The translations under genes and the position numbers were made by a program. From Escherichia phage P479, in the sequence record MW269952.1: a stretch of DNA of 64,000 nucleotides; one strand, 5' to 3'. Positions 1 through 64,000 of this stretch are shown one piece after another; positions within the stretch are counted from its first letter, which is position 1; each line of letters begins with the position of its first letter. Below the pieces are notes generated by a model. It was not told where the DNA came from, ran no database searches, and saw only the letters and a program-made list of their open reading frames with translations.

Positions 1-118
1 CTTTTGTATCTGGTCCGCCTAAACATTGAGGAACAACATGGTGAGATTCTTTGTATCCAGTCAATTTTCTAGATTTGGCTCGGTTCATTAAATTCTCATA
101 TATTAAAGCATAATTCAT
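1..118 (-). CDS. HNH homing endonuclease, N-terminal part (gene continues beyond the left window edge)
   Basis: Manual translation of the - strand from ATG at 116-118: MNYALIYENLMNRAKSRKLTGYKESHHVVPQCLGGPDTK..., with the same ESHH-(V/I)-(V/I)-P-(K/Q)-C-(L/M)-GG motif as the HNH ORF at 59552-60226. Not in the ORF track because truncated. Confidence 0.5.
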   Translation of the reverse strand, partial: MNYALIYENLMNRAKSRKLTGYKESHHVVPQCLGGPDTK

Positions 119-121
119 TGT

Positions 122-376
122 ATGTCCTCTTTGGTGATATACTATATTTATACTCAAGTAGTGGAGATGTGGAACCCTATGAATAATATCGAAAAGATTT
201 TTCGTACAATCGAAGAAATTGAAAAACGTAAATGCTTTTTCTTCGGCGTATGGCCTTTAACCGATGGACGTATTGGCCTGGATGTAATGGACTATAAAGA
301 TGAAGACAAGGTCGATGGCGGTATCTTTAAATCCGCTCCAGAACTCTTGACCTTCTTGGAAGAACATTATGTATAA
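122..376 (+). CDS. hypothetical protein (true start possibly ATG at 167)
   Basis: ORF track, 84 aa; no recognisable motif. Confidence 0.35.
   Translation: MSSLVIYYIYTQVVEMWNPMNNIEKIFRTIEEIEKRKCFFFGVWPLTDGRIGLDVMDYKDEDKVDGGIFKSAPELLTFLEEHYV
145..152 (-). promoter_or_regulatory. T4-type late promoter (TATAAATA on - strand) upstream of the partial HNH gene
   Basis: + strand tatttata = TATAAATA on -, 27 nt upstream of the ATG at 118. Confidence 0.45.
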
Positions 377-584
377 CAAACACCATGAAGTTGAAGAAGA
401 AGCTTATAAAGAGCTTCAGAAACTGGTAGGGCAGAATATGTCTCCTGCTCTTATCAACAACCTGGCTGCACTGCGCAATGACCTCAATGAACGGTACAAG
501 GGCGAATATTATGTTGAATTCGTTCCGCTGACTGAAGTCATTGACCGATTTATCGTTAATGTCAAGGTGCATACCGTCCATTAA
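369..584 (+). CDS. hypothetical protein
   Basis: ORF track, 71 aa; overlaps the upstream stop in T4-like fashion. Confidence 0.35.
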   Translation: MYNKHHEVEEEAYKELQKLVGQNMSPALINNLAALRNDLNERYKGEYYVEFVPLTEVIDRFIVNVKVHTVH

Positions 585-622
585 CGCTTTAAAAATTTTA
601 TGTTATAATGGGGTCTAGGTCC
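585..622 (+). promoter_or_regulatory. middle-promoter-like element (variant MotA box cGCTTTA, 14 nt, TATAAT) with conserved downstream GGGGTCTAGGTCC
   Basis: Box at 585-591, TATAAT at 604-609, conserved core 610-622; member of the TATAATGG(T/G)TCTAG family seen at five sites in this window. Confidence 0.4.
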
Positions 623-656
623 TTTGGATAACCCCAATAACTAAGCGAGAAAAGAA

Positions 657-935
657 ATGTTTCCTACATATTCTGAAATTGTTAAAGTAGTTTTTAGTCA
701 GATTGTATCTGATTATCTATACGAAAGCGTCGACACGTCGACTGAACTAAAGGTGCATGGTCGTTTGTCTGCTATTCTGGAAATCATGTTCCCGGATGCA
801 GTTGATGCAATCACTGTTCAACTCACACCTGGTGCAGCATTTGCAATTGTTCCGTTTAAAATTGATAACCACATTTTGGCTATTTCATGCAAAATGGACT
901 TCCAGAAACAAACGGTAGTTGTCGAAGCAATTTAA
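657..935 (+). CDS. hypothetical protein
   Basis: ORF track, 92 aa; preceded by the promoter-like element at 585-622. Confidence 0.4.
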   Translation: MFPTYSEIVKVVFSQIVSDYLYESVDTSTELKVHGRLSAILEIMFPDAVDAITVQLTPGAAFAIVPFKIDNHILAISCKMDFQKQTVVVEAI

Positions 936-937
936 GT

Positions 938-966
938 GTTTACTTTCACCACGGATGGTGTATAAT
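938..966 (+). promoter_or_regulatory. T4-type early promoter (GTTTAC, 17 nt, TATAAT)
   Basis: gtttac 938-943, tataat 961-966; followed by the conserved leader cacatgaggaaaacaaaATG, which recurs at 11513-11536. Confidence 0.55.
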
Positions 967-995
967 GAATTTCATCAACACATGAGGAAAACAAA

Positions 996-1517
996 ATGAG
1001 TAATTTCTTTGAAGAAGGCAAGTTTTACAAGTTCGCATCTGAAAATGCCAAAAAACAGTTTATTGCCGGAGGCTGGGCAGCTAATTACCAAATTGCCAAA
1101 TACATCGGTATGACTCCGTTTGAAGTGAAAATTGTACCTGATACCGCGAGCGGTGGAAGAAAAGTTTGTGAGATACGTTTGATTGATGAAAATGATTTTG
1201 TGGATTTGGCAAAAATATCTGGTGCAGAAAACAGGCATCATGGAGCAATGTTTGTTTCTGCTGGTCCATTGTCTGATGAATTTGATTATTTCATCCGGGC
1301 AGAAGTTGGTGTTAAGCCAGAAGTTGAACCTGTGCCAGTGAAACTTGCATCAGTTTGGAAATTGCTTGTGGTTAAAAATGGCAAGATTGAGATTAACTCT
1401 CGTCATGTGTCAAAAGAGCGAGCGGAAGGCGAAGCAGAGCGTCTGTTAAACCGTGGTACTGCAGAAGATTGCTATATTATCAAAGGCGATATCACAAAAG
1501 CTTCTATCATTAAATAA
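996..1517 (+). CDS. hypothetical protein, 173 aa
   Basis: ORF track; strong RBS gaggaaaacaaaATG; no recognisable catalytic motif. Confidence 0.5.
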   Translation: MSNFFEEGKFYKFASENAKKQFIAGGWAANYQIAKYIGMTPFEVKIVPDTASGGRKVCEIRLIDENDFVDLAKISGAENRHHGAMFVSAGPLSDEFDYFIRAEVGVKPEVEPVPVKLASVWKLLVVKNGKIEINSRHVSKERAEGEAERLLNRGTAEDCYIIKGDITKASIIK

Positions 1518-1537
1518 GTAAAACAGGAGACAATCTG

Positions 1538-1783
1538 ATGCTTAGCGAAACCCCAATTACTGTTGAAGAGTTCCACGAAAAAGTGAAGGCATTTGCTCAA
1601 GCGATGATTAATCACGTATCAGAGCGATTCCCTGCTGCGACTTTGCAAGTTATTCAGGAATCTGCACGCAGTTTTATGATTGTCATTAATCCGAAAATTA
1701 CTCTAAAAGGTGGTGACCAGTTGACCCAACTGAAATTGGGTTCTGACGGTCTGGTTGAAGCGCAGCGAGTGTATATTCAATGA
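1538..1783 (+). CDS. hypothetical protein
   Basis: ORF track, 81 aa; RBS aggag upstream. Confidence 0.45.
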   Translation: MLSETPITVEEFHEKVKAFAQAMINHVSERFPAATLQVIQESARSFMIVINPKITLKGGDQLTQLKLGSDGLVEAQRVYIQ

Positions 1784-2115
1784 TGAATTTAATGGATATT
1801 TTTCAGGAAGCACTTAAAAATGATTTGGGTGACCATCGTAAGTTGGACCCGGAGACAGCTGCATTTATCAAAGTAACGCTTGCGAATGATGCTCTGTTTA
1901 AAAGTATTCACCCAAGTAATTATGATGCGGTTGTTATCACAGAAGCTCCTGTAGAAATTGGTGAGCGAATGTTTGGGGTGATTTTTGACGATAAGAAAAA
2001 ACGCTTCAGCGATGGTGATAGTATAATTACAACACATGTTAAGAGCATTACTAAATTGCGACATGAATTATATCGTGTTGAAACTATTAAAACCAATTAT
2101 CTCGTGGTGATGTAA
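1780..2115 (+). CDS. hypothetical protein
   Basis: ORF track, 111 aa; ATGA start/stop overlap with the upstream ORF. Confidence 0.45.
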   Translation: MMNLMDIFQEALKNDLGDHRKLDPETAAFIKVTLANDALFKSIHPSNYDAVVITEAPVEIGERMFGVIFDDKKKRFSDGDSIITTHVKSITKLRHELYRVETIKTNYLVVM

Positions 2116-2697
2116 ATGAAACCAACTACTGTTCTGCAAATCGCATACCTTGTATCTCAAGAATCCAAATGTTGCTCCTGGAAAGTGGGAGCTGTTATTG
2201 AAAAGAATGGTCGCATTATTTCTACAGGGTATAATGGTTCCCCTGCGGGTGGGGTTAACTGTTGCGAGCATGCGGAAGAGCAAGGTTGGTTACTGAATAA
2301 ACCTAAACCAGTTCTCATCCCTGGTCATAAGTCAGAATGCGTGAGATTCAGTCAGGTTGACCGTTTTGTATTGGCGAAAGCTCATCGCGAAGCTCATTCG
2401 GCCTGGTCAAAGAACAACGAAATTCATGCCGAGCTTAATGCGATTCTGTTCGCAGCCAGAATGGGTTCGTCAATTGAAGGCGCTACTATGTATGTGACGC
2501 TTTCTCCTTGCCCTGATTGTGCAAAGGCAATTTCTCAATCAGGAATCAAGAAATTGGTTTACTGTGAAACGTATGATAAGAATATTCCTGGTTGGGATGA
2601 TATCCTGAAGAACGCGGGAATTGAGGTGTTCAATGTGCCTAAGCGTAGTCTAGACAAATTGAACTGGGAAAACATTAACGAATTTTGTGGTGAATAA
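2116..2697 (+). CDS. cd: dCMP deaminase
   Basis: 193 aa; zinc-binding deaminase motifs CEHAE and PCPDC visible; recalled similarity to T4 Cd; synteny upstream of gene 31. Confidence 0.85.
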   Translation: MKPTTVLQIAYLVSQESKCCSWKVGAVIEKNGRIISTGYNGSPAGGVNCCEHAEEQGWLLNKPKPVLIPGHKSECVRFSQVDRFVLAKAHREAHSAWSKNNEIHAELNAILFAARMGSSIEGATMYVTLSPCPDCAKAISQSGIKKLVYCETYDKNIPGWDDILKNAGIEVFNVPKRSLDKLNWENINEFCGE

Positions 2698-2930
2698 TGA
2701 AATTTCGTCTAGTTAAGTTTTCAGGTCTGAACTCAAAAGGTGAAAACCTGGTAGCCTATTCAGTAGAATATAAAAAGTACTTTTTCTCTCGTTGGAAATC
2801 GTACTATAAATCCGAGTGGGTTCGCCCCGAAATGAACTATAAAACGGTGCCTATTCTTGAAAATTGCCATAGCCTATTAAGAGCTCTAAAAGAGCGTAAT
2901 GCAACAACCATTAAAACTGTTTTGGAATAA
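2697..2930 (+). CDS. hypothetical protein (positional equivalent of T4 31.2)
   Basis: ORF track, 77 aa; synteny between cd and 31. Confidence 0.4.
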   Translation: MKFRLVKFSGLNSKGENLVAYSVEYKKYFFSRWKSYYKSEWVRPEMNYKTVPILENCHSLLRALKERNATTIKTVLE

Positions 2931-2932
2931 TT

Positions 2933-3232
2933 ATGATTTTAACTGAACAAGAAACAATTCGTCTCCGTGAAAAAGTCAAGACTATTTTGTCTGTTGGTTT
3001 TCACGAAGTTCTGTTTGAAAAAGCAGATGGTAGCATCCGCCGTATGACTTGTACTCGTGACCTGGACCTGCTGCCGCATAAAGAAATCCAGACCCCTGGA
3101 CCAGAAGCCAATAAAGAACCAGTTAGCTATATCCGGGTATTTGATACCAAGCTTAATGAATGGCGTTCATTCTGTTTCAATAAATTGATTTCCGTGAATG
3201 GTCTGCAGACCGAGACTCTGCTTGTCCTTTAA
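2933..3232 (+). CDS. hypothetical protein (positional equivalent of T4 31.1)
   Basis: ORF track, 99 aa; synteny. Confidence 0.4.
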   Translation: MILTEQETIRLREKVKTILSVGFHEVLFEKADGSIRRMTCTRDLDLLPHKEIQTPGPEANKEPVSYIRVFDTKLNEWRSFCFNKLISVNGLQTETLLVL

Positions 3233-3287
3233 TGCTTCAAACGGTGCGTGTTATTATTAATACATGACCAAACAACATGGATTAAAT

Positions 3288-3611
3288 ATGGAATTACCAA
3301 TTAAAGCAGTAGGTGAATATATTATTTTGGTTTCTGAGCCAAAGCAAGCTGGTGATGAAGAAACTACGGCATCAGGTATCGTTATCGGAAAACTCCATCA
3401 GGGTGAAATCCCAGAGATGTGCGAAGTATTTTCGGTTGGTCCGGATGTTCCCGAAGGTTTCTGTGAAGTGGGTGATTTGACTCCTCTTCCGGTTGGCAAG
3501 ATTGCAAACGTTCCACATCCTCTGGTTGCTCTGGGACTTAAGCAGGCTAAAGAAGTTAAGCAGAAATTTGTGACCTGTCATTATAAAGCTGTTCCTTGTC
3601 TTTATAAGTAA
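3288..3611 (+). CDS. 31: co-chaperonin for GroEL (GroES analogue) gp31
   Basis: Translation ...[33 protein letters not shown]...[14 protein letters not shown] matches recalled T4 gp31. Start chosen at the internal ATG (MELPIK); the ORF-track start 3264 is the alternative. Confidence 0.8.
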
Positions 3612-3768
3612 AATTAGCGTTATAAATAATAATATGGATTGGCTGCCGGACCAGTTAGTTAACCGGAGAATCCTAAACGGTGGACTACAACTGAGAGACT
3701 TGCCGAAAGGAAGTGAAATTCAGAAGAACGTGTCCACCAAATATTCACCTCATATTGAGGCTTCTAAA

Positions 3769-4023
3769 ATGTCTTTAAACAAACAATTACAACACGCTCT
3801 TGAACTGCAACGCACTGCATGGAATAACGGTCACGAAAACTACGGCGCATCTATTGATGTTGAAGCCGAAGCACTGGAAATTCTGCAGTATTTCAAACAT
3901 CTTAACCCGATTCAAACCGACCTTCGTGCAGTGCTCGAAGCAAAAGATGAACTGAAATTTGCTAAGCCACTGGCATCTGCTGCCCGTAAAGCTGTTCGCC
4001 ATTTTGTCGTAACTCTGAAGTAA
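3769..4023 (+). CDS. rIII: rIII lysis-inhibition accessory protein
   Basis: About 84 aa from the internal ATG; position immediately downstream of gene 31 as in T4. Assignment by synteny and size. Confidence 0.5.
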   Translation: MSLNKQLQHALELQRTAWNNGHENYGASIDVEAEALEILQYFKHLNPIQTDLRAVLEAKDELKFAKPLASAARKAVRHFVVTLK

Positions 4024-4422
4024 TTTATTGGAGATTCACTGCCTTAGTGTGAGCTAAAATCGAGGAGCCGTCGAATTGTCTGATTAATGATTTGCGAATC
4101 ATTATAGTTTTAAGACCTCGGCAATTTTATGGTGTACCTCTTGAATGTTATTCTTATAGCGGCAAGTGCATGCTACCCCGAGGTGATGGCCAATCGGGAG
4201 TACGCCTCAAGGCCTATATATCCATCAGTATATATCTTATCCTCGAGAAATCGAACCCGGAACCTTTAAGCTAACGGTGTGCAACAGATAAGAGCTATAA
4301 GGTATGATGACGAGGTTTATGGTTATCCTGTCGTAAAATATCCGAAACCTAATGTTCCCTTCGAGGGCTTGCGCAGGCAATGTCAATAAGTCCTGCATTC
4401 TATTTTAAAGAGAATTTAATAT

Positions 4423-4581
4423 GGCTAAGAAAGAAGTTAAAGTTGTTGATGGCTCCTCCAAACGCGCTGGTTACAAGCGTGCGTCCAACAAGCGAATCAA
4501 TCAGGTGACTGATAAACTTCAGGCTCGTGCTCGTGCGGTATTGCGTGCCGATGCAGCTTGCTTTGGTAAGCCGAAAGCATA
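4423..4581 (+). CDS. small basic protein, 52 aa
   Basis: ATG at 4423 with upstream agag; MAKKEVKVVDGSSKRAGYKRASNKRINQVTDKLQARARAVLRADAACFGKPKA; followed directly by a terminator. Below the ORF-track size cutoff. Confidence 0.4.
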
Positions 4582-4587
4582 AGTTCA

Positions 4588-4615
4588 GGGACTCTTCGGA
4601 GTCCCTTTTTTATTT
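4588..4615 (+). terminator. rho-independent terminator
   Basis: ggactc-ttcg-gagtcc hairpin followed by a T-run (ttttttatttt). Confidence 0.7.
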
Positions 4616-4626
4616 TCCATAAAGGG

Positions 4627-4656
4627 GTTTACAACAGGGTTTGACCAGTACATAAT
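4627..4656 (+). promoter_or_regulatory. T4-type early promoter (GTTTAC, 18 nt, CATAAT) with conserved leader gattccatactgagtta
   Basis: gtttac 4627-4632, cataat 4651-4656; a near-identical cassette lies at 27629-27699. Confidence 0.55.
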
Positions 4657-4697
4657 GATTCCATACTGAGTTACCAAATAAAACACTGGAGAATAAA

Positions 4698-5066
4698 ATG
4701 AAAATCAATCTTAACTCATACATCAAAGGTAAAGACCACGACGGGTACAAAGCCATTGAAACTAAAGAAATGCAATGGCACTTGTATAAAGAACAATTTG
4801 AATTTGTTGGTTGCATGACTCCAGAAGGTCCTTCTGATGACTTCTCTTGGAAAATTATGGTAACAAACTTTTTTACTGGTGATACCTACGAACTGAAAAC
4901 TATCGTAACTGGTAAGATTCGTTGTAAGACCTATGAAGATGAAGAAACTGGTTATTCTGAAGATGTTACATGGTATCAAAATGGTCGCACCACTGCAGAC
5001 CTTCTGATTGAAAAAATGAAAGCTAAGGGTGAATTAAATTTAGATAATTGGATTAAAGTCGCATAA
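4698..5066 (+). CDS. hypothetical protein, 122 aa
   Basis: ORF track; RBS ggag upstream. Confidence 0.5.
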   Translation: MKINLNSYIKGKDHDGYKAIETKEMQWHLYKEQFEFVGCMTPEGPSDDFSWKIMVTNFFTGDTYELKTIVTGKIRCKTYEDEETGYSEDVTWYQNGRTTADLLIEKMKAKGELNLDNWIKVA

Positions 5067-5137
5067 AACAGTTTACTTTGGTACAGGTTATGATATTATA
5101 GACCTGTACCAACAAATGAAAACAACTGGAGAATAAA

Positions 5138-5503
5138 ATGAACTACATCAACTTTGAACGCAAATATGTTTCTAACTGCATCCCAGGTTCTTCTGAAGTT
5201 ATTTGCTTGTGGAAACATAAAAATGGTTCAGTGTGCGAAATTGAACAGTATATGACTCCTAACTACGTTTATATGCGATTTGAAAATGGTATCACCCTTT
5301 CAATCACTATGACTGGTTCAACCTTTAAAATTGCTTTAGATGATGATTTCCGTGAACGTGATTTAGGGACTCATCCTTGCTGGAATGGTGTTAATCGCAA
5401 GCTGTTGGTTAAAACTTGGATTCGTCACATCCTGAGCAACAAAGCAAAACCTGAACACCTGGAAGCAATCTTTGATGTAGTTCTTAATGAATTTGATATC
5501 TAA
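5138..5503 (+). CDS. hypothetical protein, 121 aa
   Basis: ORF track; RBS actggagaataaaATG is shared with the 4698 ORF. Confidence 0.5.
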   Translation: MNYINFERKYVSNCIPGSSEVICLWKHKNGSVCEIEQYMTPNYVYMRFENGITLSITMTGSTFKIALDDDFRERDLGTHPCWNGVNRKLLVKTWIRHILSNKAKPEHLEAIFDVVLNEFDI

Positions 5504-5539
5504 TCTTAAATGGGGCGAAAGCCCCTTGAGGAAAATACT

Positions 5540-5827
5540 ATGTTTATGACTACCTACTTTGATACACGCAAAAATTTCTGTGAAGTTGTTTTCTCTAAAA
5601 AAGGCCCTAATGTTCCTGCTGGGCGTGAACCAACTAAAGAATCCATTAAAAACTATGTGGATATAGTTTGCCCAGTTGAATTCAGGACTGTTAATGGATG
5701 TGATACCCTGGCAATCACCAAGCTTAGACGCGACATTGATATTGAACCAATTGCAGCACGTGAAATTAATTCGTCTGATATTAATGGCGGTAATGTTAAA
5801 TCACACGGTTTTCAGATGAGGTTCTAA
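5540..5827 (+). CDS. hypothetical protein
   Basis: ORF 5510-5827; internal ATG at 5540 has a better RBS (gagga). Confidence 0.4.
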   Translation: MFMTTYFDTRKNFCEVVFSKKGPNVPAGREPTKESIKNYVDIVCPVEFRTVNGCDTLAITKLRRDIDIEPIAAREINSSDINGGNVKSHGFQMRF

Positions 5828-6021
5828 TGCAACTATTCTTATCGCAAACTGTTCAGTTAAAAGGTGTGGGTATTCCTGGAATGATTTCTAAGGTTTTGCC
5901 TGCTTTTAAATTCGGTGGTATTGTAATTAAAGAAGCGTATCTAGTCTTGTGGGTTGATGGAACAGAAGACGTTCGCATGAGCGGTGAACTGTCTGTAATC
6001 AAATGTTTAAGGCGAGGATAA
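5827..6021 (+). CDS. hypothetical protein
   Basis: ORF track, 64 aa; coupled to the upstream stop. Confidence 0.35.
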   Translation: MQLFLSQTVQLKGVGIPGMISKVLPAFKFGGIVIKEAYLVLWVDGTEDVRMSGELSVIKCLRRG

Positions 6022-6022
6022 T

Positions 6023-6235
6023 ATGTTTAAGAAACTGATTCAGAAAATTTTGGGAACAGAAATGGTTGAAGTTACTTATTCAGTTATTGACCATAGTCCT
6101 TATCTTCAAGATAACAAAGAAAAAGTTATTAAAAAGATTATCCTTAAAAAGCATAACAGCTTATCTATTGAAGACCGTCTACCTGGTTATGGTCATTGGG
6201 CTGATGTAGATATTATCAGTGTCAAAGATGTCTGA
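6023..6235 (+). CDS. hypothetical protein
   Basis: ORF track, 70 aa. Confidence 0.4.
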   Translation: MFKKLIQKILGTEMVEVTYSVIDHSPYLQDNKEKVIKKIILKKHNSLSIEDRLPGYGHWADVDIISVKDV

Positions 6236-6686
6236 GTTAGAAATCAGAAGCAATTTCCCATGGCCGTCATGTGCATTAAGTAACTTTGCTAAATGGCCTT
6301 TTGTTATGGATGGCATCCAGTTTGGAGGTCTTGAAGGCTTCCTCCAAGGGTGCAAGGTGAGAAATAATGAACAACAAAAACGTATATTTGGGATGTCCGG
6401 ATTGGCCGCCCAGCAAAGTGGAAGAGCTTATGCAAGAGCTGCGGACCGTGGGACGCTTTTCTGGCGTGGAATTCCCTTTTCAAGATACTCTACAGCATGG
6501 AAAGAGTTGTATACAAATGCATATTTTGAAGCAGCGCTCCAAAACAAAGGATTCCGCGACGCATTACAAGCCACAAAGGGCAAAGTTTTAAAGCATTCGA
6601 TGGCGAGCCACCTTACTGTTCATGATACAATATTGACTGAACAAGAATTTATTGACATACTTAACCAATTGAGAGATGCATTATGA
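6228..6686 (+). CDS. NADAR-family (YbiA-like, DUF1768-type) protein; positional equivalent of T4 30.3
   Basis: Motif LSNFAKWPFVMDGIQFGGLEGFLQGCK matches the SNFA-WP...DG...E...K pattern of E. coli YbiA/NADAR as recalled; synteny in the 30.x cluster. Confidence 0.55.
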   Translation: MSELEIRSNFPWPSCALSNFAKWPFVMDGIQFGGLEGFLQGCKVRNNEQQKRIFGMSGLAAQQSGRAYARAADRGTLFWRGIPFSRYSTAWKELYTNAYFEAALQNKGFRDALQATKGKVLKHSMASHLTVHDTILTEQEFIDILNQLRDAL

Positions 6687-7531
6687 AACCCGTTATTTTA
6701 ACCGATATTGATGGCGTATGTTTGTCATGGCAGTCTGGCTTGCCTTATTTCGCTCAAAAATATAATTTACCCCTGGAACATATCCTTAAGATGATTCAGG
6801 ATGAAAAATTTGTGACCCCTGGTAAACTGTTCAATTGTGATGAAGAGTTAGGAGCGCAGTTAATTGAAAAATATAACTGTTCAGATTTTATTCGCTATTT
6901 GTCTCCTTACACAGATGCGTTAAGGGTTATTAATAACCTCAAAGAGCAATATGATTTTGTGGCTGTTACAGCCCTGGGTGATTCTATTGATGCTCGCCTG
7001 AATCGTCAATTCAACCTGAATGCTTTGTTCCCTGGGGCGTTTAAAGAAGTGATGATGTGTGGTCATACAGCCTCTAAAGAAGAGTTATTCCAGAAAGCGA
7101 AGACCAAATATAATGTCGTTTGTTATATTGATGACCTTGCACACCATTGCGACCATGCGAGTGAAATCCTTGAAGTCCCGGTTTATTGGATGGCTCGTGG
7201 TGAACGTGATGCTATTCCTAAAACAGCTTCCAAAGTTTTTAATTGGGACGATGTTGCTGGACAGCTTAAACTGAAACACAAAGATGAACCGGTCAAGCCA
7301 GAATACACCCCTGATGAACTCCGTAAACTGGACGAGCTGTTTCGTGAAACTCGCCGTCTTCAGCAGCAAATGCAGCAAGGCTGGCAGCCAGGTCAACCAT
7401 GGACTCCTGGATATAATCCAGCGTATCCATATCAATATAATCCAGCGTACCCATATCAATATGGTCCACGCGTAGGTACTGGCATTGAATATTGGTACAA
7501 TCAACCGACCGGTGGCCAAGGGGGTAATTGA
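6683..7531 (+). CDS. HAD-superfamily-like hydrolase with Q/P/Y-rich low-complexity C-terminal tail (positional equivalent of T4 30.2)
   Basis: N-terminal ILTDIDGV resembles the HAD phosphatase motif I (DxDG); C-terminus ...QQQMQQGWQPGQPWTPGYNPAYPYQYNPAYPYQYGPRVG... is encoded by a tandem 24-bp repeat. Confidence 0.5.
   Translation: MKPVILTDIDGVCLSWQSGLPYFAQKYNLPLEHILKMIQDEKFVTPGKLFNCDEELGAQLIEKYNCSDFIRYLSPYTDALRVINNLKEQYDFVAVTALGDSIDARLNRQFNLNALFPGAFKEVMMCGHTASKEELFQKAKTKYNVVCYIDDLAHHCDHASEILEVPVYWMARGERDAIPKTASKVFNWDDVAGQLKLKHKDEPVKPEYTPDELRKLDELFRETRRLQQQMQQGWQPGQPWTPGYNPAYPYQYNPAYPYQYGPRVGTGIEYWYNQPTGGQGGN
7414..7461 (+). repeat. tandem 24-bp direct repeat x2 (one mismatch) inside the 6683-7531 CDS
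   Basis: taatccagcgtatccatatcaata / taatccagcgtacccatatcaata; encodes the duplicated NPAYPYQY. Confidence 0.85.
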
Positions 7532-7809
7532 TGTTTGTCGTTCATACTATTTCAGACCATGGTCCAGTCACCACGATGGATTACGGTCATGTTAACCAGT
7601 TTATTCGTCATGTGAATCATAATTACTCGTTTGATATTAATCCGGCCAAGGATAACCCCATCTGGCGGGAATGTGTTGAACAAGGATTTATCTATGTTCA
7701 CTTCATGACTAAAATGAAACCAGATGGGGCGACTAAATTTGTGTTCACTTATCATAAGCGGTTGGATTTGCTTTTGGAAGATGTGGCATATAATAGAGCC
7801 AACGACTAA
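7528..7809 (+). CDS. hypothetical protein (positional equivalent of T4 30.1)
   Basis: ORF track, 93 aa; ATGA overlap with the upstream gene. Confidence 0.45.
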   Translation: MMFVVHTISDHGPVTTMDYGHVNQFIRHVNHNYSFDINPAKDNPIWRECVEQGFIYVHFMTKMKPDGATKFVFTYHKRLDLLLEDVAYNRAND

Positions 7810-7812
7810 GAG

Positions 7813-9351
7813 GTGATTATGATTTTAGATATTTTAAATGAAATTGCTGCAACCGATTCCACTAAAGAGAAACAAGCTATCCTGGAATCGTATTCTGACA
7901 ATGAAACCCTCAAACGTGTGTATCGTTTGACATATTCCAAAGGCATCCAGTTCTATATTAAGAAATGGCCAAAACCTGGGACAACGACTCAAAGCTTTGG
8001 TATGCTGAATATCGATGATATGCTTGACTTTATTGAATTCACATTAGCCTCTCGTAAATTAACAGGTAATGCTGCAATCGAGGAATTATCTGGCTATATT
8101 GCTGATGGTAAAAAAGCAGATGTTGAAGTCCTGCGGCGTGTTATGATGCGTGACCTGGAATGCGGGGCATCCGTATCAATTGCGAATAAGGTTTGGAAAG
8201 GTTTAATTCCTGAACAACCACAGATGCTCGCTTCTTCCTATGATGAAGCCGGTATTGCCAAGAACATTAAGTTCCCGGCCTTTGCGCAATTGAAAGCCGA
8301 CGGCGCTCGGTGTTTTGCAGAAGTTCGTGGCGATGAGTTGGATGATGTTCGATTGCTATCCCGAGCTGGTAACGAATACCTTAAGCTTGACCTCCTTAAA
8401 AAGGAATTGATTGAAGCTACCCGTGAAGCGCGTGAGAGGCATCCTGAGGGCGTTTTGATTGACGGCGAGTTAGTATATCATGAACAGAAAATAGCTCCAC
8501 AGAATGATGGTTTGGGTTTCCTTTTTGACGATTCAGATGAGATTGCTCCTGCAAAAGAAACCGCAGAATCAAGAACATTTTCGAATGGTATGGCAAACAA
8601 ATCATTAAAAGGAACCATTTCTGCAACAGAAGCTTCTTGCATGAAATTCCAGGTTTGGGATTATGTTCCACTGATTGAAGTCTATTCTGATGTTAAGATT
8701 CTCAATCCGTTGAAATACGATGTGCGTTTTGCTGTTCTGGAAAAGATGATTGCAGATAACGTGGTGCTACATGGTTTCGACCGCATGATTCTGATTGAAA
8801 ACCATGTTGTTAACAATCTCGATGAAGCGAAGGTTATCTATAAGAAATATGTGGATGAAGGTCTTGAAGGTATTATCCTTAAGAACATGGCATCGATTTG
8901 GGAAAACAAGCGCTCAAAGAACTTGTACAAGTTCAAAGAAGTAATTGACATTGCAATGGAAATCATTGGATATTACGAGCACGATAAAGACCCGAATAAG
9001 ATTGGCGGTGTTGTGCTTCGTTCTTCTTGTGGTAAGATTACAAATAACTGTGGTTCTGGTTTTAAAGACACAACTCAAGTTAAAGATAAGAAAACCAAAA
9101 AATGGGTTACTATTCCGATTGAGGAGCGTCATGAAATGGACCGTGAAGCCTTGATGGTTAAAGCCCGTAAAGGTGAATTGGTTGGAATGATTGCCGACTG
9201 TGAATGTAATGGTTGGTTGACTTCCGAGACTCGTAAAGATAATACGGTTGCATTGTTCCTGCCGATTATCAAAGGGTTCCGTTTCGATAAAGACCATGCA
9301 GACACATTCGAAGATGTATTTGGCGACTGGTCAAAGACCGGGTTAAAATAA
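7813..9351 (+). CDS. 30: ATP-dependent DNA ligase gp30
   Basis: 512 aa; N-terminus MILDILNEIAATDSTKEKQAILESY... matches recalled T4 ligase; adenylation motif KADG (AQLKADGAR) present. Confidence 0.9.
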   Translation: MIMILDILNEIAATDSTKEKQAILESYSDNETLKRVYRLTYSKGIQFYIKKWPKPGTTTQSFGMLNIDDMLDFIEFTLASRKLTGNAAIEELSGYIADGKKADVEVLRRVMMRDLECGASVSIANKVWKGLIPEQPQMLASSYDEAGIAKNIKFPAFAQLKADGARCFAEVRGDELDDVRLLSRAGNEYLKLDLLKKELIEATREARERHPEGVLIDGELVYHEQKIAPQNDGLGFLFDDSDEIAPAKETAESRTFSNGMANKSLKGTISATEASCMKFQVWDYVPLIEVYSDVKILNPLKYDVRFAVLEKMIADNVVLHGFDRMILIENHVVNNLDEAKVIYKKYVDEGLEGIILKNMASIWENKRSKNLYKFKEVIDIAMEIIGYYEHDKDPNKIGGVVLRSSCGKITNNCGSGFKDTTQVKDKKTKKWVTIPIEERHEMDREALMVKARKGELVGMIADCECNGWLTSETRKDNTVALFLPIIKGFRFDKDHADTFEDVFGDWSKTGLK

Positions 9352-9352
9352 C

Positions 9353-9374
9353 AAAAGGGCTTCGGCCCTTTTTT
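9353..9374 (+). terminator. rho-independent terminator after the ligase gene
   Basis: gggc-ttcg-gccc hairpin followed by tttttt. Confidence 0.65.
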
Positions 9375-9376
9375 AG

Positions 9377-9384
9377 TATAAATA
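9377..9384 (+). promoter_or_regulatory. T4-type late promoter TATAAATA upstream of alt
   Basis: tataaata 25 nt upstream of the alt ATG. Confidence 0.6.
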
Positions 9385-9409
9385 CATCATATTTTATAAG
9401 GAACCTATT

Positions 9410-11470
9410 ATGTCTGAACAATTAAATGAACTCTTTGACAAATATATCGAAGCCTTCGATTATCCTGTCATTAATATGAATCCGAAATACAAGGTCCCAC
9501 AGGTTTGGCAATTCGGTGTTCCTGGGACCAATTCTCTTATGGCCCGTTTGATGCAATTCACGGGCAAAGAAACAGTTAAACAATATAAACGCGGCGATGC
9601 AATTGCCGAGGTATTCCTGCTCTCCGGGACTTCACATGGCCATGCTGTTCCTCTGAAGGGTGGTCTAGGTGAAAAACCTCTTGATGCGATTAACCTGATT
9701 TTTGTTACAGTCTGGGAAAGCATTAAACTAGGCAAACCTGATGTAGTCTTGTTCCGTTTCCCATCCAAAAAGATGAAAGGGCAAGACCAAGCTGTTATTC
9801 GTATTATGAATCGACTGATTCAAATGAAAACCAGCGGGCGTTATCATGTTCTTCCAAATGCTTCTGGTCTCGGTAAAAAGAACGCATACGTAATTATGTA
9901 CAAAAAGGGTGTTGACCTGCTTTCGGTTGATGGTATGCCACCAGTCCCTGAGAAATATCAAAAAGTTGAAACTAAAGTTGGCGATGTATTCACCAATAAA
10001 GATACAGGTGCACAAGTCTCCAAACAAGAAATCGCAGCCGAAGTTCTGATTGACGCAGCAAACAAAAAGACCGATGCTGCTGTTGCCCAGAAAACTAAAA
10101 TAAGTCGCCGAGCTATTGCACAAGCCCAGTATGCTCCAAGTGATTCCGTGCCCGATGGCTGGGACGAAATTGATGCAGAAGCTGCTAAGTTTAGTCGACC
10201 GGCTACGGCAGAACTTATCGATGATTATGAAGAACTGGAAATTTTTGTTCGACCTTCCGAAACGAATACTATGGCTCGTATGCGCGCAGCAGATGAGGCT
10301 ATGCGAGCAAATGGTGTTTGGAAAGAAGAAATTCGTGTTGAAGACTCTGACCCAATTTTTAACCGTATGCATCGTGAACTTAAACGTGCCCCTGTTGGCA
10401 GTATGAAGCAGATGCAGATTTTTGCCGAATCATGTGCCGAGATTCTTAACCTTCGCAAAGCCGCATTTATCGAAAGAAAAATGAATGATGCTCCTCCTAA
10501 CCTGGATGCAGCCACTTATGCAGCCTCGCTCTGGGAAAAAGAATACACAAGCGCCATTCGTGTTGCAGTTAAAGACTTTGCCGAAGAAGCATCAGAAAAT
10601 ACTCTTAATTTCACAGCAGGATATACTGACAACCGTTTCCATTATGGCCAGCGAGAAGCAATTGCAGATTATTGTGGAGCAAACTATGCCGATATTAATA
10701 ATTATTTGATGGGCAAATATTATGAAGAAGAAGCTGAATTCCTAAATCTAGACAGAGTTGTCGAAACAATTAAGGAATTGGATTCGGCCTTTGAAATTGG
10801 ACATAAGTTGCCGCCTAATACAACTCTTTGGCGTGGTCAATATTTAAACGTTCCTACATTTGATAAAATTAAGAAATCTAAATTATTTTATTTCAGGAAC
10901 TATGTATCAACGTCGTTTAAACCGATTATCTTTGGTGGCTGGGTGGCGAACGTTGCTATGGCTGCAGTTCATCAGGACTATCGTGATGGGACATCTTTCC
11001 AGGCTGATGACGAAATTGTTTTACCAGATATGCCAGCTGTACGCCGCGACCATGTAATGATGCATGTTGGTTGGAAAATTTCTGGGGCGGACTTAATTAA
11101 CGTAATTGTTCCTGGGGAATTGTCAAGCAACCCGTCCGAGCAGGAAGTTATTCTTCCTCGTGGGACTGTAGTTAAGATTACCAAAATTACTGATGCTTCG
11201 TATCAAGGAAACGCGAACGTCAAAATGCTGGAAGCTGATATCCAGACTACGGACCAACTGGATGAAAATGCAGTTATCTATGATGGTGATGTGTTGATGG
11301 AAACTGGTGAGCTTGTCGTTTATCAGGGCGAGGAATCAGAAGAGCCAGTAGAATCTGTTGACTTTGCATCGTTTGCATCCTCTGGGGTGACGAAGAAAGT
11401 CAATCAAGGTCTTGGTATTCTTGCTAGTTGTATTAATTTGGAAGCTATTCCTCCTAAATTCCTTTCGTAG
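9410..11470 (+). CDS. alt: Alt-like ADP-ribosyltransferase (virion-packaged)
   Basis: 686 aa (T4 Alt about 680 aa); position adjacent to gene 30 as in T4; C-terminal block ...NVVLPGELSSNPSEQEVILPRGTVVKITKITDASY... resembles recalled T4 Alt. Confidence 0.75.
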   Translation: MSEQLNELFDKYIEAFDYPVINMNPKYKVPQVWQFGVPGTNSLMARLMQFTGKETVKQYKRGDAIAEVFLLSGTSHGHAVPLKGGLGEKPLDAINLIFVTVWESIKLGKPDVVLFRFPSKKMKGQDQAVIRIMNRLIQMKTSGRYHVLPNASGLGKKNAYVIMYKKGVDLLSVDGMPPVPEKYQKVETKVGDVFTNKDTGAQVSKQEIAAEVLIDAANKKTDAAVAQKTKISRRAIAQAQYAPSDSVPDGWDEIDAEAAKFSRPATAELIDDYEELEIFVRPSETNTMARMRAADEAMRANGVWKEEIRVEDSDPIFNRMHRELKRAPVGSMKQMQIFAESCAEILNLRKAAFIERKMNDAPPNLDAATYAASLWEKEYTSAIRVAVKDFAEEASENTLNFTAGYTDNRFHYGQREAIADYCGANYADINNYLMGKYYEEEAEFLNLDRVVETIKELDSAFEIGHKLPPNTTLWRGQYLNVPTFDKIKKSKLFYFRNYVSTSFKPIIFGGWVANVAMAAVHQDYRDGTSFQADDEIVLPDMPAVRRDHVMMHVGWKISGADLINVIVPGELSSNPSEQEVILPRGTVVKITKITDASYQGNANVKMLEADIQTTDQLDENAVIYDGDVLMETGELVVYQGEESEEPVESVDFASFASSGVTKKVNQGLGILASCINLEAIPPKFLS

Positions 11471-11472
11471 GG

Positions 11473-11502
11473 GTTTACAAGCACAAGGAAGTGCGATACA
11501 AT
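11473..11502 (+). promoter_or_regulatory. T4-type early promoter (GTTTAC, 18 nt, TACAAT)
   Basis: gtttac 11473-11478, tacaat 11497-11502; followed by the same leader cacatgaggaaaacaaaATG as at 976-998. Confidence 0.5.
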
Positions 11503-11533
11503 GTTCATATCAATTGCACATGAGGAAAACAAA

Positions 11534-11824
11534 ATGAAATCATCTTTTCGCTTTAATGGTCAGGAACTGGTAGTTGAGAATGTTATCCCGGCTTCAGAAG
11601 AGTTTGACAGCGCGGTGGGTAATGAACTGCGGCGCGTGTTTGGCGAAGATAAGAAGTTTGACCTTCGCCCTGTTGAAAACTTTGTAAATTCTGAACAAAC
11701 AGAAAATATTTTTAATGGTGTAGTAACTGGGCAACTTGAATCTGAAGCACCAATTGCAATTACAGTCTTTGCTAAGAAAGAAGTTGTAATGACTGCAGCA
11801 GGTTTCATTTCATTCCGCAAATAA
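11534..11824 (+). CDS. hypothetical protein (alt-downstream small ORF)
   Basis: ORF 11501-11824; internal ATG at 11534 with RBS gaggaaaacaaa. Confidence 0.45.
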   Translation: MKSSFRFNGQELVVENVIPASEEFDSAVGNELRRVFGEDKKFDLRPVENFVNSEQTENIFNGVVTGQLESEAPIAITVFAKKEVVMTAAGFISFRK

Positions 11825-11853
11825 AAAAGGGACCTTCGGGTCCCTTTCTTTTT
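11823..11853. terminator. bidirectional terminator hairpin (GGGACC-ttcg-GGTCCC) between the convergent 11534 ORF and gene 54
   Basis: Perfect 6-bp stem flanked by an A-run on the left and a T-run on the right. Confidence 0.7.
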
Positions 11854-12811
11854 ATAATATACGTTGACTTCCACCAGAGACTGTTCTCCCAGAACCAGTG
11901 AACGTATTGTACAGACTTGTTAATCCAGATTGAGCACCAGACAAGCGGCTCAATTTGGCAACTTCTGAGTTCAAGTTGTTATCTGAACTAATACCAGATA
12001 CACCCTTAATAACCTTATCTTCCAACCATTCCAATGCCGCAGCTCTTCCCACCGCACCAGTTGACATAACGCGATAAGCAAAAGTCACATCAAATGTAGC
12101 TATCTGATTATCCCCTTCATAGCTCAATTCAGGCGCAGATACACTTACAGGAACACAACCAGTTAACATAACAACCGTGTGCGGTAACCCATTACGTGAA
12201 TGAAGGTTAACCTGAATATCAGCTTCAACGTCTTCAGGCAAAGCCCTTAGCTGGGTAACTGGGTCCTGTACAGAGTTAACCCAATCGTTAAATGCTCTGA
12301 AGTTCCCTGCCTCTGAATCCATTCTAAAGCTCAATACCAACGGAGAATATTCTCTCCCGGTTATCTTGATATTTGGTGCATTATGGTTAAGGTCCATTTC
12401 GTAGTTCAATGTGTTATCCGGAAGCTTAACAGAGTGAACTAATAGACCAGCCGTTGGATATGCCATATTAAAGAAATCAAGTAGGTAAGTACCAACCTCA
12501 AATTCCCCCAATAATGATTGCACAACACGGTTACTCATTGCACCGATAAGATATTTGCTTATCCCTGATTTACGAATAAGCTTTTGTGTTCCGGCCGTAA
12601 CAAGAGTTGTTATCCCCTGAGTTAAGTCACCTTGTGTTAATCCGAACCAATCTGAGTTAACAGGAAGGTTACTGAATAATGCACCCCCGAACTGGTCCAG
12701 AAGATTCTGAGATTTGGAGGAAGGCGTGGTCGCGAAGACCACACTAAAAAGGTTATTCCTCTGCAAGTCGATATTAATCGCTTGTGTTTGAAATTCTTGT
12801 AAAGTAAACAT
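11852..12811 (-). CDS. 54: baseplate tail-tube initiator gp54
   Basis: 319 aa (T4 gp54 320 aa); synteny 54-48-29-28-27-51. Confidence 0.8.
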   Translation of the reverse strand: MFTLQEFQTQAINIDLQRNNLFSVVFATTPSSKSQNLLDQFGGALFSNLPVNSDWFGLTQGDLTQGITTLVTAGTQKLIRKSGISKYLIGAMSNRVVQSLLGEFEVGTYLLDFFNMAYPTAGLLVHSVKLPDNTLNYEMDLNHNAPNIKITGREYSPLVLSFRMDSEAGNFRAFNDWVNSVQDPVTQLRALPEDVEADIQVNLHSRNGLPHTVVMLTGCVPVSVSAPELSYEGDNQIATFDVTFAYRVMSTGAVGRAAALEWLEDKVIKGVSGISSDNNLNSEVAKLSRLSGAQSGLTSLYNTFTGSGRTVSGGSQRIL

Positions 12812-13905
12812 TAGAAACCTTCCGCATATAGTGAGCCACGGTTAAGCGTAATGATTTCACGGAAAGTGATTTCAAGTACAAAAGTCGATGGCAGGTTAGG
12901 AGCAATAGCTAATCCACCGAAATGACCATCCGGAGATTTATCGAATCTTATACTCTGAATCTGACACGGCCCAAATAGCTCCCCACGGCCATCGTATGAG
13001 CTTGTATCACCGAAGTTGCGGATATACCAGATGGTAGGGTTAGAGACCACCAGAACGTTCGTTAGGAAGCTTGTTATCTCTTCACCGAGCAACTTGCCGT
13101 CAAAGTTATCGATTGCTTCTTTTTTGAAGGTGGATTTATACCATGTGTCGATTTTATCTTTCAACTCGGAAGCAAACGAACTTTTACCGGTTTCCCCATA
13201 GGAATAATAGTTAAAAATCTCGTATATCTTCACTATCTGGATTAAGTCCTGGGCCGAACGTGGAGTCATTTCCCAGGTGTAAACTTTTGTCCTGTTATCC
13301 GGACCAGCATACATGCTTCGTGCGGTTGTGTAAATCTGTTCGCCATGGTCGGCCATTACACCGTTTGTAACTGATTCGAGTGCGCCGAAAACTGCAGTCG
13401 ATGCGATGTTACTAAGAATACCTGTAGCTGAGCCGCCCCCTTTCGTAATAAGAGATTCACCAACATCGTTGAATCGGTGTGATACGGATTCTACATCAGA
13501 CTTCGAACGAGGCAACAGGATATTTGCAACAGCGTTTGAATCAAAACTTTTACCTGTTGAGCCCGCCCCGGTTAATTTCGATTTAGCAAAAGATGTTAAA
13601 CTTTTAACCGGGTTAAATGAAGCACCATTGGAAACTTTCTTTAATGAAGTCAATTGGCTTGACCTATCTGAGCGTAATTCCGGAGATGTTCTTGAACTGA
13701 AATTGTATGCCGTGAATAACAGACCATTTTTATAAAGGTCATTAACTCGCATATCATCTGAAGAATCATTACCGGAAGCTCGTTCTGCTGGATATTGCGC
13801 CACAATAGTAGCTTGAGTCTGGGCAGCTTTTGACTGCCCAGCGGAGGTCTTAGAACCTCCGTTAAATAAACCCGCAATATCAATATCGAGTTCTTTTACT
13901 TTCAT
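12811..13905 (-). CDS. 48: baseplate tail-tube cap gp48
   Basis: 364 aa (T4 gp48 364 aa); synteny. Confidence 0.8.
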   Translation of the reverse strand: MKVKELDIDIAGLFNGGSKTSAGQSKAAQTQATIVAQYPAERASGNDSSDDMRVNDLYKNGLLFTAYNFSSRTSPELRSDRSSQLTSLKKVSNGASFNPVKSLTSFAKSKLTGAGSTGKSFDSNAVANILLPRSKSDVESVSHRFNDVGESLITKGGGSATGILSNIASTAVFGALESVTNGVMADHGEQIYTTARSMYAGPDNRTKVYTWEMTPRSAQDLIQIVKIYEIFNYYSYGETGKSSFASELKDKIDTWYKSTFKKEAIDNFDGKLLGEEITSFLTNVLVVSNPTIWYIRNFGDTSSYDGRGELFGPCQIQSIRFDKSPDGHFGGLAIAPNLPSTFVLEITFREIITLNRGSLYAEGF

Positions 13906-13913
13906 GTTATTCC

Positions 13914-15659
13914 TTAGTTAATTCTCGTGGCCTGTCTCATGCCAGGGGCAGGGGTTGAACTTTGAGGAGGCATATTGTATTGCGTCCTGGAAGTCTTCTG
14001 AATATTATTGACCGTGTTAATTTGTGCCTGAGCTGGTACATCCTTGTATTTATTTTCTTTGGCCTTCATGCCTTCGTCAACCTTCGCAGCTTGTTGTGCA
14101 TCCGGAGAAGTCTTAACATCCGGCGGTTTAACTTTCGGTTCGTCTTTGAACTTCTCGAGAGACTTATCAAGTTTTTCCAACAGGGCGCGCATATTCAGGT
14201 CTTTCGGAGCTCCACCTTTTGCCATAGCTGGGTCAGCTAATTGTTTTTCAATGTTAGCTCTCATTTCCATCGCATTCTTTTTATCGGTTGCGTCTGGCTT
14301 CATTAGGTTGTCAGCAGTTTGTGTCAAACGAATAATATCAGCCTGTGCTTTGTCACGCTTCTTGAAATAGTCCAGACGTTCTTCTTCCGGAAGGTCTCTG
14401 AAGCTTGTGTCAATCCCACCTGCGCGAAGCTGGTCAGCTTGTTCCTTGGTAAGGTTACCATATTTTTCGGCTTGATTAATTAGTTCAGGTTTATCCTTAT
14501 ACTTCTTATTCATCTTCTCTGCAGCTTCCATTGCTTCGGCCGAACGTTTGTCATGATATTTTGCTATCTTGGTTTGGTCTTCATCATCCAGAGTTGCCCC
14601 TGTATTTTGCTGATAAGACATCAAAGCTGAGGCTTCCACATTATCTGCTAAATCACCCATCCCAGGGATTTTGCTTAAGATAGCTGAAATCAGTTTCGAA
14701 ATACCAAGCATAAGAAGTTGAGCCATGTTCTTCGTTAAGTTGACCATCCCACGGATAATAGCTTCAGCTAATCCTAACCAGTTCCTTTCACTAAACATCG
14801 CTTCGGCGTTCTTAGCCCAGGTCATTAGTCCTTCAAGCAACGGTCCCCATTCTTTGAACTTATCATTAAATTCGGCCCATCCTTTTTCGAATTGCTTCAT
14901 GAAATATTGGAAGTAAACTCGTATCGCATCGATACCAAATACCAACAACAATAATCCACCAATAAGCTTGGCTGCTTCGGCTGCTGCCGTAATTGTATAT
15001 TTGAACAGCATTCCGGAGATTCGGTCAGCAACAGAAACCGATGCCTTAAATCCTTTTTCGGTTATCTTCGAAAGGGTATCAAGCTTATCACCAAGTGACC
15101 AGGTATTAGTCTCTTTACCTTCTGCATCGTTTTTTGGCTGTTCTGGTTCCGGAATGAAGTCAGCGTCGGGCTTTTGTTCTTCTGGCGGTATGAGCGCTGG
15201 AACGCTCGCTGTGGGCTTATTCTCTTCAGGCTCTGGTAGTGCATCCTCCACAGGTTTAAGGCTTTCAGAACCAGCCACAGGAGACGTGACGCCTATTTTA
15301 CCGCTTATCATTGCACTGAGTTTGTCGAGCTTATCCGAGAGAATATCCGTGAGGTTTTTAATCCCTTGTTGAGTCTTCTCGGTGGCTTCGGCCGTTAGTT
15401 CAACTCCGGCACTGATATCCTGGAGGACTCCATTGTTGGTCTGGATATTCTCAATAATCTGATTACCCTTATCCTCAATAGCTTCCGATACAAGTTCGGT
15501 TGCAGCCTGAGTATTTGTAAGGGTTGTGTTCAGATTCGATAATTCATCATTCTGTTCAGCAGAGAGGGCTTCCGCCCTCCTTTGTGGTGCTAATTCTTCG
15601 ATAAGCTTTTTATTAGGCCCACCGCGTCTGAAGCTTGTTTGTTCGGAGTTCTTATTCAT
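13914..15659 (-). CDS. 29: tail tape-measure protein gp29
   Basis: 581 aa (T4 gp29 about 590 aa); synteny. Confidence 0.8.
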   Translation of the reverse strand: MNKNSEQTSFRRGGPNKKLIEELAPQRRAEALSAEQNDELSNLNTTLTNTQAATELVSEAIEDKGNQIIENIQTNNGVLQDISAGVELTAEATEKTQQGIKNLTDILSDKLDKLSAMISGKIGVTSPVAGSESLKPVEDALPEPEENKPTASVPALIPPEEQKPDADFIPEPEQPKNDAEGKETNTWSLGDKLDTLSKITEKGFKASVSVADRISGMLFKYTITAAAEAAKLIGGLLLLVFGIDAIRVYFQYFMKQFEKGWAEFNDKFKEWGPLLEGLMTWAKNAEAMFSERNWLGLAEAIIRGMVNLTKNMAQLLMLGISKLISAILSKIPGMGDLADNVEASALMSYQQNTGATLDDEDQTKIAKYHDKRSAEAMEAAEKMNKKYKDKPELINQAEKYGNLTKEQADQLRAGGIDTSFRDLPEEERLDYFKKRDKAQADIIRLTQTADNLMKPDATDKKNAMEMRANIEKQLADPAMAKGGAPKDLNMRALLEKLDKSLEKFKDEPKVKPPDVKTSPDAQQAAKVDEGMKAKENKYKDVPAQAQINTVNNIQKTSRTQYNMPPQSSTPAPGMRQATRIN

Positions 15660-16170
15660 TTAGGAGTTCCATTATTTTCAGTAACCCCTTAACAGGACCA
15701 TTCGGACCCGGGATTGCTAATGTGCTTGTGATATCGTCTGCCCACTTAGCAACAAAAGCAGGCATATCCAGAAAGTCTGGAACATCTTCCCCGAGATAAA
15801 GGGTCTCCAGGAGATTGTCAACTGGTCCGAATTCTTCATACGGTTTATTGGAGCGGAATTTAAATGTCTTTCCTTGATAAGAAAATTCAAGGCGCTGACA
15901 GATATAAACAGCATCCAGCTTATATGTAAATCCATTAATCTCGCGTTTGTCTTTTAGCTTACCATTAAATTCCAGAAGATGTAAAGATACAAAGTCGGAT
16001 TCGGCTGCTGTAAGATTAGGGAATATCGATTGCATAATCTTTCTTAATGCAACATAAGGATTAGGTTCGTTTTTAATCAGATTGTGATGCTTGAGTCCAA
16101 GCTTGGGAACGTGAATCTCTTTATCACCCAGCTGTATTTTCTTCGTCGGCAGAATCAGTTTTAAGTTCAT
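15652..16170 (-). CDS. 28: baseplate hub distal subunit gp28
   Basis: ORF 15652-16212; start placed at internal ATG 16170 ([10 protein letters not shown]...) by recalled similarity to the T4 gp28 N-terminus; overlaps the 3' end of gene 27. Confidence 0.6.
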
Positions 16171-17293
16171 TTTTAACCTTCGGTGGTTCTTCAACTTCGA
16201 TAGGCTTACCATTGGTAAACATATAGAGGTTTGTAATTGATGTATTGTTACTCACTTCATGAATAACTTCGTCTACGTAAAAATCATATTTGAATTGGTT
16301 CTTAGGGTCAAAGAAATTTATCTTATCGCCCGGGGTTAATTCAAAGTTCCCGTATGTTTTGCAATGCGCGTAACCGTCATATTGTGACATGGTTATCAAT
16401 CGTTGTGCTTCCTCGAAACCATTTCGGTATGTATAATCTGCATAGCCACCGGAACGAGATACCAGAATACTGTTTTGTCCTTCCCCAAAAGTTATTCTGG
16501 TTGCGTTCTTATCAAGGAATGAATGCGCATACACGGTTGCGTTTTCGTATGGTTTTCTTGTGTGTTGGTTTGCCTTTGTTAACCATTCAAAATCGAAGGC
16601 TAAAGGAGTAGTCAGGTTTTGTACAAATTGACCAACCAATCGAGGTTCACCCACCACAAAATTAATTGGCTCTTGTGATGTTAACCATTCATAATCCTGG
16701 ATACTTATTCCATCAATATCTTCCCATACAAAAACAAATTTATCAGTTTCTACCGACAGGCCAACTTCCCTTATGAATTCCATATATTGGTTCATCGAAT
16801 CACACCATGGAACGTTAGGAGCATAAACGTTTATGCCGTTTATTGGTGGGGAAAGTAATGGTCTATCTTGATAAATTACCCCGGTCATTTCGACTAATGT
16901 TTCCTGTACGCTCGGGTAAAACATACGACTAAATTTCAAGTCTTCAATTTCGTGAATAGGAGCCAGCTGAATTGTAATTATGTTATCACCCTTTGAATCC
17001 ACGGAAACAGCAAAGTGTTTACTTCCATATATTCTGGATTGTGTTCGGTCGGAGTTAGCATTCTTAACGGAAATCTGAATAACCTGTTCACCATTCATTT
17101 TTGTATGCAGGTTTTTCGTATCATAGAATTGCAAGAGCCCCTCGTTTCTTCCATAAAGGGAATCACGCATGGTTAACGTTGTAAAGGTGGCAGCTAGTTC
17201 CACAAAACGGTGTTCAAGCCATGCATCATAATCTTCGTAAAGGCGGATGCTGATATTAGGAAAGCCTTCACGCTGCATAGATTTAACTGTCAT
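16124..17293 (-). CDS. 27: baseplate hub subunit gp27
   Basis: 389 aa (T4 gp27 391 aa); synteny. Confidence 0.8.
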
Positions 17294-18042
17294 TTTTTCA
17301 AGTCCTTCTCAACTAGTGATAAAGCAATACCTCGTTCAATAGGAATCATATGCATGATGCTATCTAGCGAATATTGATTCTTTACCAGCAAGTGGTTAAT
17401 TTGATAAAATACAAAGACTTCATCCGGGTTAAGGATAAGCTTAAAGACGTCAAGCAGGTCAGTATATTCGGTTTTGTGTTTTTCGCAGCAACCATATGTA
17501 AATGGGATATAAACTGAATGCATTTTCTTAAGGAGTGCTTCAAGGCTCTCTATATCAATTGCATCGATAACCTGCATCTTTGTTTCTTCGGGGAGGTCTT
17601 CCCAATTGTATTTTTGTTCCGAGTCTTCGACAGTCTGGATGGTGTTTAGAACAAGCTCCGACTTATCTTTATATTCCACTTCAGGGAACTTAAATTGTAT
17701 TTTTATCCCGGCGGTTTCCATTGTTGGATTTATCAATGGACCCTGATTCATGTTAAACAAAGTCTGCTTTGTCTTTTTACATTTTTGACATTCGAACGCT
17801 ACCGGGACTTTTGTCTTACCGATAGAGGAAGTGAATACCTTCAGGAATATGTAAGGCCTCCATGCTTTTGGATACTCTCCAAAATAATCTTCCAACAGTT
17901 CGTCTAATAATTGTTTTTGTTCTTCGACGGGTTTGTTGTTCATGTCGTTTCGCACAAGCAGTAAATCACGGTAATCAGCGACTGTAAACGGTTTGAAACG
18001 ATGAACTCCGTCTGGCATTTCACATCTTACGATATTGGCCAT
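17290..18042 (-). CDS. 51: baseplate hub assembly catalyst gp51
   Basis: 250 aa (T4 gp51 249 aa); synteny. Confidence 0.75.
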
Positions 18043-18066
18043 AGAATCCCCTTTTATCTTTATTGA

Positions 18067-18078
18067 TATTTATAAATA
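18067..18078. promoter_or_regulatory. overlapping divergent late promoters (TATAAATA on both strands) for genes 51 and 26
   Basis: tatttataaata: - strand TATAAATA at 18067-18074 (25 nt before the gene 51 ATG), + strand TATAAATA at 18071-18078 (17 nt before the gene 26 ATG). Confidence 0.6.
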
Positions 18079-18095
18079 CAGTAAAGGAGCAAATT

Positions 18096-18719
18096 ATGAC
18101 TTATGAATTTATTGTCCAAATTAAAAATAAAACTATAAATTGTAGGGCTTTTACCTTGCGCGAATACAAAGATTTGCTTCAGGCAAAATTAGAAAAGCGC
18201 ATGGAACCTGCAATAATTGAACTGCTTAATAAATGCACTGATGCTAAAGGGTTAAACAAACAGGAAGCCGAGCTGCTTCTTATTAATCTCTGGGCAAATA
18301 GTCTCGGAGCTGTTAACGTCGAGCATACATGGGTATGTGAGTGCGGAAAGGAACAAGATATTCCTGTGACTATAAGTCGCGCAAGCATCGTGGATGAGTC
18401 TGAGGTTATTCGTGATTTCGGGGCGTTTAAAATTAAATTCCGTTATCCTGGACTGTTTGAAGATGGCGATAAAGGAAAAATGATTGCTTGTTGTATCGAA
18501 TATATTATCACGGAAGGCGGTGAGCGTATCGTTGTTGATGACTTAAATGAGGCCGAAATCGAGGACCTGTACAATGCAATTACCCTCGATGATATAAATG
18601 CACTAACAGAAGAACTTCTCAAGCCACAGGTCCAAATGGCTATTCCTATCTCTTGCGAGTGTGGAGCACATTCTGTCCATGTAATTAAGGGGCTTAAAGA
18701 ATTCTTTAAGTTTATGTAA
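18096..18719 (+). CDS. 26: baseplate hub subunit gp26
   Basis: 207 aa from the internal ATG with RBS aaggag (T4 gp26 208 aa); synteny. Confidence 0.75.
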   Translation: MTYEFIVQIKNKTINCRAFTLREYKDLLQAKLEKRMEPAIIELLNKCTDAKGLNKQEAELLLINLWANSLGAVNVEHTWVCECGKEQDIPVTISRASIVDESEVIRDFGAFKIKFRYPGLFEDGDKGKMIACCIEYIITEGGERIVVDDLNEAEIEDLYNAITLDDINALTEELLKPQVQMAIPISCECGAHSVHVIKGLKEFFKFM

Positions 18720-19109
18720 ATGAATATAAACAAAATGTATAGCGATGTGTCTCCCGACTTATCTACAAGTTGGGATAAAGACGTTGCTAAAGTAACTGGT
18801 GCAAGGTCTGTTAAGAACAGTCTTTTGGGAATAATCACCACAAGAAAAGGGTCAAGGCCTTTTATGCCTGAATTTGGATGTGATATAAGTAATCAGCTTT
18901 TTGAGAATATCACTCCATTAATCACAGATACCATTAAACGCAACATCGTCTCCGCGGTGCGGAACTTTGAACCAAGGATAAGCAATCTGCAGGTTGCAGT
19001 TGTCCCTATGTATGATGATAACTCCATTATCGTAACGGTTCAGTTCAGCATTGTTGATGACCCTGATACCCTCGAACAAATCAGGATTCAGCTAAGTCAA
19101 AACGGTTAA
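18720..19109 (+). CDS. 25: baseplate wedge protein gp25 (gpW/lysozyme-like fold family)
   Basis: 129 aa (T4 gp25 132 aa); synteny between 26 and uvsY. Confidence 0.8.
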   Translation: MNINKMYSDVSPDLSTSWDKDVAKVTGARSVKNSLLGIITTRKGSRPFMPEFGCDISNQLFENITPLITDTIKRNIVSAVRNFEPRISNLQVAVVPMYDDNSIIVTVQFSIVDDPDTLEQIRIQLSQNG

Positions 19110-19146
19110 TGCTTTAATTTTATGGCTGTATAATGGTTCTAGACCC
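19107..19146 (+). promoter_or_regulatory. MotA-box middle promoter upstream of uvsY (equivalent of T4 P_uvsY)
   Basis: aTGCTTTA box 19109-19116, TATAAT 19129-19134, conserved GGTTCTAGACCC 19135-19146; the same position as the classical T4 uvsY middle promoter. Confidence 0.6.
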
Positions 19147-19162
19147 TTACATTGGATACATT

Positions 19163-19597
19163 ATGAAAACAGAGATTGAATATAAGTTAGAAGTCTTTCA
19201 GGATGAGTTGGATGCAGATTTAAAAATTGATGGTACACAACTTCAATATGAAACACAAAACAACGTTTTGTTGCATAGCAAATGGTTGAGATTGTATACT
19301 AACTGCAAGAAAGAAATAATGCGTCTTGAGATTCAGAAGAAAACTGCACTGAAAAAACGACTAGACCATTATACAGGAAGGGGTGACCCAGGGGAAGAAG
19401 TATGCATGGATGTATACGAGAAGTCAGAATTGAAAACAGTCATGGCCGCAGATTCAAGCGTGTTGAAGATTGATACTTCAATTCAGTATTGGGCACTGCT
19501 CCAGGACTTCTGTAGCGCTGCATTAGATGGTGTTAAGTCACGAAGTTTCGCACTTAAACATATGTTAGAAATAAGACAATTTGAGGCGGGCAAGTAA
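19163..19597 (+). CDS. uvsY: recombination mediator UvsY
   Basis: Translation ...DGTQLQYETQNNVLLHSKWLRLY...LQYWALLQDFCSAALDGVKSRSFALKHMLEIRQFEAGK matches recalled T4 UvsY; start at the internal ATG. Confidence 0.85.
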   Translation: MKTEIEYKLEVFQDELDADLKIDGTQLQYETQNNVLLHSKWLRLYTNCKKEIMRLEIQKKTALKKRLDHYTGRGDPGEEVCMDVYEKSELKTVMAADSSVLKIDTSIQYWALLQDFCSAALDGVKSRSFALKHMLEIRQFEAGK

Positions 19598-19830
19598 TGC
19601 GATATTCTATCGACGATGCGTTTAACCAAGACGAAGAGTTCGAAGAAGAAATTAAGTATATGATGAAGGAATGGAAATTGAATCGTGCAGATATTCGTAT
19701 CTGCGCTGACCACCCTTGTGGTGAAGATGTTATCTATGTTAAAGGTAAATTTGCGGGATACATCGATGATGCGTTCTATTCTCACAATATGGGAATAGAT
19801 ACTGGTATGAGATACTTTAAGGAAAATTAA
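19597..19830 (+). CDS. hypothetical protein (uvsY.-1 position)
   Basis: ORF track, 77 aa; ATGA overlap with the uvsY stop. Confidence 0.45.
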   Translation: MRYSIDDAFNQDEEFEEEIKYMMKEWKLNRADIRICADHPCGEDVIYVKGKFAGYIDDAFYSHNMGIDTGMRYFKEN

Positions 19831-19970
19831 ATGAAAAATATTAGTAAGATTCTCGACGAGATGGTTATCTCTGCAAACCGAATAACCGAAATTGTTAATG
19901 AGATGAAAGCTCGTGCTGCTATTATGAAGAACACTAAATAGATATGTAAGTTTAACTGAGGAGACAATCA

Positions 19971-20138
19971 TGTCAGATAAGATTTGTGTTGTCTGTAAAA
20001 CTCCAATCGATTCTGCATTGGTTGTGGATACAGACCAAGGTCCGGTGCATCCGGGCGCCTGTTATAATTATGTTCAGAGTTTGCCAGTTACGGAAAATAC
20101 AGAAGAGCAACTGAACGAGACCCAACTTTTAATTTAGC
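19971..20138 (+). CDS. small Cys-containing protein, 55 aa (uvsY.-2 position)
   Basis: ATG at 19971 with RBS gaggag; MSDKICVVCKTPIDS...HPGACYNY suggests a possible CxxC...C metal site. Below the ORF-track cutoff. Confidence 0.35.
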
Positions 20139-20194
20139 TAGTGTTGTTAACCATTTTTGGTTTTGCCCCTTCCTTTTGGTTGGGGCCTTTTTAT

Positions 20195-20422
20195 TTAGAA
20201 ATCTTCGTCTTCTTCGTCGTCCATATCCTCAAGCTCGGCGCGTTTACCGGCAAGAGCATCACGAACACTGATATCATCGGAATCTTTCAGTTCAGCTTCT
20301 TTGCTGCGTTTCTTATAATAGCCTTCCAACTCCTTCAGACCGTCCATGGTCTGACAGGAACCAATCTTAGCCATAAAGCCTTCAATTGATGCTTCGTACA
20401 TAATTTCTTCGAAGGATTTCAT
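20195..20422 (-). CDS. small acidic protein (positional equivalent of T4 UvsW.1)
   Basis: 75 aa with an acidic C-terminus (EDMDDEEDEDF); lies downstream of uvsW, separated from it by the HNH gene. Confidence 0.45.
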   Translation of the reverse strand: MKSFEEIMYEASIEGFMAKIGSCQTMDGLKELEGYYKKRSKEAELKDSDDISVRDALAGKRAELEDMDDEEDEDF

Positions 20423-21207
20423 TATATTTCCACCTGTTTAATAAATTTATCGACCATTTTCCCATAGTGTACTTTAGGATATCCAGCTTCGACAGCGATT
20501 TTGGTAAATCCCGTTACTTTAGGTTTATTGTTATTTATCCAAAGTAAAAATAACTCGTCATATAATAGCCAATGCGGATATTTTTTGGCATGAGTCTCTT
20601 TCCAATTTTTGGAATGGTCTTCACTTCTAAAAGATTTTTTAACACCTTTATTTGCCTTTCCCGCCTTAGAACATGTCGCATAATCACCCGCCTTGACAGG
20701 AGTAAATCCTTTCATAGCTTTAGATTTTTTGTCACGCGTTTCCTGAGACTGTTTGGACCCGGTGTTTTTTGCCCAGGCCTTTTCCAAAGCTTTTAATTTC
20801 GCGGGAGTGAATCCGACTTTTCGCATGGCGTCAATATGTATTTGGAGACGTTCTGCGGACCATTCATATGAACCATGATTATTACCCATCAAAGCTTCAC
20901 TAATTAAATGTGATGCCTTTTCTTTAAGCAGTGTAATGGTTCTTGAACTAACTTCTTTTAGGCGTCGACCGTTTGTCATACCAAATGCTGCGCGCCATAA
21001 TTTACCACCTTGTGCTTTTGCTAAAATAACATGAGCTAATATATGTTCACGAACTGTTAAAGCAACTAAATTATTAGGATGGTTGGAACCTCCAACCGAC
21101 TTTGGTATAATATGATGTATTTCAATTCGACAAGGAGCAGAGGTCTTTGTCCAACCCCTTGTCCTTGCATTTGAAATTAAATCATCGTAAATTTTTTGAT
21201 AATTCAT
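20422..21207 (-). CDS. HNH-family homing endonuclease (Mob-like)
   Basis: 261 aa; N-terminal EIHHIIPKSVGGSNHPNNLVALTVREH is an HNH motif; ATGA-type overlaps with both neighbours. Confidence 0.7.
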   Translation of the reverse strand: MNYQKIYDDLISNARTRGWTKTSAPCRIEIHHIIPKSVGGSNHPNNLVALTVREHILAHVILAKAQGGKLWRAAFGMTNGRRLKEVSSRTITLLKEKASHLISEALMGNNHGSYEWSAERLQIHIDAMRKVGFTPAKLKALEKAWAKNTGSKQSQETRDKKSKAMKGFTPVKAGDYATCSKAGKANKGVKKSFRSEDHSKNWKETHAKKYPHWLLYDELFLLWINNNKPKVTGFTKIAVEAGYPKVHYGKMVDKFIKQVEI

Positions 21208-22703
21208 AGTTCCACATGTTTCACTACATAGTTAAAACGTTCATCAGCATATCGTTGAATACGTTCAAGGCCGTGTTTAAGAAGATAGTTCAAATGAACA
21301 TATTTCTTTTTAGCGTTTGCTGATTTAGGACGGACCCCCATGTCGTCAACGATATCCCAAACATTTGCTTGCGATTTGGATGCGTGTTTTCGAAGTACAC
21401 GACCGATTGTTTGAAGGACAATTACCTTTGATTTTACACCGTGGGCGAAAATAATATGATGGAGGTTTTTAACGGAAATCCCCGTCGAGAATACACCGTA
21501 TGAAGCTACAACAATAATTCCCTTTCCATTCTCTGCCATGACCTTCAGAGCATTACGGGTTTCGGTATCGACTTCCCCAGAAACATAATACACTTTTTCA
21601 TGACCAGCTTCTTTAAGCATTTCAAACATCGATTTGCCGTGCTCGATATTCTTAAACATCAAAAAGACGTTTTCATCTTTTTTAGAAAGCTTGAGTGCAA
21701 GGTTTGTTACCCATTTATTTCGGCGTGTAGCTTTTGTAATTACCTTGATTTCATCCTGATAAGTTTTACCTTTCATTTTAACGGTGAATTCATCAGGGTA
21801 ACGAAGGAAAATACTATTTATTTTAAGGTCAGTAACCTGACCATCTTCCATCAATTTCGATGTTGATACTGGTTTAAAGATATCACCAAACAGACCCATA
21901 TATTGCATAAGGTTGGCTTTGCCATCACGGAGTGAACCTGACAGACCAAATTTAAACATGCAATTCGTAAGGCCTTCGATAACCGTCGAAATCGATTTAC
22001 CTGTAGCCATGTGGCATTCGTCATTCATAAACTGGCCAAACTGTTCAAACCATTCTTTAGGTTGTTTTACAGCCGTCTGATAAGTCGATACATAAATCAT
22101 CGCATCAGAATCGCGTTTAGTCCCAGAACGAATACCCAGACAAGCTGCACGAGGGAAAAGCCGATAATCAACAAAGTCATTAATCATCTGGTCAACAAGG
22201 GCCGTTGTAGGAACAAGGATAAGCACCTTGCCTTCATAGTTCTCGAGATAATATCGCGCCAGAAGCGCCTGGATGAGGCTTTTACCTGCAGACGTAGGTA
22301 AGTTCAGAATCTTTCTTCTGTTGACCAGACCATCATATACGGCGTCAGATTGATACCAATGGGGCGTTATCTTGGTATTGCCTGAATAGATTTCTTTTGA
22401 CTCGACCCATTTGTCGAATTCTTCGCGAGAGATTTCTTCTTTCTCGGTGATTTGCGGGTCAATCCAGAATGAATAACCAAACTGGTCAGCGAACTTTTTA
22501 ATTTGATTAACCAAACCGTATGGTAATTTACGATTGTAATCCAGGAGGCGGATTCGTCCGTCCCAAACTCCCTGCTTGAACTTTGGATTGAAGCGATAGT
22601 TTTCAGCTTCGAAGCTGAAGTAATCACGGAGTTCGTAGAAGATTCCATCTTCACATTCAACATGCACGTGACTAAAATTTAGAAAGTTGATTTTAATATC
22701 CAT
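21204..22703 (-). CDS. uvsW: UvsW DNA/RNA helicase
   Basis: N-terminus MDIKINFLNFSHVHVECEDG...LPTSAGKS (Walker A) and DECH box; matches recalled T4 UvsW. Confidence 0.85.
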   Translation of the reverse strand: MDIKINFLNFSHVHVECEDGIFYELRDYFSFEAENYRFNPKFKQGVWDGRIRLLDYNRKLPYGLVNQIKKFADQFGYSFWIDPQITEKEEISREEFDKWVESKEIYSGNTKITPHWYQSDAVYDGLVNRRKILNLPTSAGKSLIQALLARYYLENYEGKVLILVPTTALVDQMINDFVDYRLFPRAACLGIRSGTKRDSDAMIYVSTYQTAVKQPKEWFEQFGQFMNDECHMATGKSISTVIEGLTNCMFKFGLSGSLRDGKANLMQYMGLFGDIFKPVSTSKLMEDGQVTDLKINSIFLRYPDEFTVKMKGKTYQDEIKVITKATRRNKWVTNLALKLSKKDENVFLMFKNIEHGKSMFEMLKEAGHEKVYYVSGEVDTETRNALKVMAENGKGIIVVASYGVFSTGISVKNLHHIIFAHGVKSKVIVLQTIGRVLRKHASKSQANVWDIVDDMGVRPKSANAKKKYVHLNYLLKHGLERIQRYADERFNYVVKHVEL

Positions 22704-22731
22704 GATGATTCCAAGGTAATAAATATATCTA

Positions 22732-22739
22732 TATTTATA
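22732..22739 (-). promoter_or_regulatory. T4-type late promoter for uvsW
   Basis: + strand tatttata = TATAAATA on -, 29 nt upstream of the uvsW ATG. Confidence 0.55.
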
Positions 22740-22757
22740 CACTAACCGAGGTTCATC

Positions 22758-23423
22758 ATGATTGACAAGAACTACATTGAGGAAATTCGTGTCCTCGAGA
22801 AAAAAGAAGCCAAAGAAAAATTAGCCGAATATGCAGCATCACTTGGTGTTGATGTTAAGAAAACAAAAACCTTTGATAATATGTTGGCTGACCTGGAAGC
22901 AGGACTTAAAGCATTTGCTGACATGCCTATGCCTGATGATAATGAAGGCCTGAGCATCACTGACCTTATCGATGCCGATGATGAATTGTCAGGTGCTAAA
23001 TTTGATGGTGATGAGTCAGCTAAAGAAGAAGCTAAGCTCTTATTTGATGCTCCAACCGAAGCAAAGGTTGAAGTTGTTGAAATCGAAGAACCAGTTGTTG
23101 TGGTTGAAGAAGATGCTCCTTTTGTCGAAGAAAAGTTCGAAGCTGCTGTTGCTAAGGTTATCGAATCTGAAAAACCCGTATTTGCTCTGCCAAAAAACTT
23201 TAGCCCGAATTTAATGCTTATTGGTAAGAACCCTGGATTCTGCACTGTTCCATGGTGGATTTATCAGTGGATTGCCGAGACTCCAGATTGGAAAGAACGT
23301 CCAACTGCTTTCCCACATCCCACCGCACACCAAACTCTATTCAGTTTGATTTATTACATCAATCGTAATGGGTCTGTTCTAGTACGAGAAACTCGTAACT
23401 CATCTTTTGTCACTTTAAAATAA
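22758..23423 (+). CDS. Inh-like protein (positional equivalent of the T4 inhibitor of prohead protease)
   Basis: 221 aa (T4 Inh about 226 aa); lies directly upstream of hoc as in T4; acidic, Ala/Glu/Lys-rich N-terminal half. Confidence 0.4.
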   Translation: MIDKNYIEEIRVLEKKEAKEKLAEYAASLGVDVKKTKTFDNMLADLEAGLKAFADMPMPDDNEGLSITDLIDADDELSGAKFDGDESAKEEAKLLFDAPTEAKVEVVEIEEPVVVVEEDAPFVEEKFEAAVAKVIESEKPVFALPKNFSPNLMLIGKNPGFCTVPWWIYQWIAETPDWKERPTAFPHPTAHQTLFSLIYYINRNGSVLVRETRNSSFVTLK

Positions 23424-23432
23424 GGGTTTATT

Positions 23433-24566
23433 ATGGCTTATACCGTAACTATTGCTCCTTTGGCGGCTACGGCCGTTATTGGGGCAACAACAAATTTCAC
23501 TGCAACCGGTTCCGGTGCTGCAGCTGAAGGTACCGAATCATTTGTCTGGACCGTTGATGGCGTTCCTCAATCTTCTGTGACTGCTGCAATGGATTATGTC
23601 GCTGTTGGTCCAGCAGGCAGTAAGACTATTAAAGTTGTTGCAACCACCACTCCGGCAGACGGGGAACCGGAAACTGCTGAAGCTGAAACAACTTTAACTA
23701 TCCAGAATAAAACAATGCCGGCAATCACGCTGACTTTAGACCCGGCCTCTGTTACTAAAGAAATAGGGCAATCTCAAGTTGTTACTGCTAACGTGACAGG
23801 CGCTCCTTCTGGTGCAACAATCGCTTATGTTTGGAAACGAAATGCCGACGTAATCCCAGGACAAACTGGTAAAACAATCACCGTCACCGAATCGGCTGAA
23901 GCAAATTATACATTGAACTGTGAAGTTACTGTTTCAGCAGCAGATTATGATAATGGCACAGCAACTGAAGGTGCTGCTGTTATCTTTGTTAAGAAAACTA
24001 TGTCAGGTGTTTCTGTAACATTAACCCCAGAATCAATTAATGTTCCGGAAGACACCCCAGCCTCTTTTAAAGCGGATGTAGTCGGCGCACCGAGTGGAGC
24101 TACTTTTGCCTATTCTTGGAAGAAAGACGGTTCTCCTGTGGTTGGCAACACGGATACTCTAGCAATCGATACAAGCGCTGAAGGTTCACAGGTTATTGAA
24201 GTTTCTGTTGTGGTTTCGGCGACTGATTATAACCCGGCGACTGTCACAAAAACTGGTAATGTAACAGTCACGGCTAAAGTCGCACCAGTTCCAGATGGTG
24301 AACTACCTTACGTTCATCCGCTGCCAGTTCGTAATTCAGCTTATATCTGGTGTGGTTGGTGGGTTATGGACGAAATTCAGAAAATGACTCTTGCTGGACA
24401 AGACTGGAAAACTGATGCTCCAGATAGCCCGTATTATTTGCACCGATATACACTTCAAAAAATGATTACCGACTATCCAGAGGTTGATGTACAAGAATCT
24501 CGTAACGGTCGAATTATTCATCGCACCGCTTTAGAAGCTGGTATTATATACGATTACGTTTATTAA
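23433..24566 (+). CDS. hoc: Hoc, highly immunogenic outer capsid protein (Ig-like domains)
   Basis: 377 aa; repeated Ig-like segments; C-terminal ...GELPYVHPLPVRNSAYIWCGWWVMDEIQKMT...YYLHRYTLQKM...PEVDVQESRNG... matches recalled T4 Hoc. Confidence 0.85.
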   Translation: MAYTVTIAPLAATAVIGATTNFTATGSGAAAEGTESFVWTVDGVPQSSVTAAMDYVAVGPAGSKTIKVVATTTPADGEPETAEAETTLTIQNKTMPAITLTLDPASVTKEIGQSQVVTANVTGAPSGATIAYVWKRNADVIPGQTGKTITVTESAEANYTLNCEVTVSAADYDNGTATEGAAVIFVKKTMSGVSVTLTPESINVPEDTPASFKADVVGAPSGATFAYSWKKDGSPVVGNTDTLAIDTSAEGSQVIEVSVVVSATDYNPATVTKTGNVTVTAKVAPVPDGELPYVHPLPVRNSAYIWCGWWVMDEIQKMTLAGQDWKTDAPDSPYYLHRYTLQKMITDYPEVDVQESRNGRIIHRTALEAGIIYDYVY

Positions 24567-24568
24567 TT

Positions 24569-24598
24569 AAAAAGGGACCTTCGGGTCCCTTTGTTTTT
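24569..24598 (+). terminator. rho-independent terminator (GGGACC-ttcg-GGTCCC) after hoc
   Basis: Hairpin plus T-run. Confidence 0.7.
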
Positions 24599-24682
24599 AT
24601 GGTACTGTACAAACGTTGCCTGGCATAAAAACCCTGTTTACAAGTTAAAAATTCTATGATAGGATAGCTTCACTAACTCAAC

Positions 24683-24886
24683 ATGAGAATCATTATGGAT
24701 AAGGTTAAAGTACATTTTCTGCATGAATCTGGTATGACATTTATTGAAATCGCCAAGGTATTAGGCGGGACTGCTAAAGAGATGGCAAAGGCCTGGGTTG
24801 ATGTAGAACAAGCTAAAGCTAAATTTAAAACGAAAGAAAAGATTGTTTATCGTAAACGTTTGAATAACAAAAAGGTGAAGAAATGA
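24683..24886 (+). CDS. hypothetical small protein (24.3 position)
   Basis: ORF track, 67 aa; basic C-terminus. Confidence 0.4.
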   Translation: MRIIMDKVKVHFLHESGMTFIEIAKVLGGTAKEMAKAWVDVEQAKAKFKTKEKIVYRKRLNNKKVKK

Positions 24887-25146
24887 CATTCGCAGAAGAA
24901 CTACGTCAAATCGCAAAAGAATCCCAAGATAAAGTTGCAAATGACTTTATTGCTATATTCCGCAAAGTGGCAGTTGCCGCCGCTGAAAATGGCAAAGATG
25001 CTGTTAATATGGCAGTTTCTGAAAAAGAGTATGAAGAAGGAAACCGCGCAAAGATATCTGAATTTCTGCGAGCAGAAAAATTTACATCATTTACCTGGAA
25101 TTATGATTGGCAAGAAGCCAAGCCAATGCTGTATGTAAAATTCTGA
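24883..25146 (+). CDS. hypothetical small protein (24.2 position)
   Basis: ORF track, 87 aa; ATGA overlap. Confidence 0.4.
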   Translation: MTFAEELRQIAKESQDKVANDFIAIFRKVAVAAAENGKDAVNMAVSEKEYEEGNRAKISEFLRAEKFTSFTWNYDWQEAKPMLYVKF

Positions 25147-25150
25147 CCCT

Positions 25151-25190
25151 TTTTGCTTCAAATAAAAATGCGGTATAATGGTTCTAGACC
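25151..25190 (+). promoter_or_regulatory. MotA-box middle promoter upstream of rnlB
   Basis: TTTGCTTCA box 25151-25159, TATAAT 25173-25178, conserved GGTTCTAGACCCC 25179-25191. Confidence 0.55.
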
Positions 25191-25273
25191 CCTTTGCGAC
25201 TATTAATTCCTTTCAGAGAAAGTATAGTGGGTCTAATTTATAATGATATTTATAACATCAAAAGTGAGAGATT

Positions 25274-26281
25274 ATGTTTAAGAAATACAACAGCCTTGAA
25301 AATCACTATAACAACAAGTTCATTGAAAAGATTCGCCTGCAAGGCTTCACCAGCGGTGAATGGGTAGCTCGCGAGAAGATTCATGGTACCAACTTTTCAT
25401 TAATCATTGAACAAGACAATGTGACATGTGCGAAACGCACTGGACCTATCCTGCCTGCAGAAGATTTCTATGGTTATGAAATTGTACTAAAGAATTATGC
25501 TGATTCTATTAAATCTGTGCAGAAACTTTTGCAGGATATTAATTACCAGGCATACCAGATTTACGGTGAGTTTGCCGGGACAGGTATCCAGAAGAATGTG
25601 GATTACGGTGATAAAGATTTTTATGTATTTGATATCCGCGTTACTAAAGAAGATGGTTTTGAATCCGTCCTGACTGACACACTTATGGAAGCCTTTTGTA
25701 TTATTCATAAGTTTAAAGTTGCCCCGCGCCTGGCTACAGGTAGTTTTGAAGAATTAATTAAGCTACCTAATGACCTGGATTCTGTGGTCCCTGATTACAA
25801 TTTTACAGTGGATAACGCAGGATTGACTACAGCAAATACCACTGATTTTGATGCAAAGGTGGAAGGTAAAGTATTCACTGCTGAAGGATTTGTATTAAAA
25901 CCTGATGTTCCTGCATGGTTACCTAACGGCGAGCGTGTAGCGATTAAATGTAAGAACTCTAAATTCAGTGAAAAGAAAAAGTCTGATAAGCCTATTAAGG
26001 CTGCAGTGGTTCTGAGCCAAAATGATATGGATTTACTGTGGAATTTCACTGATTATGTGACTGTTAACCGTATCAACAATGTTATCAGTAAAATTGGGGA
26101 AGTAACACCGAAGGATTTTGGAAAGGTAATGGGGTTAACAGTTCAAGATATTCTGGAAGAAGCCGGGCGCGAAGGTCTTGAATTGTCCCTGACGGAAAAT
26201 CCTGTTGAAGTTAAAAAGCAACTCATCGCAAATGTAAGAGAAACATTAAGACATGTTTGGATTGCATTAGTTAGTGAATAA
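25274..26281 (+). CDS. rnlB: RNA ligase 2
   Basis: 335 aa; N-terminus [19 protein letters not shown]...[13 protein letters not shown] (ligase KxHGxN-type motif); matches recalled T4 Rnl2. Confidence 0.9.
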
Positions 26282-26283
26282 AA

Positions 26284-26312
26284 ATAAAGGGACCCGAAGG
26301 TCCCTTTTTTAA
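26284..26312. terminator. bidirectional terminator hairpin (GGGACC-cgaa-GGTCCC) between convergent rnlB and gene 24
   Basis: Hairpin with a T-run on + and an A-run on the other side. Confidence 0.7.
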
Positions 26313-27589
26313 TTTATTTCAGTCAGAACTTTAGGAAGTTTCACACCAAGCAGTACAGACATATCTGAACGTCCTGCCATCAAATCCATATTTGTTGCAT
26401 CAATAATACGAGCTTGTTTATCATCAGCAGTCACTGTATAAGGGTTAGCTGCTAACGCATAACGAACCATTAATGCAATAGACGGCTGCAAACTTTCTGG
26501 GTCAACGACAACTTTGAACGAACCAACATGTTCAGGGTCTTCCAGGTCAAGACCTTCGGTATAAGGTGCATAAAACAGTGAACCCACCATCTCTTTCCCA
26601 CCGAAATCTTCTTTAACACCAACAGTCACATAATCAAATGGAGTGTTCGTATCGCAATAAAGCGGTAGACCATTATCCAAGAAACCATACGCATTATCGG
26701 AGAGATATTTCTCATCTTGTGGACGATGCTTCAACCAACCGGAACCAGCCAAAACTGCAGCTACACGCGTAGAAGCAACAACGTATGTTGCGGTGTAAGA
26801 AGTTGCCCGCTGAATATGGGAGACCATCTCACACATGATTTCGTACAACTTGCGTGAAGCTTCCGGAGAGTTGGTATAAGACAGGTCAATCAGGCCATCA
26901 TCACAGAGCCCAGCAACTTTATAACGCTTGGAAACTGTTACCAGGGATTGCAGGATATCTTTGTTAATTTCATCAGCCATTTCGGTAGCTAACAGGTCTT
27001 CCAGGAAGTTTGGAGCGTCAAAACCGTTTGCTTCCAGGTCCTGGGCCAGTTCCACTGTAACAGTGCTTTTCAGCTTACGAGATTTAACCGGAGCATTCCA
27101 TTTGTTAACCAAAAATTTAGCTTCGGCAATTTCAACTTCCTGTGGTCCTTCAAAACGTTCGGTGATTGCAGCTTCGGACATAATACGGATGGTCAATTTA
27201 ACCATCGCTTCTTGAAGCTGGTCATACTCATCGCCCGTTGCTCCAGCAAATGGAGTTGCTACCAGCGCTTTATAAACTACATTTTCAAACTGGAACAAAT
27301 CGTCTTTAGCATAAACTGCGCCAGCAACAAAAACCGGAATGGTCGCACGGTCTTTTGCTGATACTGCACCAGAATAGGTTGCACCAGTCTGGAAAGATAA
27401 TTCATCTTGCTGAGTCAGGTATTTAAGACCGTATAATGCCGCCAGTGGCTGGGATGTGCGCTGTTGTGCTACTAAATCGGTGTAAATCAGTTTAGTCGTA
27501 GCTCTGGTTAAAGCTACTAGATTCGGTCGACCAATCGAAGAACTTGTGGTCGTGGTCGACTCTTTTAAGAGTTCGTTAATTTTAGCCAT
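26309..27589 (-). CDS. 24: capsid vertex protein gp24
   Basis: 426 aa (T4 gp24 427 aa); synteny next to gene 23. Confidence 0.85.
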   Translation of the reverse strand: MAKINELLKESTTTTSSSIGRPNLVALTRATTKLIYTDLVAQQRTSQPLAALYGLKYLTQQDELSFQTGATYSGAVSAKDRATIPVFVAGAVYAKDDLFQFENVVYKALVATPFAGATGDEYDQLQEAMVKLTIRIMSEAAITERFEGPQEVEIAEAKFLVNKWNAPVKSRKLKSTVTVELAQDLEANGFDAPNFLEDLLATEMADEINKDILQSLVTVSKRYKVAGLCDDGLIDLSYTNSPEASRKLYEIMCEMVSHIQRATSYTATYVVASTRVAAVLAGSGWLKHRPQDEKYLSDNAYGFLDNGLPLYCDTNTPFDYVTVGVKEDFGGKEMVGSLFYAPYTEGLDLEDPEHVGSFKVVVDPESLQPSIALMVRYALAANPYTVTADDKQARIIDATNMDLMAGRSDMSVLLGVKLPKVLTEIN

Positions 27590-27614
27590 TGCTATTTCCT
27601 TTTGTGATATACTT

Positions 27615-27622
27615 TATTTATA
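27615..27622 (-). promoter_or_regulatory. T4-type late promoter for gene 24
   Basis: + strand tatttata = TATAAATA on -, 26 nt upstream of the gene 24 ATG. Confidence 0.6.
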
Positions 27623-27628
27623 AAAGTT

Positions 27629-27658
27629 GTTTACAACCAGATTAAGATAAGACATAAT
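27629..27658 (+). promoter_or_regulatory. T4-type early promoter (GTTTAC, 18 nt, CATAAT), second copy of the 4627 cassette
   Basis: gtttac 27629-27634, cataat 27653-27658, followed by gattccatactgagtta as at 4657-4673. Confidence 0.55.
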
Positions 27659-27699
27659 GATTCCATACTGAGTTAACAAACAAAACCTGGAGTTTAAAA

Positions 27700-27981
27700 A
27701 TGAACAAAGCAACTTTCCTTCTGAACACCTTTAAAAATCTGGAAATTGAAGTTATTGCCTTGGTCAACAAATACCCAAATGGTGTTAATGGTAATGCTCT
27801 GAACAAACTAGTTAAAAAATATGAAAACTTAGCATATGACACTGATTTCTGGTGGAATGGTAATTATTCTACTCACACTAAAGATAAAAATTGTAACTGG
27901 TTGAAACTTCAAGAAAACAATGTTAACTTCAGAGACCTCATCAAGCGCCGGGTAGAAGTTCATTTAAATGGTATGGTATGA
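27700..27981 (+). CDS. hypothetical protein, 93 aa, inserted between late genes 24 and 23 on the opposite strand
   Basis: ORF track; own early-type promoter upstream and terminator downstream. Confidence 0.5.
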   Translation: MNKATFLLNTFKNLEIEVIALVNKYPNGVNGNALNKLVKKYENLAYDTDFWWNGNYSTHTKDKNCNWLKLQENNVNFRDLIKRRVEVHLNGMV

Positions 27982-27985
27982 AAAC

Positions 27986-28017
27986 AAGAAAGGGACCTCA
28001 AGGGTCCCTTTTTATTT
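27986..28017. terminator. bidirectional terminator hairpin (GGGACC-tcaag-GGTCCC) between the 27700 ORF and gene 23
   Basis: Hairpin followed by tttttattt. Confidence 0.7.
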
Positions 28018-28031
28018 AACTTAATCTAGGA

Positions 28032-29591
28032 TTAAATTCCTTTAACATATACGCGGCGGAAGTAACCGTTCAAGCCAAGGCTGTTAACGATGTCCGGCAT
28101 GCCGTTCTGAATGCGCTTGGTCGGAGCCTGAGCAGCAGGGTCAGCAAACGGGTTGATACCGATACCGTAACGGGTTTTGAAGCCCATAACCGGCTGGAAG
28201 TTTTTCGGGTCAGAACCACGCAGCGGGGTCAGTGCAACATATGGTGCGTAGTAGATACCAGCATCCATTTCGTTAGCGCCTTTGTAACCAATGGTGAAGT
28301 AATCTGCACGAGCATACTGGTCGATATAGACACGGTATTTGCCACCCAGAACACCAGCGAACACAGCTTTAGTGGTGTCAACGTTGAAACCTTTACCCAG
28401 ACCCTGAGCAGCATAACTAACAGAAGTATCAACAGCAGCCAGCACGTTAACTACGTTACGGGAAGCGATGATGAAGTTACCTGCACCACGACCGGTCTGA
28501 CGAGCGATTTCAGCGGCTTCTTTATCAATCTGGAACAGTAAAGCTTTGAAGCTTTCACCAGCCCAACGAGCACCACGGATATCAATCGGGTCCTGGAAGT
28601 CAAACACACCAGCTTTAGCACCAACGGTGTTGGTCATACCAGATTTACCAACCTGTGCGGAGTAGTTAATCCAATCGATAACTTCGCGGTTGATTTCCAG
28701 CATAATTTCGGTAGCCAGAATACCACTCAATTCGGCATCAGCATCCATACCGTGAACAGCGCGGAGGTCCTGTGCCAGTTCGATGGAGTAGCTTGCTTTC
28801 AGCTGACGGGATTTAGCTTCGATAACTTGTTTGTCGATGCGGAAGCCCATTTCGTTCCACGGGTTATCAGAGGAACCGTTAAAACCTTCTTGCAGTTCGG
28901 CGATGGAGGTAGCCATACCTTCAGCCAATTCAGCCAGCTGACCAGCTTCGAGCAGTTTGGTAACTTCAGCGTCAAGTTTAGCAGCATCGGTAGCAGCAGC
29001 ATCAACAGTTACAGCTTCAACAGCCTGGAAGTGTGCAGAACCGGTTGCTTCGAAGAAGTGAGAATAAATTTTACCAACTTCCAGAACTTTGCTTGCAGCC
29101 AGTGCTTCAAAAGTCTTAGCAGCGCCCTGACCAGAGAACATAGCGTTCGGAGCATACATCGGATGGAAAGCTTCTTTAGCACCAGATGCAACAGGGTCTT
29201 TACCGTATACTGCACGCAGTGCAAATACCTGGCCAGTCGGGTTGTTCAGAGGCTGTACGCCACAAATGTCAAACGCAATCAGATGCGGGATAGCACGACG
29301 AACCATACCCATAACTGCCGGCCCAATCTGAGTTACTGCACCAGAGGTCTGGCCAGCAGCAATATTGGTAGCATCATAACCATGGTCACCACCGATTTCA
29401 GCTTCGGTCAGGAAAGAACCAAATGCTTCGGAGATTTTTTCGTCACGGTATTCAGGAGCGGTCAGAATATCTTGTTCCTGGTTTTCAAAGATTTTAGCGA
29501 TGATAGCTTGTTTAGAAGCACCAACGATTTCCGGAAGAGCTTCGTTTTCCAGCAGAGCGGACCATTTTTGAACTAATGCATTCTTTTTCAT
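28032..29591 (-). CDS. 23: major capsid protein gp23
   Basis: 519 aa (T4 gp23 521 aa); synteny. Confidence 0.9.
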   Translation of the reverse strand: MKKNALVQKWSALLENEALPEIVGASKQAIIAKIFENQEQDILTAPEYRDEKISEAFGSFLTEAEIGGDHGYDATNIAAGQTSGAVTQIGPAVMGMVRRAIPHLIAFDICGVQPLNNPTGQVFALRAVYGKDPVASGAKEAFHPMYAPNAMFSGQGAAKTFEALAASKVLEVGKIYSHFFEATGSAHFQAVEAVTVDAAATDAAKLDAEVTKLLEAGQLAELAEGMATSIAELQEGFNGSSDNPWNEMGFRIDKQVIEAKSRQLKASYSIELAQDLRAVHGMDADAELSGILATEIMLEINREVIDWINYSAQVGKSGMTNTVGAKAGVFDFQDPIDIRGARWAGESFKALLFQIDKEAAEIARQTGRGAGNFIIASRNVVNVLAAVDTSVSYAAQGLGKGFNVDTTKAVFAGVLGGKYRVYIDQYARADYFTIGYKGANEMDAGIYYAPYVALTPLRGSDPKNFQPVMGFKTRYGIGINPFADPAAQAPTKRIQNGMPDIVNSLGLNGYFRRVYVKGI

Positions 29592-29612
29592 GTGTTGTAT
29601 AACCTTATTAAA

Positions 29613-30431
29613 TTAAGAAATTCGTGATGCTGCGAGAGCAGACAAGTCCGCGAAGGACAGGGTAGGCTTGGCGCCTTTTTCTTCAACTGCTTCTGAAATG
29701 TAATTCAGTGCCGCAGCATCGTCTACATTTTTATTTATAGCGGCTTCGGTGATTGGTTTGTCGGTGGGTTCTACCTGACCTTTAACCATTTCAACGATAG
29801 CGCCAATTTTGGTACCGAATGCATCAGAGTATTCCATGCCTTCTACCAGAGAACCAACTTTTTCTTTCTGAGATTCAGTCAGGTCTTTAGTTGCTTCAGT
29901 CAACGCAACTTCACGTTGGACATAATTGATATAAGCATCACGCTTAGAAACTTCTTCGAACAGGCTAGCGGTTTCTTCTTTCTGTTCAGCCAGTTCTTCC
30001 TGCATTTCTGCGACAACATCGACAGATTCTTCCGGAACAACAACGTTGTGCTCAACGAACAGTTCTTTCATGCCGGTGAACATGGATTCGAACAGGTCAG
30101 CTTTAATGCCACGGTCGACAGCCAGTTTATTTTCAGCAAGCCATTCTTTAGCAACGTGGTCCAGGAATTTAGCTGCAGATTCTTTCAGTTTTTTCTCTGC
30201 TTTTTCGTCGGATTCTTCTTTATTCTTTTCGACTTCTTCTTCAGCTTTTTCAGCGATGGCGTGAATGTGAGATTCTGCCAGTTTGATGGCGTGTTGCTTG
30301 ACGGTAGCTTCGAATACAGTGCCGAAGGTAGCTTTCGCTTCCGGGGACAAATTAACTGATTCGAAAATACTATCGAGAGCAACGGAAGCATCGATATTCT
30401 GAGCTTCGGCAATGAGTTGTTCTTTAAGCAT
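29613..30431 (-). CDS. 22: prohead core scaffold protein gp22
   Basis: 272 aa; acidic, coiled-coil-like composition; synteny. Confidence 0.85.
   Translation of the reverse strand: MLKEQLIAEAQNIDASVALDSIFESVNLSPEAKATFGTVFEATVKQHAIKLAESHIHAIAEKAEEEVEKNKEESDEKAEKKLKESAAKFLDHVAKEWLAENKLAVDRGIKADLFESMFTGMKELFVEHNVVVPEESVDVVAEMQEELAEQKEETASLFEEVSKRDAYINYVQREVALTEATKDLTESQKEKVGSLVEGMEYSDAFGTKIGAIVEMVKGQVEPTDKPITEAAINKNVDDAAALNYISEAVEEKGAKPTLSFADLSALAASRIS
29732..29739 (-). promoter_or_regulatory. candidate late promoter for gene 23 inside the 3' end of gene 22
   Basis: + strand tatttata = TATAAATA on -, about 140 nt upstream of the gene 23 ATG. Confidence 0.35.
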
Positions 30432-30460
30432 TTTGTAGTCCTGTTGTTAAGATATACATT

Positions 30461-30468
30461 TATTTATA
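30461..30468 (-). promoter_or_regulatory. T4-type late promoter for gene 22
   Basis: TATAAATA on -, 30 nt upstream of the gene 22 ATG, overlapping the gene 21 stop. Confidence 0.55.
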
Positions 30469-31102
30469 ACGTCTTTAAAGCCTCTGCGAGAGCCATAAAG
30501 GCGTCATCGGCACTGGTATCGGCAACAGCCGTTTGTGATTCTGTAATCTGCTTTGGTTTGACCCAAGCGTCCGGAGCACTTGGCCCCCATACTGCGTCTA
30601 CTCCAACCGTCAATTTAAAACCTTCATTAACGATGCTATAACCTTTTGCTGATTTAGTCAGGGAACCAAGTCCACGACTAGATACACCAGGAATCCAACC
30701 TGCTCTTATATTCGCAGCAAGTTTATCACCTGGGCCATGGTCGCCTTCGATAATACGAGCGCGGCCATATACATCATTCCCTTTCCACCACATTTCCTCG
30801 ATAATAATTGCCGCCTGCATAGGGTCAACGTTTGCACGAGGTGGATGGTTTAATTCTCCAAGAGACTGCTTGGTTTCAACCTGTTCGGCGATATAGTCCG
30901 CAACGGCTTTTTCCAAAATATGTTTAGGATAAAGTCGTTTATTACGGTTAACAACTTCAGCTTGTAGGAAAATACCTTCAATATAAAGTCCTGGCTTTAA
31001 ACCGCTGCTGGAACCATCATGAGATTCCAACATCGGTACACCATCTTTAATTTCGCCCGGTTGACCCCAGTGTTCGATTAGTAACTCTGGTTTCTGTTCC
31101 AT
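30464..31102 (-). CDS. 21: prohead protease gp21
   Basis: 212 aa (T4 gp21 212 aa); synteny. Confidence 0.85.
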   Translation of the reverse strand: MEQKPELLIEHWGQPGEIKDGVPMLESHDGSSSGLKPGLYIEGIFLQAEVVNRNKRLYPKHILEKAVADYIAEQVETKQSLGELNHPPRANVDPMQAAIIIEEMWWKGNDVYGRARIIEGDHGPGDKLAANIRAGWIPGVSSRGLGSLTKSAKGYSIVNEGFKLTVGVDAVWGPSAPDAWVKPKQITESQTAVADTSADDAFMALAEALKTL

Positions 31103-31530
31103 TAATCAAGTCCGAATGCTTTACGCTTAGCTCGAGCTTTTTTGCGCTTGCGCTCTGCTCTGATTTGCGTAGATGGGTTTGCTCTTTTCGTTTTAGTAGC
31201 CAGACGGGCAATTTGACGACGTTTAGCTTTAGAAAGACCAGTTGTTTGGAAAGCGTTACGCTTACGAGTAGCTCGGTCTTTTGTGCGGGTTAACTCACCG
31301 CGAGACGATACATGTTTAACGATAAATTCGTTAAGCTGAACACCTTCATTCAGAGCGCCGATAACCGTTGCTTTTTCGTATTCACCGGCTGCAAACATGT
31401 TTTCTACAATAATATTTATATCGTCTTTTTCTAAGGCTTCAGATAATGAATCAAATTGTCCCTGAGCTTCTTCGGAAACACTTTCGATGTTTTCAAGAGT
31501 TAATTCGTAATCATCAGGGATAATAAACAT
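31102..31530 (-). CDS. 68: prohead core protein gp68
   Basis: 142 aa; synteny between 67 and 21. Confidence 0.75.
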
Positions 31531-31784
31531 TATTCATCGTCCTCATCTTCATCGTCGTCGCCTTCGTCAGCGTCATCAGATTCTTTTTTGTCTTTCTTTT
31601 CTGCTTTACCGTCATCTTCATCTTCATCATCTTTAGGCTCTTCGCCTTCAATCATGATGGAACGTGCAATTTCAATCTTACGTTCTTCAATCAAACTACC
31701 GCATACTGGGCCAATGTTTTCAGCAAAATATTTGCGAACGGCTACGAGGTCGTTTGATTTAATGGCTTCAAATAAATCATCCAT
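31530..31784 (-). CDS. 67: prohead core protein gp67
   Basis: 84 aa with a highly acidic C-terminus; synteny. Confidence 0.75.
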
Positions 31785-33358
31785 TAGAAATCCTCTTCTT
31801 CTTCTTCAGGGTTTTGGAAACGAGCCTCTTTGGACTCCAATTCAATTTGCTTAGCTTCTTGATTAATTTCTTCATCAGACATCTGGAGGAAATCCTTCAT
31901 AGCCGTTTGATGCGAAATATATTTACCGATAAACGGTTCAGCCATCGTTAGCATATTGATTCTGCGTTCCATGATTTCTGCATCTTTCATTTCAGTGAAA
32001 TAGCTATCACGGTTGAACGTAACTTTAATATTATTTAGTTCCTTTTCCCATTCCTCTTCTGAAATAATTTTTTTCAGGATAAGGTTGGTTTTAAGTGGGT
32101 CGAGGAAAACTTCTTCAAATTTATTCTGTAGCTGTCGAATCCATTTAGAGAAATTCAATTCATCGCGAGTAATTGTCGCGCCCGCATCAAACATAACACC
32201 ACTGTTTTGGTCATTAGGGATACGAGATAATGGAATTCGGAGAGCCTGATATAGGTTGTTCTTAAACCAGCGAACATCGTCCATATCCGACATGCCTTGT
32301 GCACCCGGGAGTGTATCAACTTCAGTGACTGCTTTACCATCACGACGTTGCAACCAATAGTCTTCTGTCATTGACATGTTGTGCTGTTGGTTTTTGATTT
32401 TACCCGTAGTTGCATCATATACGACACGGTTTTTCATCGTGTTCATAATATGTTGCATGTGTGCTGCTGCTTTACGGGACGGCATATTCCCGGTATCGAT
32501 ATAAAAGACTCGGCGGTCCGGGGCACGAGTTATACGATAAATGACTAAAGCATCTTCTAATAGTTTTAATTGGTTTGCAGGTTTAATTGCTCGTTGCAAG
32601 TATCCGATGATATTCTTGCCACAACAATCAAGTAATCCAGAATGCGCATATACAATCGCCGCACGAGGAATTTTTATTTTAGTACCTGCTTCATATATAC
32701 GACCATCGGCACAATAACTTTCATGGCCAGTATCGTATACAAAATATTCTCTGTAACCGTCGACAATTTTTGTACCGTTTTCCATGCGTGTAACGATTTC
32801 ACGGATGAACTGGATTTGTCTTGGGTCAAGGCGACGAAGTTCTTGAACACCATCTTTAAGTTTTGATGGGTTGATAATTTTGTGGAAGAAAATTCGAGAA
32901 TCCACATACCAACGTTTAAAGTGGTCAGAACCTTTGCGCTCGAAATTAAGGAGGTTATTGACTTCCGAGAATTCTTCGAGGATTCGGTCTTTAATTTTCT
33001 GACTAAATTCGGTAGCATCAAGGTTAAGAGCTACAACATCTTTACCGTCTTCAAAAACGATAGCATCAGACACAATTTCTTGCACTGCGTTATCAACTTC
33101 ATAATTATTTAGTAAGTTGCGGTAGGTGTCAATTAATTCCCTGGTATTTTTTACTTCAGGTTCATTGCTCCCGAACATCTGTTGCATCAATGCATTATAC
33201 GGGACGTTTTGTTCTTGTGACTCAATTTCGCGAGCCCCATCATCAAACTTCGGCCCGGTCATTGACTCTAAATTATTTTTTTCTTGTTGCTTATATTCTT
33301 GTTCATCTTCTTTAGCCCAAGGCTTAAGAAAATTTAGTATTGTGTTAAAACCTGCCAT
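31784..33358 (-). CDS. 20: portal vertex protein gp20
   Basis: 524 aa (T4 gp20 524 aa); synteny. Confidence 0.9.
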
Positions 33359-33406
33359 TAGAGTCTCCGAAGTTTGGGAAATGAGGCCGAAGCCTCATAA
33401 TAACTT

Positions 33407-33414
33407 TATTTATA
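33407..33414 (-). promoter_or_regulatory. T4-type late promoter for gene 20
   Basis: TATAAATA on -, 49 nt upstream of the gene 20 ATG. Confidence 0.5.
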
Positions 33415-33415
33415 C

Positions 33416-33907
33416 TTATTCCCACCAGTCAATTGCGAACGTTGCTTCGAACGTTTCAATTTCGTTGTTTGAATCCCAATCCATCTGGACTTCCCCAACG
33501 TTGGTTGGCCACATGCCGGTAATAACAACTTCTTTCGTAATGGTCTTGCCATCACGATGGAACTGGCGGACAGTAGCGGTTTTCTTATAATCAGCAGGAG
33601 CTGCACCGGTGATTTCGTTAGTCATACCGTGACACAGATTTTGCCAATCAACAATTGCTTGACGAACTTTATGAGCATCGTCGTTATAAATCGTAATAGT
33701 CCAGTCATCAAATGTACGGTCGCCCGCAACGTTGATTTTACGGTTCATGTAACCGACAGGAACTTTTTCTACAATGCCTGCAGGCATCGGGGCTGCTTTA
33801 CAATGGAAAGCAAAGTTTTTGCCCAGGAATGGGATTTCGACTTCGAACAGGTTAGGGCGAGCAAAGTCGCCGGATTCGAAAGCGCGTGTGATATCGGTCA
33901 ACTCCAT
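33416..33907 (-). CDS. 19: tail tube protein gp19
   Basis: Start placed at the internal ATG (MELTDITRAFESGDFARPNLFEVEIP...), matching the recalled T4 gp19 N-terminus; 163 aa. Confidence 0.85.
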   Translation of the reverse strand: MELTDITRAFESGDFARPNLFEVEIPFLGKNFAFHCKAAPMPAGIVEKVPVGYMNRKINVAGDRTFDDWTITIYNDDAHKVRQAIVDWQNLCHGMTNEITGAAPADYKKTATVRQFHRDGKTITKEVVITGMWPTNVGEVQMDWDSNNEIETFEATFAIDWWE

Positions 33908-33959
33908 TAAGGAATCCTCTTTATAGACACAGGTTGCGTGAACGCGTCCCTGATGCATG

Positions 33960-33967
33960 TATTTATA
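33960..33967 (-). promoter_or_regulatory. T4-type late promoter for gene 19
   Basis: TATAAATA on -, 53 nt upstream of the gene 19 ATG. Confidence 0.55.
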
Positions 33968-34024
33968 CTAGGTAATATGATTCATCATCTCAAGATAATG
34001 GCTTCCCAGAATCAACCACAGGAG

Positions 34025-34075
34025 CCCGTAGAACCGATTATGCTTTTATTTATAACACTGTATAATGGTTCTACG
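34025..34075 (+). promoter_or_regulatory. middle-promoter-like cassette (TGCTTTTA box, TATAAT, GGTTCTA) enclosed by a perfect 10-bp inverted repeat, oriented antisense to gene 18
   Basis: Inverted repeat ccgtagaacc (34025-34034) / ggttctacgg (34066-34075); box 34040-34047; TATAAT 34060-34065. The - strand also carries TATAAATA at 34046-34053. Confidence 0.45.
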
Positions 34076-34107
34076 GTTTCTAACTGATTAATTCTAAGCG
34101 ATGATAA

Positions 34108-36087
34108 TTATTGTGGCCCAATCAGCTCATCGAAATTAGCACCGGTGCTTGTTGCTACGAAATTAAGCGTGATGTAGTTGATGCTGCGCGCCGGTTTGAA
34201 ATAAATGCTAGCAACAAACTCATTTCGGTCTATGACCGACGGGGTGTTGTTAGTAGTATCACAAACCACACGACCTTCATAAATGCCACCGAGCGCACGA
34301 ATACCATCCAAGTATTGAGAAGTTTCCATACGGAATGATGCACGAGTGAAGTTATCGTTAAGCTCAAACAGTTTATATTTGGATGCGTCACCGATATTTT
34401 TCTTCAGCATATTCGTAAGACGGCGAACGTTGATATGGTCCATCGGAGATGGAACTTTAGTTGCAGTCTTATCACCATACAGAACAAAACCATCACCACC
34501 TGCGAAACCAACAACCGGGTTGATAGCTTCCTGATACATGCGGTCACGTTGGGTCTGACGTGGTTCAACAGCCAATTTCAGAACGTTCAGAATCTGACCA
34601 CGATTATAACCTGCCGGAGACATCCAAGGCTGAGAAACATCATCAGTACGAGCACACAGTCCAGCCATATCAGCTGCCAGAGGAACCCAACGGTTAACGT
34701 CGTTATATTTATCATACTGATATTTATAGTTGCCATCAATCGCTGCATAAGTTGTGCTGATATTCATATTATCAGTATCAAATGCACCAGCACCTGTACG
34801 CCAGTCAATCAGGTTATCCACTGCACGGGTCAGAGGAACGTTAACCAACAGACCTTTCGGCGGGGAAATGAATGCCAAGCAATCCTGACGTTCGTCAGCA
34901 ATAGAAACTACGTGCTTCTGAACAGTGGAAGCGGTCGCATCACCTTCACCAGCACAAGCACCAGCGATAAGCAGGTTGATATGCAGAGCTTCACGGTCAG
35001 CGAACAGGTCCCAACCTTGCATCAAATCACCAGCGGTAATCTTATCGTTTGCAGAAATACCGCCAGACAGATTGATGATACCACTGAAGCCTACAGGCCA
35101 GTTGCGAGATGTTGCATAGATGTAGTTGGAAGTACCTTTTGCAAAGTAGTCATCCAGGTAAATGTTATTACCATAAACATCTTTTTCGCCCTGCTTAGTA
35201 GACAAAACAACGTTTTCGACGATTGCACCATCGCGGCGAACGATAATAGCATATTGGTTTTCGGTCTGAGGACCATAGTTAAACACCGCACGAGCTATAG
35301 AAGCGCGGGAACCACCACCAGGGAAAATATCCAGATTTGCAGTTGCGCCTTTTTCAAATTCAGCTTTGGATACGATTTCAACTTCAAGAGTCGAACCAAT
35401 TTCACCAGGATAAAGAGCAACAACACCCGGCATTGCATATTTTGCCAATGATGCCTGGAATTCCAGAGAAGTAATTGCTTCTTCACTGTTTTCTGCTTCA
35501 GTCAACAGAATGCCAGAATCGGTAACAATTTTTCCGACAGTGATGGTACCAGATACACCGGAAGAAGTGGTCGTAACTTCTGCAGTCCATGCACTGCCCA
35601 AATTAGGATACTGATTAATAGTTTTAGCAAATGCAATAATCTTATTGGTAGGAATAAAGATTGCCAGAATTTTACCATCAACATCGACCTTGGTCACACG
35701 GCCAGCTGGTTCAACAACAGTCTGGTTGTGTTTAACCTGAATAACATCACCGACAGCATAGTTTGTACCAGCAGTTACGATGGTAGTTTCAATATTGCCA
35801 GCAATAGGGGATGCGTTTTTAGCTTCGTCACGGTTAACAACACGTACAGTACGGAGGTCATTACCATATTGCAGGAAGTTCATCCCACTCATAAAGTAAT
35901 CTGCTGTTTCATTATTCGGACCACCAAACAAATCAACAAGTTCAACTTCGTTTGTAATCTGAGTTACCTGGAAAGCTGGGCCCCACTGGAATTTACCAAC
36001 CAGCGCCGCACGACCCGTCGCGTTACGAACAACAGTGCTTTGGACCGTTGTTTCTTTGAGCTCAATGCCCGGGGATAATAAAGCCAT
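34108..36087 (-). CDS. 18: tail sheath protein gp18
   Basis: 659 aa (T4 gp18 659 aa); synteny. Confidence 0.9.
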   Translation of the reverse strand: MALLSPGIELKETTVQSTVVRNATGRAALVGKFQWGPAFQVTQITNEVELVDLFGGPNNETADYFMSGMNFLQYGNDLRTVRVVNRDEAKNASPIAGNIETTIVTAGTNYAVGDVIQVKHNQTVVEPAGRVTKVDVDGKILAIFIPTNKIIAFAKTINQYPNLGSAWTAEVTTTSSGVSGTITVGKIVTDSGILLTEAENSEEAITSLEFQASLAKYAMPGVVALYPGEIGSTLEVEIVSKAEFEKGATANLDIFPGGGSRASIARAVFNYGPQTENQYAIIVRRDGAIVENVVLSTKQGEKDVYGNNIYLDDYFAKGTSNYIYATSRNWPVGFSGIINLSGGISANDKITAGDLMQGWDLFADREALHINLLIAGACAGEGDATASTVQKHVVSIADERQDCLAFISPPKGLLVNVPLTRAVDNLIDWRTGAGAFDTDNMNISTTYAAIDGNYKYQYDKYNDVNRWVPLAADMAGLCARTDDVSQPWMSPAGYNRGQILNVLKLAVEPRQTQRDRMYQEAINPVVGFAGGDGFVLYGDKTATKVPSPMDHINVRRLTNMLKKNIGDASKYKLFELNDNFTRASFRMETSQYLDGIRALGGIYEGRVVCDTTNNTPSVIDRNEFVASIYFKPARSINYITLNFVATSTGANFDELIGPQ

Positions 36088-36116
36088 TTTGAGTCCTCTA
36101 ATAGTTTGCTTTACTT

Positions 36117-38423
<2,307 letters not shown>

Positions 38424-38427
<4 letters not shown>

Positions 38428-39299
38428 AATGGTACCCTATTTTTTCTTGGGGCTGGAGGTGTTGGGTCAACCGGTACAGGAATATCCTGCGAGTAGGTTT
38501 GAACAGATTCACCTTGCCAGTCTTCTTGGTCGACGTCTCGTGGAACGGCTTCCGAATCAACAGATTCGAAATTACCTTCCGGTGCAAGCTCTCTAGAATT
38601 TGCAAAGAAGTCAAGATAGATAGTACGGATTTCCCCTGCTACTTCCTTGACTGGTGGATATAACCAACCGTTGACTTCGAACATAATGGACCATTCGAGT
38701 CTACGGCGAGTCATTGCATCACCTTCAATTTGCTCATCCATAGCAATGGACTGGAGCACGATTCTTATATCACGTTCGAACGTAATTTCATTCGTATAAA
38801 GTTCAGTGATAGTTGTATTAAAATGTGGTTGGAAGTAAGGCATGATTTGTTCGATAATCTGGAACATATCATCTTGATGTCTTGTATATATTCCAAGTTC
38901 GAAAATCATTTTGACCGGCACAGGAGAATATTGAGATATCTGCTTGCGGGGGTCGTTATTAGCAAATCGCGCCTGTGTGTGATTCTGGAGAGCCGTTTTA
39001 TATTGCCCGTTATACATCAAGTCAACCATATGTAGGTTCATACGGGGCAATACGGTCTCGATTTTAGCCTTCTGAGCAGCACGTTCTTGTGGTGTCATGT
39101 CAGGAGTAGGTGTATTCTGAATAGCGGTCCATTTTCCAAGCTGCATCATGAATTTTTCTTTTGAAGCATAAGAAATAGGGACCTTAATATATTTAAGTCC
39201 AGTGTCTTCTCTGGTTCTGGCCACTTGTACATGGGAAAATAAATCGCCCATTAAAACGATATAGCGACGCAGAGACGAATTATAAAAATGCCCAAACAA
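38424..39299 (-). CDS. 15: tail sheath stabiliser / tail completion protein gp15
   Basis: N-terminus [22 protein letters not shown]... matches recalled T4 gp15. Confidence 0.85.
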
Positions 39300-39342
39300 A
39301 GTAACCTCCAGGCGCCCAATTCGGGCGCATTAATAAATGTAT

Positions 39343-40128
39343 TTATTCATCAAAGAAACTATCGTCAAAGCTATCCTGTTTTGTCTTAGGAGGAGCCTCA
39401 AGCCCACGGCCATTCTGCACAAAATATGGTTTAACATATTCAGCTGCTTCTGCGTTAATCTCATCAGATTCTGCATAAGGGATATCGCTGATATCTGTAA
39501 GGCCATCGATATTGTGGATTGGTTGTAAATCGAGCTCGCTGAATTCTGAAATATTAATACCTTCATTCCGTTGCAATTCAGGTTTAAGTTCTTCCCCGGA
39601 GTAAATGTATTTGCTCGCGGTGATTTTACGAATGGCGTTTTGACCTACCTGATAGAATGGGTCGTAAGGTTGTACCCAGGTTATCTCGAACAGACTGTTA
39701 TCAAGAGGGAAATAAATCAAATCCCCGGCAATAGGTTCAGTCCCATTGCATTGGTGTTTAAACAGATTAGGGTTAATCGATACTGTGATTTCATCGTTCA
39801 CAGACATACCCCATTTACTAAAGATAGAACCATCACCCTGATATGCGTCAAACGTATCCAGATAACCTGCAAATTTCCATGCTTTATCAAATTTACTCTG
39901 GAGGTCTTCACCGAATAACAAATCCGGTTTAACAAATTGTCTTGGGATATAATAGAGAGACATTCCGCGCATCTGAATACTTTCAGCAACAATAGCATCA
40001 GCTAAAGTCTGGGTATTTTCATGATGCATAAAGTTGACATAAGGGTTCAATATCTCTGTAGCATTGGTATTGTCATACCCGGTCCCGTCTTCGAGCCGGG
40101 CGAATAATCTTGAGTCATAAGTAGCCAT
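39343..40128 (-). CDS. 14: neck protein gp14
   Basis: 261 aa (T4 gp14 256 aa); synteny. Confidence 0.8.
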
Positions 40129-41066
40129 TAGCCCACCAATATAGGAGTCGGTGCATCCAGCAAGTCAAGTTCTTCGCGAAGACGTTCTTTTTCCATACGA
40201 GCTTCTTCGATTAAACGGACACCATCAACTGTGACGCCACCTGGCATCATCATCCCCTGGTGTTTAGCCAATACGTTGCCGTTAACTTCCTTAACAAGCG
40301 CCGTGGCATAGTCTTTCACCCAACGGTTGTTGTATGCACCATCTTGAAGTCCAAGGTCCTCACCGGCTCTCATACCGCTTATTCTGCGCGCTGGGTTATC
40401 CCACTGTGCACCAGCATTCCACGGATTATCACAATCAGCCGAAGCAAAACCATAGCCAGCTGTATTGCCTACCATTGAATCCACACCGTTATATGATTTG
40501 GTATAAACTTCAATTACAATCACATCTCCCTGACGGAAGTTGCCCATAATTTTGAGTTGTTCAGTATCGTCATTATACCAATAATCTGGCAGCGGAACCA
40601 TCAGGTCTTGCATCATTGAACGGTATTGCATAAGCTGTGTAAAATAACCAAGGTCTGCACCAAAAGCATTTGGGCCAAAGCTGTTACATGAGCTACCCAT
40701 TCCACCGTTAATCCCAGCAAGTCCCAGAACGAAATCTGTGAACCACGGATATGTGGCTTGTCCGTCCATCGAAGTTAATGAACCGACGTTAGTACGAATA
40801 ATCTGCGTTACTGCAAAAATATTACGGCCTTTTAAATCGAAAACACCATCGCGGAATTTCTGCTGTGAAACTTCATCATGGCCAATATAAAAAGCCTGAT
40901 AACCTTTGTTATAACCATTATAGTGATATTCGCCATATAATTCTAATGCGCGCTGGATGCAATCATAAACCTGTTCGGTCGTAACTTCGATATTCGTGAT
41001 TGGAGCACCAAGACGGCGAAGGATTGCATCTTTTAATTGTTTCGGGTTGTATGATTCAGTTGCCAT
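40128..41066 (-). CDS. 13: neck protein gp13
   Basis: 312 aa (T4 gp13 309 aa); synteny. Confidence 0.8.
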
Positions 41067-41084
41067 ATGTTTTCCTCTTTACTG

Positions 41085-41092
41085 TATTTATA
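41085..41092 (-). promoter_or_regulatory. T4-type late promoter for gene 13
   Basis: TATAAATA on -, 19 nt upstream of the gene 13 ATG. Confidence 0.5.
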
Positions 41093-41094
41093 CG

Positions 41095-41116
41095 AAAAAA
41101 GGGCCGAAGCCCTTTT
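41095..41116 (-). terminator. rho-independent terminator after wac
   Basis: gggc-ttcg-gccc hairpin flanked by A/T runs (aaaaaagggccgaagccctttt). Confidence 0.6.
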
Positions 41117-41117
41117 A

Positions 41118-42749
41118 TTATGGTGCTGGATTTAATGTCACAAATGTTGACAAAAGAACCCATGCATTATCAACTAGAACATACGGGAGACCATCGGCCA
41201 CAGGAGCAACAGGAGGCCTTTTGGCGAGCTCTGTTTCTAAGGCTGATACTTTACCTTCTAAAGTAGTTATCTTCGCCTCGGCCTCATCCAGGCGACCAGG
41301 GAGCGGAGTTACTGTACCTTCAAGGGTTGTCACACGAGTGGTTAATGGTGCAATTTTTGCAGTATCAAGTTTAATTGCATCAATCTCGGTTTCAGCATCG
41401 ATAATTTCAGTCCAGGTTCCTTGCTTGCGACCATATAACTTATTGTCCAATGGTGCATCGTTCAGCTTGGACGCCATCAACATATCCAAGTTAATTACAA
41501 CAGGAAGAACACCACGTTCAGCCACAGTAGCACCGTTAGGGTTTGTACCATTCATCTGACTAGTTAAAGTCAAAATAGAACCTTTCATACCAGTGTTATT
41601 TGTACCAATTTCAGCTTGTACATCCTGGAGACCTGATGCAGTTTCGTTAGCCAGCGTAGTGGTTGCATTCAACTTATACGTGATAGTGTTTGGCTCTGGA
41701 GATTGCTCTGTACCGATTCTCTGAGAAAGCCATGCAGTGGTACCACGCAAACCGGAACTTGAATCCTGGCCAACAACAACCTGTAATCCATTGACATCCG
41801 CTCGTAAAGCACTGATTCGACCATTAATTGTCAATGGCTCCAGTGCTGTTCCAATATCAGCTTCAACCTTAGTGAGTCTTGGTTTGATATTCGCAATATC
41901 TGTTTCATTGACCGAAACACGCCCACCAAGATTTTCAACGCGGGTTGTAATTGCAATCCCTGTACCAAAACCAATAGCTTCTTGAATGTTGGCAATATCT
42001 TCGTCAATTTCGACTGCTTTACCATCAAGAGTATTCAGTCTAACAAATACAGCCGGTTTACCTATTGCTAAAGTAGACTCACCTAATTCTTCGCGAATTT
42101 TAATTACTTTTACGTTAAGAGAACCAACATCAGAATCATGGTAATTGTCCTCAAGAGTCTTAATACGAACTCCATGAGCAACAATAGCCGAACTGTTATC
42201 GATGATGCGGCGTTTCATGCCTTTTGACGGATTGCCGATAACCTGGAGACCATTTATATCTTGGTCAACATACTGGCCTAATTCATTTTTAATCCACACA
42301 AGGTCATTACGAACTGTGCGATAATATGAATCAGTTAACGGGTCATAAGCACCAACATCTTCTTTTAAATTTTTAAGGCCTTCGGATGTTTCGCTTGACA
42401 GTAATTCGGTATTAAATTGACGTTCATCAAGGTCAAGAATATCCGTACGGTTTTTTTCAATTTGTTTAACAACTTCCGTGTTAGTTGTTATATCCAAAGC
42501 TTCCTGGATATTATTGACGTTATCAATAATTTCGTTGATTTTTTCTTTAGATGTATTTGAGTTGTCGTCGAGTGTATCTACGTTTGTTTGAACGCTCACC
42601 GCAGCGGCGTTCAAATTACCATCATGACCATATTTGGTACTGGCCGCAGTCATACAATCGCCGTTTTGTATCCAACGAATTCTCTGTTGACCTTCGTCTG
42701 GAATACCGATGCTATACGGCAGTTCTTTGAGACTGAGTTTATTAATCAT
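41118..42749 (-). CDS. wac: fibritin (whiskers/collar), coiled-coil with C-terminal foldon
   Basis: C-terminus ...DGLPYVLVDNAWVLLSTF resembles the recalled T4 foldon; N-terminus ...LKELPYSIGIPDEGQQRIRWIQNG similar to T4 Wac; start at the internal ATG. Confidence 0.8.
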   Translation of the reverse strand: MINKLSLKELPYSIGIPDEGQQRIRWIQNGDCMTAASTKYGHDGNLNAAAVSVQTNVDTLDDNSNTSKEKINEIIDNVNNIQEALDITTNTEVVKQIEKNRTDILDLDERQFNTELLSSETSEGLKNLKEDVGAYDPLTDSYYRTVRNDLVWIKNELGQYVDQDINGLQVIGNPSKGMKRRIIDNSSAIVAHGVRIKTLEDNYHDSDVGSLNVKVIKIREELGESTLAIGKPAVFVRLNTLDGKAVEIDEDIANIQEAIGFGTGIAITTRVENLGGRVSVNETDIANIKPRLTKVEADIGTALEPLTINGRISALRADVNGLQVVVGQDSSSGLRGTTAWLSQRIGTEQSPEPNTITYKLNATTTLANETASGLQDVQAEIGTNNTGMKGSILTLTSQMNGTNPNGATVAERGVLPVVINLDMLMASKLNDAPLDNKLYGRKQGTWTEIIDAETEIDAIKLDTAKIAPLTTRVTTLEGTVTPLPGRLDEAEAKITTLEGKVSALETELAKRPPVAPVADGLPYVLVDNAWVLLSTFVTLNPAP

Positions 42750-42757
42750 TTTGGTCC

Positions 42758-44308
42758 TTAGTAATGAATTTTGATAATATAGTTTAAAGACATATTCCAT
42801 GGGCGAGTTTCATAACCAATAAGACCTTCACGGTTTAATGTACCTAAAGCATCTCTGCCGCCACCGAGTTCAAATCCATCGTTAGTAAAATATGAAGCGT
42901 TATCCCAGTCTGCATATTTTCTTGTGCCCAGATAACCCTGATAAACTGATGCACCAAATGGAGCTTCGTTACGTTGGTATTCACCCCAACCACCCGCGTG
43001 TTTATGATATGACATTTGCTGAGCTTGTACACCACCGACCCATGAACCATCACAACCAACACCCAAACGGTCTTTACCATAACCATCTTGGCCGCGGTTA
43101 TTCAGAATATGTCCACCGGTACCAGCACCACGAACAAACAAACCACGCATATCAGGAATACCGACGTTGGTCCAATCGCCACCGAAACGAGTTCCAACAG
43201 TATTTCGATAGTCAGGGAATTGGTCACCATTAACGGTGCCACCATGGCACATAATCCAACCAGGAGGAGCACTATCACCTGCAAACATCATCACGGTTCC
43301 GACAGGAACACGTTCAGAAGCATAACGCTGTGTAGAAAGTAATTCGCCACCCATGTGAGCTGTATTGGAATCAAAATTACCGGTGGAAATATAATCTAAA
43401 GAAAGACTTCCATTAATTCGTTGACCGCCGCGAGTGTTAATTACATCAGCGTTCCAAGCCAGCGCGCCTGCACCATCGCCGCCGGGAGCAACCCCTGCCT
43501 GAGTAGTTAATCTAACAACACCGCGAATATCGGTTGTAGCACCACGACCATTAAGAGTTGCTCCGGTTACCGCAACACCATCAGCACTGTTATTAATCTC
43601 TGACTGAGTACCAAGACGAATAATCCCCGCGCGGTCTTGTGTTGCTGTACGAGCATTTAAACCAGCCGGAGAAATTGCTACACCATCACCCAAAGTTCCT
43701 GCTTGTACTTCAGCATTTGTGGCAATTCGTACTAAACCGGAAACAGTTTGTGTGGCAGTTGAATAAGTCGGAAGAGCTGCTGTTGCCTTACCAATTGCCA
43801 GAGCAACTTTCAACGGAGACATAGCTGTTGTGTCGTCTGTACCAGCTAAAGCCGCATCCTCGGTACTAATACGAAGAACGCCCAAATTATTTTCGGTACC
43901 GACACGAACAGTAAAAACATCATCAATTGTTGCTTTTAATGAAGATGGAACAATAGCCGCATCGGTTACTGTCCCGGCAATTGCTTCAGCATCGGTTGCA
44001 TAACGGGTAATACCTACATAAGTTTCTGTGGCTTGCGTAGGGATGTCTAAACGAGCTTTTAAGGTTGCTGGAGTAACTGCAGAGTCTGGACTAATACCAT
44101 CAATAACTTCTTGTGTGGTGGCTAGTCTGATGAGTCCTGCAGTCGTTTCGGAAGAGGCTGGGATATATCCATCTAACGCAATTTTATTAAGAGACCCTAA
44201 AGCCTCTTGTACGTTGGTAACAGTCGACGGGAAGGCTGTCCCCGTCGGGTCGAACGTTTTATATTCGGATTTATCGCTAATGTGTTTTAGCGTGTTAGTC
44301 GTTGTCAT
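42758..44308 (-). CDS. 12: short tail fibre protein gp12
   Basis: 516 aa; C-terminal ...HKHAGGWGEY...TRPWNMSLNYIIKIHY matches recalled T4 gp12. Confidence 0.85.
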   Translation of the reverse strand: MTTTNTLKHISDKSEYKTFDPTGTAFPSTVTNVQEALGSLNKIALDGYIPASSETTAGLIRLATTQEVIDGISPDSAVTPATLKARLDIPTQATETYVGITRYATDAEAIAGTVTDAAIVPSSLKATIDDVFTVRVGTENNLGVLRISTEDAALAGTDDTTAMSPLKVALAIGKATAALPTYSTATQTVSGLVRIATNAEVQAGTLGDGVAISPAGLNARTATQDRAGIIRLGTQSEINNSADGVAVTGATLNGRGATTDIRGVVRLTTQAGVAPGGDGAGALAWNADVINTRGGQRINGSLSLDYISTGNFDSNTAHMGGELLSTQRYASERVPVGTVMMFAGDSAPPGWIMCHGGTVNGDQFPDYRNTVGTRFGGDWTNVGIPDMRGLFVRGAGTGGHILNNRGQDGYGKDRLGVGCDGSWVGGVQAQQMSYHKHAGGWGEYQRNEAPFGASVYQGYLGTRKYADWDNASYFTNDGFELGGGRDALGTLNREGLIGYETRPWNMSLNYIIKIHY

Positions 44309-44973
44309 TACGATACTCGCTTATAATGGTAAAGTGAAATTGCGCCATTTGCTGTGCCACCTGATAATGTCTGGGTTGAAGTTCCAAGATATTCCCATGA
44401 ACCATAACCACCGCGCGGTTGCTGTGTAATAGTCTGGCTAAGCGTACAACCATATTGAGTGAAAGGTACAAAATTATGGTTTTGGTAGTCGTTATATGTA
44501 ATATTTAATATAGACTGGTCCACACTATCAATTGCAGAGCTTGACACAATTAAACTATCAGCAACAGCCGTCAGCAAAGCATCGTTAACCTTGGAAGCAA
44601 CTAATACAGCCGAATCCCCGACAATAACCTCGACCGGAATACCAAAAATGAAAAATAAAACAGTATCACCGACCCCTGCGCCAGAAATAGACCCGGTGAA
44701 TTTAATTTTATCCGACTGACTAATTGCCGCAGGAGAAAGGTTATTCGTATTAGTAATTACACTGCCAACCGGAAGCTCATATCGAAACGCAATATCATCT
44801 ATTGCGCTCTGAACTGTTGGATAAAAAATACCCTCGGTTGTTTGTGTTGCGGATGGGCCGCCGATTGCTCGTTGACCCATGACAGCCGTAATATTTTTTG
44901 ATGTATTTTGAAATTCTAAGTAACTAGCAAGGCGGGAAATTACTCCAGCCTTTTTATTCGTTAATGTTTTCAT
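44308..44973 (-). CDS. 11: baseplate wedge / short-fibre attachment protein gp11
   Basis: 221 aa (T4 gp11 219 aa); synteny. Confidence 0.8.
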   Translation of the reverse strand: MKTLTNKKAGVISRLASYLEFQNTSKNITAVMGQRAIGGPSATQTTEGIFYPTVQSAIDDIAFRYELPVGSVITNTNNLSPAAISQSDKIKFTGSISGAGVGDTVLFFIFGIPVEVIVGDSAVLVASKVNDALLTAVADSLIVSSSAIDSVDQSILNITYNDYQNHNFVPFTQYGCTLSQTITQQPRGGYGSWEYLGTSTQTLSGGTANGAISLYHYKRVS

Positions 44974-46784
44974 TAAGCAATCCTTACCCAGCGATGAGCA
45001 ATCAAATATGGAGGCATTGTATAAACCGGTTGAGCTTGAGGGTCTTGCGCCTGATTAATAGTGGCTTTGTCTTCTCTGTATTTGGTATAGGCTGGACCTT
45101 GTGCATCTGGGTCTACCTGACAACCGCCAACAACAATCGGACCATTATCATCAACAACCAAAACTTTCTCATCGGTTTCAAGTTTAGGTACGTTTATATC
45201 TTTAATATGAACTTCAACACTACCACCTGTGCCACCCGCTGTCGCTTGTGGGTTACCACCAGAATCCAGGTCATTATTGTTTGTATGGAAGTTTGAGGCA
45301 GGGTCATCAGACCAGGCAACGATTACACGTTCTTTCAAACGTTTCCATGAACCGAATCCCATATAAGTAACCGGGTTATTCGGGTTAACCGTATTTTCGT
45401 AAATTGTACCAACCGGATAGAATAATTCAAAGATAGCGCCAACAGAAGATGGAACAACTTCCTGAAGACCGACAGGTTCAACGTTTGGTGCAAACGGATT
45501 ATCAAAATCTGTAATACGTACACGACCAGTTAGGCTCAATGTATTTCCCTGAGAAACATAAAGAGTGTCAGTCTCATCACGGATTTCATCCATGGTCATA
45601 GTTGTGCCGATATCGTTATTGTACCAAATGACCGACAGAATATCACCGTCTTCAAATTCACGATAAATGCTAATACCTTCGATGCGGTTGTCATCATCAA
45701 ATTGCAGCAAATAATCCTGGGTCGATTCAGACCAGCTACCACCATTTGCACTACATTCTGCAGCAGTAGAACCTTGTGCACCTTCGCAATAAAATACTGG
45801 AGTTCCTGCAGTCCCGGCTTGGTGTTGTAAAATACTGTTAATGAATACCTGACATGCGTTTGGGTTAATTGGACTACCCGGAGAAATACCAAGTTCTTCA
45901 ATTGTAAAGGTGTGTTTGGATGTCAAATCTGTAACAATCAAAGAACCATTAATTGTTGTTTCTTTGGTCCTGTCCTGACTACGAACAAGTACATCACGAC
46001 GATTATACGAACTACGCCATTGCGCAATACCATCATTAAATGTTCGGATGATAACCGTATCACCTTCGGCACATGGCATTTTCAAACGGATACTTTTGCC
46101 GTCAAGCGCAACAATTTCGCCAGGGTTTGCACCAGGGGAACCAAATTCAGCATTCACCGGGTCGAAAATATCATCTTTACCATAAAACAGGTCGTTACCA
46201 CGATGTTTGACTTCTAAGTTCGATACGCTATACGGAATAGCACCAAACACATTGATAAAGTCAGTTTGTCCTTCGGTAGCAATAAACTGTTGGGATGCAA
46301 CTGTAGCAACGTCATTATTTGAAATTTTATCGACTTGTTTATTATCGATATATTCCCAACGACCTGGTGAACAATATACAAGTTCAAGGTCAGCTAAGTT
46401 GCGTTTAATTTCTACTGGATTTGGTGAGCCTTTAATAGTATCCCCGACTGCAGGAACAATTGTCACCGGGTTGATTTGCCAAGTAGCAAACACGTCACGC
46501 AAGCGAATTACATAATTGTATTCTTGAGTTGTTCCTTTCGGGAGGACGACTCGAACTGCACCGGCTGATGTATCGATGGTATAGCTTCGACCCATAACAG
46601 CAGACAACTCGGTGCCTTCTTGTGTAGTCCAAGTTTTCCACGCACCAGCCGCATGAGGATTTTCACCGTCACCCAGCTGATAATAAAGGTCGTCAAAGTT
46701 ATTGTTTATTTTTTGACCGCCGAGACGAAGGTAATCACCAGTACCATCATCAACCATATTGCCAATTTTTAAATTCTGTTTCAT
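44973..46784 (-). CDS. 10: baseplate wedge protein gp10
   Basis: 603 aa (T4 gp10 602 aa); synteny. Confidence 0.85.
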   Translation of the reverse strand: MKQNLKIGNMVDDGTGDYLRLGGQKINNNFDDLYYQLGDGENPHAAGAWKTWTTQEGTELSAVMGRSYTIDTSAGAVRVVLPKGTTQEYNYVIRLRDVFATWQINPVTIVPAVGDTIKGSPNPVEIKRNLADLELVYCSPGRWEYIDNKQVDKISNNDVATVASQQFIATEGQTDFINVFGAIPYSVSNLEVKHRGNDLFYGKDDIFDPVNAEFGSPGANPGEIVALDGKSIRLKMPCAEGDTVIIRTFNDGIAQWRSSYNRRDVLVRSQDRTKETTINGSLIVTDLTSKHTFTIEELGISPGSPINPNACQVFINSILQHQAGTAGTPVFYCEGAQGSTAAECSANGGSWSESTQDYLLQFDDDNRIEGISIYREFEDGDILSVIWYNNDIGTTMTMDEIRDETDTLYVSQGNTLSLTGRVRITDFDNPFAPNVEPVGLQEVVPSSVGAIFELFYPVGTIYENTVNPNNPVTYMGFGSWKRLKERVIVAWSDDPASNFHTNNNDLDSGGNPQATAGGTGGSVEVHIKDINVPKLETDEKVLVVDDNGPIVVGGCQVDPDAQGPAYTKYREDKATINQAQDPQAQPVYTMPPYLIAHRWVRIA

Positions 46785-47653
46785 TATACCGGTACTCCGA
46801 TTGTTTGGGCGGAAATTACTTTAATAGCGAGCTTCATGGCAGTGGGTGAGCTTATAGCCGCCTGAATGATATCCTGGTTATCAATTCTAAAATCGATGGC
46901 ATATATCTCATCTTCTTCATTAGTTTGTCCACGTCTGATTACAGCGTATTCTGTGCTATATACCTTGCGGTCCTTAAGGTCGATGTAAAGTAATATTTCT
47001 GATGCTTTGTATTTAGTTTCGTCTGTTGAAATAGCTGTCAGCATCAATTTGATAGTTTTATAATCTGCGCGGAAAGCAAGTGGAATATCACGAACAACCG
47101 AGCTCATATTGTATGTTTTGTCGAGCAATACAGATTGGTTGCCAAACATACTTTCAATTTTGTAGTCCCAGGTCCCTACACCGTTAGCATCGTCAATACA
47201 CCACAATGTAATTTTTGTATAAGGCTGAGTAAATTTCATTTTGTTCGTTGCAGCAGTCAGGAATGAATCCGTGCCTTGTAGTTCAACTTCCAAAGGCAAC
47301 GAGGTGGATAATGAACCATTGGAGTTAATAAAGATAACACCTTCGCCTGCTTTACCTTTTGCAATTCTTGCGGTGATAACACCTTCGGCAGTATTGACAT
47401 CTCGCATAGAACCGAGAGCAACAGTTGAGTTCCATTCGATGATATTTGTGGCTTTTTGATAGTAGCCAGTCGCATGAAGTACCTGGGAGTTTTCTCCATT
47501 GTTCACAGAGTACAGACGCTGGTCGCCGAATGTATTATACAAACTGTCTAAATCCACGTTCAGTTTACGACCGCCTTCATATAGAATATCACCGGTGCTG
47601 GCGTTACCAATCTCGCCGATGTCTACTAATAATTTTGGGGTTTGATTAATCAT
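46784..47653 (-). CDS. 9: baseplate wedge / long-tail-fibre socket protein gp9
   Basis: 289 aa (T4 gp9 288 aa); synteny. Confidence 0.85.
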   Translation of the reverse strand: MINQTPKLLVDIGEIGNASTGDILYEGGRKLNVDLDSLYNTFGDQRLYSVNNGENSQVLHATGYYQKATNIIEWNSTVALGSMRDVNTAEGVITARIAKGKAGEGVIFINSNGSLSTSLPLEVELQGTDSFLTAATNKMKFTQPYTKITLWCIDDANGVGTWDYKIESMFGNQSVLLDKTYNMSSVVRDIPLAFRADYKTIKLMLTAISTDETKYKASEILLYIDLKDRKVYSTEYAVIRRGQTNEEDEIYAIDFRIDNQDIIQAAISSPTAMKLAIKVISAQTIGVPV

Positions 47654-47680
47654 AGGTAAGCCTCGTTATTGATATAGCTA

Positions 47681-47688
47681 TATTTATA
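47681..47688 (-). promoter_or_regulatory. T4-type late promoter for gene 9
   Basis: TATAAATA on -, 28 nt upstream of the gene 9 ATG. Confidence 0.55.
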
Positions 47689-47692
47689 GAAT

Positions 47693-47716
47693 AAAAAAGG
47701 GACCCGAAGGTCCCTT
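47693..47716 (-). terminator. rho-independent terminator (GGGACC-cgaa-GGTCCC) after gene 8
   Basis: Hairpin directly after the gene 8 stop, followed on - by a T-run. Confidence 0.65.
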
Positions 47717-47717
47717 G

Positions 47718-48722
47718 CTAGAATTCAAAAATAATGTTAACTTCTTCTGTCTGGTCCATTGCACGAATAATCGGTGGGCGGTTTTCCATATAAATCATTT
47801 CCCCGGAATGACGGTCTAAATCAATTGCATCGTAGTATTCTTTGATTGCTTTGATATTTGGGTCATTAGGATGTACTTTAACTTCAAGTGGGTTGGATAT
47901 AATCGACAGCTGGCGGAAGCCTTTGTTCCCCGGGAGACTGAACTCTGGGAAATAAATGGAATCCATAAATGCTTTAAATCTGATTGTATATCCTTTGATT
48001 CTGTATATTAAACCGAAATCATCTTGTTGCCAGCTGATATTGTCTTTGTAGCCCCAACGTGATGGGTCTTCTTCGATTTCTTCAGGCCATGGAACAACAA
48101 TATATTCGTTAGTACAACGGTTGATGGATACATCAGGTGGAATCTCATACAAATATTCCCAGAGATAACCATCGCCCATATCGACTCGTCCTTCTGTATC
48201 ACCAGTCCCAGCTGGAGCTCTCGTCGAGTTATATTCTGCAGTCCATTTACCACCGAGTTTTAAACACTCTTCTTTATTGATAATAGAATAAATGGAGCAA
48301 GTCCCAACATCAGGAACGTCTACACAACGATAAACCATCCAACCTTTACCAACATCAGTTCGGTTATACGGAGCACTGTTAGCTACAACAATTTCCCCTA
48401 CTTGGAAGTTAAGCGGATTAGGATATCTGATATCGCCCCAGTCTTTACGTGGGACAACACAATCAAGCATTGACTTATAAACTTTGACTGCACCCATCAT
48501 ATTTGTCCAAGTATCTTCAACACCTTGCGCTGTGTCAACCGGATAAGGAGGGGCGAACCCCGGGTCATTCTCATTCGAAGCCCAGGGTTCAGCGCGCCCA
48601 AATGTTACATACATCGTATTCTGGTCGGGCTCGTTACCAATCATTTTATAAAAGTTATACATTTTTTCAGTTCGAAATTTCGAGGTAATTATCGAACGAT
48701 AAACTACAGATGAATTATTCAT
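47718..48722 (-). CDS. 8: baseplate wedge protein gp8
   Basis: 334 aa (T4 gp8 334 aa); synteny. Confidence 0.85.
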   Translation of the reverse strand: MNNSSVVYRSIITSKFRTEKMYNFYKMIGNEPDQNTMYVTFGRAEPWASNENDPGFAPPYPVDTAQGVEDTWTNMMGAVKVYKSMLDCVVPRKDWGDIRYPNPLNFQVGEIVVANSAPYNRTDVGKGWMVYRCVDVPDVGTCSIYSIINKEECLKLGGKWTAEYNSTRAPAGTGDTEGRVDMGDGYLWEYLYEIPPDVSINRCTNEYIVVPWPEEIEEDPSRWGYKDNISWQQDDFGLIYRIKGYTIRFKAFMDSIYFPEFSLPGNKGFRQLSIISNPLEVKVHPNDPNIKAIKEYYDAIDLDRHSGEMIYMENRPPIIRAMDQTEEVNIIFEF

Positions 48723-51700
48723 TTACCTTTACCTGTGTTGGGTCTTTCGGGTCGCGTGGATTACCAATATCATCCTTAAGACGTTGATTAACCAAATTGC
48801 GCCAGTTAGCAAAAGTCACGGCGGACTGGTCAAACAATGGACTGTATTTTTTACGACGTTCAGACGGGAGAGTCCCATGAAAATCTGAAAAATCGTTTTC
48901 GGCATCATAATCTGCCGGTAATGGGAACGGTAAACCTGCGTTAGGAGCAATATTATATACTGCTTCGCCTGTAACAGCATTATGCTCAATGTTTCCATCG
49001 GCTCCAATAACTGCGATACGGTCACACCATTCTGACGGAATACCCGACGACCAACGATAGTTGTTCAGTTTATTGATAATGGTTTCTGTGTGTTTTAATG
49101 ACAGACCAGCATTAACAAACATTGTCAATAATGTAATTCCAACGAATCCAAATCCAACCGGATGAACAAATCGCAATACGTCATTACGATAACGAGATGT
49201 CGGGAGACTTGATTTAATGGTCATTACATAGTAAGAACGATTTCGGTTGATATAATCGATGTTATTGCTAAGTAATTCTTTCCCGCGAACGCCCTGAACA
49301 ATCATGCCTTCAAAGGAAGTCCTTTCGGATTTAATTTCTTGCCCAACAATAAAGCGACCAAGCAAGTTATGAATTGTGATACGCCATCTCAATTTACCCT
49401 GTTTGTAGTCACGCTCCATATAGGTAACGTTACTGCGGCCAGTTGGTGTGTAAATTGTTTGCCCAACAATATCTTCGCTGATATTATCAGATTCGACGAT
49501 TATGTCATACTCGGTTCCGTTCTTGGATTCAATATCGATTTCAACGTCTTCATTATATAACAATTTGAATAAAAACTTATAGGATGCTTCAGTCCCCTTG
49601 GTTGCCCAAAAATCAGACTGTCTTGCTTCAAAGAAACGAACTACTTCGTCCCGCTTGGTCTTTGACAAATATATATTTCTTTTGTACATTTCACTCCAAA
49701 GGTATTCCCATGCATCTTCCTCGCGTGGGTACTGGTTGCGAATCAAGTTCAAAAGGTTGTTATAATATGTGCCAGAACCATCACTGATAAACTGTAAATA
49801 ATATTCACAGAATTTTTCGAAGTTGCTATCCTGGAGCAAATAACTATCCGGAACCATCTTTGTTAAAAGAGGACGCAAGTCCGGGTCTTTCTCTTGTTCA
49901 TCATTATCCGGGGTCCATGGAATATCATGTTCCTGGTTCTGTAATTCTGCAGTGAACATAACTTCTTTCGGTTTCCAGATTAATCTAACTTCATCACGCA
50001 TACGATAGTCGAATTCAAAATAACCAATAAGCTCACCAGTATTTTTATGTAACATAATACCCGAGGCATATTTTTTAAAGCCATTGAATTCGATGTTAGG
50101 AGAAGTAACTTTCACTTGACCTTTATTCCAGTATTCGTGCACAATACGTTCAGGGGATGAACCACCAAAGGTATCGATAATCTTTTGATACAGCATGTCA
50201 TTATATACAACCAGAGCTTTGTCTGATGTAGTAATCCAGCAACGAGTATCATCACGGCGAGACCAGTTAAAGAACGGTTCTGCGTAATATGACATACGTC
50301 CAGGTTTAAACTCTTCCCAACCTGAATCTTTATTTGACCTAAAACTCATCATCAAATAATGCTTGTCATGTATCCATTGTTCATCATACACATATTTGAC
50401 TGCTTCGTTAACTTCTTCAGGATACTTAGCGGGGAGTTCGGTATCTGGCTCAACGGAATAACGGAAGTTACTTGAACTGATAAAAAGTTCAATTCCATCA
50501 GTTGACATGCTTGTGTAACCATGTTCAATACGGCGACGTTCATCCTCTGTATTACCAAAAACTCGTGTCCATGTATCGGTATCGGTATTTAATTTATAAA
50601 CGCCCTTTGATAATGAATCGACAACATTTTCAGGCTTAGTCGGGTCTTGACGTTCTTCCTTTACTTCACCCGTGATTAATGCAAACACTTCACCGTCAAT
50701 TGAATCCATCTTGTAACAAACAGCTTTTGGGTTGCCGCTTATTGTGCTATATCCAGCTTCAAATAATTTTTCACCGAATGTTGGGGAGTTAGGGTCGTTA
50801 TCAATTGGAGCATCAGAAGATTTAGCTTTGTATACACGGTCGCGGCCAGCAACGTAAATCATGGAATCGGTCGTAGTAATTGCTTCGGCAATTGTTGAGA
50901 TATATGCCGGAAGTCTTGCGTATGTGCCAAATATTTCAATATCAAATCCGAGATTAATATCCGAACCAATTTTTGCAAATGTTATATCTTGAGAACTGAA
51001 TCGAACATCATCAGCAGACCATCTTATGTCACTTGATTTACGACCGTAAAAAATTCGGTCATACCCGAGTACGTAAGTTGTCGTATTTGATTGATAATAA
51101 ATCGTGCGCGATACCGGGTTACCGATACGGTCATTAAACAATTTTACATAATACCAGTTCTGCCCTTTATCATTGGAGACTTTGACAGTTGTCTGGAATC
51201 GTTCAAACAAATACAGTACACCACCGAGTTCAGCAATCATCGTACGATTAACATCGTTACACACTGGCTGAATACTACCCTGAATTTCATGGTATTGGTC
51301 TTCTTTTAATACATAGTTTGAAATTGAAGACAAATGAGAATAAGCAGGAGTAAAGCTAAAATCTTCAGACATCAACGATGCCATAATTGCATCATTATTA
51401 AAGTTGATATAAGCCTGATTATTGTTTGTGAATTTTTCTTCGATGAATTTATTTGTTAATGTAAACTCACGCATGTGTTCAAATGTGTATGCGTTAGTTG
51501 CAAAGGTTTCAAATTCTTCGGTATAAACCCAATCAGATTGTTCAAAACCCATTGCTGCAACAGCAACACGCATTTTGTAAAATGATACTGGACGAATAAA
51601 ATCTTGTTCGAACCATTCATTGTCTGGAGTATAACCTAAATTCCTCCATAACAGATTTTCTTCTGGAATAGCAACACCATTTTCTTTTGTCGGAGCAATC

Positions 51701-51813
51701 TCAACAAAATAATAAAAGTTGGCGCCAACATTATCCCATTTTATGCTAACCTGGTTAGCAGATAGTTTATCAATCCGTAAGCTGGTTACATAAGGGGCTT
51801 TAACACTCATCAT
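48715..51813 (-). CDS. 7: baseplate wedge initiator gp7
   Basis: Start at the internal ATG (MMSVKAPYVTSLRIDKLSANQV...) matching the recalled T4 gp7 N-terminus; about 1032 aa as in T4. Confidence 0.85.
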   Translation of the reverse strand: MMSVKAPYVTSLRIDKLSANQVSIKWDNVGANFYYFVEIAPTKENGVAIPEENLLWRNLGYTPDNEWFEQDFIRPVSFYKMRVAVAAMGFEQSDWVYTEEFETFATNAYTFEHMREFTLTNKFIEEKFTNNNQAYINFNNDAIMASLMSEDFSFTPAYSHLSSISNYVLKEDQYHEIQGSIQPVCNDVNRTMIAELGGVLYLFERFQTTVKVSNDKGQNWYYVKLFNDRIGNPVSRTIYYQSNTTTYVLGYDRIFYGRKSSDIRWSADDVRFSSQDITFAKIGSDINLGFDIEIFGTYARLPAYISTIAEAITTTDSMIYVAGRDRVYKAKSSDAPIDNDPNSPTFGEKLFEAGYSTISGNPKAVCYKMDSIDGEVFALITGEVKEERQDPTKPENVVDSLSKGVYKLNTDTDTWTRVFGNTEDERRRIEHGYTSMSTDGIELFISSSNFRYSVEPDTELPAKYPEEVNEAVKYVYDEQWIHDKHYLMMSFRSNKDSGWEEFKPGRMSYYAEPFFNWSRRDDTRCWITTSDKALVVYNDMLYQKIIDTFGGSSPERIVHEYWNKGQVKVTSPNIEFNGFKKYASGIMLHKNTGELIGYFEFDYRMRDEVRLIWKPKEVMFTAELQNQEHDIPWTPDNDEQEKDPDLRPLLTKMVPDSYLLQDSNFEKFCEYYLQFISDGSGTYYNNLLNLIRNQYPREEDAWEYLWSEMYKRNIYLSKTKRDEVVRFFEARQSDFWATKGTEASYKFLFKLLYNEDVEIDIESKNGTEYDIIVESDNISEDIVGQTIYTPTGRSNVTYMERDYKQGKLRWRITIHNLLGRFIVGQEIKSERTSFEGMIVQGVRGKELLSNNIDYINRNRSYYVMTIKSSLPTSRYRNDVLRFVHPVGFGFVGITLLTMFVNAGLSLKHTETIINKLNNYRWSSGIPSEWCDRIAVIGADGNIEHNAVTGEAVYNIAPNAGLPFPLPADYDAENDFSDFHGTLPSERRKKYSPLFDQSAVTFANWRNLVNQRLKDDIGNPRDPKDPTQVKVNE

Positions 51814-51841
51814 GGTTTCCTTAAAAAGCCTCCGAAGAGGC

Positions 51842-53788
51842 TTATAGTGTAATTGGTTCAAGGTCAATCTTTGTATATTGCGGACGAAGGTCATTCTCAA
51901 ATACAATCAGTGAACCATCTTGCGTGTATATATTATCTTGGTTAGGACTTGCATAAAGTTCGATTGATTGAACTTCAAAGCGGTCGGAGGTCAATCCAAT
52001 CGCAGCGATATCCCAAAAAATATAATCAGAGTAATAGTCAATTTCGCCAATTGCGTAATAAACTGTTTGGTCAGCCGGAGCTTCCATTTTATTAAAGTCA
52101 TCTTGCAGGTAAGGCTGGATGTTTACATTTTCAATAACATCGCCTGGACGGAATGGACCAATTACCATTTTACCATCACCACGAGAATCTTTATCAGTTG
52201 CAACAATGCGAACGTTATAGGCTTCACCCGTGGTCGGAACAAATTCAAATTCACTTGATTCGACTGAACGGTTGCCATACTGGTTATAGTATTTAATGCC
52301 GGATTCTGGAGTCTTAAAGAAGTTCAGGACTTCACGCACCATCGAAATGGTTGCAGATGAACCAAGAATACTATGGTCAGTATTATCCACATACGTAAGC
52401 ATTTTTGACTTAGCAAAACTTCTGTTAAAGATTTCAACTTCATCGATATAATAACGGTCAATCTGATTAATGATTTGTGCTTGCAGCCATTGTTCAGATT
52501 CTTGTAATTTGTTCAGCGCATAAGATACTTTGATATTATGTTTAAGGAACAAATAATCCGGAGAAATTACCGAGGGTGTAATTGTTGATACGTTGAACTC
52601 ACTAAGATAGTTCTGGATGTCCTCACGCTGCACTGCAGTGAGATACAAACCCGATTTAGGCTTAACTGATATAAACGCATACCCAGGCTTATTTGCGTCT
52701 GTAAACGTCTGTACGGCTTGCACGATTGAGCCAAATCTTTCGGATACAAAGGTATCATAATCTGTTCCGGTGACAGCACGCATCTGCGCTTCACGTTTAA
52801 CAACAGCCAGTTCACGGATACGTTCGATATCTTCTGGGTCACCACCGCCATCGGCACCGACATAATCAGGGTCGTCATTGTAGTTTTCAGTAATTTTATC
52901 CACTGTGATATAAGACAAAGTATCGGCATAACTGAAATCAACAGCACCGTTTGCATCGGCCCCTGAGGTACGAAGATATTCAATAACAATTGTCGAATCT
53001 TGCACAGGTTTGAGACCGCCAATATAGTTGGCTTCCATAACGCCGCCGGCTACGGATTTGGTGGATTCACCTTCACCAAAGAAAAATTCAGTATAGCCAT
53101 CGATTGTTTCACGCATATAAAATATGGTGGAGGTCGAACCAGCATGGACCATTGATTTGTTCGTCCAGTCAACCCACTCAACACCGTTCACATATAACTT
53201 AACTTCTTTGCGGTCGATATCCGGGTCGCGAATAAGAATAGGTTGTTTCGGGTCATATAAAAGTTCTGTACGAATAATACGGCCCTGGGCTAGAGATACA
53301 ATCGGAAGGTATTGGTTGTTAATATCTTTAACCGCAATAACGTTTTCCGTGGTAACAAAAACATAAGGGTCAGCTGATGTATCACGAGCATATGCCAGGA
53401 ATTTAGTTCCTCGTGGGATTTCAATATTCGATGGTTGCAGAGCATGAGAACATGTCAACATAACCGAAGTCTTTGCGGCCGAACGTGAAGATGGAAGATA
53501 TCCATTATCCTGTGCTGCCTGAACAACCGAAGACCTTAAGTTTGCAGTTCCGATAAATGATTCATAAACTGCCGTGTTAGCAAACTGCTGCATATACAAT
53601 GTATTATATGCAAGCATGTCAATCAGGATATTCATTCGCGAACCTACGAAATCATAATCCTTAAATTCATCCTGGCTTGATAACCAGTCGATGATATTCT
53701 TTTTAATTTCTTCAAACGTAGCTCCCACAAATACTTTTGGGATAGCGTTAACGGTTCTTGTTAATTGGTAATTCGTAGGAGTAGCCAT
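51842..53788 (-). CDS. 6: baseplate wedge protein gp6
   Basis: 648 aa (T4 gp6 660 aa); synteny. Confidence 0.85.
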   Translation of the reverse strand: MATPTNYQLTRTVNAIPKVFVGATFEEIKKNIIDWLSSQDEFKDYDFVGSRMNILIDMLAYNTLYMQQFANTAVYESFIGTANLRSSVVQAAQDNGYLPSSRSAAKTSVMLTCSHALQPSNIEIPRGTKFLAYARDTSADPYVFVTTENVIAVKDINNQYLPIVSLAQGRIIRTELLYDPKQPILIRDPDIDRKEVKLYVNGVEWVDWTNKSMVHAGSTSTIFYMRETIDGYTEFFFGEGESTKSVAGGVMEANYIGGLKPVQDSTIVIEYLRTSGADANGAVDFSYADTLSYITVDKITENYNDDPDYVGADGGGDPEDIERIRELAVVKREAQMRAVTGTDYDTFVSERFGSIVQAVQTFTDANKPGYAFISVKPKSGLYLTAVQREDIQNYLSEFNVSTITPSVISPDYLFLKHNIKVSYALNKLQESEQWLQAQIINQIDRYYIDEVEIFNRSFAKSKMLTYVDNTDHSILGSSATISMVREVLNFFKTPESGIKYYNQYGNRSVESSEFEFVPTTGEAYNVRIVATDKDSRGDGKMVIGPFRPGDVIENVNIQPYLQDDFNKMEAPADQTVYYAIGEIDYYSDYIFWDIAAIGLTSDRFEVQSIELYASPNQDNIYTQDGSLIVFENDLRPQYTKIDLEPITL

Positions 53789-53796
53789 TTTATTTC

Positions 53797-54090
53797 CTAT
53801 TTTATAAAGACTTTTGATGAGGCTTGAGCCACAGTATCACCACATGAAATTGGGTCTGCCATTTGAACAGCTTTCTTACCGGTAACAAATACTTTTGATG
53901 TGCGCGGTTGTGTTACTCCGCCGTGAGTTTCATATGGTTTTTTAATTTCGGTATGCTCGGTAATAGGGTCTCCGGCAACTAACACCGGAATTCCCCCGGT
54001 GAATACTTTACCTTGAGTTGCATTAATTACAGTCGGTGGCCATGCTTCGTGGCCTGCTGTAACACATTGATTGAAACTTAATCCAGCCAT
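53797..54090 (-). CDS. 5.4: PAAR-repeat spike-tip protein gp5.4
   Basis: 97 aa; position downstream of gene 5; size equal to T4 gp5.4. Confidence 0.7.
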
Positions 54091-54611
54091 TAATCCCTCG
54101 CGTATACGTATGAACGCAGTTTATCTGCCCATCTTGACCAGTTGCCAACGATAGTTTTTGTGTAAACTTTTGTCATTGTTTTTCTTACTGGAGCAGGAGG
54201 TGGGTCGGTCTCATTACCTGCACGGCTATTACTGCCGCCAGAGCTCCCTGTGTCTCCACCAGAGCTCTCTTCTTGAAAGTCATAGGTCAGGGTTACCGTG
54301 TATGAAAAGACCTTCTGGAGGCTCGCTGGGGCCCTCCAGAGATACAATTGAGTACTCTTATCGGTAGGAAGGTCTTCCCATGAACCGGCAGTTTTGAATT
54401 CATCATTAAGCCGATATTTAAGTGCATCATCTGCGAATCCGAACACGGATTCGTAAACACCATAAAGATGATTCTCCTCAACATTAACGCCAGGGGTGGC
54501 CTCATATTCAGTTATATTTATTTCGACTAATGTTTCGTTTGTTTCTAATTGAGCTGTAAACGTAACATCGATTGAGGCTCCTTCCATGGAGTCTCCTAAG
54601 TCAGTGCTCAT
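54090..54611 (-). CDS. hypothetical protein (gene 5.1 position)
   Basis: ORF 54090-54671; start at the internal ATG placed just after the gene 5 stop. Confidence 0.45.
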
Positions 54612-54621
54612 TGGAAGTATA

Positions 54622-56364
54622 TTAGCCAATGTCAATCCTCGAACCATCAATAGTATATTGACCAGATGCAATAGAACTCATTGTTGACATTGTTTCGGAC
54701 CAATTGCCAGCCACGGTCATATCAACGTTTCCATTAACGGACCATTTGACATTACCATTTACCGTATAATCATGGTTACCTTCGACAAGAGTTTTTGCGT
54801 CACCTTTAACAGTTATTTCAGCATTACCTTCGACCAGAATACTTACATTACCTTTGACAATAATTGTACCGTCACCTTCAATGGTTTTGGTTTCATTCCC
54901 ACGAATATGAATGCTTTCGTTTCCATCGGTCTGACGACGAACGTTAGCCATATTGTAATAGGTTTCATCACCACCAACGTTGACTTTATTATTACCACCA
55001 ACATAAGTACTCGAATCACCCTGGGTCATATAATAACCATCAGCTACAGTCTTCGAAGTCTTACGACCATCCGGTGCAACTTCCTCGTAGGAACCGGTCG
55101 GGTGAATCAGTCGATAACGTTCTTGTCCAGGGGTGTTATCGAATTCCTGAACATGTCCGCCTTCAGTTTGCATTGTCTGCACATAAGGATATTCGCCCTT
55201 GTAACTGGATTCTGGCTCTTTAAATAGAATCCTCGTATCTTCTGGAGTCCACGGGTCGGCTGGGTCAGAATTTGTAGGGGCTGCAAAGGTTTGAATCATC
55301 CTATATGAACGTCCTTTAAATGACATTTCTTTAGGGGCCATAATACCATATGATTCCATGTTACCTGTGAGGATAATCATTGATACCCTTGATGCACGGC
55401 CTTTAGTTTGGTTAAACCATACAGAATCACGAGCGGCATCAAATGCTTTCTTATAATCTCCGGCTAACATTGCAGCGAGCATCGTTTTAAATTTAGCAAG
55501 CCCACTCAATCCCATTTGGAAAGCCATGTTTTCAAGAGCCATTTGTCTCGAACGGTTTTCTTTATTGTAAACTGGACCCACAACACTATGCCGGCCTATA
55601 TCGTTTTGTACTTTTTTAAGGTCTTCTTGGAATAATTTAGAGGCCTCGTCCATTGATATTGCACCAGGGTTACCTTTAACTTCACGACCTATTTGATTAG
55701 ATAATATTTTGTTTATCTGATTCATATCTCTAATAGGTTGTGGTGCAATTAAGTGTCCTATACCTATAGTAGGATAACCTTCGGTGTCCCAATATACTTT
55801 CAAACGAAGACCTTCATCACGGTGAAGCATATTTTCAATTGTGAAATTAGGATTATCATCTGGCTTAACTTGACTCAAATCAAGGCCATCGGGGTTAATA
55901 CCAAGGTCAAGGTTTGCATCCTGAATTACGTTCGAAGTTGCATCATAACCGACCTCACCGCCTCGGTTGAGCGCAGCAGCATCATTACCTACATAAAGTG
56001 GATATTGTCCTGTTGGGTCAGAGAATCCTTCGTTGGGATTTGCTTTTTGTCTTGAGGCTGAACCATATGTACCAATAACAAGCCCGTTGAGTTTCCACTT
56101 GTCTAAAAAGTGACCATATACTTGAGTCCCTGGCACCATACCGGTCATTGCAGTTTGAATACCAGAAACTGATGCAGATGATGTTGGCATCAATACAGAC
56201 ATCCATGGCAGGTCTTCAGTTCTGATACCTTTTACAGGCCCTTGCGATTTCTCATATGGATGCATACCCCATACACGAACACGAACACGACCTTGTTGAA
56301 GTGGGTCCATTCGGTCTTCGACAACACCGACGAACCAACTTACATTATCTGACATATTAATCAT
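54622..56364 (-). CDS. 5: baseplate central spike with tail lysozyme domain gp5
   Basis: 580 aa (T4 gp5 575 aa); C-terminal beta-helix repeats (VxGxxxxxV-type periodicity); synteny. Confidence 0.85.
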   Translation of the reverse strand: MINMSDNVSWFVGVVEDRMDPLQQGRVRVRVWGMHPYEKSQGPVKGIRTEDLPWMSVLMPTSSASVSGIQTAMTGMVPGTQVYGHFLDKWKLNGLVIGTYGSASRQKANPNEGFSDPTGQYPLYVGNDAAALNRGGEVGYDATSNVIQDANLDLGINPDGLDLSQVKPDDNPNFTIENMLHRDEGLRLKVYWDTEGYPTIGIGHLIAPQPIRDMNQINKILSNQIGREVKGNPGAISMDEASKLFQEDLKKVQNDIGRHSVVGPVYNKENRSRQMALENMAFQMGLSGLAKFKTMLAAMLAGDYKKAFDAARDSVWFNQTKGRASRVSMIILTGNMESYGIMAPKEMSFKGRSYRMIQTFAAPTNSDPADPWTPEDTRILFKEPESSYKGEYPYVQTMQTEGGHVQEFDNTPGQERYRLIHPTGSYEEVAPDGRKTSKTVADGYYMTQGDSSTYVGGNNKVNVGGDETYYNMANVRRQTDGNESIHIRGNETKTIEGDGTIIVKGNVSILVEGNAEITVKGDAKTLVEGNHDYTVNGNVKWSVNGNVDMTVAGNWSETMSTMSSIASGQYTIDGSRIDIG

Positions 56365-56996
56365 AATGCCTTCCTCTGTTTTAAAATATTTTTAACTATG
56401 GAAATATTATGCTCACATATATTTCGATTGAATTGGTAAAAATCAAATCCTAACTTTTTAATATGTCGAGACACATAACGGGTTTCAACCGACGTTGGTA
56501 TAAACCCCATGTTCTTAGTTATTGTCTGCTCATTTTCAAAATGCTTTTTAAGCTTATCAGAAAGAATCTTCTTTTTCTCTTCTGAACATTTTTTGCCATA
56601 ATTTGGTGCATTTACTCCATGCTGGTCTCGCTTTTTTCCATACATGGGATTATTTTTACCTGAGTTATTTGCACTCATAATATCTTTAGTTTTCTGGCTA
56701 TGTTTTCGACCTTTAAAGTTATCATGTTTTAAAAATCCACCGGAGCCGCCTGGTTTTAAATTGTATGAGTTTTCATTAAGAACAACAAGTTCCTTTTCAA
56801 GTTCATACATTTCTTGTTTGGAATCAACAAATTTTAATATTTCTTTTTTGAAATTTTCAATGCCATATTTTAGTATGGCACGTTTAATTAATTTACCTGA
56901 GCCCATATATCCATCATCCATATTTGATGTACTATGCGCCCCGATATAAAATTTGCCGTTAATATTATTGGTTATTTTATATACATAATAAAACAT
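56361..56996 (-). CDS. GIY-YIG homing endonuclease (Seg-like) inserted between genes 53 and 5
   Basis: N-terminus YYVYKITNNINGKFYIGAHS is a GIY-YIG motif; NUMOD3-like repeats (NPMYGKK, NAPNYGKK); start and stop overlap the neighbouring genes. Confidence 0.75.
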   Translation of the reverse strand: MFYYVYKITNNINGKFYIGAHSTSNMDDGYMGSGKLIKRAILKYGIENFKKEILKFVDSKQEMYELEKELVVLNENSYNLKPGGSGGFLKHDNFKGRKHSQKTKDIMSANNSGKNNPMYGKKRDQHGVNAPNYGKKCSEEKKKILSDKLKKHFENEQTITKNMGFIPTSVETRYVSRHIKKLGFDFYQFNRNICEHNISIVKNILKQRKAL

Positions 56997-57598
56997 TAGA
57001 GTGCCTTTTCCATTTCACGGATTAATGCCGAAATAAATGATTCGATATCATTAGGGTCGATTATCTTTATTTCTCGTTTATATTCATTTTTACGAATAGC
57101 ATCTTCATAGATATCTACTGCAGCTAATGGACCTTCATATTGTGGGTACAATTTATTCTTATCACCTTTATCATACCAGGTGTACGGATTATCAGGATAA
57201 GAAACAAGATTCCAGAATTTTTCACCATCTTCATTTACATGATAAAGAACCTGATTACCACCTATATTCGAATAGCGTTGAATTGATGCCTGATACGATG
57301 ATTCTTGTGAACATATCCAACCATAATACGGGTCATAGATATCATTAAGCATAAGGAGAACCCAATAGAGTTGAGTATTACCATAGAGCTGATATGCAAG
57401 TTCTTCAGGTCTTGGAGCTCCAGCGATGTAATATGTTTTCGGTGTATAATTAACCGCAACCTTATCAAAATAGGCGCGATAGTTTCTGAAGATGTCAGTC
57501 ATTGGGATGCTTAAGACGTCTTCTTTCGTTAATGATGCCGAGTTTTTTCTGATTGTTTTAGCATCATAATCAATTGGGTTAAAAAATGAAAAAAGCAT
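56996..57598 (-). CDS. 53: baseplate wedge protein gp53
   Basis: Start at the internal ATG (MLFSFFNPIDYDAKT...) matching the recalled T4 gp53 N-terminus. Confidence 0.8.
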   Translation of the reverse strand: MLFSFFNPIDYDAKTIRKNSASLTKEDVLSIPMTDIFRNYRAYFDKVAVNYTPKTYYIAGAPRPEELAYQLYGNTQLYWVLLMLNDIYDPYYGWICSQESSYQASIQRYSNIGGNQVLYHVNEDGEKFWNLVSYPDNPYTWYDKGDKNKLYPQYEGPLAAVDIYEDAIRKNEYKREIKIIDPNDIESFISALIREMEKAL

Positions 57599-57610
57599 AA
57601 AGCCTCCATT

Positions 57611-57618
57611 TATAAATA
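57611..57618 (+). promoter_or_regulatory. T4-type late promoter for gene 4
   Basis: tataaata 28 nt upstream of the gene 4 ATG, with RBS aggagg. Confidence 0.55.
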
Positions 57619-57646
57619 AGTATATCAATATTTATTAGGAGGCTAT

Positions 57647-58099
57647 ATGGCATACTCCGGGAAATGGCAACCTAAAAACGTTGCAAAGTACAAAGGAGAC
57701 TGGAAGAAAATTACCTACAGGTCAAACTGGGAAAAATTTGTATTTAACTGGTTGGATAATCATCCAGATGTGGTGCAATGGGGGTCAGAGACCGTTATCA
57801 TTCCATATTTTAGTAATGCGGATGGTAAAAAACGCAGGTATTACATGGATATGTGGGTAAAATTTTCAAATGGTCAACAATTTTTCTTTGAGGTTAAACC
57901 CAAAAAGGAAACAAGACCTCCAGCAAAACCAGTTAATACGACCGCTGCGAGCAAGAAGAGATTTATGAACGAAATGTATGTTTGGGCTGTTAATTCGGAT
58001 AAATGGAAAGCCGCTCAAGCTGTAGCTGATAAAATGGGCATCCAATTTAGATTGATTACTGAAGATGCACTTAGGAAAATGGGTTATAAGGGTTTATAA
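57647..58099 (+). CDS. 4: head completion protein gp4
   Basis: 150 aa; MAYSGKWQPKNVAKYKGDWKKITYRSNWEKF... matches recalled T4 gp4; divergent from gene 53 as in T4. Confidence 0.75.
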   Translation: MAYSGKWQPKNVAKYKGDWKKITYRSNWEKFVFNWLDNHPDVVQWGSETVIIPYFSNADGKKRRYYMDMWVKFSNGQQFFFEVKPKKETRPPAKPVNTTAASKKRFMNEMYVWAVNSDKWKAAQAVADKMGIQFRLITEDALRKMGYKGL

Positions 58100-58746
58100 T
58101 GTATACGGTATATCAAATAACAAATAAAATTAATAACAAAATTTACATCGGTGTGCACAAAACCGACAATATCGATGACAAGTATATGGGCACAGGGAAA
58201 TTAATATTAAAAGCTCATAAAAAATATGGTATTGAAAATTTTCAAAAGGATATTTTATTTGTTTTTGATTCCATCAATGAATCAGAGAACGAAAATTTAG
58301 CCTTTGCTAAAGAGGCTGATTTAGTCGACCAAGAATTTGTTAATCGGCCCGACACGTACAACATTGATTTGGGTGGTAGAGGCGGTCGCGGCCGCTCCGC
58401 TTCTGTTAGAAAACGTATTGGTGATGCCCAGCGAGGAAAACCTGGTAAAAAACCATCAAAAGAATCTCGTTTAAAAATGAGTTTGGCACACAAGGGTAAA
58501 AAATTATCCGAAGAACATAAGATAAAAATTGGCAATGCTGGCCGTGGTAAAAAGCGTCCTGAAAGTGCAAATGAAGCGGTTAGACAACATTTATTAGGGG
58601 TTCCTCGTAAAGAAGAACATAAAAATAATATGAGAATTGGTTTTCTAAATACACCTACCAAAATATGTCCACACTGTGGATTAGAATGCAAACCAGCCCC
58701 ATTTAAAAGATGGCATGGCGATAATTGCAAAGCGAGGAAAGGATGA
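58099..58746 (+). CDS. GIY-YIG homing endonuclease (Seg-like) inserted between genes 4 and 2
   Basis: N-terminus [19 protein letters not shown] is a GIY-YIG motif; NUMOD3-like repeats; C-terminal CPHCG...HGDNC zinc-finger-like; overlaps the gene 4 stop and gene 2 start. Confidence 0.75.
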
Positions 58747-59570
58747 GTATTTTTACATTTATCAATGAATCTGCAGATAAACCAGGTCCGAAACCCAGTA
58801 AATCAGAACAACAATGGGTTGAAATAGGGGTTGAATTTTATACAGCAAAAGAAAAGGGAATGACCTCGAAGAAGTTTGCTGAAGAGAAAGGAATCAACTA
58901 TTCGACCTTTACCAAAAGCATGTCAAGATATCATTCGAGAATTCAGACTGCTTATAAAGTATCCAAGCTCAAAAAGAAACCTGCCGGTAAACTTACGAAG
59001 GCTGAACGTCAGCTGATAATGGTGAATAGCTTTAGAAAGAGCATAAGAGATAAGATTGCTAACGAAGGCGCTGCAAGCAACACCAAATCTGCCAGATGGT
59101 TCGCTGAGACAATTAAGAAATCAGTTCGTGGTCACGTAACGGCTAAACCTCAACCGGGTAAGATTTATGCTTATATCTATGATGCAAAGCATAAGGATAC
59201 TCTTCCGTACTGGGATAAATATCCGTTAATCATTTATCTTGGGCTAGGTAAGCACAATTTGATGTATGGTTTGAACTTGCACTATATTCCACCGAAGGCA
59301 CGTCAAGAGTTCCTTGAGGAACTTCTTAAGCAATATGCTAATACTCCTACGATTACGAACAAGACTCATCTGAAGATTGATTGGTCAAAGGTGAAGGGAT
59401 TTAAAGGGGCTGACCAGATGATTAAAGCATATATACCTGGCAATATAAAAGGTACTATTACTGAAATCAAGCCCAGCGACTGGGCAAACGTTGTATTACT
59501 CCCCCTTCAGCAGTTTTTTTCAAAAGGCAAAAGATTTTCTTCACAGAAAGTATGGAGAAATTCACTTTGA
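58743..59570 (+). CDS. 2: DNA end protector protein gp2
   Basis: About 275 aa from the internal ATG (T4 gp2 274 aa); synteny 4-2-3-1. Confidence 0.75.
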
Positions 59571-60226
59571 ATTATCAGTTTATATATTCATCGTTAATTG
59601 AAAGGGCCCGTAACAGGGCCCTGATTTCATATAAAGAATCTCATCACATCATTCCGAAATGTATGGGCGGTTCAAATGCTCCGGATAACCTAGTCGATTT
59701 GACTCCCGAAGAACATTATGTAGCCCATCAACTATTGGTTAAAATATATCCTACAAATCCAGGTTTAAGTTTTGCTGCCACATCTATGAGCCAGTCAAGC
59801 AAGTATTTGAAACGCAATAATAAATTATTTGGCTGGTTAAGACGCAGACACGCTGACAATATTTCTAAAAGCCAAACCGGTAAAGTTTACTTTAATAATG
59901 GTGTCAAATCGATAAAACTATTTCCATGGGAAGATGTTCCGGATGGGTTTGTCAAAGGAAGACATTACAGTCCAACCAAGGGTACAAAACATTCTCGCAA
60001 TAATGGACATTTTAAAAATAAAGAGATTCAGGATGAATTGAGAAAGCGCCGGTGGGAAAAAGATAGGCAAGAAATGTGTAAAAACTTCGGAGTTGATACC
60101 ATCGAGCAAGCTCGAGAGTTGGTCCTAGCATATAAAAAGGAATTGCATCCTCGATACTGGGTAAAGCCAATGTTGGAACGTTATCCGTTTATGACTAAGC
60201 TAAGACTTAACACATTAATAAAATAA
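59552..60226 (+). CDS. HNH-family homing endonuclease (Mob-like) inserted between genes 2 and 3
   Basis: [30 protein letters not shown] motif; paralogous to 20422-21207 and to the partial gene at 1-118; overlaps the gene 2 3' end. Confidence 0.7.
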
Positions 60227-60261
60227 TCTATTATCGGTCAGTGTTATTGGTATGGACAAAA

Positions 60262-60298
60262 GGTCTAGAACCATTATAACACTGATTGTTTTAAAGCA
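60262..60298 (-). promoter_or_regulatory. middle-promoter-like element on - strand (TGCTTTA box, TATAAT, GGTTCTAGACC), antisense to the upstream HNH gene
   Basis: Reverse complement reads tttgctttaaaacaatcagtgtTATAATggttctagacc, with the same box-to-TATAAT spacing as the other family members. Confidence 0.4.
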
Positions 60299-60311
60299 AA
60301 CAAGGCGCACT

Positions 60312-60911
60312 ATGTCAGGTTTATATAATCAAACTAACACGACTAACTTTATATTAGAGGTAAGCGATTCAAACCTCACACAGACCTTTAAACTCAACGT
60401 TCAAGACGTTACCCTCCCAGGAGTTCACATTCCTGTGACGGATGTCCCTGGGGGAACACAAGGTATAAATCGCTCCAGTCTTCCTGGTAGTACAATAGAA
60501 TTCGACCCGCTGATTGTTAACTTTCTGTGTGACAAAGACCTAAGAGCGTGGCTTGACATCTATAAATGGATGCTCTCGCTCAACAACTACATCACACACG
60601 AATCAAAAGCATGGCATCCGAAAGGTCGTCCCGAAGCGGTCACGCTTCATATCTTAGATAACAACAAGGACAAAATTGTCATGTCAATCCATTACTATGG
60701 AGCATGGCCGTCCGACCTGTCAGAGATTCAGTATTCATATAAAGAAGATTCTGACCCGGCCATCAATGCAACAGCGACTTTTAACTTTAAGTCTTTTGCT
60801 GTAGAAATTGATGGTATAATAATAGAAGGTAGACCACAGATTGATAGTAATGCAACAATGCAACAGGAAATCAGGTCTAAGTCAATGCATCCATCTATGA
60901 GAAACGTATGA
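60312..60911 (+). CDS. 3: tail completion / sheath terminator protein gp3
   Basis: ORF 60252-60911; start placed at the internal ATG 60312 (uncertain); synteny between 2 and 1. Confidence 0.6.
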   Translation: MSGLYNQTNTTNFILEVSDSNLTQTFKLNVQDVTLPGVHIPVTDVPGGTQGINRSSLPGSTIEFDPLIVNFLCDKDLRAWLDIYKWMLSLNNYITHESKAWHPKGRPEAVTLHILDNNKDKIVMSIHYYGAWPSDLSEIQYSYKEDSDPAINATATFNFKSFAVEIDGIIIEGRPQIDSNATMQQEIRSKSMHPSMRNV

Positions 60912-61584
60912 AATTAATTGCGATTGTGGGTAAAAAACGCAGTGGTAAAGATACGACTGCTGATTATGTTATTAGTCAAAACGGAACAAAGTGGCAGCTT
61001 GCAGGTCCGATTAAAGAAGCGCTTTATAAAGCGTGGATTCGTCAAGACCTGCCACACAATTTGACCCTGGAAAATTTTGATGGACAAGGTTACGACCGTG
61101 AAAAAACCTTAATAATGAACAACACCGAAGCTTATATTCTTCTGGTTGATGCTCTTGAATGGTTGAAACAACAATACAATCTTGACCTTCCGAATCCGGA
61201 TATGGTTCGTAAAATTATTGAATTTCACACACTAAATAATGTTGAGCCCTGGACAGTTAGACGTTTCATGCAGACCCTTGGAACTGATATTGTTTGTACA
61301 GAGTTCGACAGCATGTTTTGGATTAAAACTTTTGCCTGCGACTATCTTGACAACCTCTATTCTGGATATAAATATTACGTTGTCCCAGATGTTCGCCAAA
61401 AGAACGAACTTGATTCGCTTCGGGCGATGGGTGCTACAATAATCTTTGTAGAACGCGATGAAGCAAATCATTCTACTGATACACACATTACGGAAGCTGG
61501 ACTTCCACCACTAGCTAGTGACATTGTTATTAAAAACGATGGCACACTCGAAGAACTTTTTGATAAAATTAATAAGGTAATATA

Positions 61585-61585
<1 letters not shown>
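60908..61585 (+). CDS. 1: deoxynucleoside monophosphate kinase gp1
   Basis: MKLIAIVGKKRSGKDTTADYV... P-loop; ...VPDVRQKNELDSLRAMGATIIFV...THITEAGLP... matches recalled T4 gp1. Confidence 0.85.
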
Positions 61586-62276
<691 letters not shown>

Positions 62277-62315
62277 TGTACAAATGAGTGTAGGTGCAGT
62301 ATTATGTTCCTACAC
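62277..62315 (+). promoter_or_regulatory. promoter-containing stem-loop cassette (TGTACA, 17 nt, TATTAT; stem gtgtagg/cctacac)
   Basis: -35-like tgtaca 62277-62282, -10-like tattat 62300-62305 in the loop of a 7-bp stem (62288-62294 / 62309-62315). Confidence 0.5.
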
Positions 62316-62336
62316 CAACGAACAAACGGAGTTAAT

Positions 62337-62669
62337 ATGAACATCAAAACTTACAACGAGTTTTTAGCCGAATCCGCCATCAATGAGACCAAATCAATTG
62401 ATGATAGTGAAGGCTCTCTGAAATTTGGTTTAACCAAAAATGCAGATGGTGTTTTCTTTCAGATTGGTAATGAACGTTTTCAAACGTCCAAATATTCCAA
62501 AGCTGCAGTTGAAGCTGTCCTGAAATCTGGTGGCAAGTGGAAAGGCAAAGAAGGTACTAAAGAAATTGGTATCGCTGTTGACGGTGGTATGGCTTATTTT
62601 AAAATTGGCGATGAACAATTTATTATGTCTGCTCGCGGACGTAAAGAACTGGCAAAACTTTATAAATAA
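62337..62669 (+). CDS. internal-protein-like small protein 1 (CTS-like N-terminus MNIKTYNEFLAE)
   Basis: Internal ATG with RBS ggag; N-terminus fits the T4 capsid targeting sequence pattern ending in a hydrophobic-x-E cleavage motif; internal repeat FFQIGNERF / YFKIGDEQF. Confidence 0.55.
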   Translation: MNIKTYNEFLAESAINETKSIDDSEGSLKFGLTKNADGVFFQIGNERFQTSKYSKAAVEAVLKSGGKWKGKEGTKEIGIAVDGGMAYFKIGDEQFIMSARGRKELAKLYK

Positions 62670-62677
62670 GGTTTCTT

Positions 62678-62950
62678 ATGAAAACTTTCAATGAATTTTT
62701 CAACGAGTCCCAACTGAACGAAGAAGTAAAAATTAGTAAAGCAGTCAAAGCTATGATTGACAATATCAATCACCTGTATAGCATTGACTTAACTGACCAT
62801 ATAACAATTGGCAACAAACGCAACTTTTTCGCGTTTGACATTTCAGAACTTGACCAGAACCAAATTAATAACATTGAGCGATTTGCCAATGACAAGGGTC
62901 TCCGTCATGAGACAGCTGGTTATAAAAAATATGCAATTTATCTAAAATAG
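62678..62950 (+). CDS. internal-protein-like small protein 2 (CTS-like N-terminus MKTFNEFFNE)
   Basis: ORF track, 90 aa; CTS-like N-terminus. Confidence 0.55.
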   Translation: MKTFNEFFNESQLNEEVKISKAVKAMIDNINHLYSIDLTDHITIGNKRNFFAFDISELDQNQINNIERFANDKGLRHETAGYKKYAIYLK

Positions 62951-62958
62951 GATTTCAA

Positions 62959-63258
62959 ATGCAAACTTTTCATGAATTTTTGGTAGAAAACAATTACCTG
63001 GCAGAAGCAAAAACCTGGCCTCTGGGTCTTCAGAAGAAAAACACCTACAAATGGGTTGACTTCAAAGGTAAAGGCGACGCTGAAGACTTTGACCAGCTAC
63101 GCAAAAATGGTTATACCTTCCTTGACTCCAACTATAACAAAATTACCTCTTTTAGTCAGAAGTCAAGCATTGCCTTCATTGAAACTGGTAAGAACTCTCC
63201 TAAAGATATTTCTGACGACTTCGCCGCTTATGGTGTAATTCGTGGTTCAAAAATGTAA
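62959..63258 (+). CDS. internal-protein-like small protein 3 (CTS-like N-terminus MQTFHEFLVE)
   Basis: ORF track, 99 aa; CTS-like N-terminus. Confidence 0.55.
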   Translation: MQTFHEFLVENNYLAEAKTWPLGLQKKNTYKWVDFKGKGDAEDFDQLRKNGYTFLDSNYNKITSFSQKSSIAFIETGKNSPKDISDDFAAYGVIRGSKM

Positions 63259-63266
63259 AAATGTAA

Positions 63267-63304
63267 TGTACACGATGGGATAGTTGCAGTATAATTATCC
63301 CATC
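63267..63304 (+). promoter_or_regulatory. promoter-containing stem-loop cassette (TGTACA, 17 nt, TATAAT; stem gatgggata/tatcccatc)
   Basis: 9-bp perfect stem 63274-63282 / 63296-63304 with loop gttgcagTATAAT. Confidence 0.55.
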
Positions 63305-63321
63305 AACTACTGGAGCTACTA

Positions 63322-63600
63322 ATGAAAACTTATCAAGAATTTATTAACGAATCAATTAATCACCCGGATATGCTGGAAGACCTGAAAGGACATCTGATGG
63401 TTAAGGCCCGACCGGTTGATGGTGGCGCATTTGAGTTGTTTCTTGTTAAAGGCGAAAACGGTCCTGATAACAAGAAAGTTTCAGCAATGATGTTGACTAA
63501 AGGTTACAAAGTCAGTTCTTCCTGGAATGCTCCATTCACTTACGCGGTAAGCCCTCGTGAACTGAAAAAAGTTAAAGCTGGACAATATACAAAAATTTAG
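63322..63600 (+). CDS. internal-protein-like small protein 4 (CTS-like N-terminus MKTYQEFINE)
   Basis: ORF track, 92 aa; first ten residues nearly identical to the recalled T4 CTS MKTYQEFIAE; RBS ggag. Confidence 0.6.
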   Translation: MKTYQEFINESINHPDMLEDLKGHLMVKARPVDGGAFELFLVKGENGPDNKKVSAMMLTKGYKVSSSWNAPFTYAVSPRELKKVKAGQYTKI

Positions 63601-63601
63601 T

Positions 63602-63639
63602 GTACGTGATGGGATAGTTGCAGTATGATTATCCCATCA
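63602..63639 (+). promoter_or_regulatory. promoter-containing stem-loop cassette (TGTACG, 17 nt, TATGAT), third copy
   Basis: Same 9-bp stem (63609-63617 / 63631-63639) and loop gttgcagtatgat as the 63267 copy. Confidence 0.5.
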
Positions 63640-63657
63640 ACTACTGAGGAGAATAAA

Positions 63658-63843
63658 ATGAAACGTTGTGAATTAATTAGAAATGCTACTGCCCTTGTTG
63701 CTGTTACCGCTTTTGGTTTTAGCATGTTTGCTGGCTTTATGTTGAATATGCTTTCAACTTCTGAGAATATAATCTCTTTAGTAGTTGCATTTTTAATTGG
63801 TTCAATCTCTTTCGTTATGGATAAAATCTCCAAAGGTGAGTAA
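63658..63843 (+). CDS. small predicted membrane protein (about 61 aa, two hydrophobic segments)
   Basis: Internal ATG with RBS gaggag; hydrophobic stretches ALVAVTAFGFSMFAGFML and IISLVVAFLIGSISFV. Confidence 0.45.
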   Translation: MKRCELIRNATALVAVTAFGFSMFAGFMLNMLSTSENIISLVVAFLIGSISFVMDKISKGE

Positions 63844-63844
63844 A

Positions 63845-64000
63845 ATGTATAAAGTGTATGCGGATTATCAGGCAAATCCATCTGAAAAACCAGATTGTCA
63901 AATTGGGTGGGCGCATGACACCCTGCTTGAAGCGGTAAATGAAGCACAGAAATTAGGATATAGTTATGTAGATATTGTTCAACCTAGTGGAACAGTTATT
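63845..64000 (+). CDS. hypothetical protein, 5' part (continues beyond the right window edge)
   Basis: ATG at 63845; open to the end of the window (MYKVYADYQANPSEKPDCQIGW...). Confidence 0.35.
   Translation, partial: MYKVYADYQANPSEKPDCQIGWAHDTLLEAVNEAQKLGYSYVDIVQPSGTVI

Follow-up and report, generated by a model that had tools for sequence, protein, structure and literature searches.

Early promoter modules of T4-type phages have been described as promoter-early stem-loop (PeSL) cassettes, composed of an AT-rich tract, a terminator stem-loop, a sigma-70-like early promoter, SD and start codon, and placed in many copies before small accessory ORFs (Arbiol et al., 2010, PMC2839356; Comeau et al., 2014, PMC4122927). 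PeSLs are known from RB49/phi1, T4/PST and KVP40/nt-1 (PMC2839356; PMC4122927), and in the mini-circles of RB49/phi1 the crossovers map to the stem-loop/AT-rich border and to the interval separating the -10 from the SD/ATG (Arbiol et al., 2010, PMC2839356). No description of PeSLs in Gaprivervirus was found in the literature searched. Early promoters and ribosome-binding sites of T4-like phages have also been treated (Nolan et al., 2006, PMC1524935; Hinton, 2010, PMC2988021), a consensus for the T4 early promoter (Pe) is given by Liebig & Ruger (1989), and 'additional regions of consensus' in T4 early promoters have been pointed out (Hinton, 2010, PMC2988021). In T4 early mRNAs the strong-site consensus for RegB/S1 cleavage is GG*AGRAYARAA (Durand et al., 2006, as quoted in PMC3014915). 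According to the literature, microhomologies of 6-10 bp suffice for T4 recombination in experiments.

The two cassette pairs in the window

The DNA analysed here (the window) is a 64,000-nt stretch of Escherichia phage P479 (MW269952.1), assigned by sequence comparison to Gaprivervirus, T4-like coliphages with SP18, VR20 and TH15 as relatives; its identity to Gaprivervirus genomes is 94-98%. The gene order is cd-31-rIII-30.x-30-alt, with the late genes after. A first-pass annotation had pointed to two cassettes, each present twice: 1a (at gene 30.8) and 1b (between gp24 and gp23), and 2a and 2b.

938..998, + strand: cassette 2a, with GTTTAC 938-943, 17-nt spacer, TATAAT 961-966 and ATG 996-998
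979-999 and 11517-11537: ribosome-binding block CACATGAGGAAAACAAAATGA of 2a and 2b, an exact core of 20-21 nt (shuffle expectation 0.01)
996-1517, + strand: 173-aa ORF after 2a, no Pfam family
4587..4612, + strand: terminator hairpin AGGGACTCttcgGAGTCCCT with T-run (terminator scan), ending the 30.9 unit
4613..4656, + strand: promoter of 1a, with A/T-rich tract, -35 GTTTAC(A) 4627-4632, 18-nt spacer and -10 CATAAT 4651-4656
4657..4700, + strand: type-A leader of 1a, GATTCC followed by the invariant core ATACTGAGTTA(c)CAAA
4657-4673, + strand: gattccatactgagtta in the 1a leader
4688-4698, + strand: RegB/S1-type ribosome-binding site GGAGAATAAAA in 1a, GGAG 4688-4691
4698-4700, + strand: ATG of gene 30.8 (4698-5066, 122-aa ORF, Pfam Phage_30_8)
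11473..11536, + strand: cassette 2b, with GTTTAC 11473-11478, 18-nt spacer, TACAAT 11497-11502, leader ...ATCAAttgCACATGAGGAAAACAAAATG and ATG 11534-11536
11534-11824, + strand: alt.-3 after 2b (Pfam DUF5498), followed by a terminator at 11826-11847
27615..27622, - strand: gene 24 late promoter TATAAATA, identified by reading the sequence
27629..27702, + strand: cassette 1b, with -35 GTTTAC 27629-27634, -10 CATAAT 27653-27658 and type-A leader
27689-27702, + strand: start region of 1b, with GGAG 27689-27692, SD CTGGAGTTT (an imperfect RegB site) and ATG 27700-27702
27700..27981, + strand: 93-aa ORF, no Pfam family, homologues JS98 gp173 and SP18 gp189
27987..28013, unstranded: bidirectional terminator hairpin GGGACCtcaaGGGTCCC, ending the 1b unit, member of repeat family D1

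Both repeats lie where they had been reported and are far beyond chance. A 22-nt exact core, searched with up to 3 mismatches, marks just the two cassette-1 sites (shuffle expectation 0.00), and the same pair was found independently by a repeat finder (family D4: 64 nt, 78% identity, gapless). Local alignment of the two copies pairs 4609-4712 with 27613-27715, the spacers being unrelated both in the alignment and in region-wise similarity, and a third site related to cassette 1 is present at 5071. The identity of 2a and 2b is confined to the two hexamers, ATCAA and the 21-nt exact block CACATGAGGAAAACAAAATGA, which has about 5 occurrences per genome; in the alignment their spacers and upstream regions are unrelated. 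For cassette 2, identity beyond the generic consensus is found in the ribosome-binding block; the promoter half is generic consensus only, the outcome that the first-pass annotation had named as refuting. The leader of 2a is a type-B variant (...ATCAAC-ACATGAGGAAAACAAAATG), and its spacer holds an internal hairpin, CACCAcggaTGGTG.

At its 3' end each of the four cassettes includes the SD and the start codon of the ORF that follows, and the four ORFs are confirmed by Pfam or homologues. Their proteins are unrelated, as had been stated, with no blastp match and with the differing Pfam results listed above. Directly 5' of the -35 an A/T-rich tract is present in 1a (ttttttattttccataaagg, 4607-4626) and 1b (tttatttataaaagtt, 27613-27628), weakly developed in 2a (aatttaagt) and missing from 2b (cctttcgtaggg). 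The predicted +1 of 1a is A4663, derived from spacing and the C-rich -3..-1 rule, and that of 1b is predicted to be A27665.

Compared to PeSLs, these are likewise composite repeated units, and indels or replacements between close relatives adjoin them or fall within them. The T4/PST PeSL consensus TTTACW-N17-TAYWAT fits 2a and 2b and nearly fits 1a and 1b, the CATAAT of which differs from TAYWAT at the first base; in the sigma-70 register the promoters read TTTACA-17-CATAAT (1a, 1b), TTTACT-16-TATAAT (2a) and TTTACA-17-TACAAT (2b), each agreeing with the consensus in 10/12 positions. The hairpin 5' of 1a (8 bp at 4587-4606, T-run after it; terminator scan) corresponds to the 'SL' element of PeSL-type cassettes. 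In contrast to strict PeSLs, 1b, 2a and 2b are without an upstream stem-loop, and with 1b and 2b a terminator follows the ORF instead: upstream of the -35, 1b has the divergent gene-24 late promoter, which overlaps its A/T tract and is conserved in T4, EP01, ATK47 and TH15, and 2a and 2b have coding sequence up to the -35. By its sequence 1a would thus qualify as a strict PeSL, and 1b, 2a and 2b would count as promoter-leader units that lack the SL. T4 Pe are matched in GTTTAC at -36..-31, the A-rich -40..-44 tract (except in 2b), a -10 with A-11/T-7, and the correct orientation 5' of early ORFs, novel ones included; the C-rich -3..-1 is shared with RB69-type phages. As far as sequence can tell, the pattern is in keeping with both the modular-shuffling model published for PeSLs and the T4 early promoter consensus, which makes the cassettes putative regulatory units of a known kind.

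The 93-aa ORF lies within the late region, flanked by gp24 (26309-27589, - strand) and gp23 (28032-29591, - strand), and its direction opposes that of the flanking late genes. Morons of lambdoid phages are self-contained promoter-gene-terminator inserts, typically expressed in the prophage and without a promoter/leader shared across a family. The 1b unit (promoter, 93-aa ORF, terminator) resembles them in being autonomous and in its location, flanked by two late structural genes and on the strand opposite to theirs; unlike morons, it is predicted to be part of the early regulon of a lytic phage.

Leader types and the ribosome-binding block

The four flagged sites belong to a large family, found in T4-like phages, in which an early promoter is combined with a 5' leader; there are approximately 35-40 such modules per genome. 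The type-A leader (AUACUGAGUUAcCAAA), that of cassette 1, is Gaprivervirus-specific: the leader ATAATGATTCCATACTGAGTTA is present in 12-14 copies per Gaprivervirus genome, each 5' of a different small gene (a search of relatives with the leader hit 9-13 places per genome), and neither leader nor core has a copy in T4. In SP18 there are 13 type-A copies at up to 3 mismatches; each of them lies on the early strand and precedes a different gene. The type-B leader (AUCAACUACUGA...), of which cassette 2 is a variant, is common to T4, where the same architecture is seen with approximately 10 copies of the type-B leader and 7 of GGAGAATAAAATG. Unlike T4, Gaprivervirus prefers GTGTACA and has the second, clade-specific leader type. 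Promoter-pattern matches are strand-biased (44 vs 9 in SP18, 12 vs 1 in the window). Further modules of the window include:

5071..5140, + strand: early promoter of gene 30.7, with GTTTAC, 17-nt spacer, TATTAT and the ribosome-binding block AACTGGAGAATAAAATG, as in 1a
62276..62306, + strand: early promoter with GTGTAC and TATTAT, 5' of a 121-aa ORF (62304-62669)
63250..63660, + strand: two type-B cassettes, -35 at 63266 and 63600, 334 nt apart

The two type-B cassettes are 87% identical over 63 nt (repeat families D3 and D5), flank a 92-aa ORF beginning MKTYQEFI (internal-protein type), and the second carries GGAGAATAAAATG.

When the flagged pairs were set against all early-promoter pairs, their similarity proved ordinary upstream (66th percentile for pair 1, 4th for pair 2) and in the spacer (78th and 57th), and the -10-to-ATG stretch alone was unusually similar (98.8th and 97.6th). 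The view of promoter and leader as one unit was not borne out, as just the leader from -10 to ATG stands out. Among 25 type-A copies the -10 plus 17-22 nt of leader hold approximately 2 bits per position; the spacer is conserved between orthologues but holds approximately 0 bits when paralogues are compared.

The block GGAGAATAAAA(TG) agrees with the published RegB/S1 cleavage consensus in 11/11 positions, and such matches are found in the window at 4688-4698 (1a), 5128-5138 (30.7 promoter) and 63648-63658 (63600 cassette). Consensus matches number 12 in SP18, 11 in TH15 and 3 in the window (approximately 1 in shuffles), every one being the string GGAGAATAAAA(TG). They lie on the early strand in all cases in SP18 and the window and in 10/11 in TH15, and those inspected are directly 3' of an early promoter. 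As in T4, the string overlaps the SD and start codon of early genes, where cleavage is predicted, and the leaders are unpaired, a RegB requirement; regB is annotated in SP18. Unlike strong sites, the SD of 1b (GGAGTTTAAAA) is off the consensus (8/11), as is that of cassette 2, GAGG. Because the ribosome-binding block fits the published consensus, part of the extended identity is, judging from the motif, functional constraint and not shared descent.

A separate observation concerns the -10, which in many early promoters, here and in T4, is surrounded by a covarying inverted repeat; no description of it was found in the literature. In the 30.7 promoter the -10 is bracketed by GGTACAGGT/ACCTGTACC (read-through hairpin -17.4 kcal/mol, z = -3.4), in the 62276..62306 promoter by GTGTAGG/CCTACAC (-15.4 kcal/mol, z = -2.2), and in the 63266 and 63600 cassettes by GATGGGATA/TATCCCATC.

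Gene-content junctions in related genomes

Gene-content breakpoints in the relatives fall exactly at module edges, and they coincide with the cassette boundaries at both cassette-1 loci, a check that the first-pass annotation had named for its proposal of spread or recombination. At the gp24/gp23 locus TH15 equals the window through ...TTGTTTACA, after which spacer, -10 and leader differ; TH15 has there a segD-like homing endonuclease with its own, different terminator hairpin, and the two sequences rejoin at the gp23 stop. In place of the 93-aa ORF, TH15 thus has the segD-like endonuclease and T4 has segD; T4, EP01 and ATK47 display further variants of the locus. At 1a, the promoter of which has orthologues in SP18, TH15 and VR20, SP18 carries an additional gene, 30.6A, directly 5' of the promoter and enclosed by two terminator hairpins of nearly the same sequence; the hairpin at 4587..4612 is the left breakpoint of this indel (compared to SP18 and TH15). 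No rearrangement was found at 2a or 2b in SP18 or TH15.

Across loci, the breakpoints are placed after the terminator hairpin and T-run (30.6A, gp148/149, gp098), after the -35 (gp131, frd.1, gp24/gp23), within the leader (the gp147 locus, VR20 vs SP18), at the SD (frd.1) and after the ATG (gp281, after ATGAAA); at every one of these points from the -35 edge onwards, the parts of a module reassort independently. One 30-nt spacer/-10 block is shared by the SP18 frd.1 promoter and the TH15 gp131-locus promoter. These positions include those reported for the RB49/phi1 mini-circles, and PeSL modular shuffling is shown by the junctions, at the level of genome comparison; the long invariant transcribed core of type A and the exact -35-edge crossovers are not emphasised in the PeSL papers. 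In SP18 vs TH15, the sole pair analysed in full, 10/47 rearrangements touch a cassette, which exceeds the per-base expectation (cassettes make up approximately 2.6% of the genome) but not clearly that for random gene junctions, as 35/266 junctions carry a cassette. Therefore, a preference for cassettes over other intergenic sites is not demonstrated.

Alternative explanations and a possible mechanism

The flagged sites are probably explained by sigma-70 early promoter, leader and RBS modules subject to PeSL-type shuffling, with family membership and purifying selection accounting for the similarity. If all early promoters and ribosome-binding sites had instead come to look alike under selection for a common set of signals (UP, -35, -10, start-site context, RegB/S1 site, A-rich spacer), with no cassette transfer or recombination, one would expect spacer and upstream similarity no higher than in random promoter pairs, a ribosome-binding block equal to the known functional consensus, and a type-B leader and RBS block common to T4 despite long divergence, all of which are seen. 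Such pure convergence is nevertheless unlikely: orthologous loci differ in leader type between genomes with sharp junctions, an identical 30-nt non-consensus spacer/-10 block stands at two loci in two genomes, and the type-A core is clade-specific and therefore hard to derive from generic constraints of the host machinery. Chance resemblance in an AT-rich genome could claim that generic sigma-70-like hexamer pairs are not above shuffles (31 found vs 28.8 expected); it is refuted by the shuffle expectations of the exact cores, and strand bias and position before start codons also speak against it, leaving it a negligible probability.

Taken literally, the word 'duplicated' in the first-pass annotation would mean a specific copying event, i.e., a recent one-off duplication or transposition of the 30.8 promoter-leader into the gp24/gp23 gap and, for cassette 2, from the cd.3 region to alt.-3. 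Both window copies of cassette 1 do have GTTTACAAC at the -35, where most paralogues have GTGTACA, and in rank of similarity each is between the 2nd and the 4th neighbour of the other. However, they are two of approximately 13 members, their mutual identity (0.81) falls within that to other paralogues (0.74-0.83), their spacers are unrelated, and 1b is 100% identical to its SP18 orthologue, so that the arrangement is older than the split of these phages; a one-off event is very improbable. The 17-22 nt invariant over 25 copies might also recall a structured cis-regulatory RNA (riboswitch, thermosensor) or a small-RNA gene, but the leaders are unstructured in transcripts from their own promoters (MFE -0.5 to -1.6 kcal/mol, z = +0.3 to +0.9) and on read-through (z about +0.4), Rfam has no matches in the window, and the element is just approximately 35 nt from +1 to AUG, making this reading scarcely credible. 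For the invariant type-A core, short-tract gene conversion at very high frequency could produce a picture resembling selection.

For the preferred explanation, shuffled modules of one family, seven separable blocks are envisaged: an optional upstream terminator hairpin/T-run (1), an A-rich UP-like tract (2), the -35 GT(G/T)TACA (3), a locus-specific spacer (4), the -10 with C-rich -3..-1 (5), the leader type (6) and the SD-to-ATG block (7). With a module family and exchange at block edges, the similarity of the flagged pairs would reflect family membership and purifying selection on blocks 5-7 and not a specific duplication. Judging from the consensus, the host RNA polymerase would fire these promoters right after infection, the unstructured leader would favour efficient translation, and at GGAGAATAAAA, given its full match, RegB with ribosomal protein S1 may cut the SD and turn the gene off after the early period. 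Since dozens of copies exist, all in the same orientation, the blocks may offer short stretches of homology to the highly active recombination machinery of the T4 type. That promoter-plus-leader regulatory modules precede unrelated accessory genes, as originally proposed, is upheld, and exchange at block edges would allow accessory ORFs to be inserted, deleted or replaced with their expression signals undisturbed.

The cassette pairs and the family they belong to

By megablast, the window falls into the T4-like genus Gaprivervirus together with Shigella phage SP18, Escherichia phages VR20, VR26 and TH15 and others (92-98% identity), and no identical record was found by this search. According to the SP18 annotation, the plus strand carries in order cd.x, cd, 31, rIII, 30.9, 30.8, 30.7 and so on to 30, alt and alt.-3, after which the late genes (54, 48, 29 and others) follow on the minus strand. 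The cassettes, named 1a, 1b (pair 1), 2a and 2b (pair 2), and their neighbours are as follows.

938-998: cassette 2a, before a 173-aa ORF
4627-4700: cassette 1a, before 30.8
4698-5066, plus strand: 30.8 (SP18 annotation)
5138-5503, plus strand: 30.7 (SP18 annotation)
9410-11470, plus strand: alt (SP18 annotation)
11473-11536: cassette 2b, before alt.-3
26309-27589, minus strand: gp24, late region
27629-27702: cassette 1b, before the 93-aa ORF
27700-27981, plus strand: 93-aa ORF, between gp24 and gp23
28032-29591, minus strand: gp23, late region

Several differences in gene content from SP18 were observed. The window has one alt gene (difference noted at 9403-9410), and SP18 and some relatives have two tandem paralogues, alta and altb. 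A 224-aa ORF in the gp2/gp3 interval (59552-60226), absent from SP18 and with no Pfam match, may be a mobile endonuclease insertion, since approximately 150 nt of it are similar, in inverse orientation, to the SP18 homing-endonuclease gene near pseT. At a uvsW-proximal position the window has a 261-aa HNH endonuclease ORF (20422-21207, minus strand), where SP18 has a different homing endonuclease.

The first-pass annotation described cassettes 1 and 2 as duplicated, portable units of promoter and leader driving unrelated genes. All four sites are present exactly at the positions listed. Pair 1 aligns without gaps at 78% identity over 64 nt (family D4 of an independent repeat finder; local alignment 4609-4712 against 27613-27715), and the 22-mer ATAATGATTCCATACTGAGTTA occurs at these two sites alone even at three mismatches, shuffles having given zero matches. 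Pair 2 has in common the hexamers, ATCAA and the exact 21-mer CACATGAGGAAAACAAAATGA. The downstream proteins are indeed unrelated: Pfam assigned them to Phage_30_8, no family, no family and DUF5498, and blastp gave no mutual matches. The observation as such is confirmed.

The cassettes are, however, not confined to two pairs. In a relaxed scan of the window, a third, related site emerged before 30.7 (at 5071), and it shares its RBS block with cassette 1a. The 61-nt leader of cassette 1a has 9-13 matches per Gaprivervirus genome. In the reassembled SP18 genome, 13 copies of the core were found at up to three mismatches, all of them on the early strand and each preceding a different gene (srd, nrdC.8, frd.1, 30.8, the ORF between gp24 and gp23, and several ORFans). 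An IMG/VR scan with the 14-mer TCCATACTGAGTTA was discarded, the pattern being too short (120 loci, nearly all due to chance); 19 loci passed a context filter, one of them dubious and 18 convincing, with no new taxonomic reach. A generic sigma-70 consensus is uninformative in this AT-rich DNA (31 matches vs 28.8 expected), and therefore a phage-specific promoter pattern was used. It matched the early strand 44 times and the other strand 9 times in SP18 (12 vs 1 in the window), and approximately 35 of the SP18 matches are followed by an SD and then ATG. The common layout is an A-rich tract, GT(G/T)TACA, spacer, (C/T)ATAAT, g.tt/cCC and a leader. Leader type A, found in cassette 1, reads ATACTGAGTTAcCAAA..., and type B reads ATCAACTACTGA(T)GAGGA..., cassette 2 having a variant of it; a third, small type C was also found.

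Copies of leader blocks at no more than one mismatch to the core
Type A: SP18 14, TH15 12, T4 0
Type B: SP18 14, TH15 14, T4 10
Cassette-2 RBS block: SP18 5, TH15 5, T4 2

From -45 to ATG, cassettes 1a and 1b are 0.81 identical to each other and 0.74-0.83 identical to other paralogues, and each is far nearer to its own orthologue (0.88-1.0). The two are members of a family with a mutual identity no higher than to other paralogues, and the claim of duplication was not borne out. Neither was that of a single unit. When each pair was compared region by region with the full set of 595 pairings among SP18 early promoters, pair 1 ranked at the 66th percentile in the upstream 25 nt, the 78th in the spacer and the 98.8th in the leader from -10 to ATG, and pair 2 at the 4th, 57th and 97.6th, respectively. 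In a column profile of 25 type-A copies from the window, SP18 and TH15, the spacer contains almost zero information among paralogues, although the locus-specific spacer is kept between genomes, and ATAAT-GATTCCATACTGAGTTA reaches approximately 2 bits per position. As only the leader stands out and the spacer is uninformative among paralogues, what the cassettes share as a unit is the transcribed leader together with its RBS, and the promoters resemble each other through the generic consensus of these phages. The cassettes are thus modular, with ordinary spacer and upstream parts. As a whole, the family represents the T4 early promoter/RBS consensus in its Gaprivervirus form.

Predicted start sites and the leader RNA

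Published logos of T4-type early promoters have a GTTTAC -35, an A-rich stretch at -40 to -44 and A-11/T-7, with C at -3 to -1 in RB69-type phages. On the basis of these logos, +1 would be the A of CCATACTG, at 4663 and 27665. T4 early promoters have also been described to show "additional regions of consensus" (Hinton review, PMC2988021).

The consensus for strong RegB/S1 cleavage in early mRNAs of T4 is GG*AGRAYARAA (reviewed in PMC3014915), and the family RBS block GGAGAATAAAA(TG) agrees with it at all positions. Matches to the consensus, all of the same string, number 12 in SP18 and 11 in TH15, and in the window they lie at 4688, 5128 and 63648. Except for one of the 11 in TH15, all of them are on the early strand (shuffles gave approximately 1), and the ones inspected are directly downstream of an early promoter. 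SP18 carries regB. Since the block corresponds to the RegB/S1 consensus, part of the cassette identity near the SD is explained by a putative RegB site; the fit is absent in cassette 1b (GGAGTTTAAAA) and in cassette 2 (GAGG).

Essentially no structure was predicted for the flagged leaders (MFE -0.5 to -1.6 kcal/mol, z > 0), and a riboswitch or sRNA reading was rejected on these grounds; no Rfam family matched anywhere in the window. The predicted lack of structure would fit the RegB requirement and suit translation. Sequestration of the SD by an upstream UUCCA in read-through RNA was likewise rejected, the pairing comprising just 5 bp with no covariation among variant copies.

Two observations concern the start codons of cassette 2. 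Its RBS block contains a five-codon mini-ORF (982-999 and 11520-11537; ATG AGG AAA ACA AAA TGA; ATGAGGAAAACAAAATGA) with a stop overlapping the main start (ATGA). No separate SD precedes the mini-ORF, and the T4 copy of the block lacks the TGA; it was therefore taken to be probably incidental. In alt.-3, the longest-ORF start at 11501 (the 107-aa form of the SP18 annotation) falls within the -10 hexamer TACAAT(G), and the DUF5498 model of Pfam, 96 positions long, and the 96-aa product starting at 11534, behind a GAGG SD, align over their full lengths. The gene thus probably starts at 11534, the annotated start in relatives being 11 codons too long.

The middle-type promoters seem to carry a conserved block after the -10 or at the start site as well, because TATAATGGTTCTA recurs behind a MotA-box-like motif. 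This sequence has four exact copies against 0.16 expected (19129-19141, 25174-25186 and 34061-34073 on the plus strand, 60266-60278 on the minus strand), and three of the four have the (T)GCTT motif upstream at approximately -30.

Module borders and exchange

In related genomes, breakpoints in gene content occur at module edges, including the loci of both pair 1 cassettes. At cassette 1a, where TH15 resembles the window, the promoter and the 30.9 terminator hairpin (GGGACTCttcgGAGTCCC plus T-run; window 4587-4612) are separated in SP18 by an additional gene, 30.6A. As the insert terminates in its own near-identical hairpin (GACTCCttcgGGAGTC plus T-run), the junction lies in the repeated hairpin/T-run. 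The upstream half of cassette 1b consists of the gene 24 late promoter TATAAATA, on the opposite strand, and TTGTTTACA; it is kept in the window, SP18, TH15, EP01 (Tequatrovirus), ATK47 (Mosigvirus) and T4, and the divergence among genomes begins at the first base of the spacer.

Contents of the cassette 1b locus
Window and SP18: type-A leader and the 93-aa ORF
EP01 and ATK47: type-B-like leader and a homologous ORF; in ATK47 additionally a GIY-YIG endonuclease
T4: a third leader and segD only
TH15 (same genus): spacer, -10 and leader all different, followed by a segD-like endonuclease of 219 aa and a terminator hairpin of its own; the sequences come together again at the gp23 stop

Elsewhere, junctions between SP18 and TH15 are found directly after GTGTACA (gp131 and frd.1 loci), at GGAGAATAAAATG (frd.1), directly after ATGAAA (gp281) and at the border of hairpin/T-run and A-tract (gp148/149 and gp098). 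At gp147, VR20 differs from SP18 from the -35 through the -10 and rejoins within the conserved leader, and the 30-nt block CCAAATGGGGCTATGACATAATGGTCCCA occurs in SP18 at the promoter of frd.1 and in TH15 at that of the gp131 locus. These crossover positions are those published for the PeSL (promoter-early stem-loop) mini-circles of RB49 and phi1 (Arbiol et al., 2010, PMC2839356), and recombination at microhomologies of 6-10 bp is experimentally known in T4. Judged from such junction sequences, the cassettes demonstrably serve as exchange points.

In the full comparison of SP18 and TH15, 10 of the 47 events touch a cassette and cassettes are present at 35 of the 266 gene junctions, an excess well above the per-base null and not clearly above the gene-junction null; many of the remaining events are homing-endonuclease-sized insertions in core genes. 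Enrichment of breakpoints at cassettes, significant against the per-base null alone, was dropped as support for a preference over other intergenic sites, and the argument for portability therefore rests on the junction sequences. Portable, recombining regulatory modules are thus retained from the first-pass annotation, but not as duplicates or as single units.

The defining parts of a PeSL are an AT-rich tract, a sigma-70-like early promoter immediately preceded by a stem-loop, an SD and a start codon, and PeSLs are concentrated in hyperplastic regions, adjoining indels (PMC2839356; Comeau et al., 2014, PMC4122927). Cassette 1a has all of these sequence features, whereas the upstream stem-loop is absent from 1b, 2a and 2b. 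In 1b and 2b, promoter, ORF and terminator nevertheless make up a complete unit, the terminators lying at 27987-28013 and 11826-11847. Elements of this kind, and the part they play in evolution, have been published before; specific to the present case are the type-A leader, restricted to this clade, and several junctions that are unusually clear-cut.

Two further repeats were noted. The best promoter repeat in the window comprises two type-B cassettes 334 nt apart (63250-63660, 87% over 63 nt), and the 92-aa ORF between them starts with MKTYQEFI, the N-terminus common to SP18 genes annotated as internal head proteins; for such a tandem layout the PeSL model predicts excision as a mini-circle. 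Near-identical terminator hairpins of the form GGGACC-(TTCG/CGAA)-GGTCCC, with A/T-run flanks, mostly bidirectional and of the C(UUCG)G tetraloop type, form a family whose members could serve as 3' homology arms when modules are exchanged:

11820-11855
24565-24600
26280-26315
27983-28018
47690-47725

The inverted repeat around the -10 and implications

Many early promoters have a spacer complementary to the bases immediately 3' of the -10, with sequences that vary by promoter. At approximately 40% of early promoters, this covarying inverted repeat places the -10 hexamer in a hairpin loop.

Arms of the inverted repeats
GGGGTC/GACCCC
GGGAGC/GCTCCC
GATGGGATA/TATCCCATC
GGTACAGGTT/AACCTGTACC
CAGTATGGAGTC/GATTCCATACTG

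The observed mean longest perfect stem in SP18 was 5.44 (n = 34; 13 stems of at least 6) vs 4.27 ± 0.20 after re-pairing of spacers and leaders among promoters (z = 5.8; the observed value was reached in 0/2000 permutations), and in T4 it was 5.15 vs 3.99 (z = 6.4; 0/2000). At denV the repeat extends to the SD in both phages. The window has it at 5071-5110, 62276-62320, 63266-63300 and 63600-63640; for 5071, 62276 and 63266, folding placed the -10 in the loop, with energies of -15 to -17 kcal/mol (z = -2.2 to -3.4), and 63600 has the same repeat as 63266. RNA folding gave no such structure in the flagged cassettes. The repeat is rare behind an upstream terminator hairpin (1/11 vs 26/56 promoters; Fisher p = 0.04, Mann-Whitney p = 0.007), an avoidance that is only suggestive because the SP18 and T4 promoters are partly orthologous.

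The promoter's own transcript starts inside the 3' arm, and the hairpin is therefore possible only in read-through RNA or extruded DNA. In one reading, the repeat would separate read-through transcripts, having the hairpin and, at denV, reaching the SD with it, from promoter-proximal ones without it. In another, the repeats would be cruciform-prone recombination hot spots driving the shuffling of modules. The repeat may also have arisen neutrally, by quasi-palindrome template switching, which is a serious alternative. That the invariant, clade-specific initially transcribed sequence of type A (17-22 nt) and the -10 inverted repeat together add a so far undescribed level of regulation to T4-type early promoters is considered rather unlikely. 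The repeat is the sole part of the locus with some potential novelty; no description of it was found in the searchable literature, full text included. As the palindrome is present in T4 too, it would, if real, be cheap to test in a model phage.

For annotation, the family provides a ready rule for locating early transcription units in Gaprivervirus and choosing their start codons correctly, flagging small ORFs that are independently expressed early genes, a class that includes anti-defence factors. In terms of evolution, a fourth lineage and clean junction examples are added to the PeSL model of modular shuffling, and the capsid gene block is seen to contain an early-gene slot alternately occupied by an ORFan or a homing endonuclease.

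What the first reader, a model, noticed from the sequence alone, without database searches (positions are those of the whole stretch)
6228..7531. NADAR-like gene followed by a HAD-like hydrolase with a Q/P/Y-rich repeat tail in the 30.x accessory cluster
Seen: 6228-6686 carries the SNFA-WP...DG...E...K pattern typical of NADAR/YbiA-type N-glycosidases. 6683-7531 begins with the HAD motif ILTDIDGV and ends in a low-complexity tail QQQMQQGWQPGQPWTPGYNPAYPYQYNPAYPYQY, unusual for a small hydrolase. Established, from memory: NADAR-family enzymes can remove ADP-ribose from guanine bases, that is, reverse DarT-type DNA ADP-ribosylation. Inference: the pair may process or reverse nucleotide/ADP-ribose modifications, a candidate counter-measure to ADP-ribosylating defence toxins. 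The tail could mediate interaction or phase separation.
Basis: partly seen in the sequence, partly recalled or inferred. Interest (0 to 1): 0.55.

Follow-up and report, generated by a model that had tools for sequence, protein, structure and literature searches.

The report
Known anti-DarT NADAR plus uncharacterised phosphatase
The first gene is this T4-like phage's copy of AdfN, an enzyme already shown to strip a bacterial defence toxin's ADP-ribose marks off phage DNA. The gene after it is a separate, still uncharacterised phosphatase with a floppy tail, and it does not appear to work with AdfN.

Summary
Both observations hold. ORF 6228-6686 is the ortholog of T4 gp30.3, 86% identical and full length. 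It matches Pfam Phage_30_3 (E 1.7e-64), has a NADAR fold, and keeps catalytic E36 and K43 and the phage-type H123. T4 gp30.3 was published in 2024-25 as AdfN, a guanine-ADP-ribose DNA glycohydrolase that defeats DarTG1.

ORF 6683-7531 is the gp30.2 ortholog. Residues 1-199 form a C1-capped HAD phosphatase with all four catalytic motifs invariant across 81 relatives. Its nearest specific relatives are 5'(3')-deoxyribonucleotidases (NT5C), but only weakly. Residues 233-282 are a disordered G/P/Y/Q-rich tail.

The "repeat" in the tail is a recent 24-bp tandem duplication. The tail does carry a cross-genus conserved motif, GTGIEY[LW]xxQPT.

The "pair" idea is not supported:
- In a T4 transposon screen on DarTG1, 30.3 insertions are lost (log2FC -7.25) and 30.2 insertions are neutral (-0.12).
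- gp30.2 sits beside DNA ligase in 72 of 75 loci. It lies within 4 kb of AdfN in only about a third to half of loci, and the two genes are about 55-60 kb apart in other genera.

The substrate of gp30.2 remains unknown; a nucleotide monophosphate is the best guess.

The parts
6023..6235 (+). gp30.4 homolog (70 aa, function unknown), given as context. Its stop codon overlaps the adfN start by 8 nt (ATGTCTGA).
   Evidence: ORF list. phrog_2042, E 2.8e-32. Aligned with T4 gp30.4. T4 30.4 is the only gene other than 30.3 that is significantly depleted on DarTG1 (log2FC -1.79, padj 0.014).
6228..6686 (+). adfN (gp30.3 ortholog): a NADAR-fold DNA ADP-ribosylglycohydrolase, 152 aa.
   Evidence: PF08010, E 1.7e-64. 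86% identity to T4 gp30.3 with no gaps. AF2 model pLDDT 95.9. The top three Foldseek PDB matches are the NADAR structures 2b3w, 8bat and 8bau.
6333..6356 (+). Catalytic segment E36-G-F-L-Q-G-C-K43 of AdfN.
   Evidence: E36 is invariant and K43 nearly invariant in 70 relatives. The E36A and K43A mutants of T4 AdfN lose activity (PMC11825919).
6594..6596 (+). H123, the histidine that marks phage-type NADARs. It takes the place of the Glu of YbiA or the Asp of DarT1-linked NADARs.
   Evidence: Invariant in alignment A3. It directly follows strand 120-122 in the model. The subfamily rule is described in PMC11125620.
6639..6680 (+). C-terminal helix of AdfN (aa 138-151), intact in this phage.
   Evidence: Helix 138-151 in the model. 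The RB69 allele that lacks the last 15 residues is defective (PMC11825919).
6683..7531 (+). gp30.2 ortholog, 282 aa: HAD phosphatase, then a helix, then a disordered tail.
   Evidence: phrog_420, E 2.7e-78. 66% identity to T4 gp30.2. AF2 model pLDDT 87.
6683..7279 (+). C1-capped HAD phosphatase domain (aa 1-199). Motif I is D8-I-D10-G-V (6704-6718). Motif II is T96 (6968-6970). Motif III is K132 (7076-7078). Motif IV is D150-D151 (7130-7135).
7310..7378 (+). Charged and Q-rich helix (aa 210-232) linking the enzyme domain to the tail.
   Evidence: Helix 210-232 in the model, with pLDDT about 90.
7379..7528 (+). Disordered low-complexity tail (aa 233-282), 82% G/P/Y/Q/N/W.
   Evidence: pLDDT 37-58. 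Composition and entropy. Tails are unalignable or absent in most relatives.
7411..7474 (+). 24-bp tandem duplication that encodes YNPAYPYQ twice.
   Evidence: TRF: period 24, 2.6 copies. Only a single copy in cluster P0121.
7475..7510 (+). Conserved short linear motif G265-T-G-I-E-Y-W-Y-N-Q-P-T276.
   Evidence: The same motif sits 6-10 residues from the C-terminus in 18 of 58 long-tailed clusters, down to about 45% HAD identity. It occurs once in the 64-kb window.
7531..7809 (+). gp30.1 homolog (DUF3045), given as context. Its start overlaps the gp30.2 stop (TGATG).
   Evidence: PF11243, E 1.8e-18. N-terminus MFVVHTI matches T4 gp30.1.
7819..9351 (+). ATP-dependent DNA ligase (gene 30). This is the conserved downstream neighbour of gp30.2.
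   Evidence: PF01068, E 2.1e-28. The start MILDILNEIA matches T4 MILKILNEIA. Ligase lies downstream of gp30.2 in 72 of 75 loci.

Best explanation
These are two independent enzymes that happen to be neighbours in this lineage.

**(1) Gene 6228-6686 is adfN.** It encodes a small NADAR-fold N-glycosidase. During infection it cuts ADP-ribose off guanine bases that the host DarT1 toxin has added to phage DNA. That lets replication proceed in DarTG1-carrying hosts. The activity is shown for the T4 ortholog and inferred here from 86% identity and conservation of every functional residue.

**(2) Gene 6683-7531 (gp30.2) is a Mg-dependent HAD phosphomonoesterase.** The DxD nucleophile and acid pair, the Thr, the Lys and the DD motif are all invariant. 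A four-helix C1 cap closes over the active site, and that architecture is typical of small-molecule substrates. The most likely substrate class is a (deoxy)nucleoside monophosphate. I put this at about 0.35-0.4, based on a distant link to the NT5C family.

After the enzyme domain comes a helix and then a disordered aromatic and proline-rich tail. Only one part of the tail is conserved: a 12-residue motif (GTGIEY[LW]xxQPT) that probably docks the enzyme on a partner protein. That docking role is inferred.

**gp30.2 is not needed for AdfN's anti-DarTG1 function.** Its stable genomic partner is DNA ligase, not AdfN.
For: **AdfN**
- PF08010, E 1.7e-64.
- 86% identity to T4 gp30.3 over all 152 residues, with E36, K43 and H123 present.
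- The model has pLDDT 95.9. Its only significant PDB fold matches are YbiA, the G. lovleyi DarG1-type NADAR and PnNADAR bound to ADP-ribose.
- 21 of 70 family members also hit Pfam NADAR.
- T4 AdfN is necessary and sufficient against DarTG1 and removes ADP-ribose from DNA in vitro (PMC11825919; PMC11125620).

**gp30.2**
- The four HAD motifs are invariant or nearly so in 81 relatives.
- The domain model is confident, with block pLDDT 93-98 over residues 1-190 (86 for 191-200).
- The family profile reaches 1300 representatives. Of 89 distant ones, 32 match Pfam NT5C, and one I checked scores above the curated cut-off.
- Divergence from close relatives is concentrated at third codon positions, which indicates purifying selection.

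**Independence of the two genes**
- In T4 HIDEN-SEQ on DarTG1, 30.3 has log2FC -7.25 and 30.2 has -0.12 (p 0.61). Only two genes are significant genome-wide, 30.3 and 30.4.
- On DarTG2 the single significant hit is tk.4.
- Ligase lies downstream of gp30.2 in 72 of 75 loci, with a median gap of 290 nt. AdfN lies within 4 kb upstream in 37 of 75 and abuts gp30.2 in 16.
- Only 23 of 80 AdfN loci have the HAD within 4 kb.
- In several genomes the two genes are about 55-60 kb apart.
- T4 annotates a separate middle promoter for 30.2 inside 30.3.
Against: - No biochemistry exists for gp30.2 in any phage. I found no paper on it.
- The genetic evidence comes from T4, whose gp30.2 is 66% identical. It comes from a preprint, from one library comparison, and from one DarTG1 allele. 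A redundant or subtle helper role would not be detected.
- Both genes are near-universal in Straboviridae (1438 and 1511 phage records). Genome-level co-occurrence therefore neither supports nor excludes a link.
- The ATGA overlap shows that the two genes are co-translated in this lineage.
Confidence: 0.8

Rival explanations
1. Functional pair. gp30.2 works with AdfN, either as the unidentified T-even-specific factor that AdfN-T4 needs for full activity, or by disposing of the released ADP-ribose or its phosphorylated breakdown products.
For: - ATGA start/stop overlap and the same strand.
- PMC11825919 reports that AdfN-T4 works fully only during T-even infection and proposes an unknown phage factor.
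- NADAR and HAD enzymes both occur in riboflavin-intermediate damage control. One JGI annotation calls a gp30.2 homolog 'FMN phosphatase YigB'.
Against: - T4 30.2 insertions are neutral on DarTG1 (log2FC -0.12). Only 30.3 and 30.4 are significant genome-wide.
- Adjacency is lineage-limited: 23 of 80 AdfN loci, with the genes 55-60 kb apart in other genera.
- AdfN relatives occur in Caulobacter, Brevundimonas and Rhizobium phages. None of these genera is among the listed gp30.2 hits, though I did not search them specifically.
- Tail-bearing gp30.2 genes occur without an adjacent AdfN.
Confidence: 0.07
2. gp30.2 is a DNA-end 3'-phosphatase that cleans nicks for the DNA ligase encoded just downstream, like the phosphatase domain of T4 Pnkp.
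For: - Ligase lies downstream in 72 of 75 loci, often within 150 nt.
- Weak hit to phrog_415, polynucleotide kinase (E 9e-4).
Against: - gp30.2 has a four-helix C1 cap (helices 16-65). By established knowledge of HAD cap types, this favours small substrates, and the polynucleotide 3'-phosphatases are capless.
- The Pnkp matches cover only the core, 125-128 aligned residues, and rank below about 38 other HADs.
- Conserved gene order in T4-like genomes can be inherited without any functional coupling.
- By my own knowledge, T4-like phages already encode Pnkp.
Confidence: 0.1
3. The tail is the functional part. It drives condensate formation or scaffolding, and the HAD domain is incidental or inactive.
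For: - The tail is disordered and rich in aromatic residues, Gly, Pro and Gln.
- It expanded recently by tandem duplication.
Against: - About half of the homolog clusters have no tail at all (61 of 119 are shorter than 245 aa), while the catalytic residues are invariant.
- Tails differ completely between genera except for one 12-residue motif. That pattern fits a docking peptide on a flexible linker better than a composition-driven condensate.
Confidence: 0.05

Closest known systems
T4 AdfN (gp30.3), anti-DarT factor NADAR (Johannesman et al., Nat Commun 2025, PMC11825919)
   Same: Orthologous. 86% identical over the same 152-aa length, at the same locus between 30.4 and 30.2. E36, K43, H123 and the C-terminal helix are all present.
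   Different: 22 substitutions. The activity of this particular allele has not been tested.
DarG1 / DarT1-associated NADAR antitoxins (BC4488 family; G. lovleyi NADAR, PDB 8bat)
   Same: Same fold (Foldseek prob 1.00) and the same chemistry, removal of ADP-ribose from guanine in DNA (PMC11825919, PMC11125620).
   Different: The phage protein lacks the N-terminal extension. It has His instead of Asp in the last strand. It is not encoded next to a toxin. The T4 version cannot replace DarG1 in uninfected cells.
E. coli YbiA (PDB 2b3w), NADAR/YbiA family
   Same: Best structural match (E 2.8e-5, TM 0.68). It is also the only sequence-level PDB hit, over the SNFA-WP...E...K segment.
   Different: 19% identity. 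YbiA has the catalytic Glu where the phage protein has His, and it has a different physiological role.
5'(3')-deoxyribonucleotidases cdN/mdN and bacterial relatives (Pfam NT5C PF06941; PDB 2jao, 2i7d, 3bwv)
   Different: The window protein does not reach the NT5C or any HAD Pfam threshold. It carries an 80-residue helix and disordered tail that NT5C enzymes lack. Its substrate is unknown.
T4 Pnkp 3'-phosphatase domain (PDB 1ltq, 5uj0)
   Same: A phage HAD phosphatase with the DxDxT/V motif. It is functionally linked to ligation.
T5 Dmp, deoxynucleoside-5'-monophosphatase
   Same: A possible functional analogue: a phage-encoded dNMP phosphatase with a DxDGT start.
   Different: No detectable homology beyond motif I (hhalign probability 1.4%). 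No Pfam match.

Membership tests
Phage gp30.3 / AdfN subfamily of the NADAR superfamily | Match to Pfam PF08010 (Phage_30_3) above the curated cut-off | tested here: met
   216.3 bits against a cut-off of 36, E 1.7e-64, covering the full model.
Phage gp30.3 / AdfN subfamily of the NADAR superfamily | NADAR (YbiA-like) fold | tested here: met
   AF2 model pLDDT 95.9. The only Foldseek PDB matches with prob 1.00 are 2b3w (YbiA), 8bat (G. lovleyi NADAR) and 8bau (PnNADAR with ADP-ribose). The next hit has E 1.5.
Phage gp30.3 / AdfN subfamily of the NADAR superfamily | Catalytic Glu and Lys (E36 and K43 in AdfN-T4) | tested here: met
   E36 and K43 are present. E36 is invariant and K43 at least 90% conserved in 70 relatives.
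Phage gp30.3 / AdfN subfamily of the NADAR superfamily | Histidine at the last-strand catalytic position (Glu in YbiA, Asp in the DarT1-linked family) | tested here: met
   H123 is invariant in A3 and follows strand 120-122. The rule is stated in PMC11125620. I did not make a residue-level structural superposition onto the Glu or Asp of other NADARs.
Phage gp30.3 / AdfN subfamily of the NADAR superfamily | Intact C-terminal helix (lost in the defective RB69 allele) | tested here: met
   152 aa with no gaps against T4. Helix 138-151 in the model.
Phage gp30.3 / AdfN subfamily of the NADAR superfamily | Direct match to the general Pfam NADAR model PF08719 | tested here: inconclusive
   The window protein has no PF08719 hit at E <= 1. 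However, 21 of 70 family members hit it, with a best E of 1.5e-7.
Phage gp30.3 / AdfN subfamily of the NADAR superfamily | Removes ADP-ribose from guanine in DNA and protects the phage from DarTG1 | not testable with these tools
   Shown for T4 gp30.3 (PMC11825919, PMC11125620, and HIDEN-SEQ log2FC -7.25). Inferred here by orthology.
HAD superfamily phosphatases | Motif I DxDx(T/V), motif II S/T, motif III K, motif IV DD | tested here: met
   D8-I-D10-G-V12, T96, K132, D150-D151. All are invariant except T96, which is at least 90% conserved across 81 relatives.
HAD superfamily phosphatases | Rossmann-like HAD core fold with a cap | tested here: met
HAD superfamily phosphatases | Match to a curated HAD sequence model above threshold | tested here: not met
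   HAD_2 scores 14.2 bits against a cut-off of 23.8 (E 0.05). No NCBIfam hit. The family has no dedicated Pfam model; phrog_420 is annotated 'unknown function'.
NT5C 5'(3')-deoxyribonucleotidase family (PF06941) | Match to PF06941 above the curated cut-off | tested here: not met
   The window protein has no hit. 15 of 81 close relatives hit weakly, with a best E of 0.002.
NT5C 5'(3')-deoxyribonucleotidase family (PF06941) | Transitive homology to bona fide NT5C members | tested here: inconclusive
   The profile of the gp30.2 family finds P0360 at E 8.5e-20, and P0360 scores 36.8 bits on NT5C against a cut-off of 24.8. 32 of 89 distant relatives hit NT5C at E <= 0.001. hhalign of A2 against A4 gives probability 100%. 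The majority of distant relatives still do not hit NT5C.
NT5C 5'(3')-deoxyribonucleotidase family (PF06941) | Hydrolyses (deoxy)nucleoside monophosphates | not testable with these tools
Two-gene AdfN + helper counter-defence module | Conserved adjacency of the two genes | tested here: not met
   HAD within 4 kb in 23 of 80 AdfN loci. AdfN within 4 kb upstream in 37 of 75 gp30.2 loci, abutting in 16. The genes are about 55-60 kb apart in several genomes.
Two-gene AdfN + helper counter-defence module | Both genes required against DarTG1 | tested here: not met
   From published T4 data, not from this phage: 30.2 log2FC -0.12 (p 0.61), 30.3 log2FC -7.25.

The most novel reading that the evidence does not exclude
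gp30.2 could be a tethered nucleotide or phosphate-ester phosphatase. Its conserved C-terminal peptide (G-[IVL]-E-Y-[LW]..QPT; GIEYLY in T4) would dock it on the replication and repair machinery. The peptide resembles the T4 sliding-clamp-binding ends of gp43 (SLDFLFG) and gp55 (SLDFLYEAND). Docking there would place the enzyme beside the DNA ligase whose gene it accompanies in nearly all T4-like phages. This would be a previously unrecognised clamp- or ligase-associated accessory enzyme, and possibly a counter to a nucleotide-based defence that has not yet been screened.
Probability: 0.1. Interest if true: 0.55.

Novelty: already known. Interest (0 to 1): 0.3.

Why it matters
That idea is correct, but it was published in 2024-25 for the T4 ortholog, so this window adds only another allele.

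The residual value lies in gp30.2. It is a near-universal Straboviridae gene, found in 1438 phage records, with an intact phosphatase active site, no assigned function and no dedicated family model. Its conserved docking-like motif sits in an otherwise fast-evolving tail.

Knowing that gp30.2 is not AdfN's helper narrows the search for the unidentified T-even factor that AdfN needs. It also points to the small overlapping gene 30.4 as a candidate for that factor.

Tried and rejected
1. **gp30.2 as the unknown T-even factor that potentiates AdfN.** Rejected on the T4 HIDEN-SEQ data and on synteny.
2. **Homology of gp30.2 to T5 Dmp, a known phage dNMPase.** hhalign probability 1.4%, with only motif I aligning.
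3. **PDB sequence searches for gp30.2, as a single sequence and as a profile.** Only marginal hits: 2jao at E 0.3, plus spurious helicase and EngB hits.
5. **PADLOC and NCBIfam scans.** PADLOC returned nothing for any of the four proteins; NCBIfam gave only a far sub-threshold AdfN hit (TIGR02464, 13.1 bits against a cut-off of 73.7).
6. **Promoter and terminator consensus scan of 3500-12000.** Counts equal chance: 22 found against 22.0 expected for promoters, 9 against 7.5 for terminators.
7. **Domain fusions among distant relatives (P0242, P0282, P0290, P0345).** The extra regions have no Pfam match, and the one genomic context recovered was uninformative.
8. **Literature searches for gp30.2.** No paper found. 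One broad search was swamped by the number 30.2.
10. **Other HIDEN-SEQ conditions for 30.2.** I tried to read the rows for M9 medium and clinical isolates, but the part I opened did not contain the row, and I stopped there.
Full report
**Context.** The window comes from a T4-like myovirus. The stretch 5500-8000 is 95.9% identical to Escherichia phage 212 and 94.9% identical to Shigella phage SP18. SP18's record annotates the same genes as gp30.6 through gp30.1 followed by DNA ligase. Gene order on the + strand is:
- 30.6, 30.5, 30.4 (6023-6235)
- 30.3 (6228-6686)
- 30.2 (6683-7531)
- 30.1 (7531-7809)
- DNA ligase (7819-9351)
- Alt ADP-ribosyltransferase (9410-11470)

This is the mirror image of T4. 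Successive genes overlap at their stop and start codons: ATGTCTGA, ATGA and TGATG.

**Observation check.** Both observations are correct at the stated coordinates. The first ORF contains S18-N19-F20-A21, W23-P24, D28-G29, E36 and K43. The second begins MKPVILTDIDGV and ends in the quoted tail. The tail's last 50 residues are 82% G/P/Y/Q/N/W, against 24% in the enzyme domain. The repeated YNPAYPYQ unit is a 24-bp tandem duplication at 7411-7474. It is missing from the nearest protein cluster, so the "repeat" is a recent slippage event and not an ancient repeat architecture.

**Gene 1 is AdfN.**
- The protein matches Pfam Phage_30_3 at E 1.7e-64.
- It is 86% identical to T4 gp30.3 with no gaps over 152 residues.
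- An AlphaFold model built on 70 relatives has pLDDT 95.9.
- The model's only meaningful PDB fold matches are the three NADAR structures: YbiA 2b3w, G. lovleyi NADAR 8bat, and P. nicotianae NADAR with ADP-ribose 8bau. Everything after those is noise.
- At sequence level the link to NADAR is thin for the single protein (YbiA E 1.1; profile E 0.01). However, 21 of 70 family members hit Pfam NADAR directly.
- E36 is invariant, K43 is at least 90% conserved, and the histidine typical of phage NADARs (H123) is invariant.
- The C-terminal helix, whose loss cripples the RB69 allele, is intact.

T4 gp30.3 has been characterised experimentally.
- It removes ADP-ribose from guanine-modified DNA in vitro (PMC11125620; PMC11825919).
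- It is necessary and sufficient for T-even resistance to DarTG1.
- It was named anti-DarT factor NADAR (AdfN).
- An independent T4 transposon screen confirms the requirement, with log2FC -7.25 on DarTG1.

**Gene 2 is a HAD phosphatase of unknown substrate.**
- gp30.2 is 66% identical to T4 gp30.2. The enzyme domain is highly conserved, while the tail needs 30 gap positions to align.
- In an alignment of 81 relatives, D8, D10, K132, D150 and D151 are invariant. T96 is nearly so. W16, S67, R108, N111 and R172 are also invariant.
- The model is confident over residues 1-199. It shows a Rossmann-like core with a four-helix cap inserted right after motif I.
- Foldseek places a mouse 5'(3')-deoxyribonucleotidase first (2jao, E 2e-8), with other deoxyribonucleotidases high in the list.
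- No curated sequence model reaches threshold for the window protein.
- An exhaustive profile search finds 1300 representatives. Of 89 distant ones, 32 match Pfam NT5C, and one I checked scores above the curated cut-off. Profile-profile probability between the two sets is 100%.

My conclusion is that gp30.2 is an active HAD phosphomonoesterase, and I hold this with high confidence. It is probably a divergent NT5C-like nucleotidase, which I hold with modest confidence, about 0.35-0.4. A capped HAD argues for a small substrate and against a DNA end. That argument rests on established knowledge of HAD cap types.

**The tail.**
- After the domain comes a confident helix (210-232), then a disordered region (pLDDT 37-58).
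- Across 119 homolog clusters, about half have no tail. The remaining tails are mutually unalignable.
- One 12-residue motif, G-T-G-I-E-Y-[LW]-x-x-Q-P-T, recurs 6-10 residues from the C-terminus in 18 of 58 long-tailed clusters. It is found down to about 45% domain identity and is unique within the window.
- This is the signature of a short docking peptide on a flexible, fast-evolving linker.
- The core of the motif (GIEYLY in T4) resembles the clamp-binding ends of T4 gp43 (SLDFLFG) and gp55 (SLDFLYEAND), which I read from the T4 sequence. That resemblance is a lead only. A match of four or five residues is weak evidence, and I could not run a complex prediction.

**Are the two genes a functional pair? 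The evidence says no.**
- In the T4 HIDEN-SEQ screen on DarTG1, 30.2 insertions are neutral: 71 TA sites, log2FC -0.12, p 0.61. 30.3 insertions vanish. The sheet reports only two significant genes genome-wide, 30.3 and 30.4.
- On DarTG2 the single significant hit is tk.4.
- 30.2 is fully dispensable on K-12, with 72 of 72 TA sites hit.
- In 75 gp30.2 loci from IMG/VR, DNA ligase lies downstream in 72, at a median gap of 290 nt. AdfN lies within 4 kb upstream in only 37 and abuts gp30.2 in 16.
- In 80 AdfN loci, only 23 have the HAD within 4 kb.
- In several genomes the two genes are about 55-60 kb apart, as seen by comparing contig coordinates.
- T4 also has an annotated middle promoter for 30.2 inside 30.3.

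The caveats are real. The genetics come from T4 and from a preprint, with one DarTG1 allele. Both genes are near-universal in the family (1438 and 1511 phage records), so genome-level co-occurrence is uninformative. A redundant or subtle role would go undetected.

**Mechanism.** For AdfN, the steps are as follows. DarT1 ADP-ribosylates guanines in phage DNA. AdfN hydrolyses the N-glycosidic bond using E36, K43 and H123, which releases ADP-ribose and restores the template. This is shown in T4 and inferred here. For gp30.2, D8 would attack a phosphate monoester, D10 would act as the general acid and base, and K132, T96 and D150/D151 would hold the phosphate and Mg. All of this is inferred from the motifs. 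The cap would select a small substrate, most likely a nucleotide. The tail motif would tether the enzyme to an unknown partner.

**Novelty.** AdfN is already known. gp30.2 is an uncharacterised member of a very well-known superfamily, and I found no publication on it. Overall interest is low to moderate.

**A side lead.** The gene upstream of adfN, 30.4 (window 6023-6235), overlaps adfN's start codon. It is the only other T4 gene significantly depleted on DarTG1 (log2FC -1.79, padj 0.014). It is found in 721 phage records, about the same number as T-even-type AdfN alleles (730 records at 60% identity or more). AdfN-T4 is reported to need an unidentified T-even-specific factor. A polar effect of the insertions on adfN is the simpler explanation, but 30.4 is a cheap candidate to test.

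Noticed in passing
window 6023-6235 (+): The gp30.4 homolog (70 aa, function unknown) overlaps the adfN start by 8 nt. In T4 it is the only gene besides adfN significantly depleted on DarTG1 (log2FC -1.79, padj 0.014; two significant genes genome-wide). It occurs in 721 phage records, about the same as T-even-type AdfN. It could be the unidentified T-even factor that AdfN needs, or the depletion could be a polar effect on adfN.
   Followed up: partly
window 6367-6591 (+): The internal out-of-frame ORF that T4 annotates as 30.3' is also open here (74 aa). It is only 59% identical to T4 30.3', against 86% for the AdfN frame. That is what an unselected overlapping frame would show.
   Followed up: partly
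window 6606-6631 (+), inside adfN: This is the position equivalent to T4's annotated middle promoter PM30.2. The -10-like GATACAAT is conserved, but the upstream TGCT (MotA-box-like) segment reads TGGCG here. Whether 30.2 has its own middle promoter in this phage is unclear.
   Followed up: partly
window 9410-11470 (+): An Alt-type ADP-ribosyltransferase (PF03496, E 2.3e-19) lies about 2.7 kb downstream of adfN. A writer of protein ADP-ribosylation and an eraser of DNA ADP-ribosylation therefore sit in the same gene block. The HIDEN-SEQ preprint reports that T4 Alt helps evade Mokosh type I.
   Followed up: no
window 7813-9351 (+): The ligase ORF is listed from GTG 7813. The ATG at 7819 gives MILDILNEIA, which matches the T4 ligase start MILKILNEIA. 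The protein is about 510 aa against 487 in T4, so it carries insertions.
   Followed up: partly
window 4587-4606 and 11826-11847 (+): Two strong terminator-like hairpins (AGGGACTCTTCGGAGTCCCT followed by a T-run, and AAAGGGACCTTCGGGTCCCTTT) bracket the 30.8-to-alt gene block. No comparable + strand terminator lies between them. This suggests the block can be read as one transcription unit.
   Followed up: no
L116/L020, L130/L019, L132/L030, L133/L072, L139/L034, L144/L022, L110/L065, L104/L038: In these T4-like genomes from other genera, adfN and 30.2 are both present but lie about 55-60 kb apart on the same contig. AdfN has therefore been relocated or separately inserted during Straboviridae evolution.
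   Followed up: partly
proteins P0242 (430 aa), P0282 (365 aa), P0290 (591 aa; locus L078 5001-6776), P0345 (660 aa): These distant relatives of the gp30.2 HAD domain are fused to large extra regions that have no Pfam match. The regions might hint at the family's substrate or partner if they could be resolved.
   Followed up: partly
homolog clusters P0131-P0138, P0154-P0160, P0165-P0168, P0172-P0174: Other gp30.2 tails end in different recurring C-terminal motifs (...LRAYY...LLNKVxANDS...TALLGMASLPIITG...SALRA[ST]F). The tail seems to swap docking peptides between phage lineages.
   Followed up: no

What the first reader, a model, noticed from the sequence alone, without database searches (positions are those of the whole stretch)
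7414..7461. Perfectly phased 24-bp tandem duplication inside a coding sequence
Seen: taatccagcgta(t/c)ccatatcaata occurs twice in tandem, in frame, producing NPAYPYQY-NPAYPYQY in the C-terminal tail of the HAD-like protein. Such repeats are slippage-prone and can vary in copy number between isolates.
Basis: seen in the sequence. Interest (0 to 1): 0.35.

Follow-up and report, generated by a model that had tools for sequence, protein, structure and literature searches.

The report
In-frame 24-bp duplication in gp30.2 tail
A real 24-base in-frame tandem duplication adds eight amino acids to the floppy, repeat-prone C-terminal linker of a T4-like phage enzyme (gp30.2); the same linker has changed length independently in other T4-like phages, so this is an ordinary length polymorphism.

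Summary
Bases 7415-7462 are two head-to-tail 24-bp copies (23/24 identical) that encode NPAYPYQY twice in ORF 6683-7531.

That ORF is gp30.2 of a Gaprivervirus (T4-like). It has a HAD-fold domain (aa 1-200), one helix (aa 210-233) and a Pro/Tyr/Gly/Gln-rich tail (aa 234-282) predicted to be disordered.

Copy number varies among relatives:
- Two copies occur in the window (protein identical to phage P479), in phage 212 and in two metagenomic assemblies.
- Eleven other Gaprivervirus loci read base by base have one copy.
- No three-copy allele was found.

All two-copy alleles share the same derived synonymous T>C in copy 2 and an identical last 216 nt, on different 5' haplotypes. This points to one origin, stable inheritance and spread by recombination.

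The homologous linker changed independently elsewhere: 24 bp x2 in Tequatrovirus Shfl2 and Pu-Krd-SF4, 9 bp x2 in T6, and 33 bp x2 in Erwinia phage Cronus.

The tail is constrained at the protein level (pN/pS 0.07) and ends in a conserved GTGIEY..QPT peptide. The duplication lengthens the spacer in front of that peptide.

Verdict: an ordinary slippage-type coding repeat polymorphism, of low interest. The portable terminal peptide is an unexplained side lead.

The parts
6683..7531 (+). gp30.2 coding sequence (282 aa plus stop). Its ATG overlaps the stop of gene 30.3 (ATGA at 6683-6686). Its TGA stop overlaps the ATG of gene 30.1 (TGATG at 7529-7533).
   Evidence: ORF list. PHROG 420 match, E 2.7e-78. 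Relatives are annotated gp30.2 in SP18 and VR7, in the gene order 30.3-30.2-30.1-ligase. The protein is 100% identical to QWQ55930.1 of Escherichia phage P479.
6683..7282 (+). HAD-fold catalytic domain (aa 1-200), with motif I D8-x-D10, motif II T96, motif III K132 and motif IV D150-D151.
   Evidence: Invariant or nearly invariant columns in 111 homologues. AlphaFold2 pLDDT is about 97 over this domain. Foldseek hits HAD hydrolases and 5'(3')-deoxyribonucleotidases at E 3e-8, probability 1.0.
7310..7381 (+). Single long alpha-helix (aa 210-233, PDELRKLDELFRETRRLQQQMQQ) between the HAD domain and the tail.
   Evidence: AlphaFold2 and DSSP give helix 210-233 with pLDDT about 93. PSD2001 and MN01 carry a 9-bp deletion here.
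7382..7528 (+). Low-complexity tail (aa 234-282). Composition is P 18%, G 18%, Y 18%, Q 12%, N 8%, W 6%. It is predicted to be disordered.
   Evidence: pLDDT is 46-64 with no secondary structure. Composition. pN/pS is 0.07 among Gapriverviruses.
7400..7411 (+). Conserved island W-T-P-G (aa 240-243) immediately upstream of the repeat. Tequatroviruses have W-R-T-P-G at the same place.
   Evidence: Tail comparisons.
7415..7438 (+). Repeat copy 1 (AATCCAGCGTATCCATATCAATAT = NPAYPYQY, aa 245-252). It carries the ancestral TAT codon (T7426).
   Evidence: All 11 one-copy relatives read have TAT at this codon.
7439..7462 (+). Repeat copy 2 (AATCCAGCGTACCCATATCAATAT = NPAYPYQY, aa 253-260). It carries the derived synonymous C7450.
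   Evidence: The same C is present in every two-copy allele found (phage 212, SRR13089998, SRR13090001).
7459..7474 (+). Degenerate partial third copy (ATATGGTCCACGCGTA versus ATATAATCCAGCGTA). Together with ATAT at 7411-7414 it supplies the short direct repeat, 24 bp apart, on which misalignment could occur.
   Evidence: TRF counts 2.6 copies over 7411-7474. The one-copy alleles already contain ATAT..TCCA..CGTA 24 bp apart.
7475..7510 (+). Conserved terminal peptide G-T-G-I-E-Y-W-Y-N-Q-P-T (aa 265-276). The family motif is G.G(I/V)EY(L/W)..QPT.
   Evidence: Present in 16 of 119 cluster representatives from several genera. Synonymous-only variation among Gapriverviruses and different codons in other genera.
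7518..7533 (+). Shine-Dalgarno-like AAGGGGG and the ATG of gene 30.1, lying inside the last codons of gp30.2 (…QGGN*).
   Evidence: Read directly from the sequence. The start of 30.1 is annotated at the same place in phage 212, DK-13 and SP18.

Best explanation
The feature is a single historical, in-frame tandem duplication of 24 bp. It most likely arose by slipped-strand mispairing, or by unequal homologous recombination, between short direct repeats (ATAT..TCCA..CGTA) that already lay 24 bp apart in the one-copy ancestor.

It sits in a stretch built from degenerate N/H-P-Y codon units (AATCCNTAT-like). That stretch forms the disordered spacer of the gp30.2 C-terminal tail, between a W-T-P-G island and a conserved terminal peptide (GTGIEYWYNQPT).

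The effect on the protein is to lengthen a flexible tether by eight residues, from about 17 to about 25 residues between W240 and the GTG of the motif. That is still shorter than the roughly 29 residues in Tequatrovirus. The HAD phosphatase domain and the terminal peptide are untouched, so the change is probably neutral or nearly so.

After the duplication, one synonymous T>C arose in copy 2. The allele was then inherited stably and moved between gp30.2 backgrounds by the homologous recombination typical of T4-like phages.

Shown: the duplication, its polymorphism, its single origin, recurrence in other genera, the disorder prediction, and protein-level constraint on the tail. Inferred: the slippage or unequal-crossover mechanism, near-neutrality, and the tether role of the linker.
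For: Structure and position of the repeat.

One-copy versus two-copy alleles, with ancestral TAT in all 11 one-copy loci.

In the phage collection, only 1 of 32 Gaprivervirus records that cover the gene has the 849-bp form. The rest span 825, 816 or fewer bp.

The two-copy carriers are identical over the last 216 nt of the gene. They differ at 16-21 sites upstream, and the SRR alleles carry an SP18/DK-13-type 5' haplotype. They are not monophyletic on codons 1-233.

The tail is predicted disordered (pLDDT 46-64; residues 252-263 below 50).

Spacer length varies naturally across the family. About half of the cluster representatives lack a tail altogether (59 of 119 are 235 aa or shorter).

Independent repeat changes in the homologous linker:
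- Shfl2 and Pu-Krd-SF4 have 24 bp x2 (23/24 identical).
- T6 has TCCATATCA x2.
- EC.W13-3 and Shfl2 have TAGTGG x2.
- Tequatrovirus match spans run from 834 to 867 bp in 9 classes.
- Cronus has a 33-bp duplication relative to a metagenomic relative.

No promoter-like site, no Rfam family and only a weak folding signal at the repeat.
Against: The tail is under strong purifying selection on amino-acid sequence within the genus (pN/pS 0.07, against 0.04 for the HAD domain). An 8-residue insertion is therefore not guaranteed to be neutral.

The mechanism, replication slippage versus unequal recombination, cannot be told apart from sequence. The flanking microhomology is short: 4 nt exact, and about 12 of 15 nt with one indel.

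No population or passage data were available, so present-day instability is untested.

The function of the terminal peptide, and hence the tether model, is inferred only.
Confidence: 0.8

Rival explanations
1. Adaptive tuning. The extra eight residues were selected because they change the reach or valency of the tail. For example, they might place the terminal GTGIEY..QPT peptide differently relative to the HAD domain, or add a second NPAYPYQY binding unit. The allele would have spread by recombination because it is advantageous.
For: The tail sequence is strongly constrained at the protein level. The identical 216-nt 3' segment is found on different 5' haplotypes, as expected if it spread. 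Parallel 8-residue expansions occur in Tequatrovirus.
Against: Only 2 of about 27 distinct Gaprivervirus isolates carry it. Spacer length varies widely across the family, and half of the homologue clusters have no tail at all. Mosaic recombination is the norm in T4-like phages and needs no selection.
Confidence: 0.13
2. Contingency-type hypervariable repeat. The array changes copy number at high frequency within populations, giving rapid reversible variation of gp30.2.
For: Head-to-tail in-frame repeats are slippage substrates. Many length classes exist among Tequatrovirus gp30.2 genes.
Against: There are only two copies, and the longest perfect tandem register is already broken by the T>C. 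Every two-copy allele found is identical by descent. No 3-copy allele turned up in the phage collection, IMG/VR, the metagenome scan or an exact protein look-up.
Confidence: 0.05
3. A nucleic-acid-level element. On this reading the duplication matters as DNA or RNA, for example two TATAAT -10 boxes forming an internal promoter for 30.1 and ligase, or an RNA hairpin between copy 2 and the downstream GAATATTGGTAC.
For: Each copy contains TATAAT. The MFE fold pairs GUACCCAUAUCAAUAUGG with CAUUGAAUAUUGGUAC, z-score -2.0.
Against: The promoter scan reports no site at the repeat, and the total found is no more than in shuffled sequence. No Rfam match. 5 of 200 shuffles fold at least as well. Substitutions among relatives are overwhelmingly synonymous, the signature of a protein constraint.
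Confidence: 0.02
4. Sequencing or assembly artefact that duplicated a short repeat.
For: Short tandem repeats can be mis-assembled.
Against: The same 48-bp array, with the same internal T/C difference, occurs in four independent sources: the window (whose gp30.2 protein is identical to that of phage P479), phage 212, SRR13089998 and SRR13090001. The reading frame and the downstream conserved motif are preserved.
Confidence: 0.005

Closest known systems
Bacteriophage T4 gp30.2 family (PHROG 420), an uncharacterised HAD-like protein encoded between 30.3 and 30.1 next to DNA ligase
   Same: Full-length PHROG match at E 2.7e-78. The gene order 30.3 / 30.2 / 30.1 / ligase is the same. It is 66% identical to the Tequatrovirus protein P0002 over 99% of its length. 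The tail architecture is shared: W(R)TPG, then N/H-P-Y repeats, then G.G(I/V)EY..(Q/R)PT.
   Different: It carries a lineage-specific extra NPAYPYQY unit. The Tequatrovirus linkers use different repeat units (HPY, PYNPYYTH). No function has been published for the family; the literature search found nothing for 'gp30.2'.
Coding minisatellites (VNTRs) in disordered protein linkers, such as the 24-bp octapeptide repeats of mammalian PrP or the repeat-length variants of bacterial surface proteins (from general knowledge, not tested here)
   Same: The unit is a multiple of three, arranged head to tail, in a Pro/Gly/aromatic/Gln-rich low-complexity region. Copy number differs between related genomes. 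The presumed origin is slippage or unequal crossover.
   Different: There are only one or two copies, with no long array. There is no evidence of high-frequency change, of phenotypic switching or of aggregation behaviour.
Deletions and duplications between short direct repeats in T4 (the classical rII deletion and duplication studies; from general knowledge)
   Same: The duplication is bounded by a short direct repeat (ATAT, extended imperfectly) spaced exactly one unit apart in the one-copy allele.
   Different: This is a natural polymorphism fixed in a sublineage, not a laboratory mutant. The mechanism is inferred, not demonstrated.
5'(3')-deoxyribonucleotidase / NT5C-type HAD phosphatases (e.g. 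PDB 2jao, 2i7d, 1mh9)
   Same: The HAD Rossmannoid fold with a small helical cap and the DxD nucleophile motif. Foldseek probability 1.0, TM-score normalised to target length 0.63-0.68. A weak profile hit to 2jao at E 0.3.
   Different: Sequence identity is only 15-19%. No Pfam family is matched. The substrate is unknown. The cellular enzymes lack the helix, disordered linker and terminal peptide.

Membership tests
HAD (haloacid dehalogenase-like) phosphatase superfamily; this test applies to the host protein | Motif I DxDx(T/V) with a nucleophile Asp at the end of strand 1 | tested here: met
   The protein begins MKPVILTDIDGV. D8 and D10 are invariant in 111 homologues.
HAD (haloacid dehalogenase-like) phosphatase superfamily; this test applies to the host protein | Motif II Ser/Thr, motif III Lys/Arg and motif IV acidic pair (DD or GDxxxD) | tested here: met
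   T96 is at least 90% conserved. K132, D150 and D151 are invariant.
HAD (haloacid dehalogenase-like) phosphatase superfamily; this test applies to the host protein | Rossmannoid alpha/beta core fold | tested here: met
   AlphaFold2 model with pLDDT about 97 over aa 1-200. 112 PDB matches at E <= 0.001; the 50 best listed are almost all HAD-superfamily enzymes.
HAD (haloacid dehalogenase-like) phosphatase superfamily; this test applies to the host protein | Mg2+-dependent phosphatase activity | not testable with these tools
   This needs an enzyme assay.
T4 gp30.2 family (PHROG 420) | Significant full-length profile match | tested here: met
   phrog_420, E 2.7e-78, residues 1-276 against profile positions 12-264 of 267.
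T4 gp30.2 family (PHROG 420) | Conserved position between 30.3 and 30.1, upstream of DNA ligase | tested here: met
   PF08010 (Phage_30_3) upstream and DUF3045 downstream. The relatives' annotation agrees.
Coding tandem repeat polymorphism (VNTR) | Head-to-tail copies of a unit whose length is a multiple of 3, within an ORF | tested here: met
   24-bp unit, two copies, 23/24 identical, in frame.
Coding tandem repeat polymorphism (VNTR) | Different copy numbers in closely related genomes | tested here: met
   Two copies in 4 sources, one copy in 11 Gaprivervirus loci. Gene spans of 849 versus 825, 816 and 813 bp.
Contingency locus / hypermutable simple-sequence repeat | Recurrent independent copy-number changes within a lineage, meaning many alleles that are not identical by descent | tested here: not met
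   All two-copy alleles share the T>C and an identical 216-nt 3' segment. No 3-copy allele was found. Recurrence is seen only between genera.
Contingency locus / hypermutable simple-sequence repeat | High mutation rate measured within populations | not testable with these tools
   This needs amplicon deep sequencing or a fluctuation assay.
Internal sigma-70 / T4 promoter created by the TATAAT in each copy | -10 hexamer with an appropriately spaced -35 hexamer (or MotA box) | tested here: not met
   The promoter scan lists no site at 7380-7470. By eye, no TTGACA-like or TGCTT box lies at the right distance.

The most novel reading that the evidence does not exclude
The gp30.2 tail may be a tethered short linear motif. 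On this reading the terminal peptide GTGIEY(L/W)x(R/N)QPT(SK) is a portable docking signal for a conserved, still unknown partner, either a host hub protein or a phage complex. The repeat-prone N/H-P-Y linker would be an evolvable tether whose length is tuned by duplications such as this one.

Support for this reading:
- The same 14-residue peptide is encoded with different codons, including TCA versus AGC for Ser.
- It ends both gp30.2 of several T4-like genera and a set of otherwise unrelated 71-116-aa ORFs in environmental contigs.
- In each case it follows a Pro-rich spacer.
Probability: 0.2. Interest if true: 0.55.

Novelty: new member of a known kind. Interest (0 to 1): 0.2.

Why it matters
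The duplication by itself matters little. It is a neutral-looking length polymorphism, useful at most as a strain marker for the P479/212 sublineage of Gaprivervirus. It also gives a clean example of single-origin spread of an allele by recombination.

It does draw attention to the gp30.2 tail. Many T4-like phages attach a disordered, length-variable linker ending in a conserved peptide to a conserved but uncharacterised HAD phosphatase. The amino-acid sequence of that tail is nevertheless strongly constrained.

If the terminal peptide is a docking motif, it would give a handle on the function and the partners of gp30.2, a protein of the T4 ligase region for which the literature searches here found nothing.

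Tried and rejected
- **Promoter or terminator reading of the repeat.** The scan found nothing at the repeat and no excess over shuffles.
- **Known RNA family.** None in 6000-9000 at E <= 1. The local fold has a z-score of only -2.0.
- **Pfam domain for gp30.2.** No family matched. The HAD assignment had to come from motifs, PHROGs, the AlphaFold model and Foldseek. The PDB profile search by sequence was not significant (E 0.24-0.3).
- **More than two copies.**
  - The junction and two-copy patterns gave 0 hits in IMG/VR and in JGI metagenomes.
  - The one-copy pattern gave only 3 and 1 hits there, so those denominators are small.
  - Exact look-up of synthetic 1-copy and 3-copy versions of the window protein found neither. 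This is a weak negative, because an exact match is required.
- **Literature on gp30.2 or gene 30.2.** No papers found. One search failed on term length.
- **The terminal motif as a DNA-level element in gp30.2.** Rejected, because its codons vary synonymously within Gaprivervirus and differ in other genera.
- **Solved structure containing the terminal peptide.** Only chance-level matches, for example RpoB 'VGTGIEY' at E 1.7.
- **Monophyly of two-copy carriers on the 5' two-thirds of the gene.** Not found. This is explained by intragenic mosaicism, not by multiple origins.

Full report
**1. The observation**

Reading 6400-7800 shows the 24-mer TAATCCAGCGTA(T/C)CCATATCAATA twice in tandem at 7414-7461, exactly as reported. 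The single difference is T7426 versus C7450.

In codon register the copies are 7415-7438 and 7439-7462. They encode NPAYPYQY twice (aa 245-260) in ORF 6683-7531, which is 282 aa.

Tandem Repeats Finder gives period 24, 2.6 copies and score 98 for 7411-7474. The next best array in the whole window scores 45. The repeat finder agrees. The chance expectation for such a pair in 64 kb is about 1.7e-8.

**2. The gene**

The ORF is the homologue of T4 gene 30.2.
- It matches PHROG 420 at E 2.7e-78.
- It lies between a Phage_30_3 (PF08010) gene and a DUF3045 (30.1) gene, upstream of DNA ligase.
- Close relatives are annotated gp30.2 in Shigella phage SP18 and phage VR7.

The genome is a Gaprivervirus of the T4-like Straboviridae. 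The protein is 100% identical to QWQ55930.1 of Escherichia phage P479.

- D8, D10, K132, D150 and D151 are invariant and T96 nearly so in 111 homologues. These are HAD motifs I-IV.
- An AlphaFold2 model built on that alignment has pLDDT about 97 for aa 1-200.
- Foldseek matches HAD hydrolases, including 5'(3')-deoxyribonucleotidases, at probability 1.0.

After the domain come one confident helix (aa 210-233) and then a tail (aa 234-282) with pLDDT 46-64 and no secondary structure. Residues 252-263, inside the repeat, are below 50. The tail is 18% Pro, 18% Gly, 18% Tyr and 12% Gln.

**3. Copy number in relatives**

Megablast of the gene against 50,697 phage records found 32 records that cover at least 80% of it. 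Only phage 212 (PQ765507, 98.2% identity) spans 849 bp. The others that align end to end span 825 or 816 bp.

Translating and aligning the relatives gives the following.
- One NPAYPYQY unit is present in DK-13, SP18, PSD2001, TH41, VR7, MN01, VR20, VR25, VR26 and a metagenomic contig.
- Two units are present only in the window, in phage 212 and in two Logan assemblies (SRR13089998, SRR13090001).
- The 90%-identity protein cluster has 99 members. The 15 members listed range from 263 to 282 aa, and two of them are 282 aa.

No three-copy allele was found in the phage collection, in IMG/VR or JGI metagenomes by junction pattern, or by exact look-up of a synthetic 3-copy protein. The metagenome denominators are small.

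**4. History of the allele**

Every one-copy relative has TAT at the codon that differs between the copies. C7450 is therefore a synonymous substitution that arose after the duplication, and all two-copy alleles share it.

Among the four two-copy carriers, the last 216 nt of the gene (helix, tail and array) are identical. All 16-21 differences lie upstream of nt 631. The SRR alleles carry an SP18/DK-13-type 5' haplotype there. Accordingly, a tree of codons 1-233 does not group the two-copy carriers.

The simplest reading is one duplication event, stable inheritance, and shuffling of the 3' segment onto different backgrounds by homologous recombination.

The one-copy allele already contains ATAT..TCCA..CGTA twice, 24 bp apart: ATATAATCCAGCGTA and ATATGGTCCACGCGTA. 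This is the partial third copy that TRF counts. It is the kind of short direct repeat on which slipped-strand mispairing or unequal crossover generates a duplication. The mechanism is inferred, not shown.

**5. Is the linker generally repeat-prone?**

Yes, at family level.

In Tequatrovirus, tblastn matches to the full 279-aa gp30.2 query span 834 to 867 bp, in nine length classes among the 40 records sampled across the ranking. Six loci were read, and all the length differences lie in the tail at the homologous place after W-R-T-P-G. That place is built of AATCCNTAT-like (N/H-P-Y) units:
- T6 has TCCATATCA twice.
- Shfl2 and Pu-Krd-SF4 each have an independent 24-bp tandem duplication (23/24 identical), giving (H/N)PYYTHPY-type units twice.
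- EC.W13-3 and Shfl2 have TAGTGG twice.

In Roskildevirus, Erwinia phage Cronus has PMTPCDPPYPY / PMTPCDPVYPG, a 33-bp duplication that is absent from a metagenomic relative.

Gapriverviruses also differ by a 9-bp deletion in the helix (PSD2001, MN01), a 6-bp deletion after the repeat (VR7, VR25) and alternative C-terminal ends.

**6. Is the tail functional?**

Across 119 cluster representatives, 59 are 235 aa or shorter and have no tail. The other 60 have tails of very different sequence. The tail is therefore dispensable for the fold.

Within Gaprivervirus, however, substitutions in the tail are overwhelmingly synonymous. pN/pS is 0.07, against 0.04 for the HAD domain and 0.13 for the helix.

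Two islands are conserved across genera: W(R)TPG, and a terminal G.G(I/V)EY(L/W)..QPT peptide 4-10 residues from the C-terminus. The terminal peptide is found in 16 representative clusters, including Tequatrovirus, Gaprivervirus and unclassified metagenomic T4-like relatives such as L024 and L025.

The duplication lies in the variable spacer between the two islands. It raises the spacer from about 17 to about 25 residues, which is within the natural range; Tequatrovirus has about 29.

The best-supported effect is therefore a longer flexible tether in front of a conserved peptide, probably with little consequence. This is inference.

**7. Other readings checked**

- No sigma-70-like promoter is called at the repeat despite the TATAAT in each copy.
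- No Rfam family matches.
- The local RNA fold is only marginally better than shuffles (z -2.0).
- The minus-strand ORF across the region (7085-7519) has no support.
- An artefact is excluded by the four independent sources.

**8. Side lead: a portable terminal peptide**

A profile of the terminal peptide built only from gp30.2 tails also hit small ORFs of 73-81 aa. These end in ...LTGGILPPSEPLS..PGTGIEYL(S/K/R)(H/R)QPTSK. A full scan of 1.84 billion representatives, using a profile that included those ORFs, found more, with unrelated N-terminal parts.

In the T4-like genes the peptide is encoded by varying codons: GGT/GGG/GGA, ACT/ACG/ACA, and Ser as TCA. In the small ORFs Ser is AGC. The shared peptide is therefore maintained at the protein level, not as shared DNA.

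In the small ORFs the DNA has a second layer.
- The blocks TTGACTGGTGGGATT and CAGCCCACCAGCAAGTAA are invariant at all codon positions.
- These blocks pair with each other inside a long helix that has three compensatory pairs.
- The ends of the helix resemble integron attC core sites (…AAC / GTTRRRY).
- Related palindromic elements follow the neighbouring small ORFs in contig L016.
- No Rfam family matches.

The partner or function of the peptide is unknown, as is the relation between the two contexts.

**9. Verdict**

This is a new example of a well-known kind of variation: a coding tandem repeat polymorphism in a disordered linker. Interest is low (0.2). The most novel reading not excluded is that the tail is an evolvable tether for a portable docking peptide.

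Noticed in passing
window 7475-7510; loci L016:1698-1928, L019:616-846, L020:643-888, L022:227-469, L023:160-381; L024, L025: The gp30.2 terminal peptide GTGIEYLx(R/H)QPT(SK) also ends a set of otherwise unrelated small ORFs (71-116 aa) in environmental contigs, always after a Pro-rich spacer. It is encoded with different codons in the two contexts (Ser TCA versus AGC), so it looks like a portable peptide motif of unknown partner.
   Followed up: partly
L016:1810-1960 and equivalents in L019, L020, L022, L023; further copies in L016 near 90-180, 397-490, 694-800, 2142-2245: The 3' ends of those small ORFs lie inside a palindromic element of about 125 nt. The long helix is GCCGCCGAAC..CTTG(A)CTGGTGGG / CCCACCAGCAAG..GTTCGGCGG, with 3 compensatory pairs and a bulged A. 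Its ends resemble integron attC core sites (AAC / GTTRRRY). Related elements follow each neighbouring small ORF, like a cassette array, although tail-like genes (TMP_3) sit nearby. No Rfam match.
   Followed up: partly
L026, L027, L028, L031 (Tequatrovirus Shfl2, Pu-Krd-SF4, G8, EC.W13-3), last ~60 nt of gp30.2: A subset of Tequatroviruses has lost the conserved terminal motif. GGIEYLYNRPT is replaced by GDAGYFNRLT, through point changes plus a 3-nt deletion, while the final SGDNIFQGAF is kept. The motif is therefore not universally required.
   Followed up: no
window 6683-7531 compared with L001, L012, L013, L003, L002: gp30.2 is an intragenic mosaic among Gapriverviruses. The two-copy carriers share an identical last 216 nt but have window-type or SP18/DK-13-type haplotypes over nt 168-381.
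   Followed up: yes
window 6683-6686 and 7518-7533: Genes 30.3/30.2 and 30.2/30.1 overlap by ATGA and TGATG. The Shine-Dalgarno-like AAGGGGG of 30.1 lies inside the last gp30.2 codons (…QGGN). This may explain the alternative C-terminal ends (GGQGGN, GGRG, GGWS) seen among relatives.
   Followed up: partly
protein P0021 (302 aa, Logan): One homologue has the HAD domain followed by a DUF3045 (gp30.1) domain in a single ORF with no low-complexity tail. It appears to be a gp30.2-gp30.1 fusion, or a lost stop codon.
   Followed up: no
window, whole: The window's gp30.2 is identical to that of Escherichia phage P479 (172,033 bp). No record in the phage collection used here matched the window more closely than 98.2% over gp30.2 (phage 212), or about 94-97% over 20000-26000.
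   Followed up: partly
PDB 8i23_C and 7l7b_C (RNA polymerase beta), residues ~677-713: The heptapeptide (V/I)GTGIEY of the tail motif also occurs in the RNA polymerase beta subunit of two solved bacterial enzymes. The match is not significant (E 1.7-1.8) and is probably chance.
   Followed up: no
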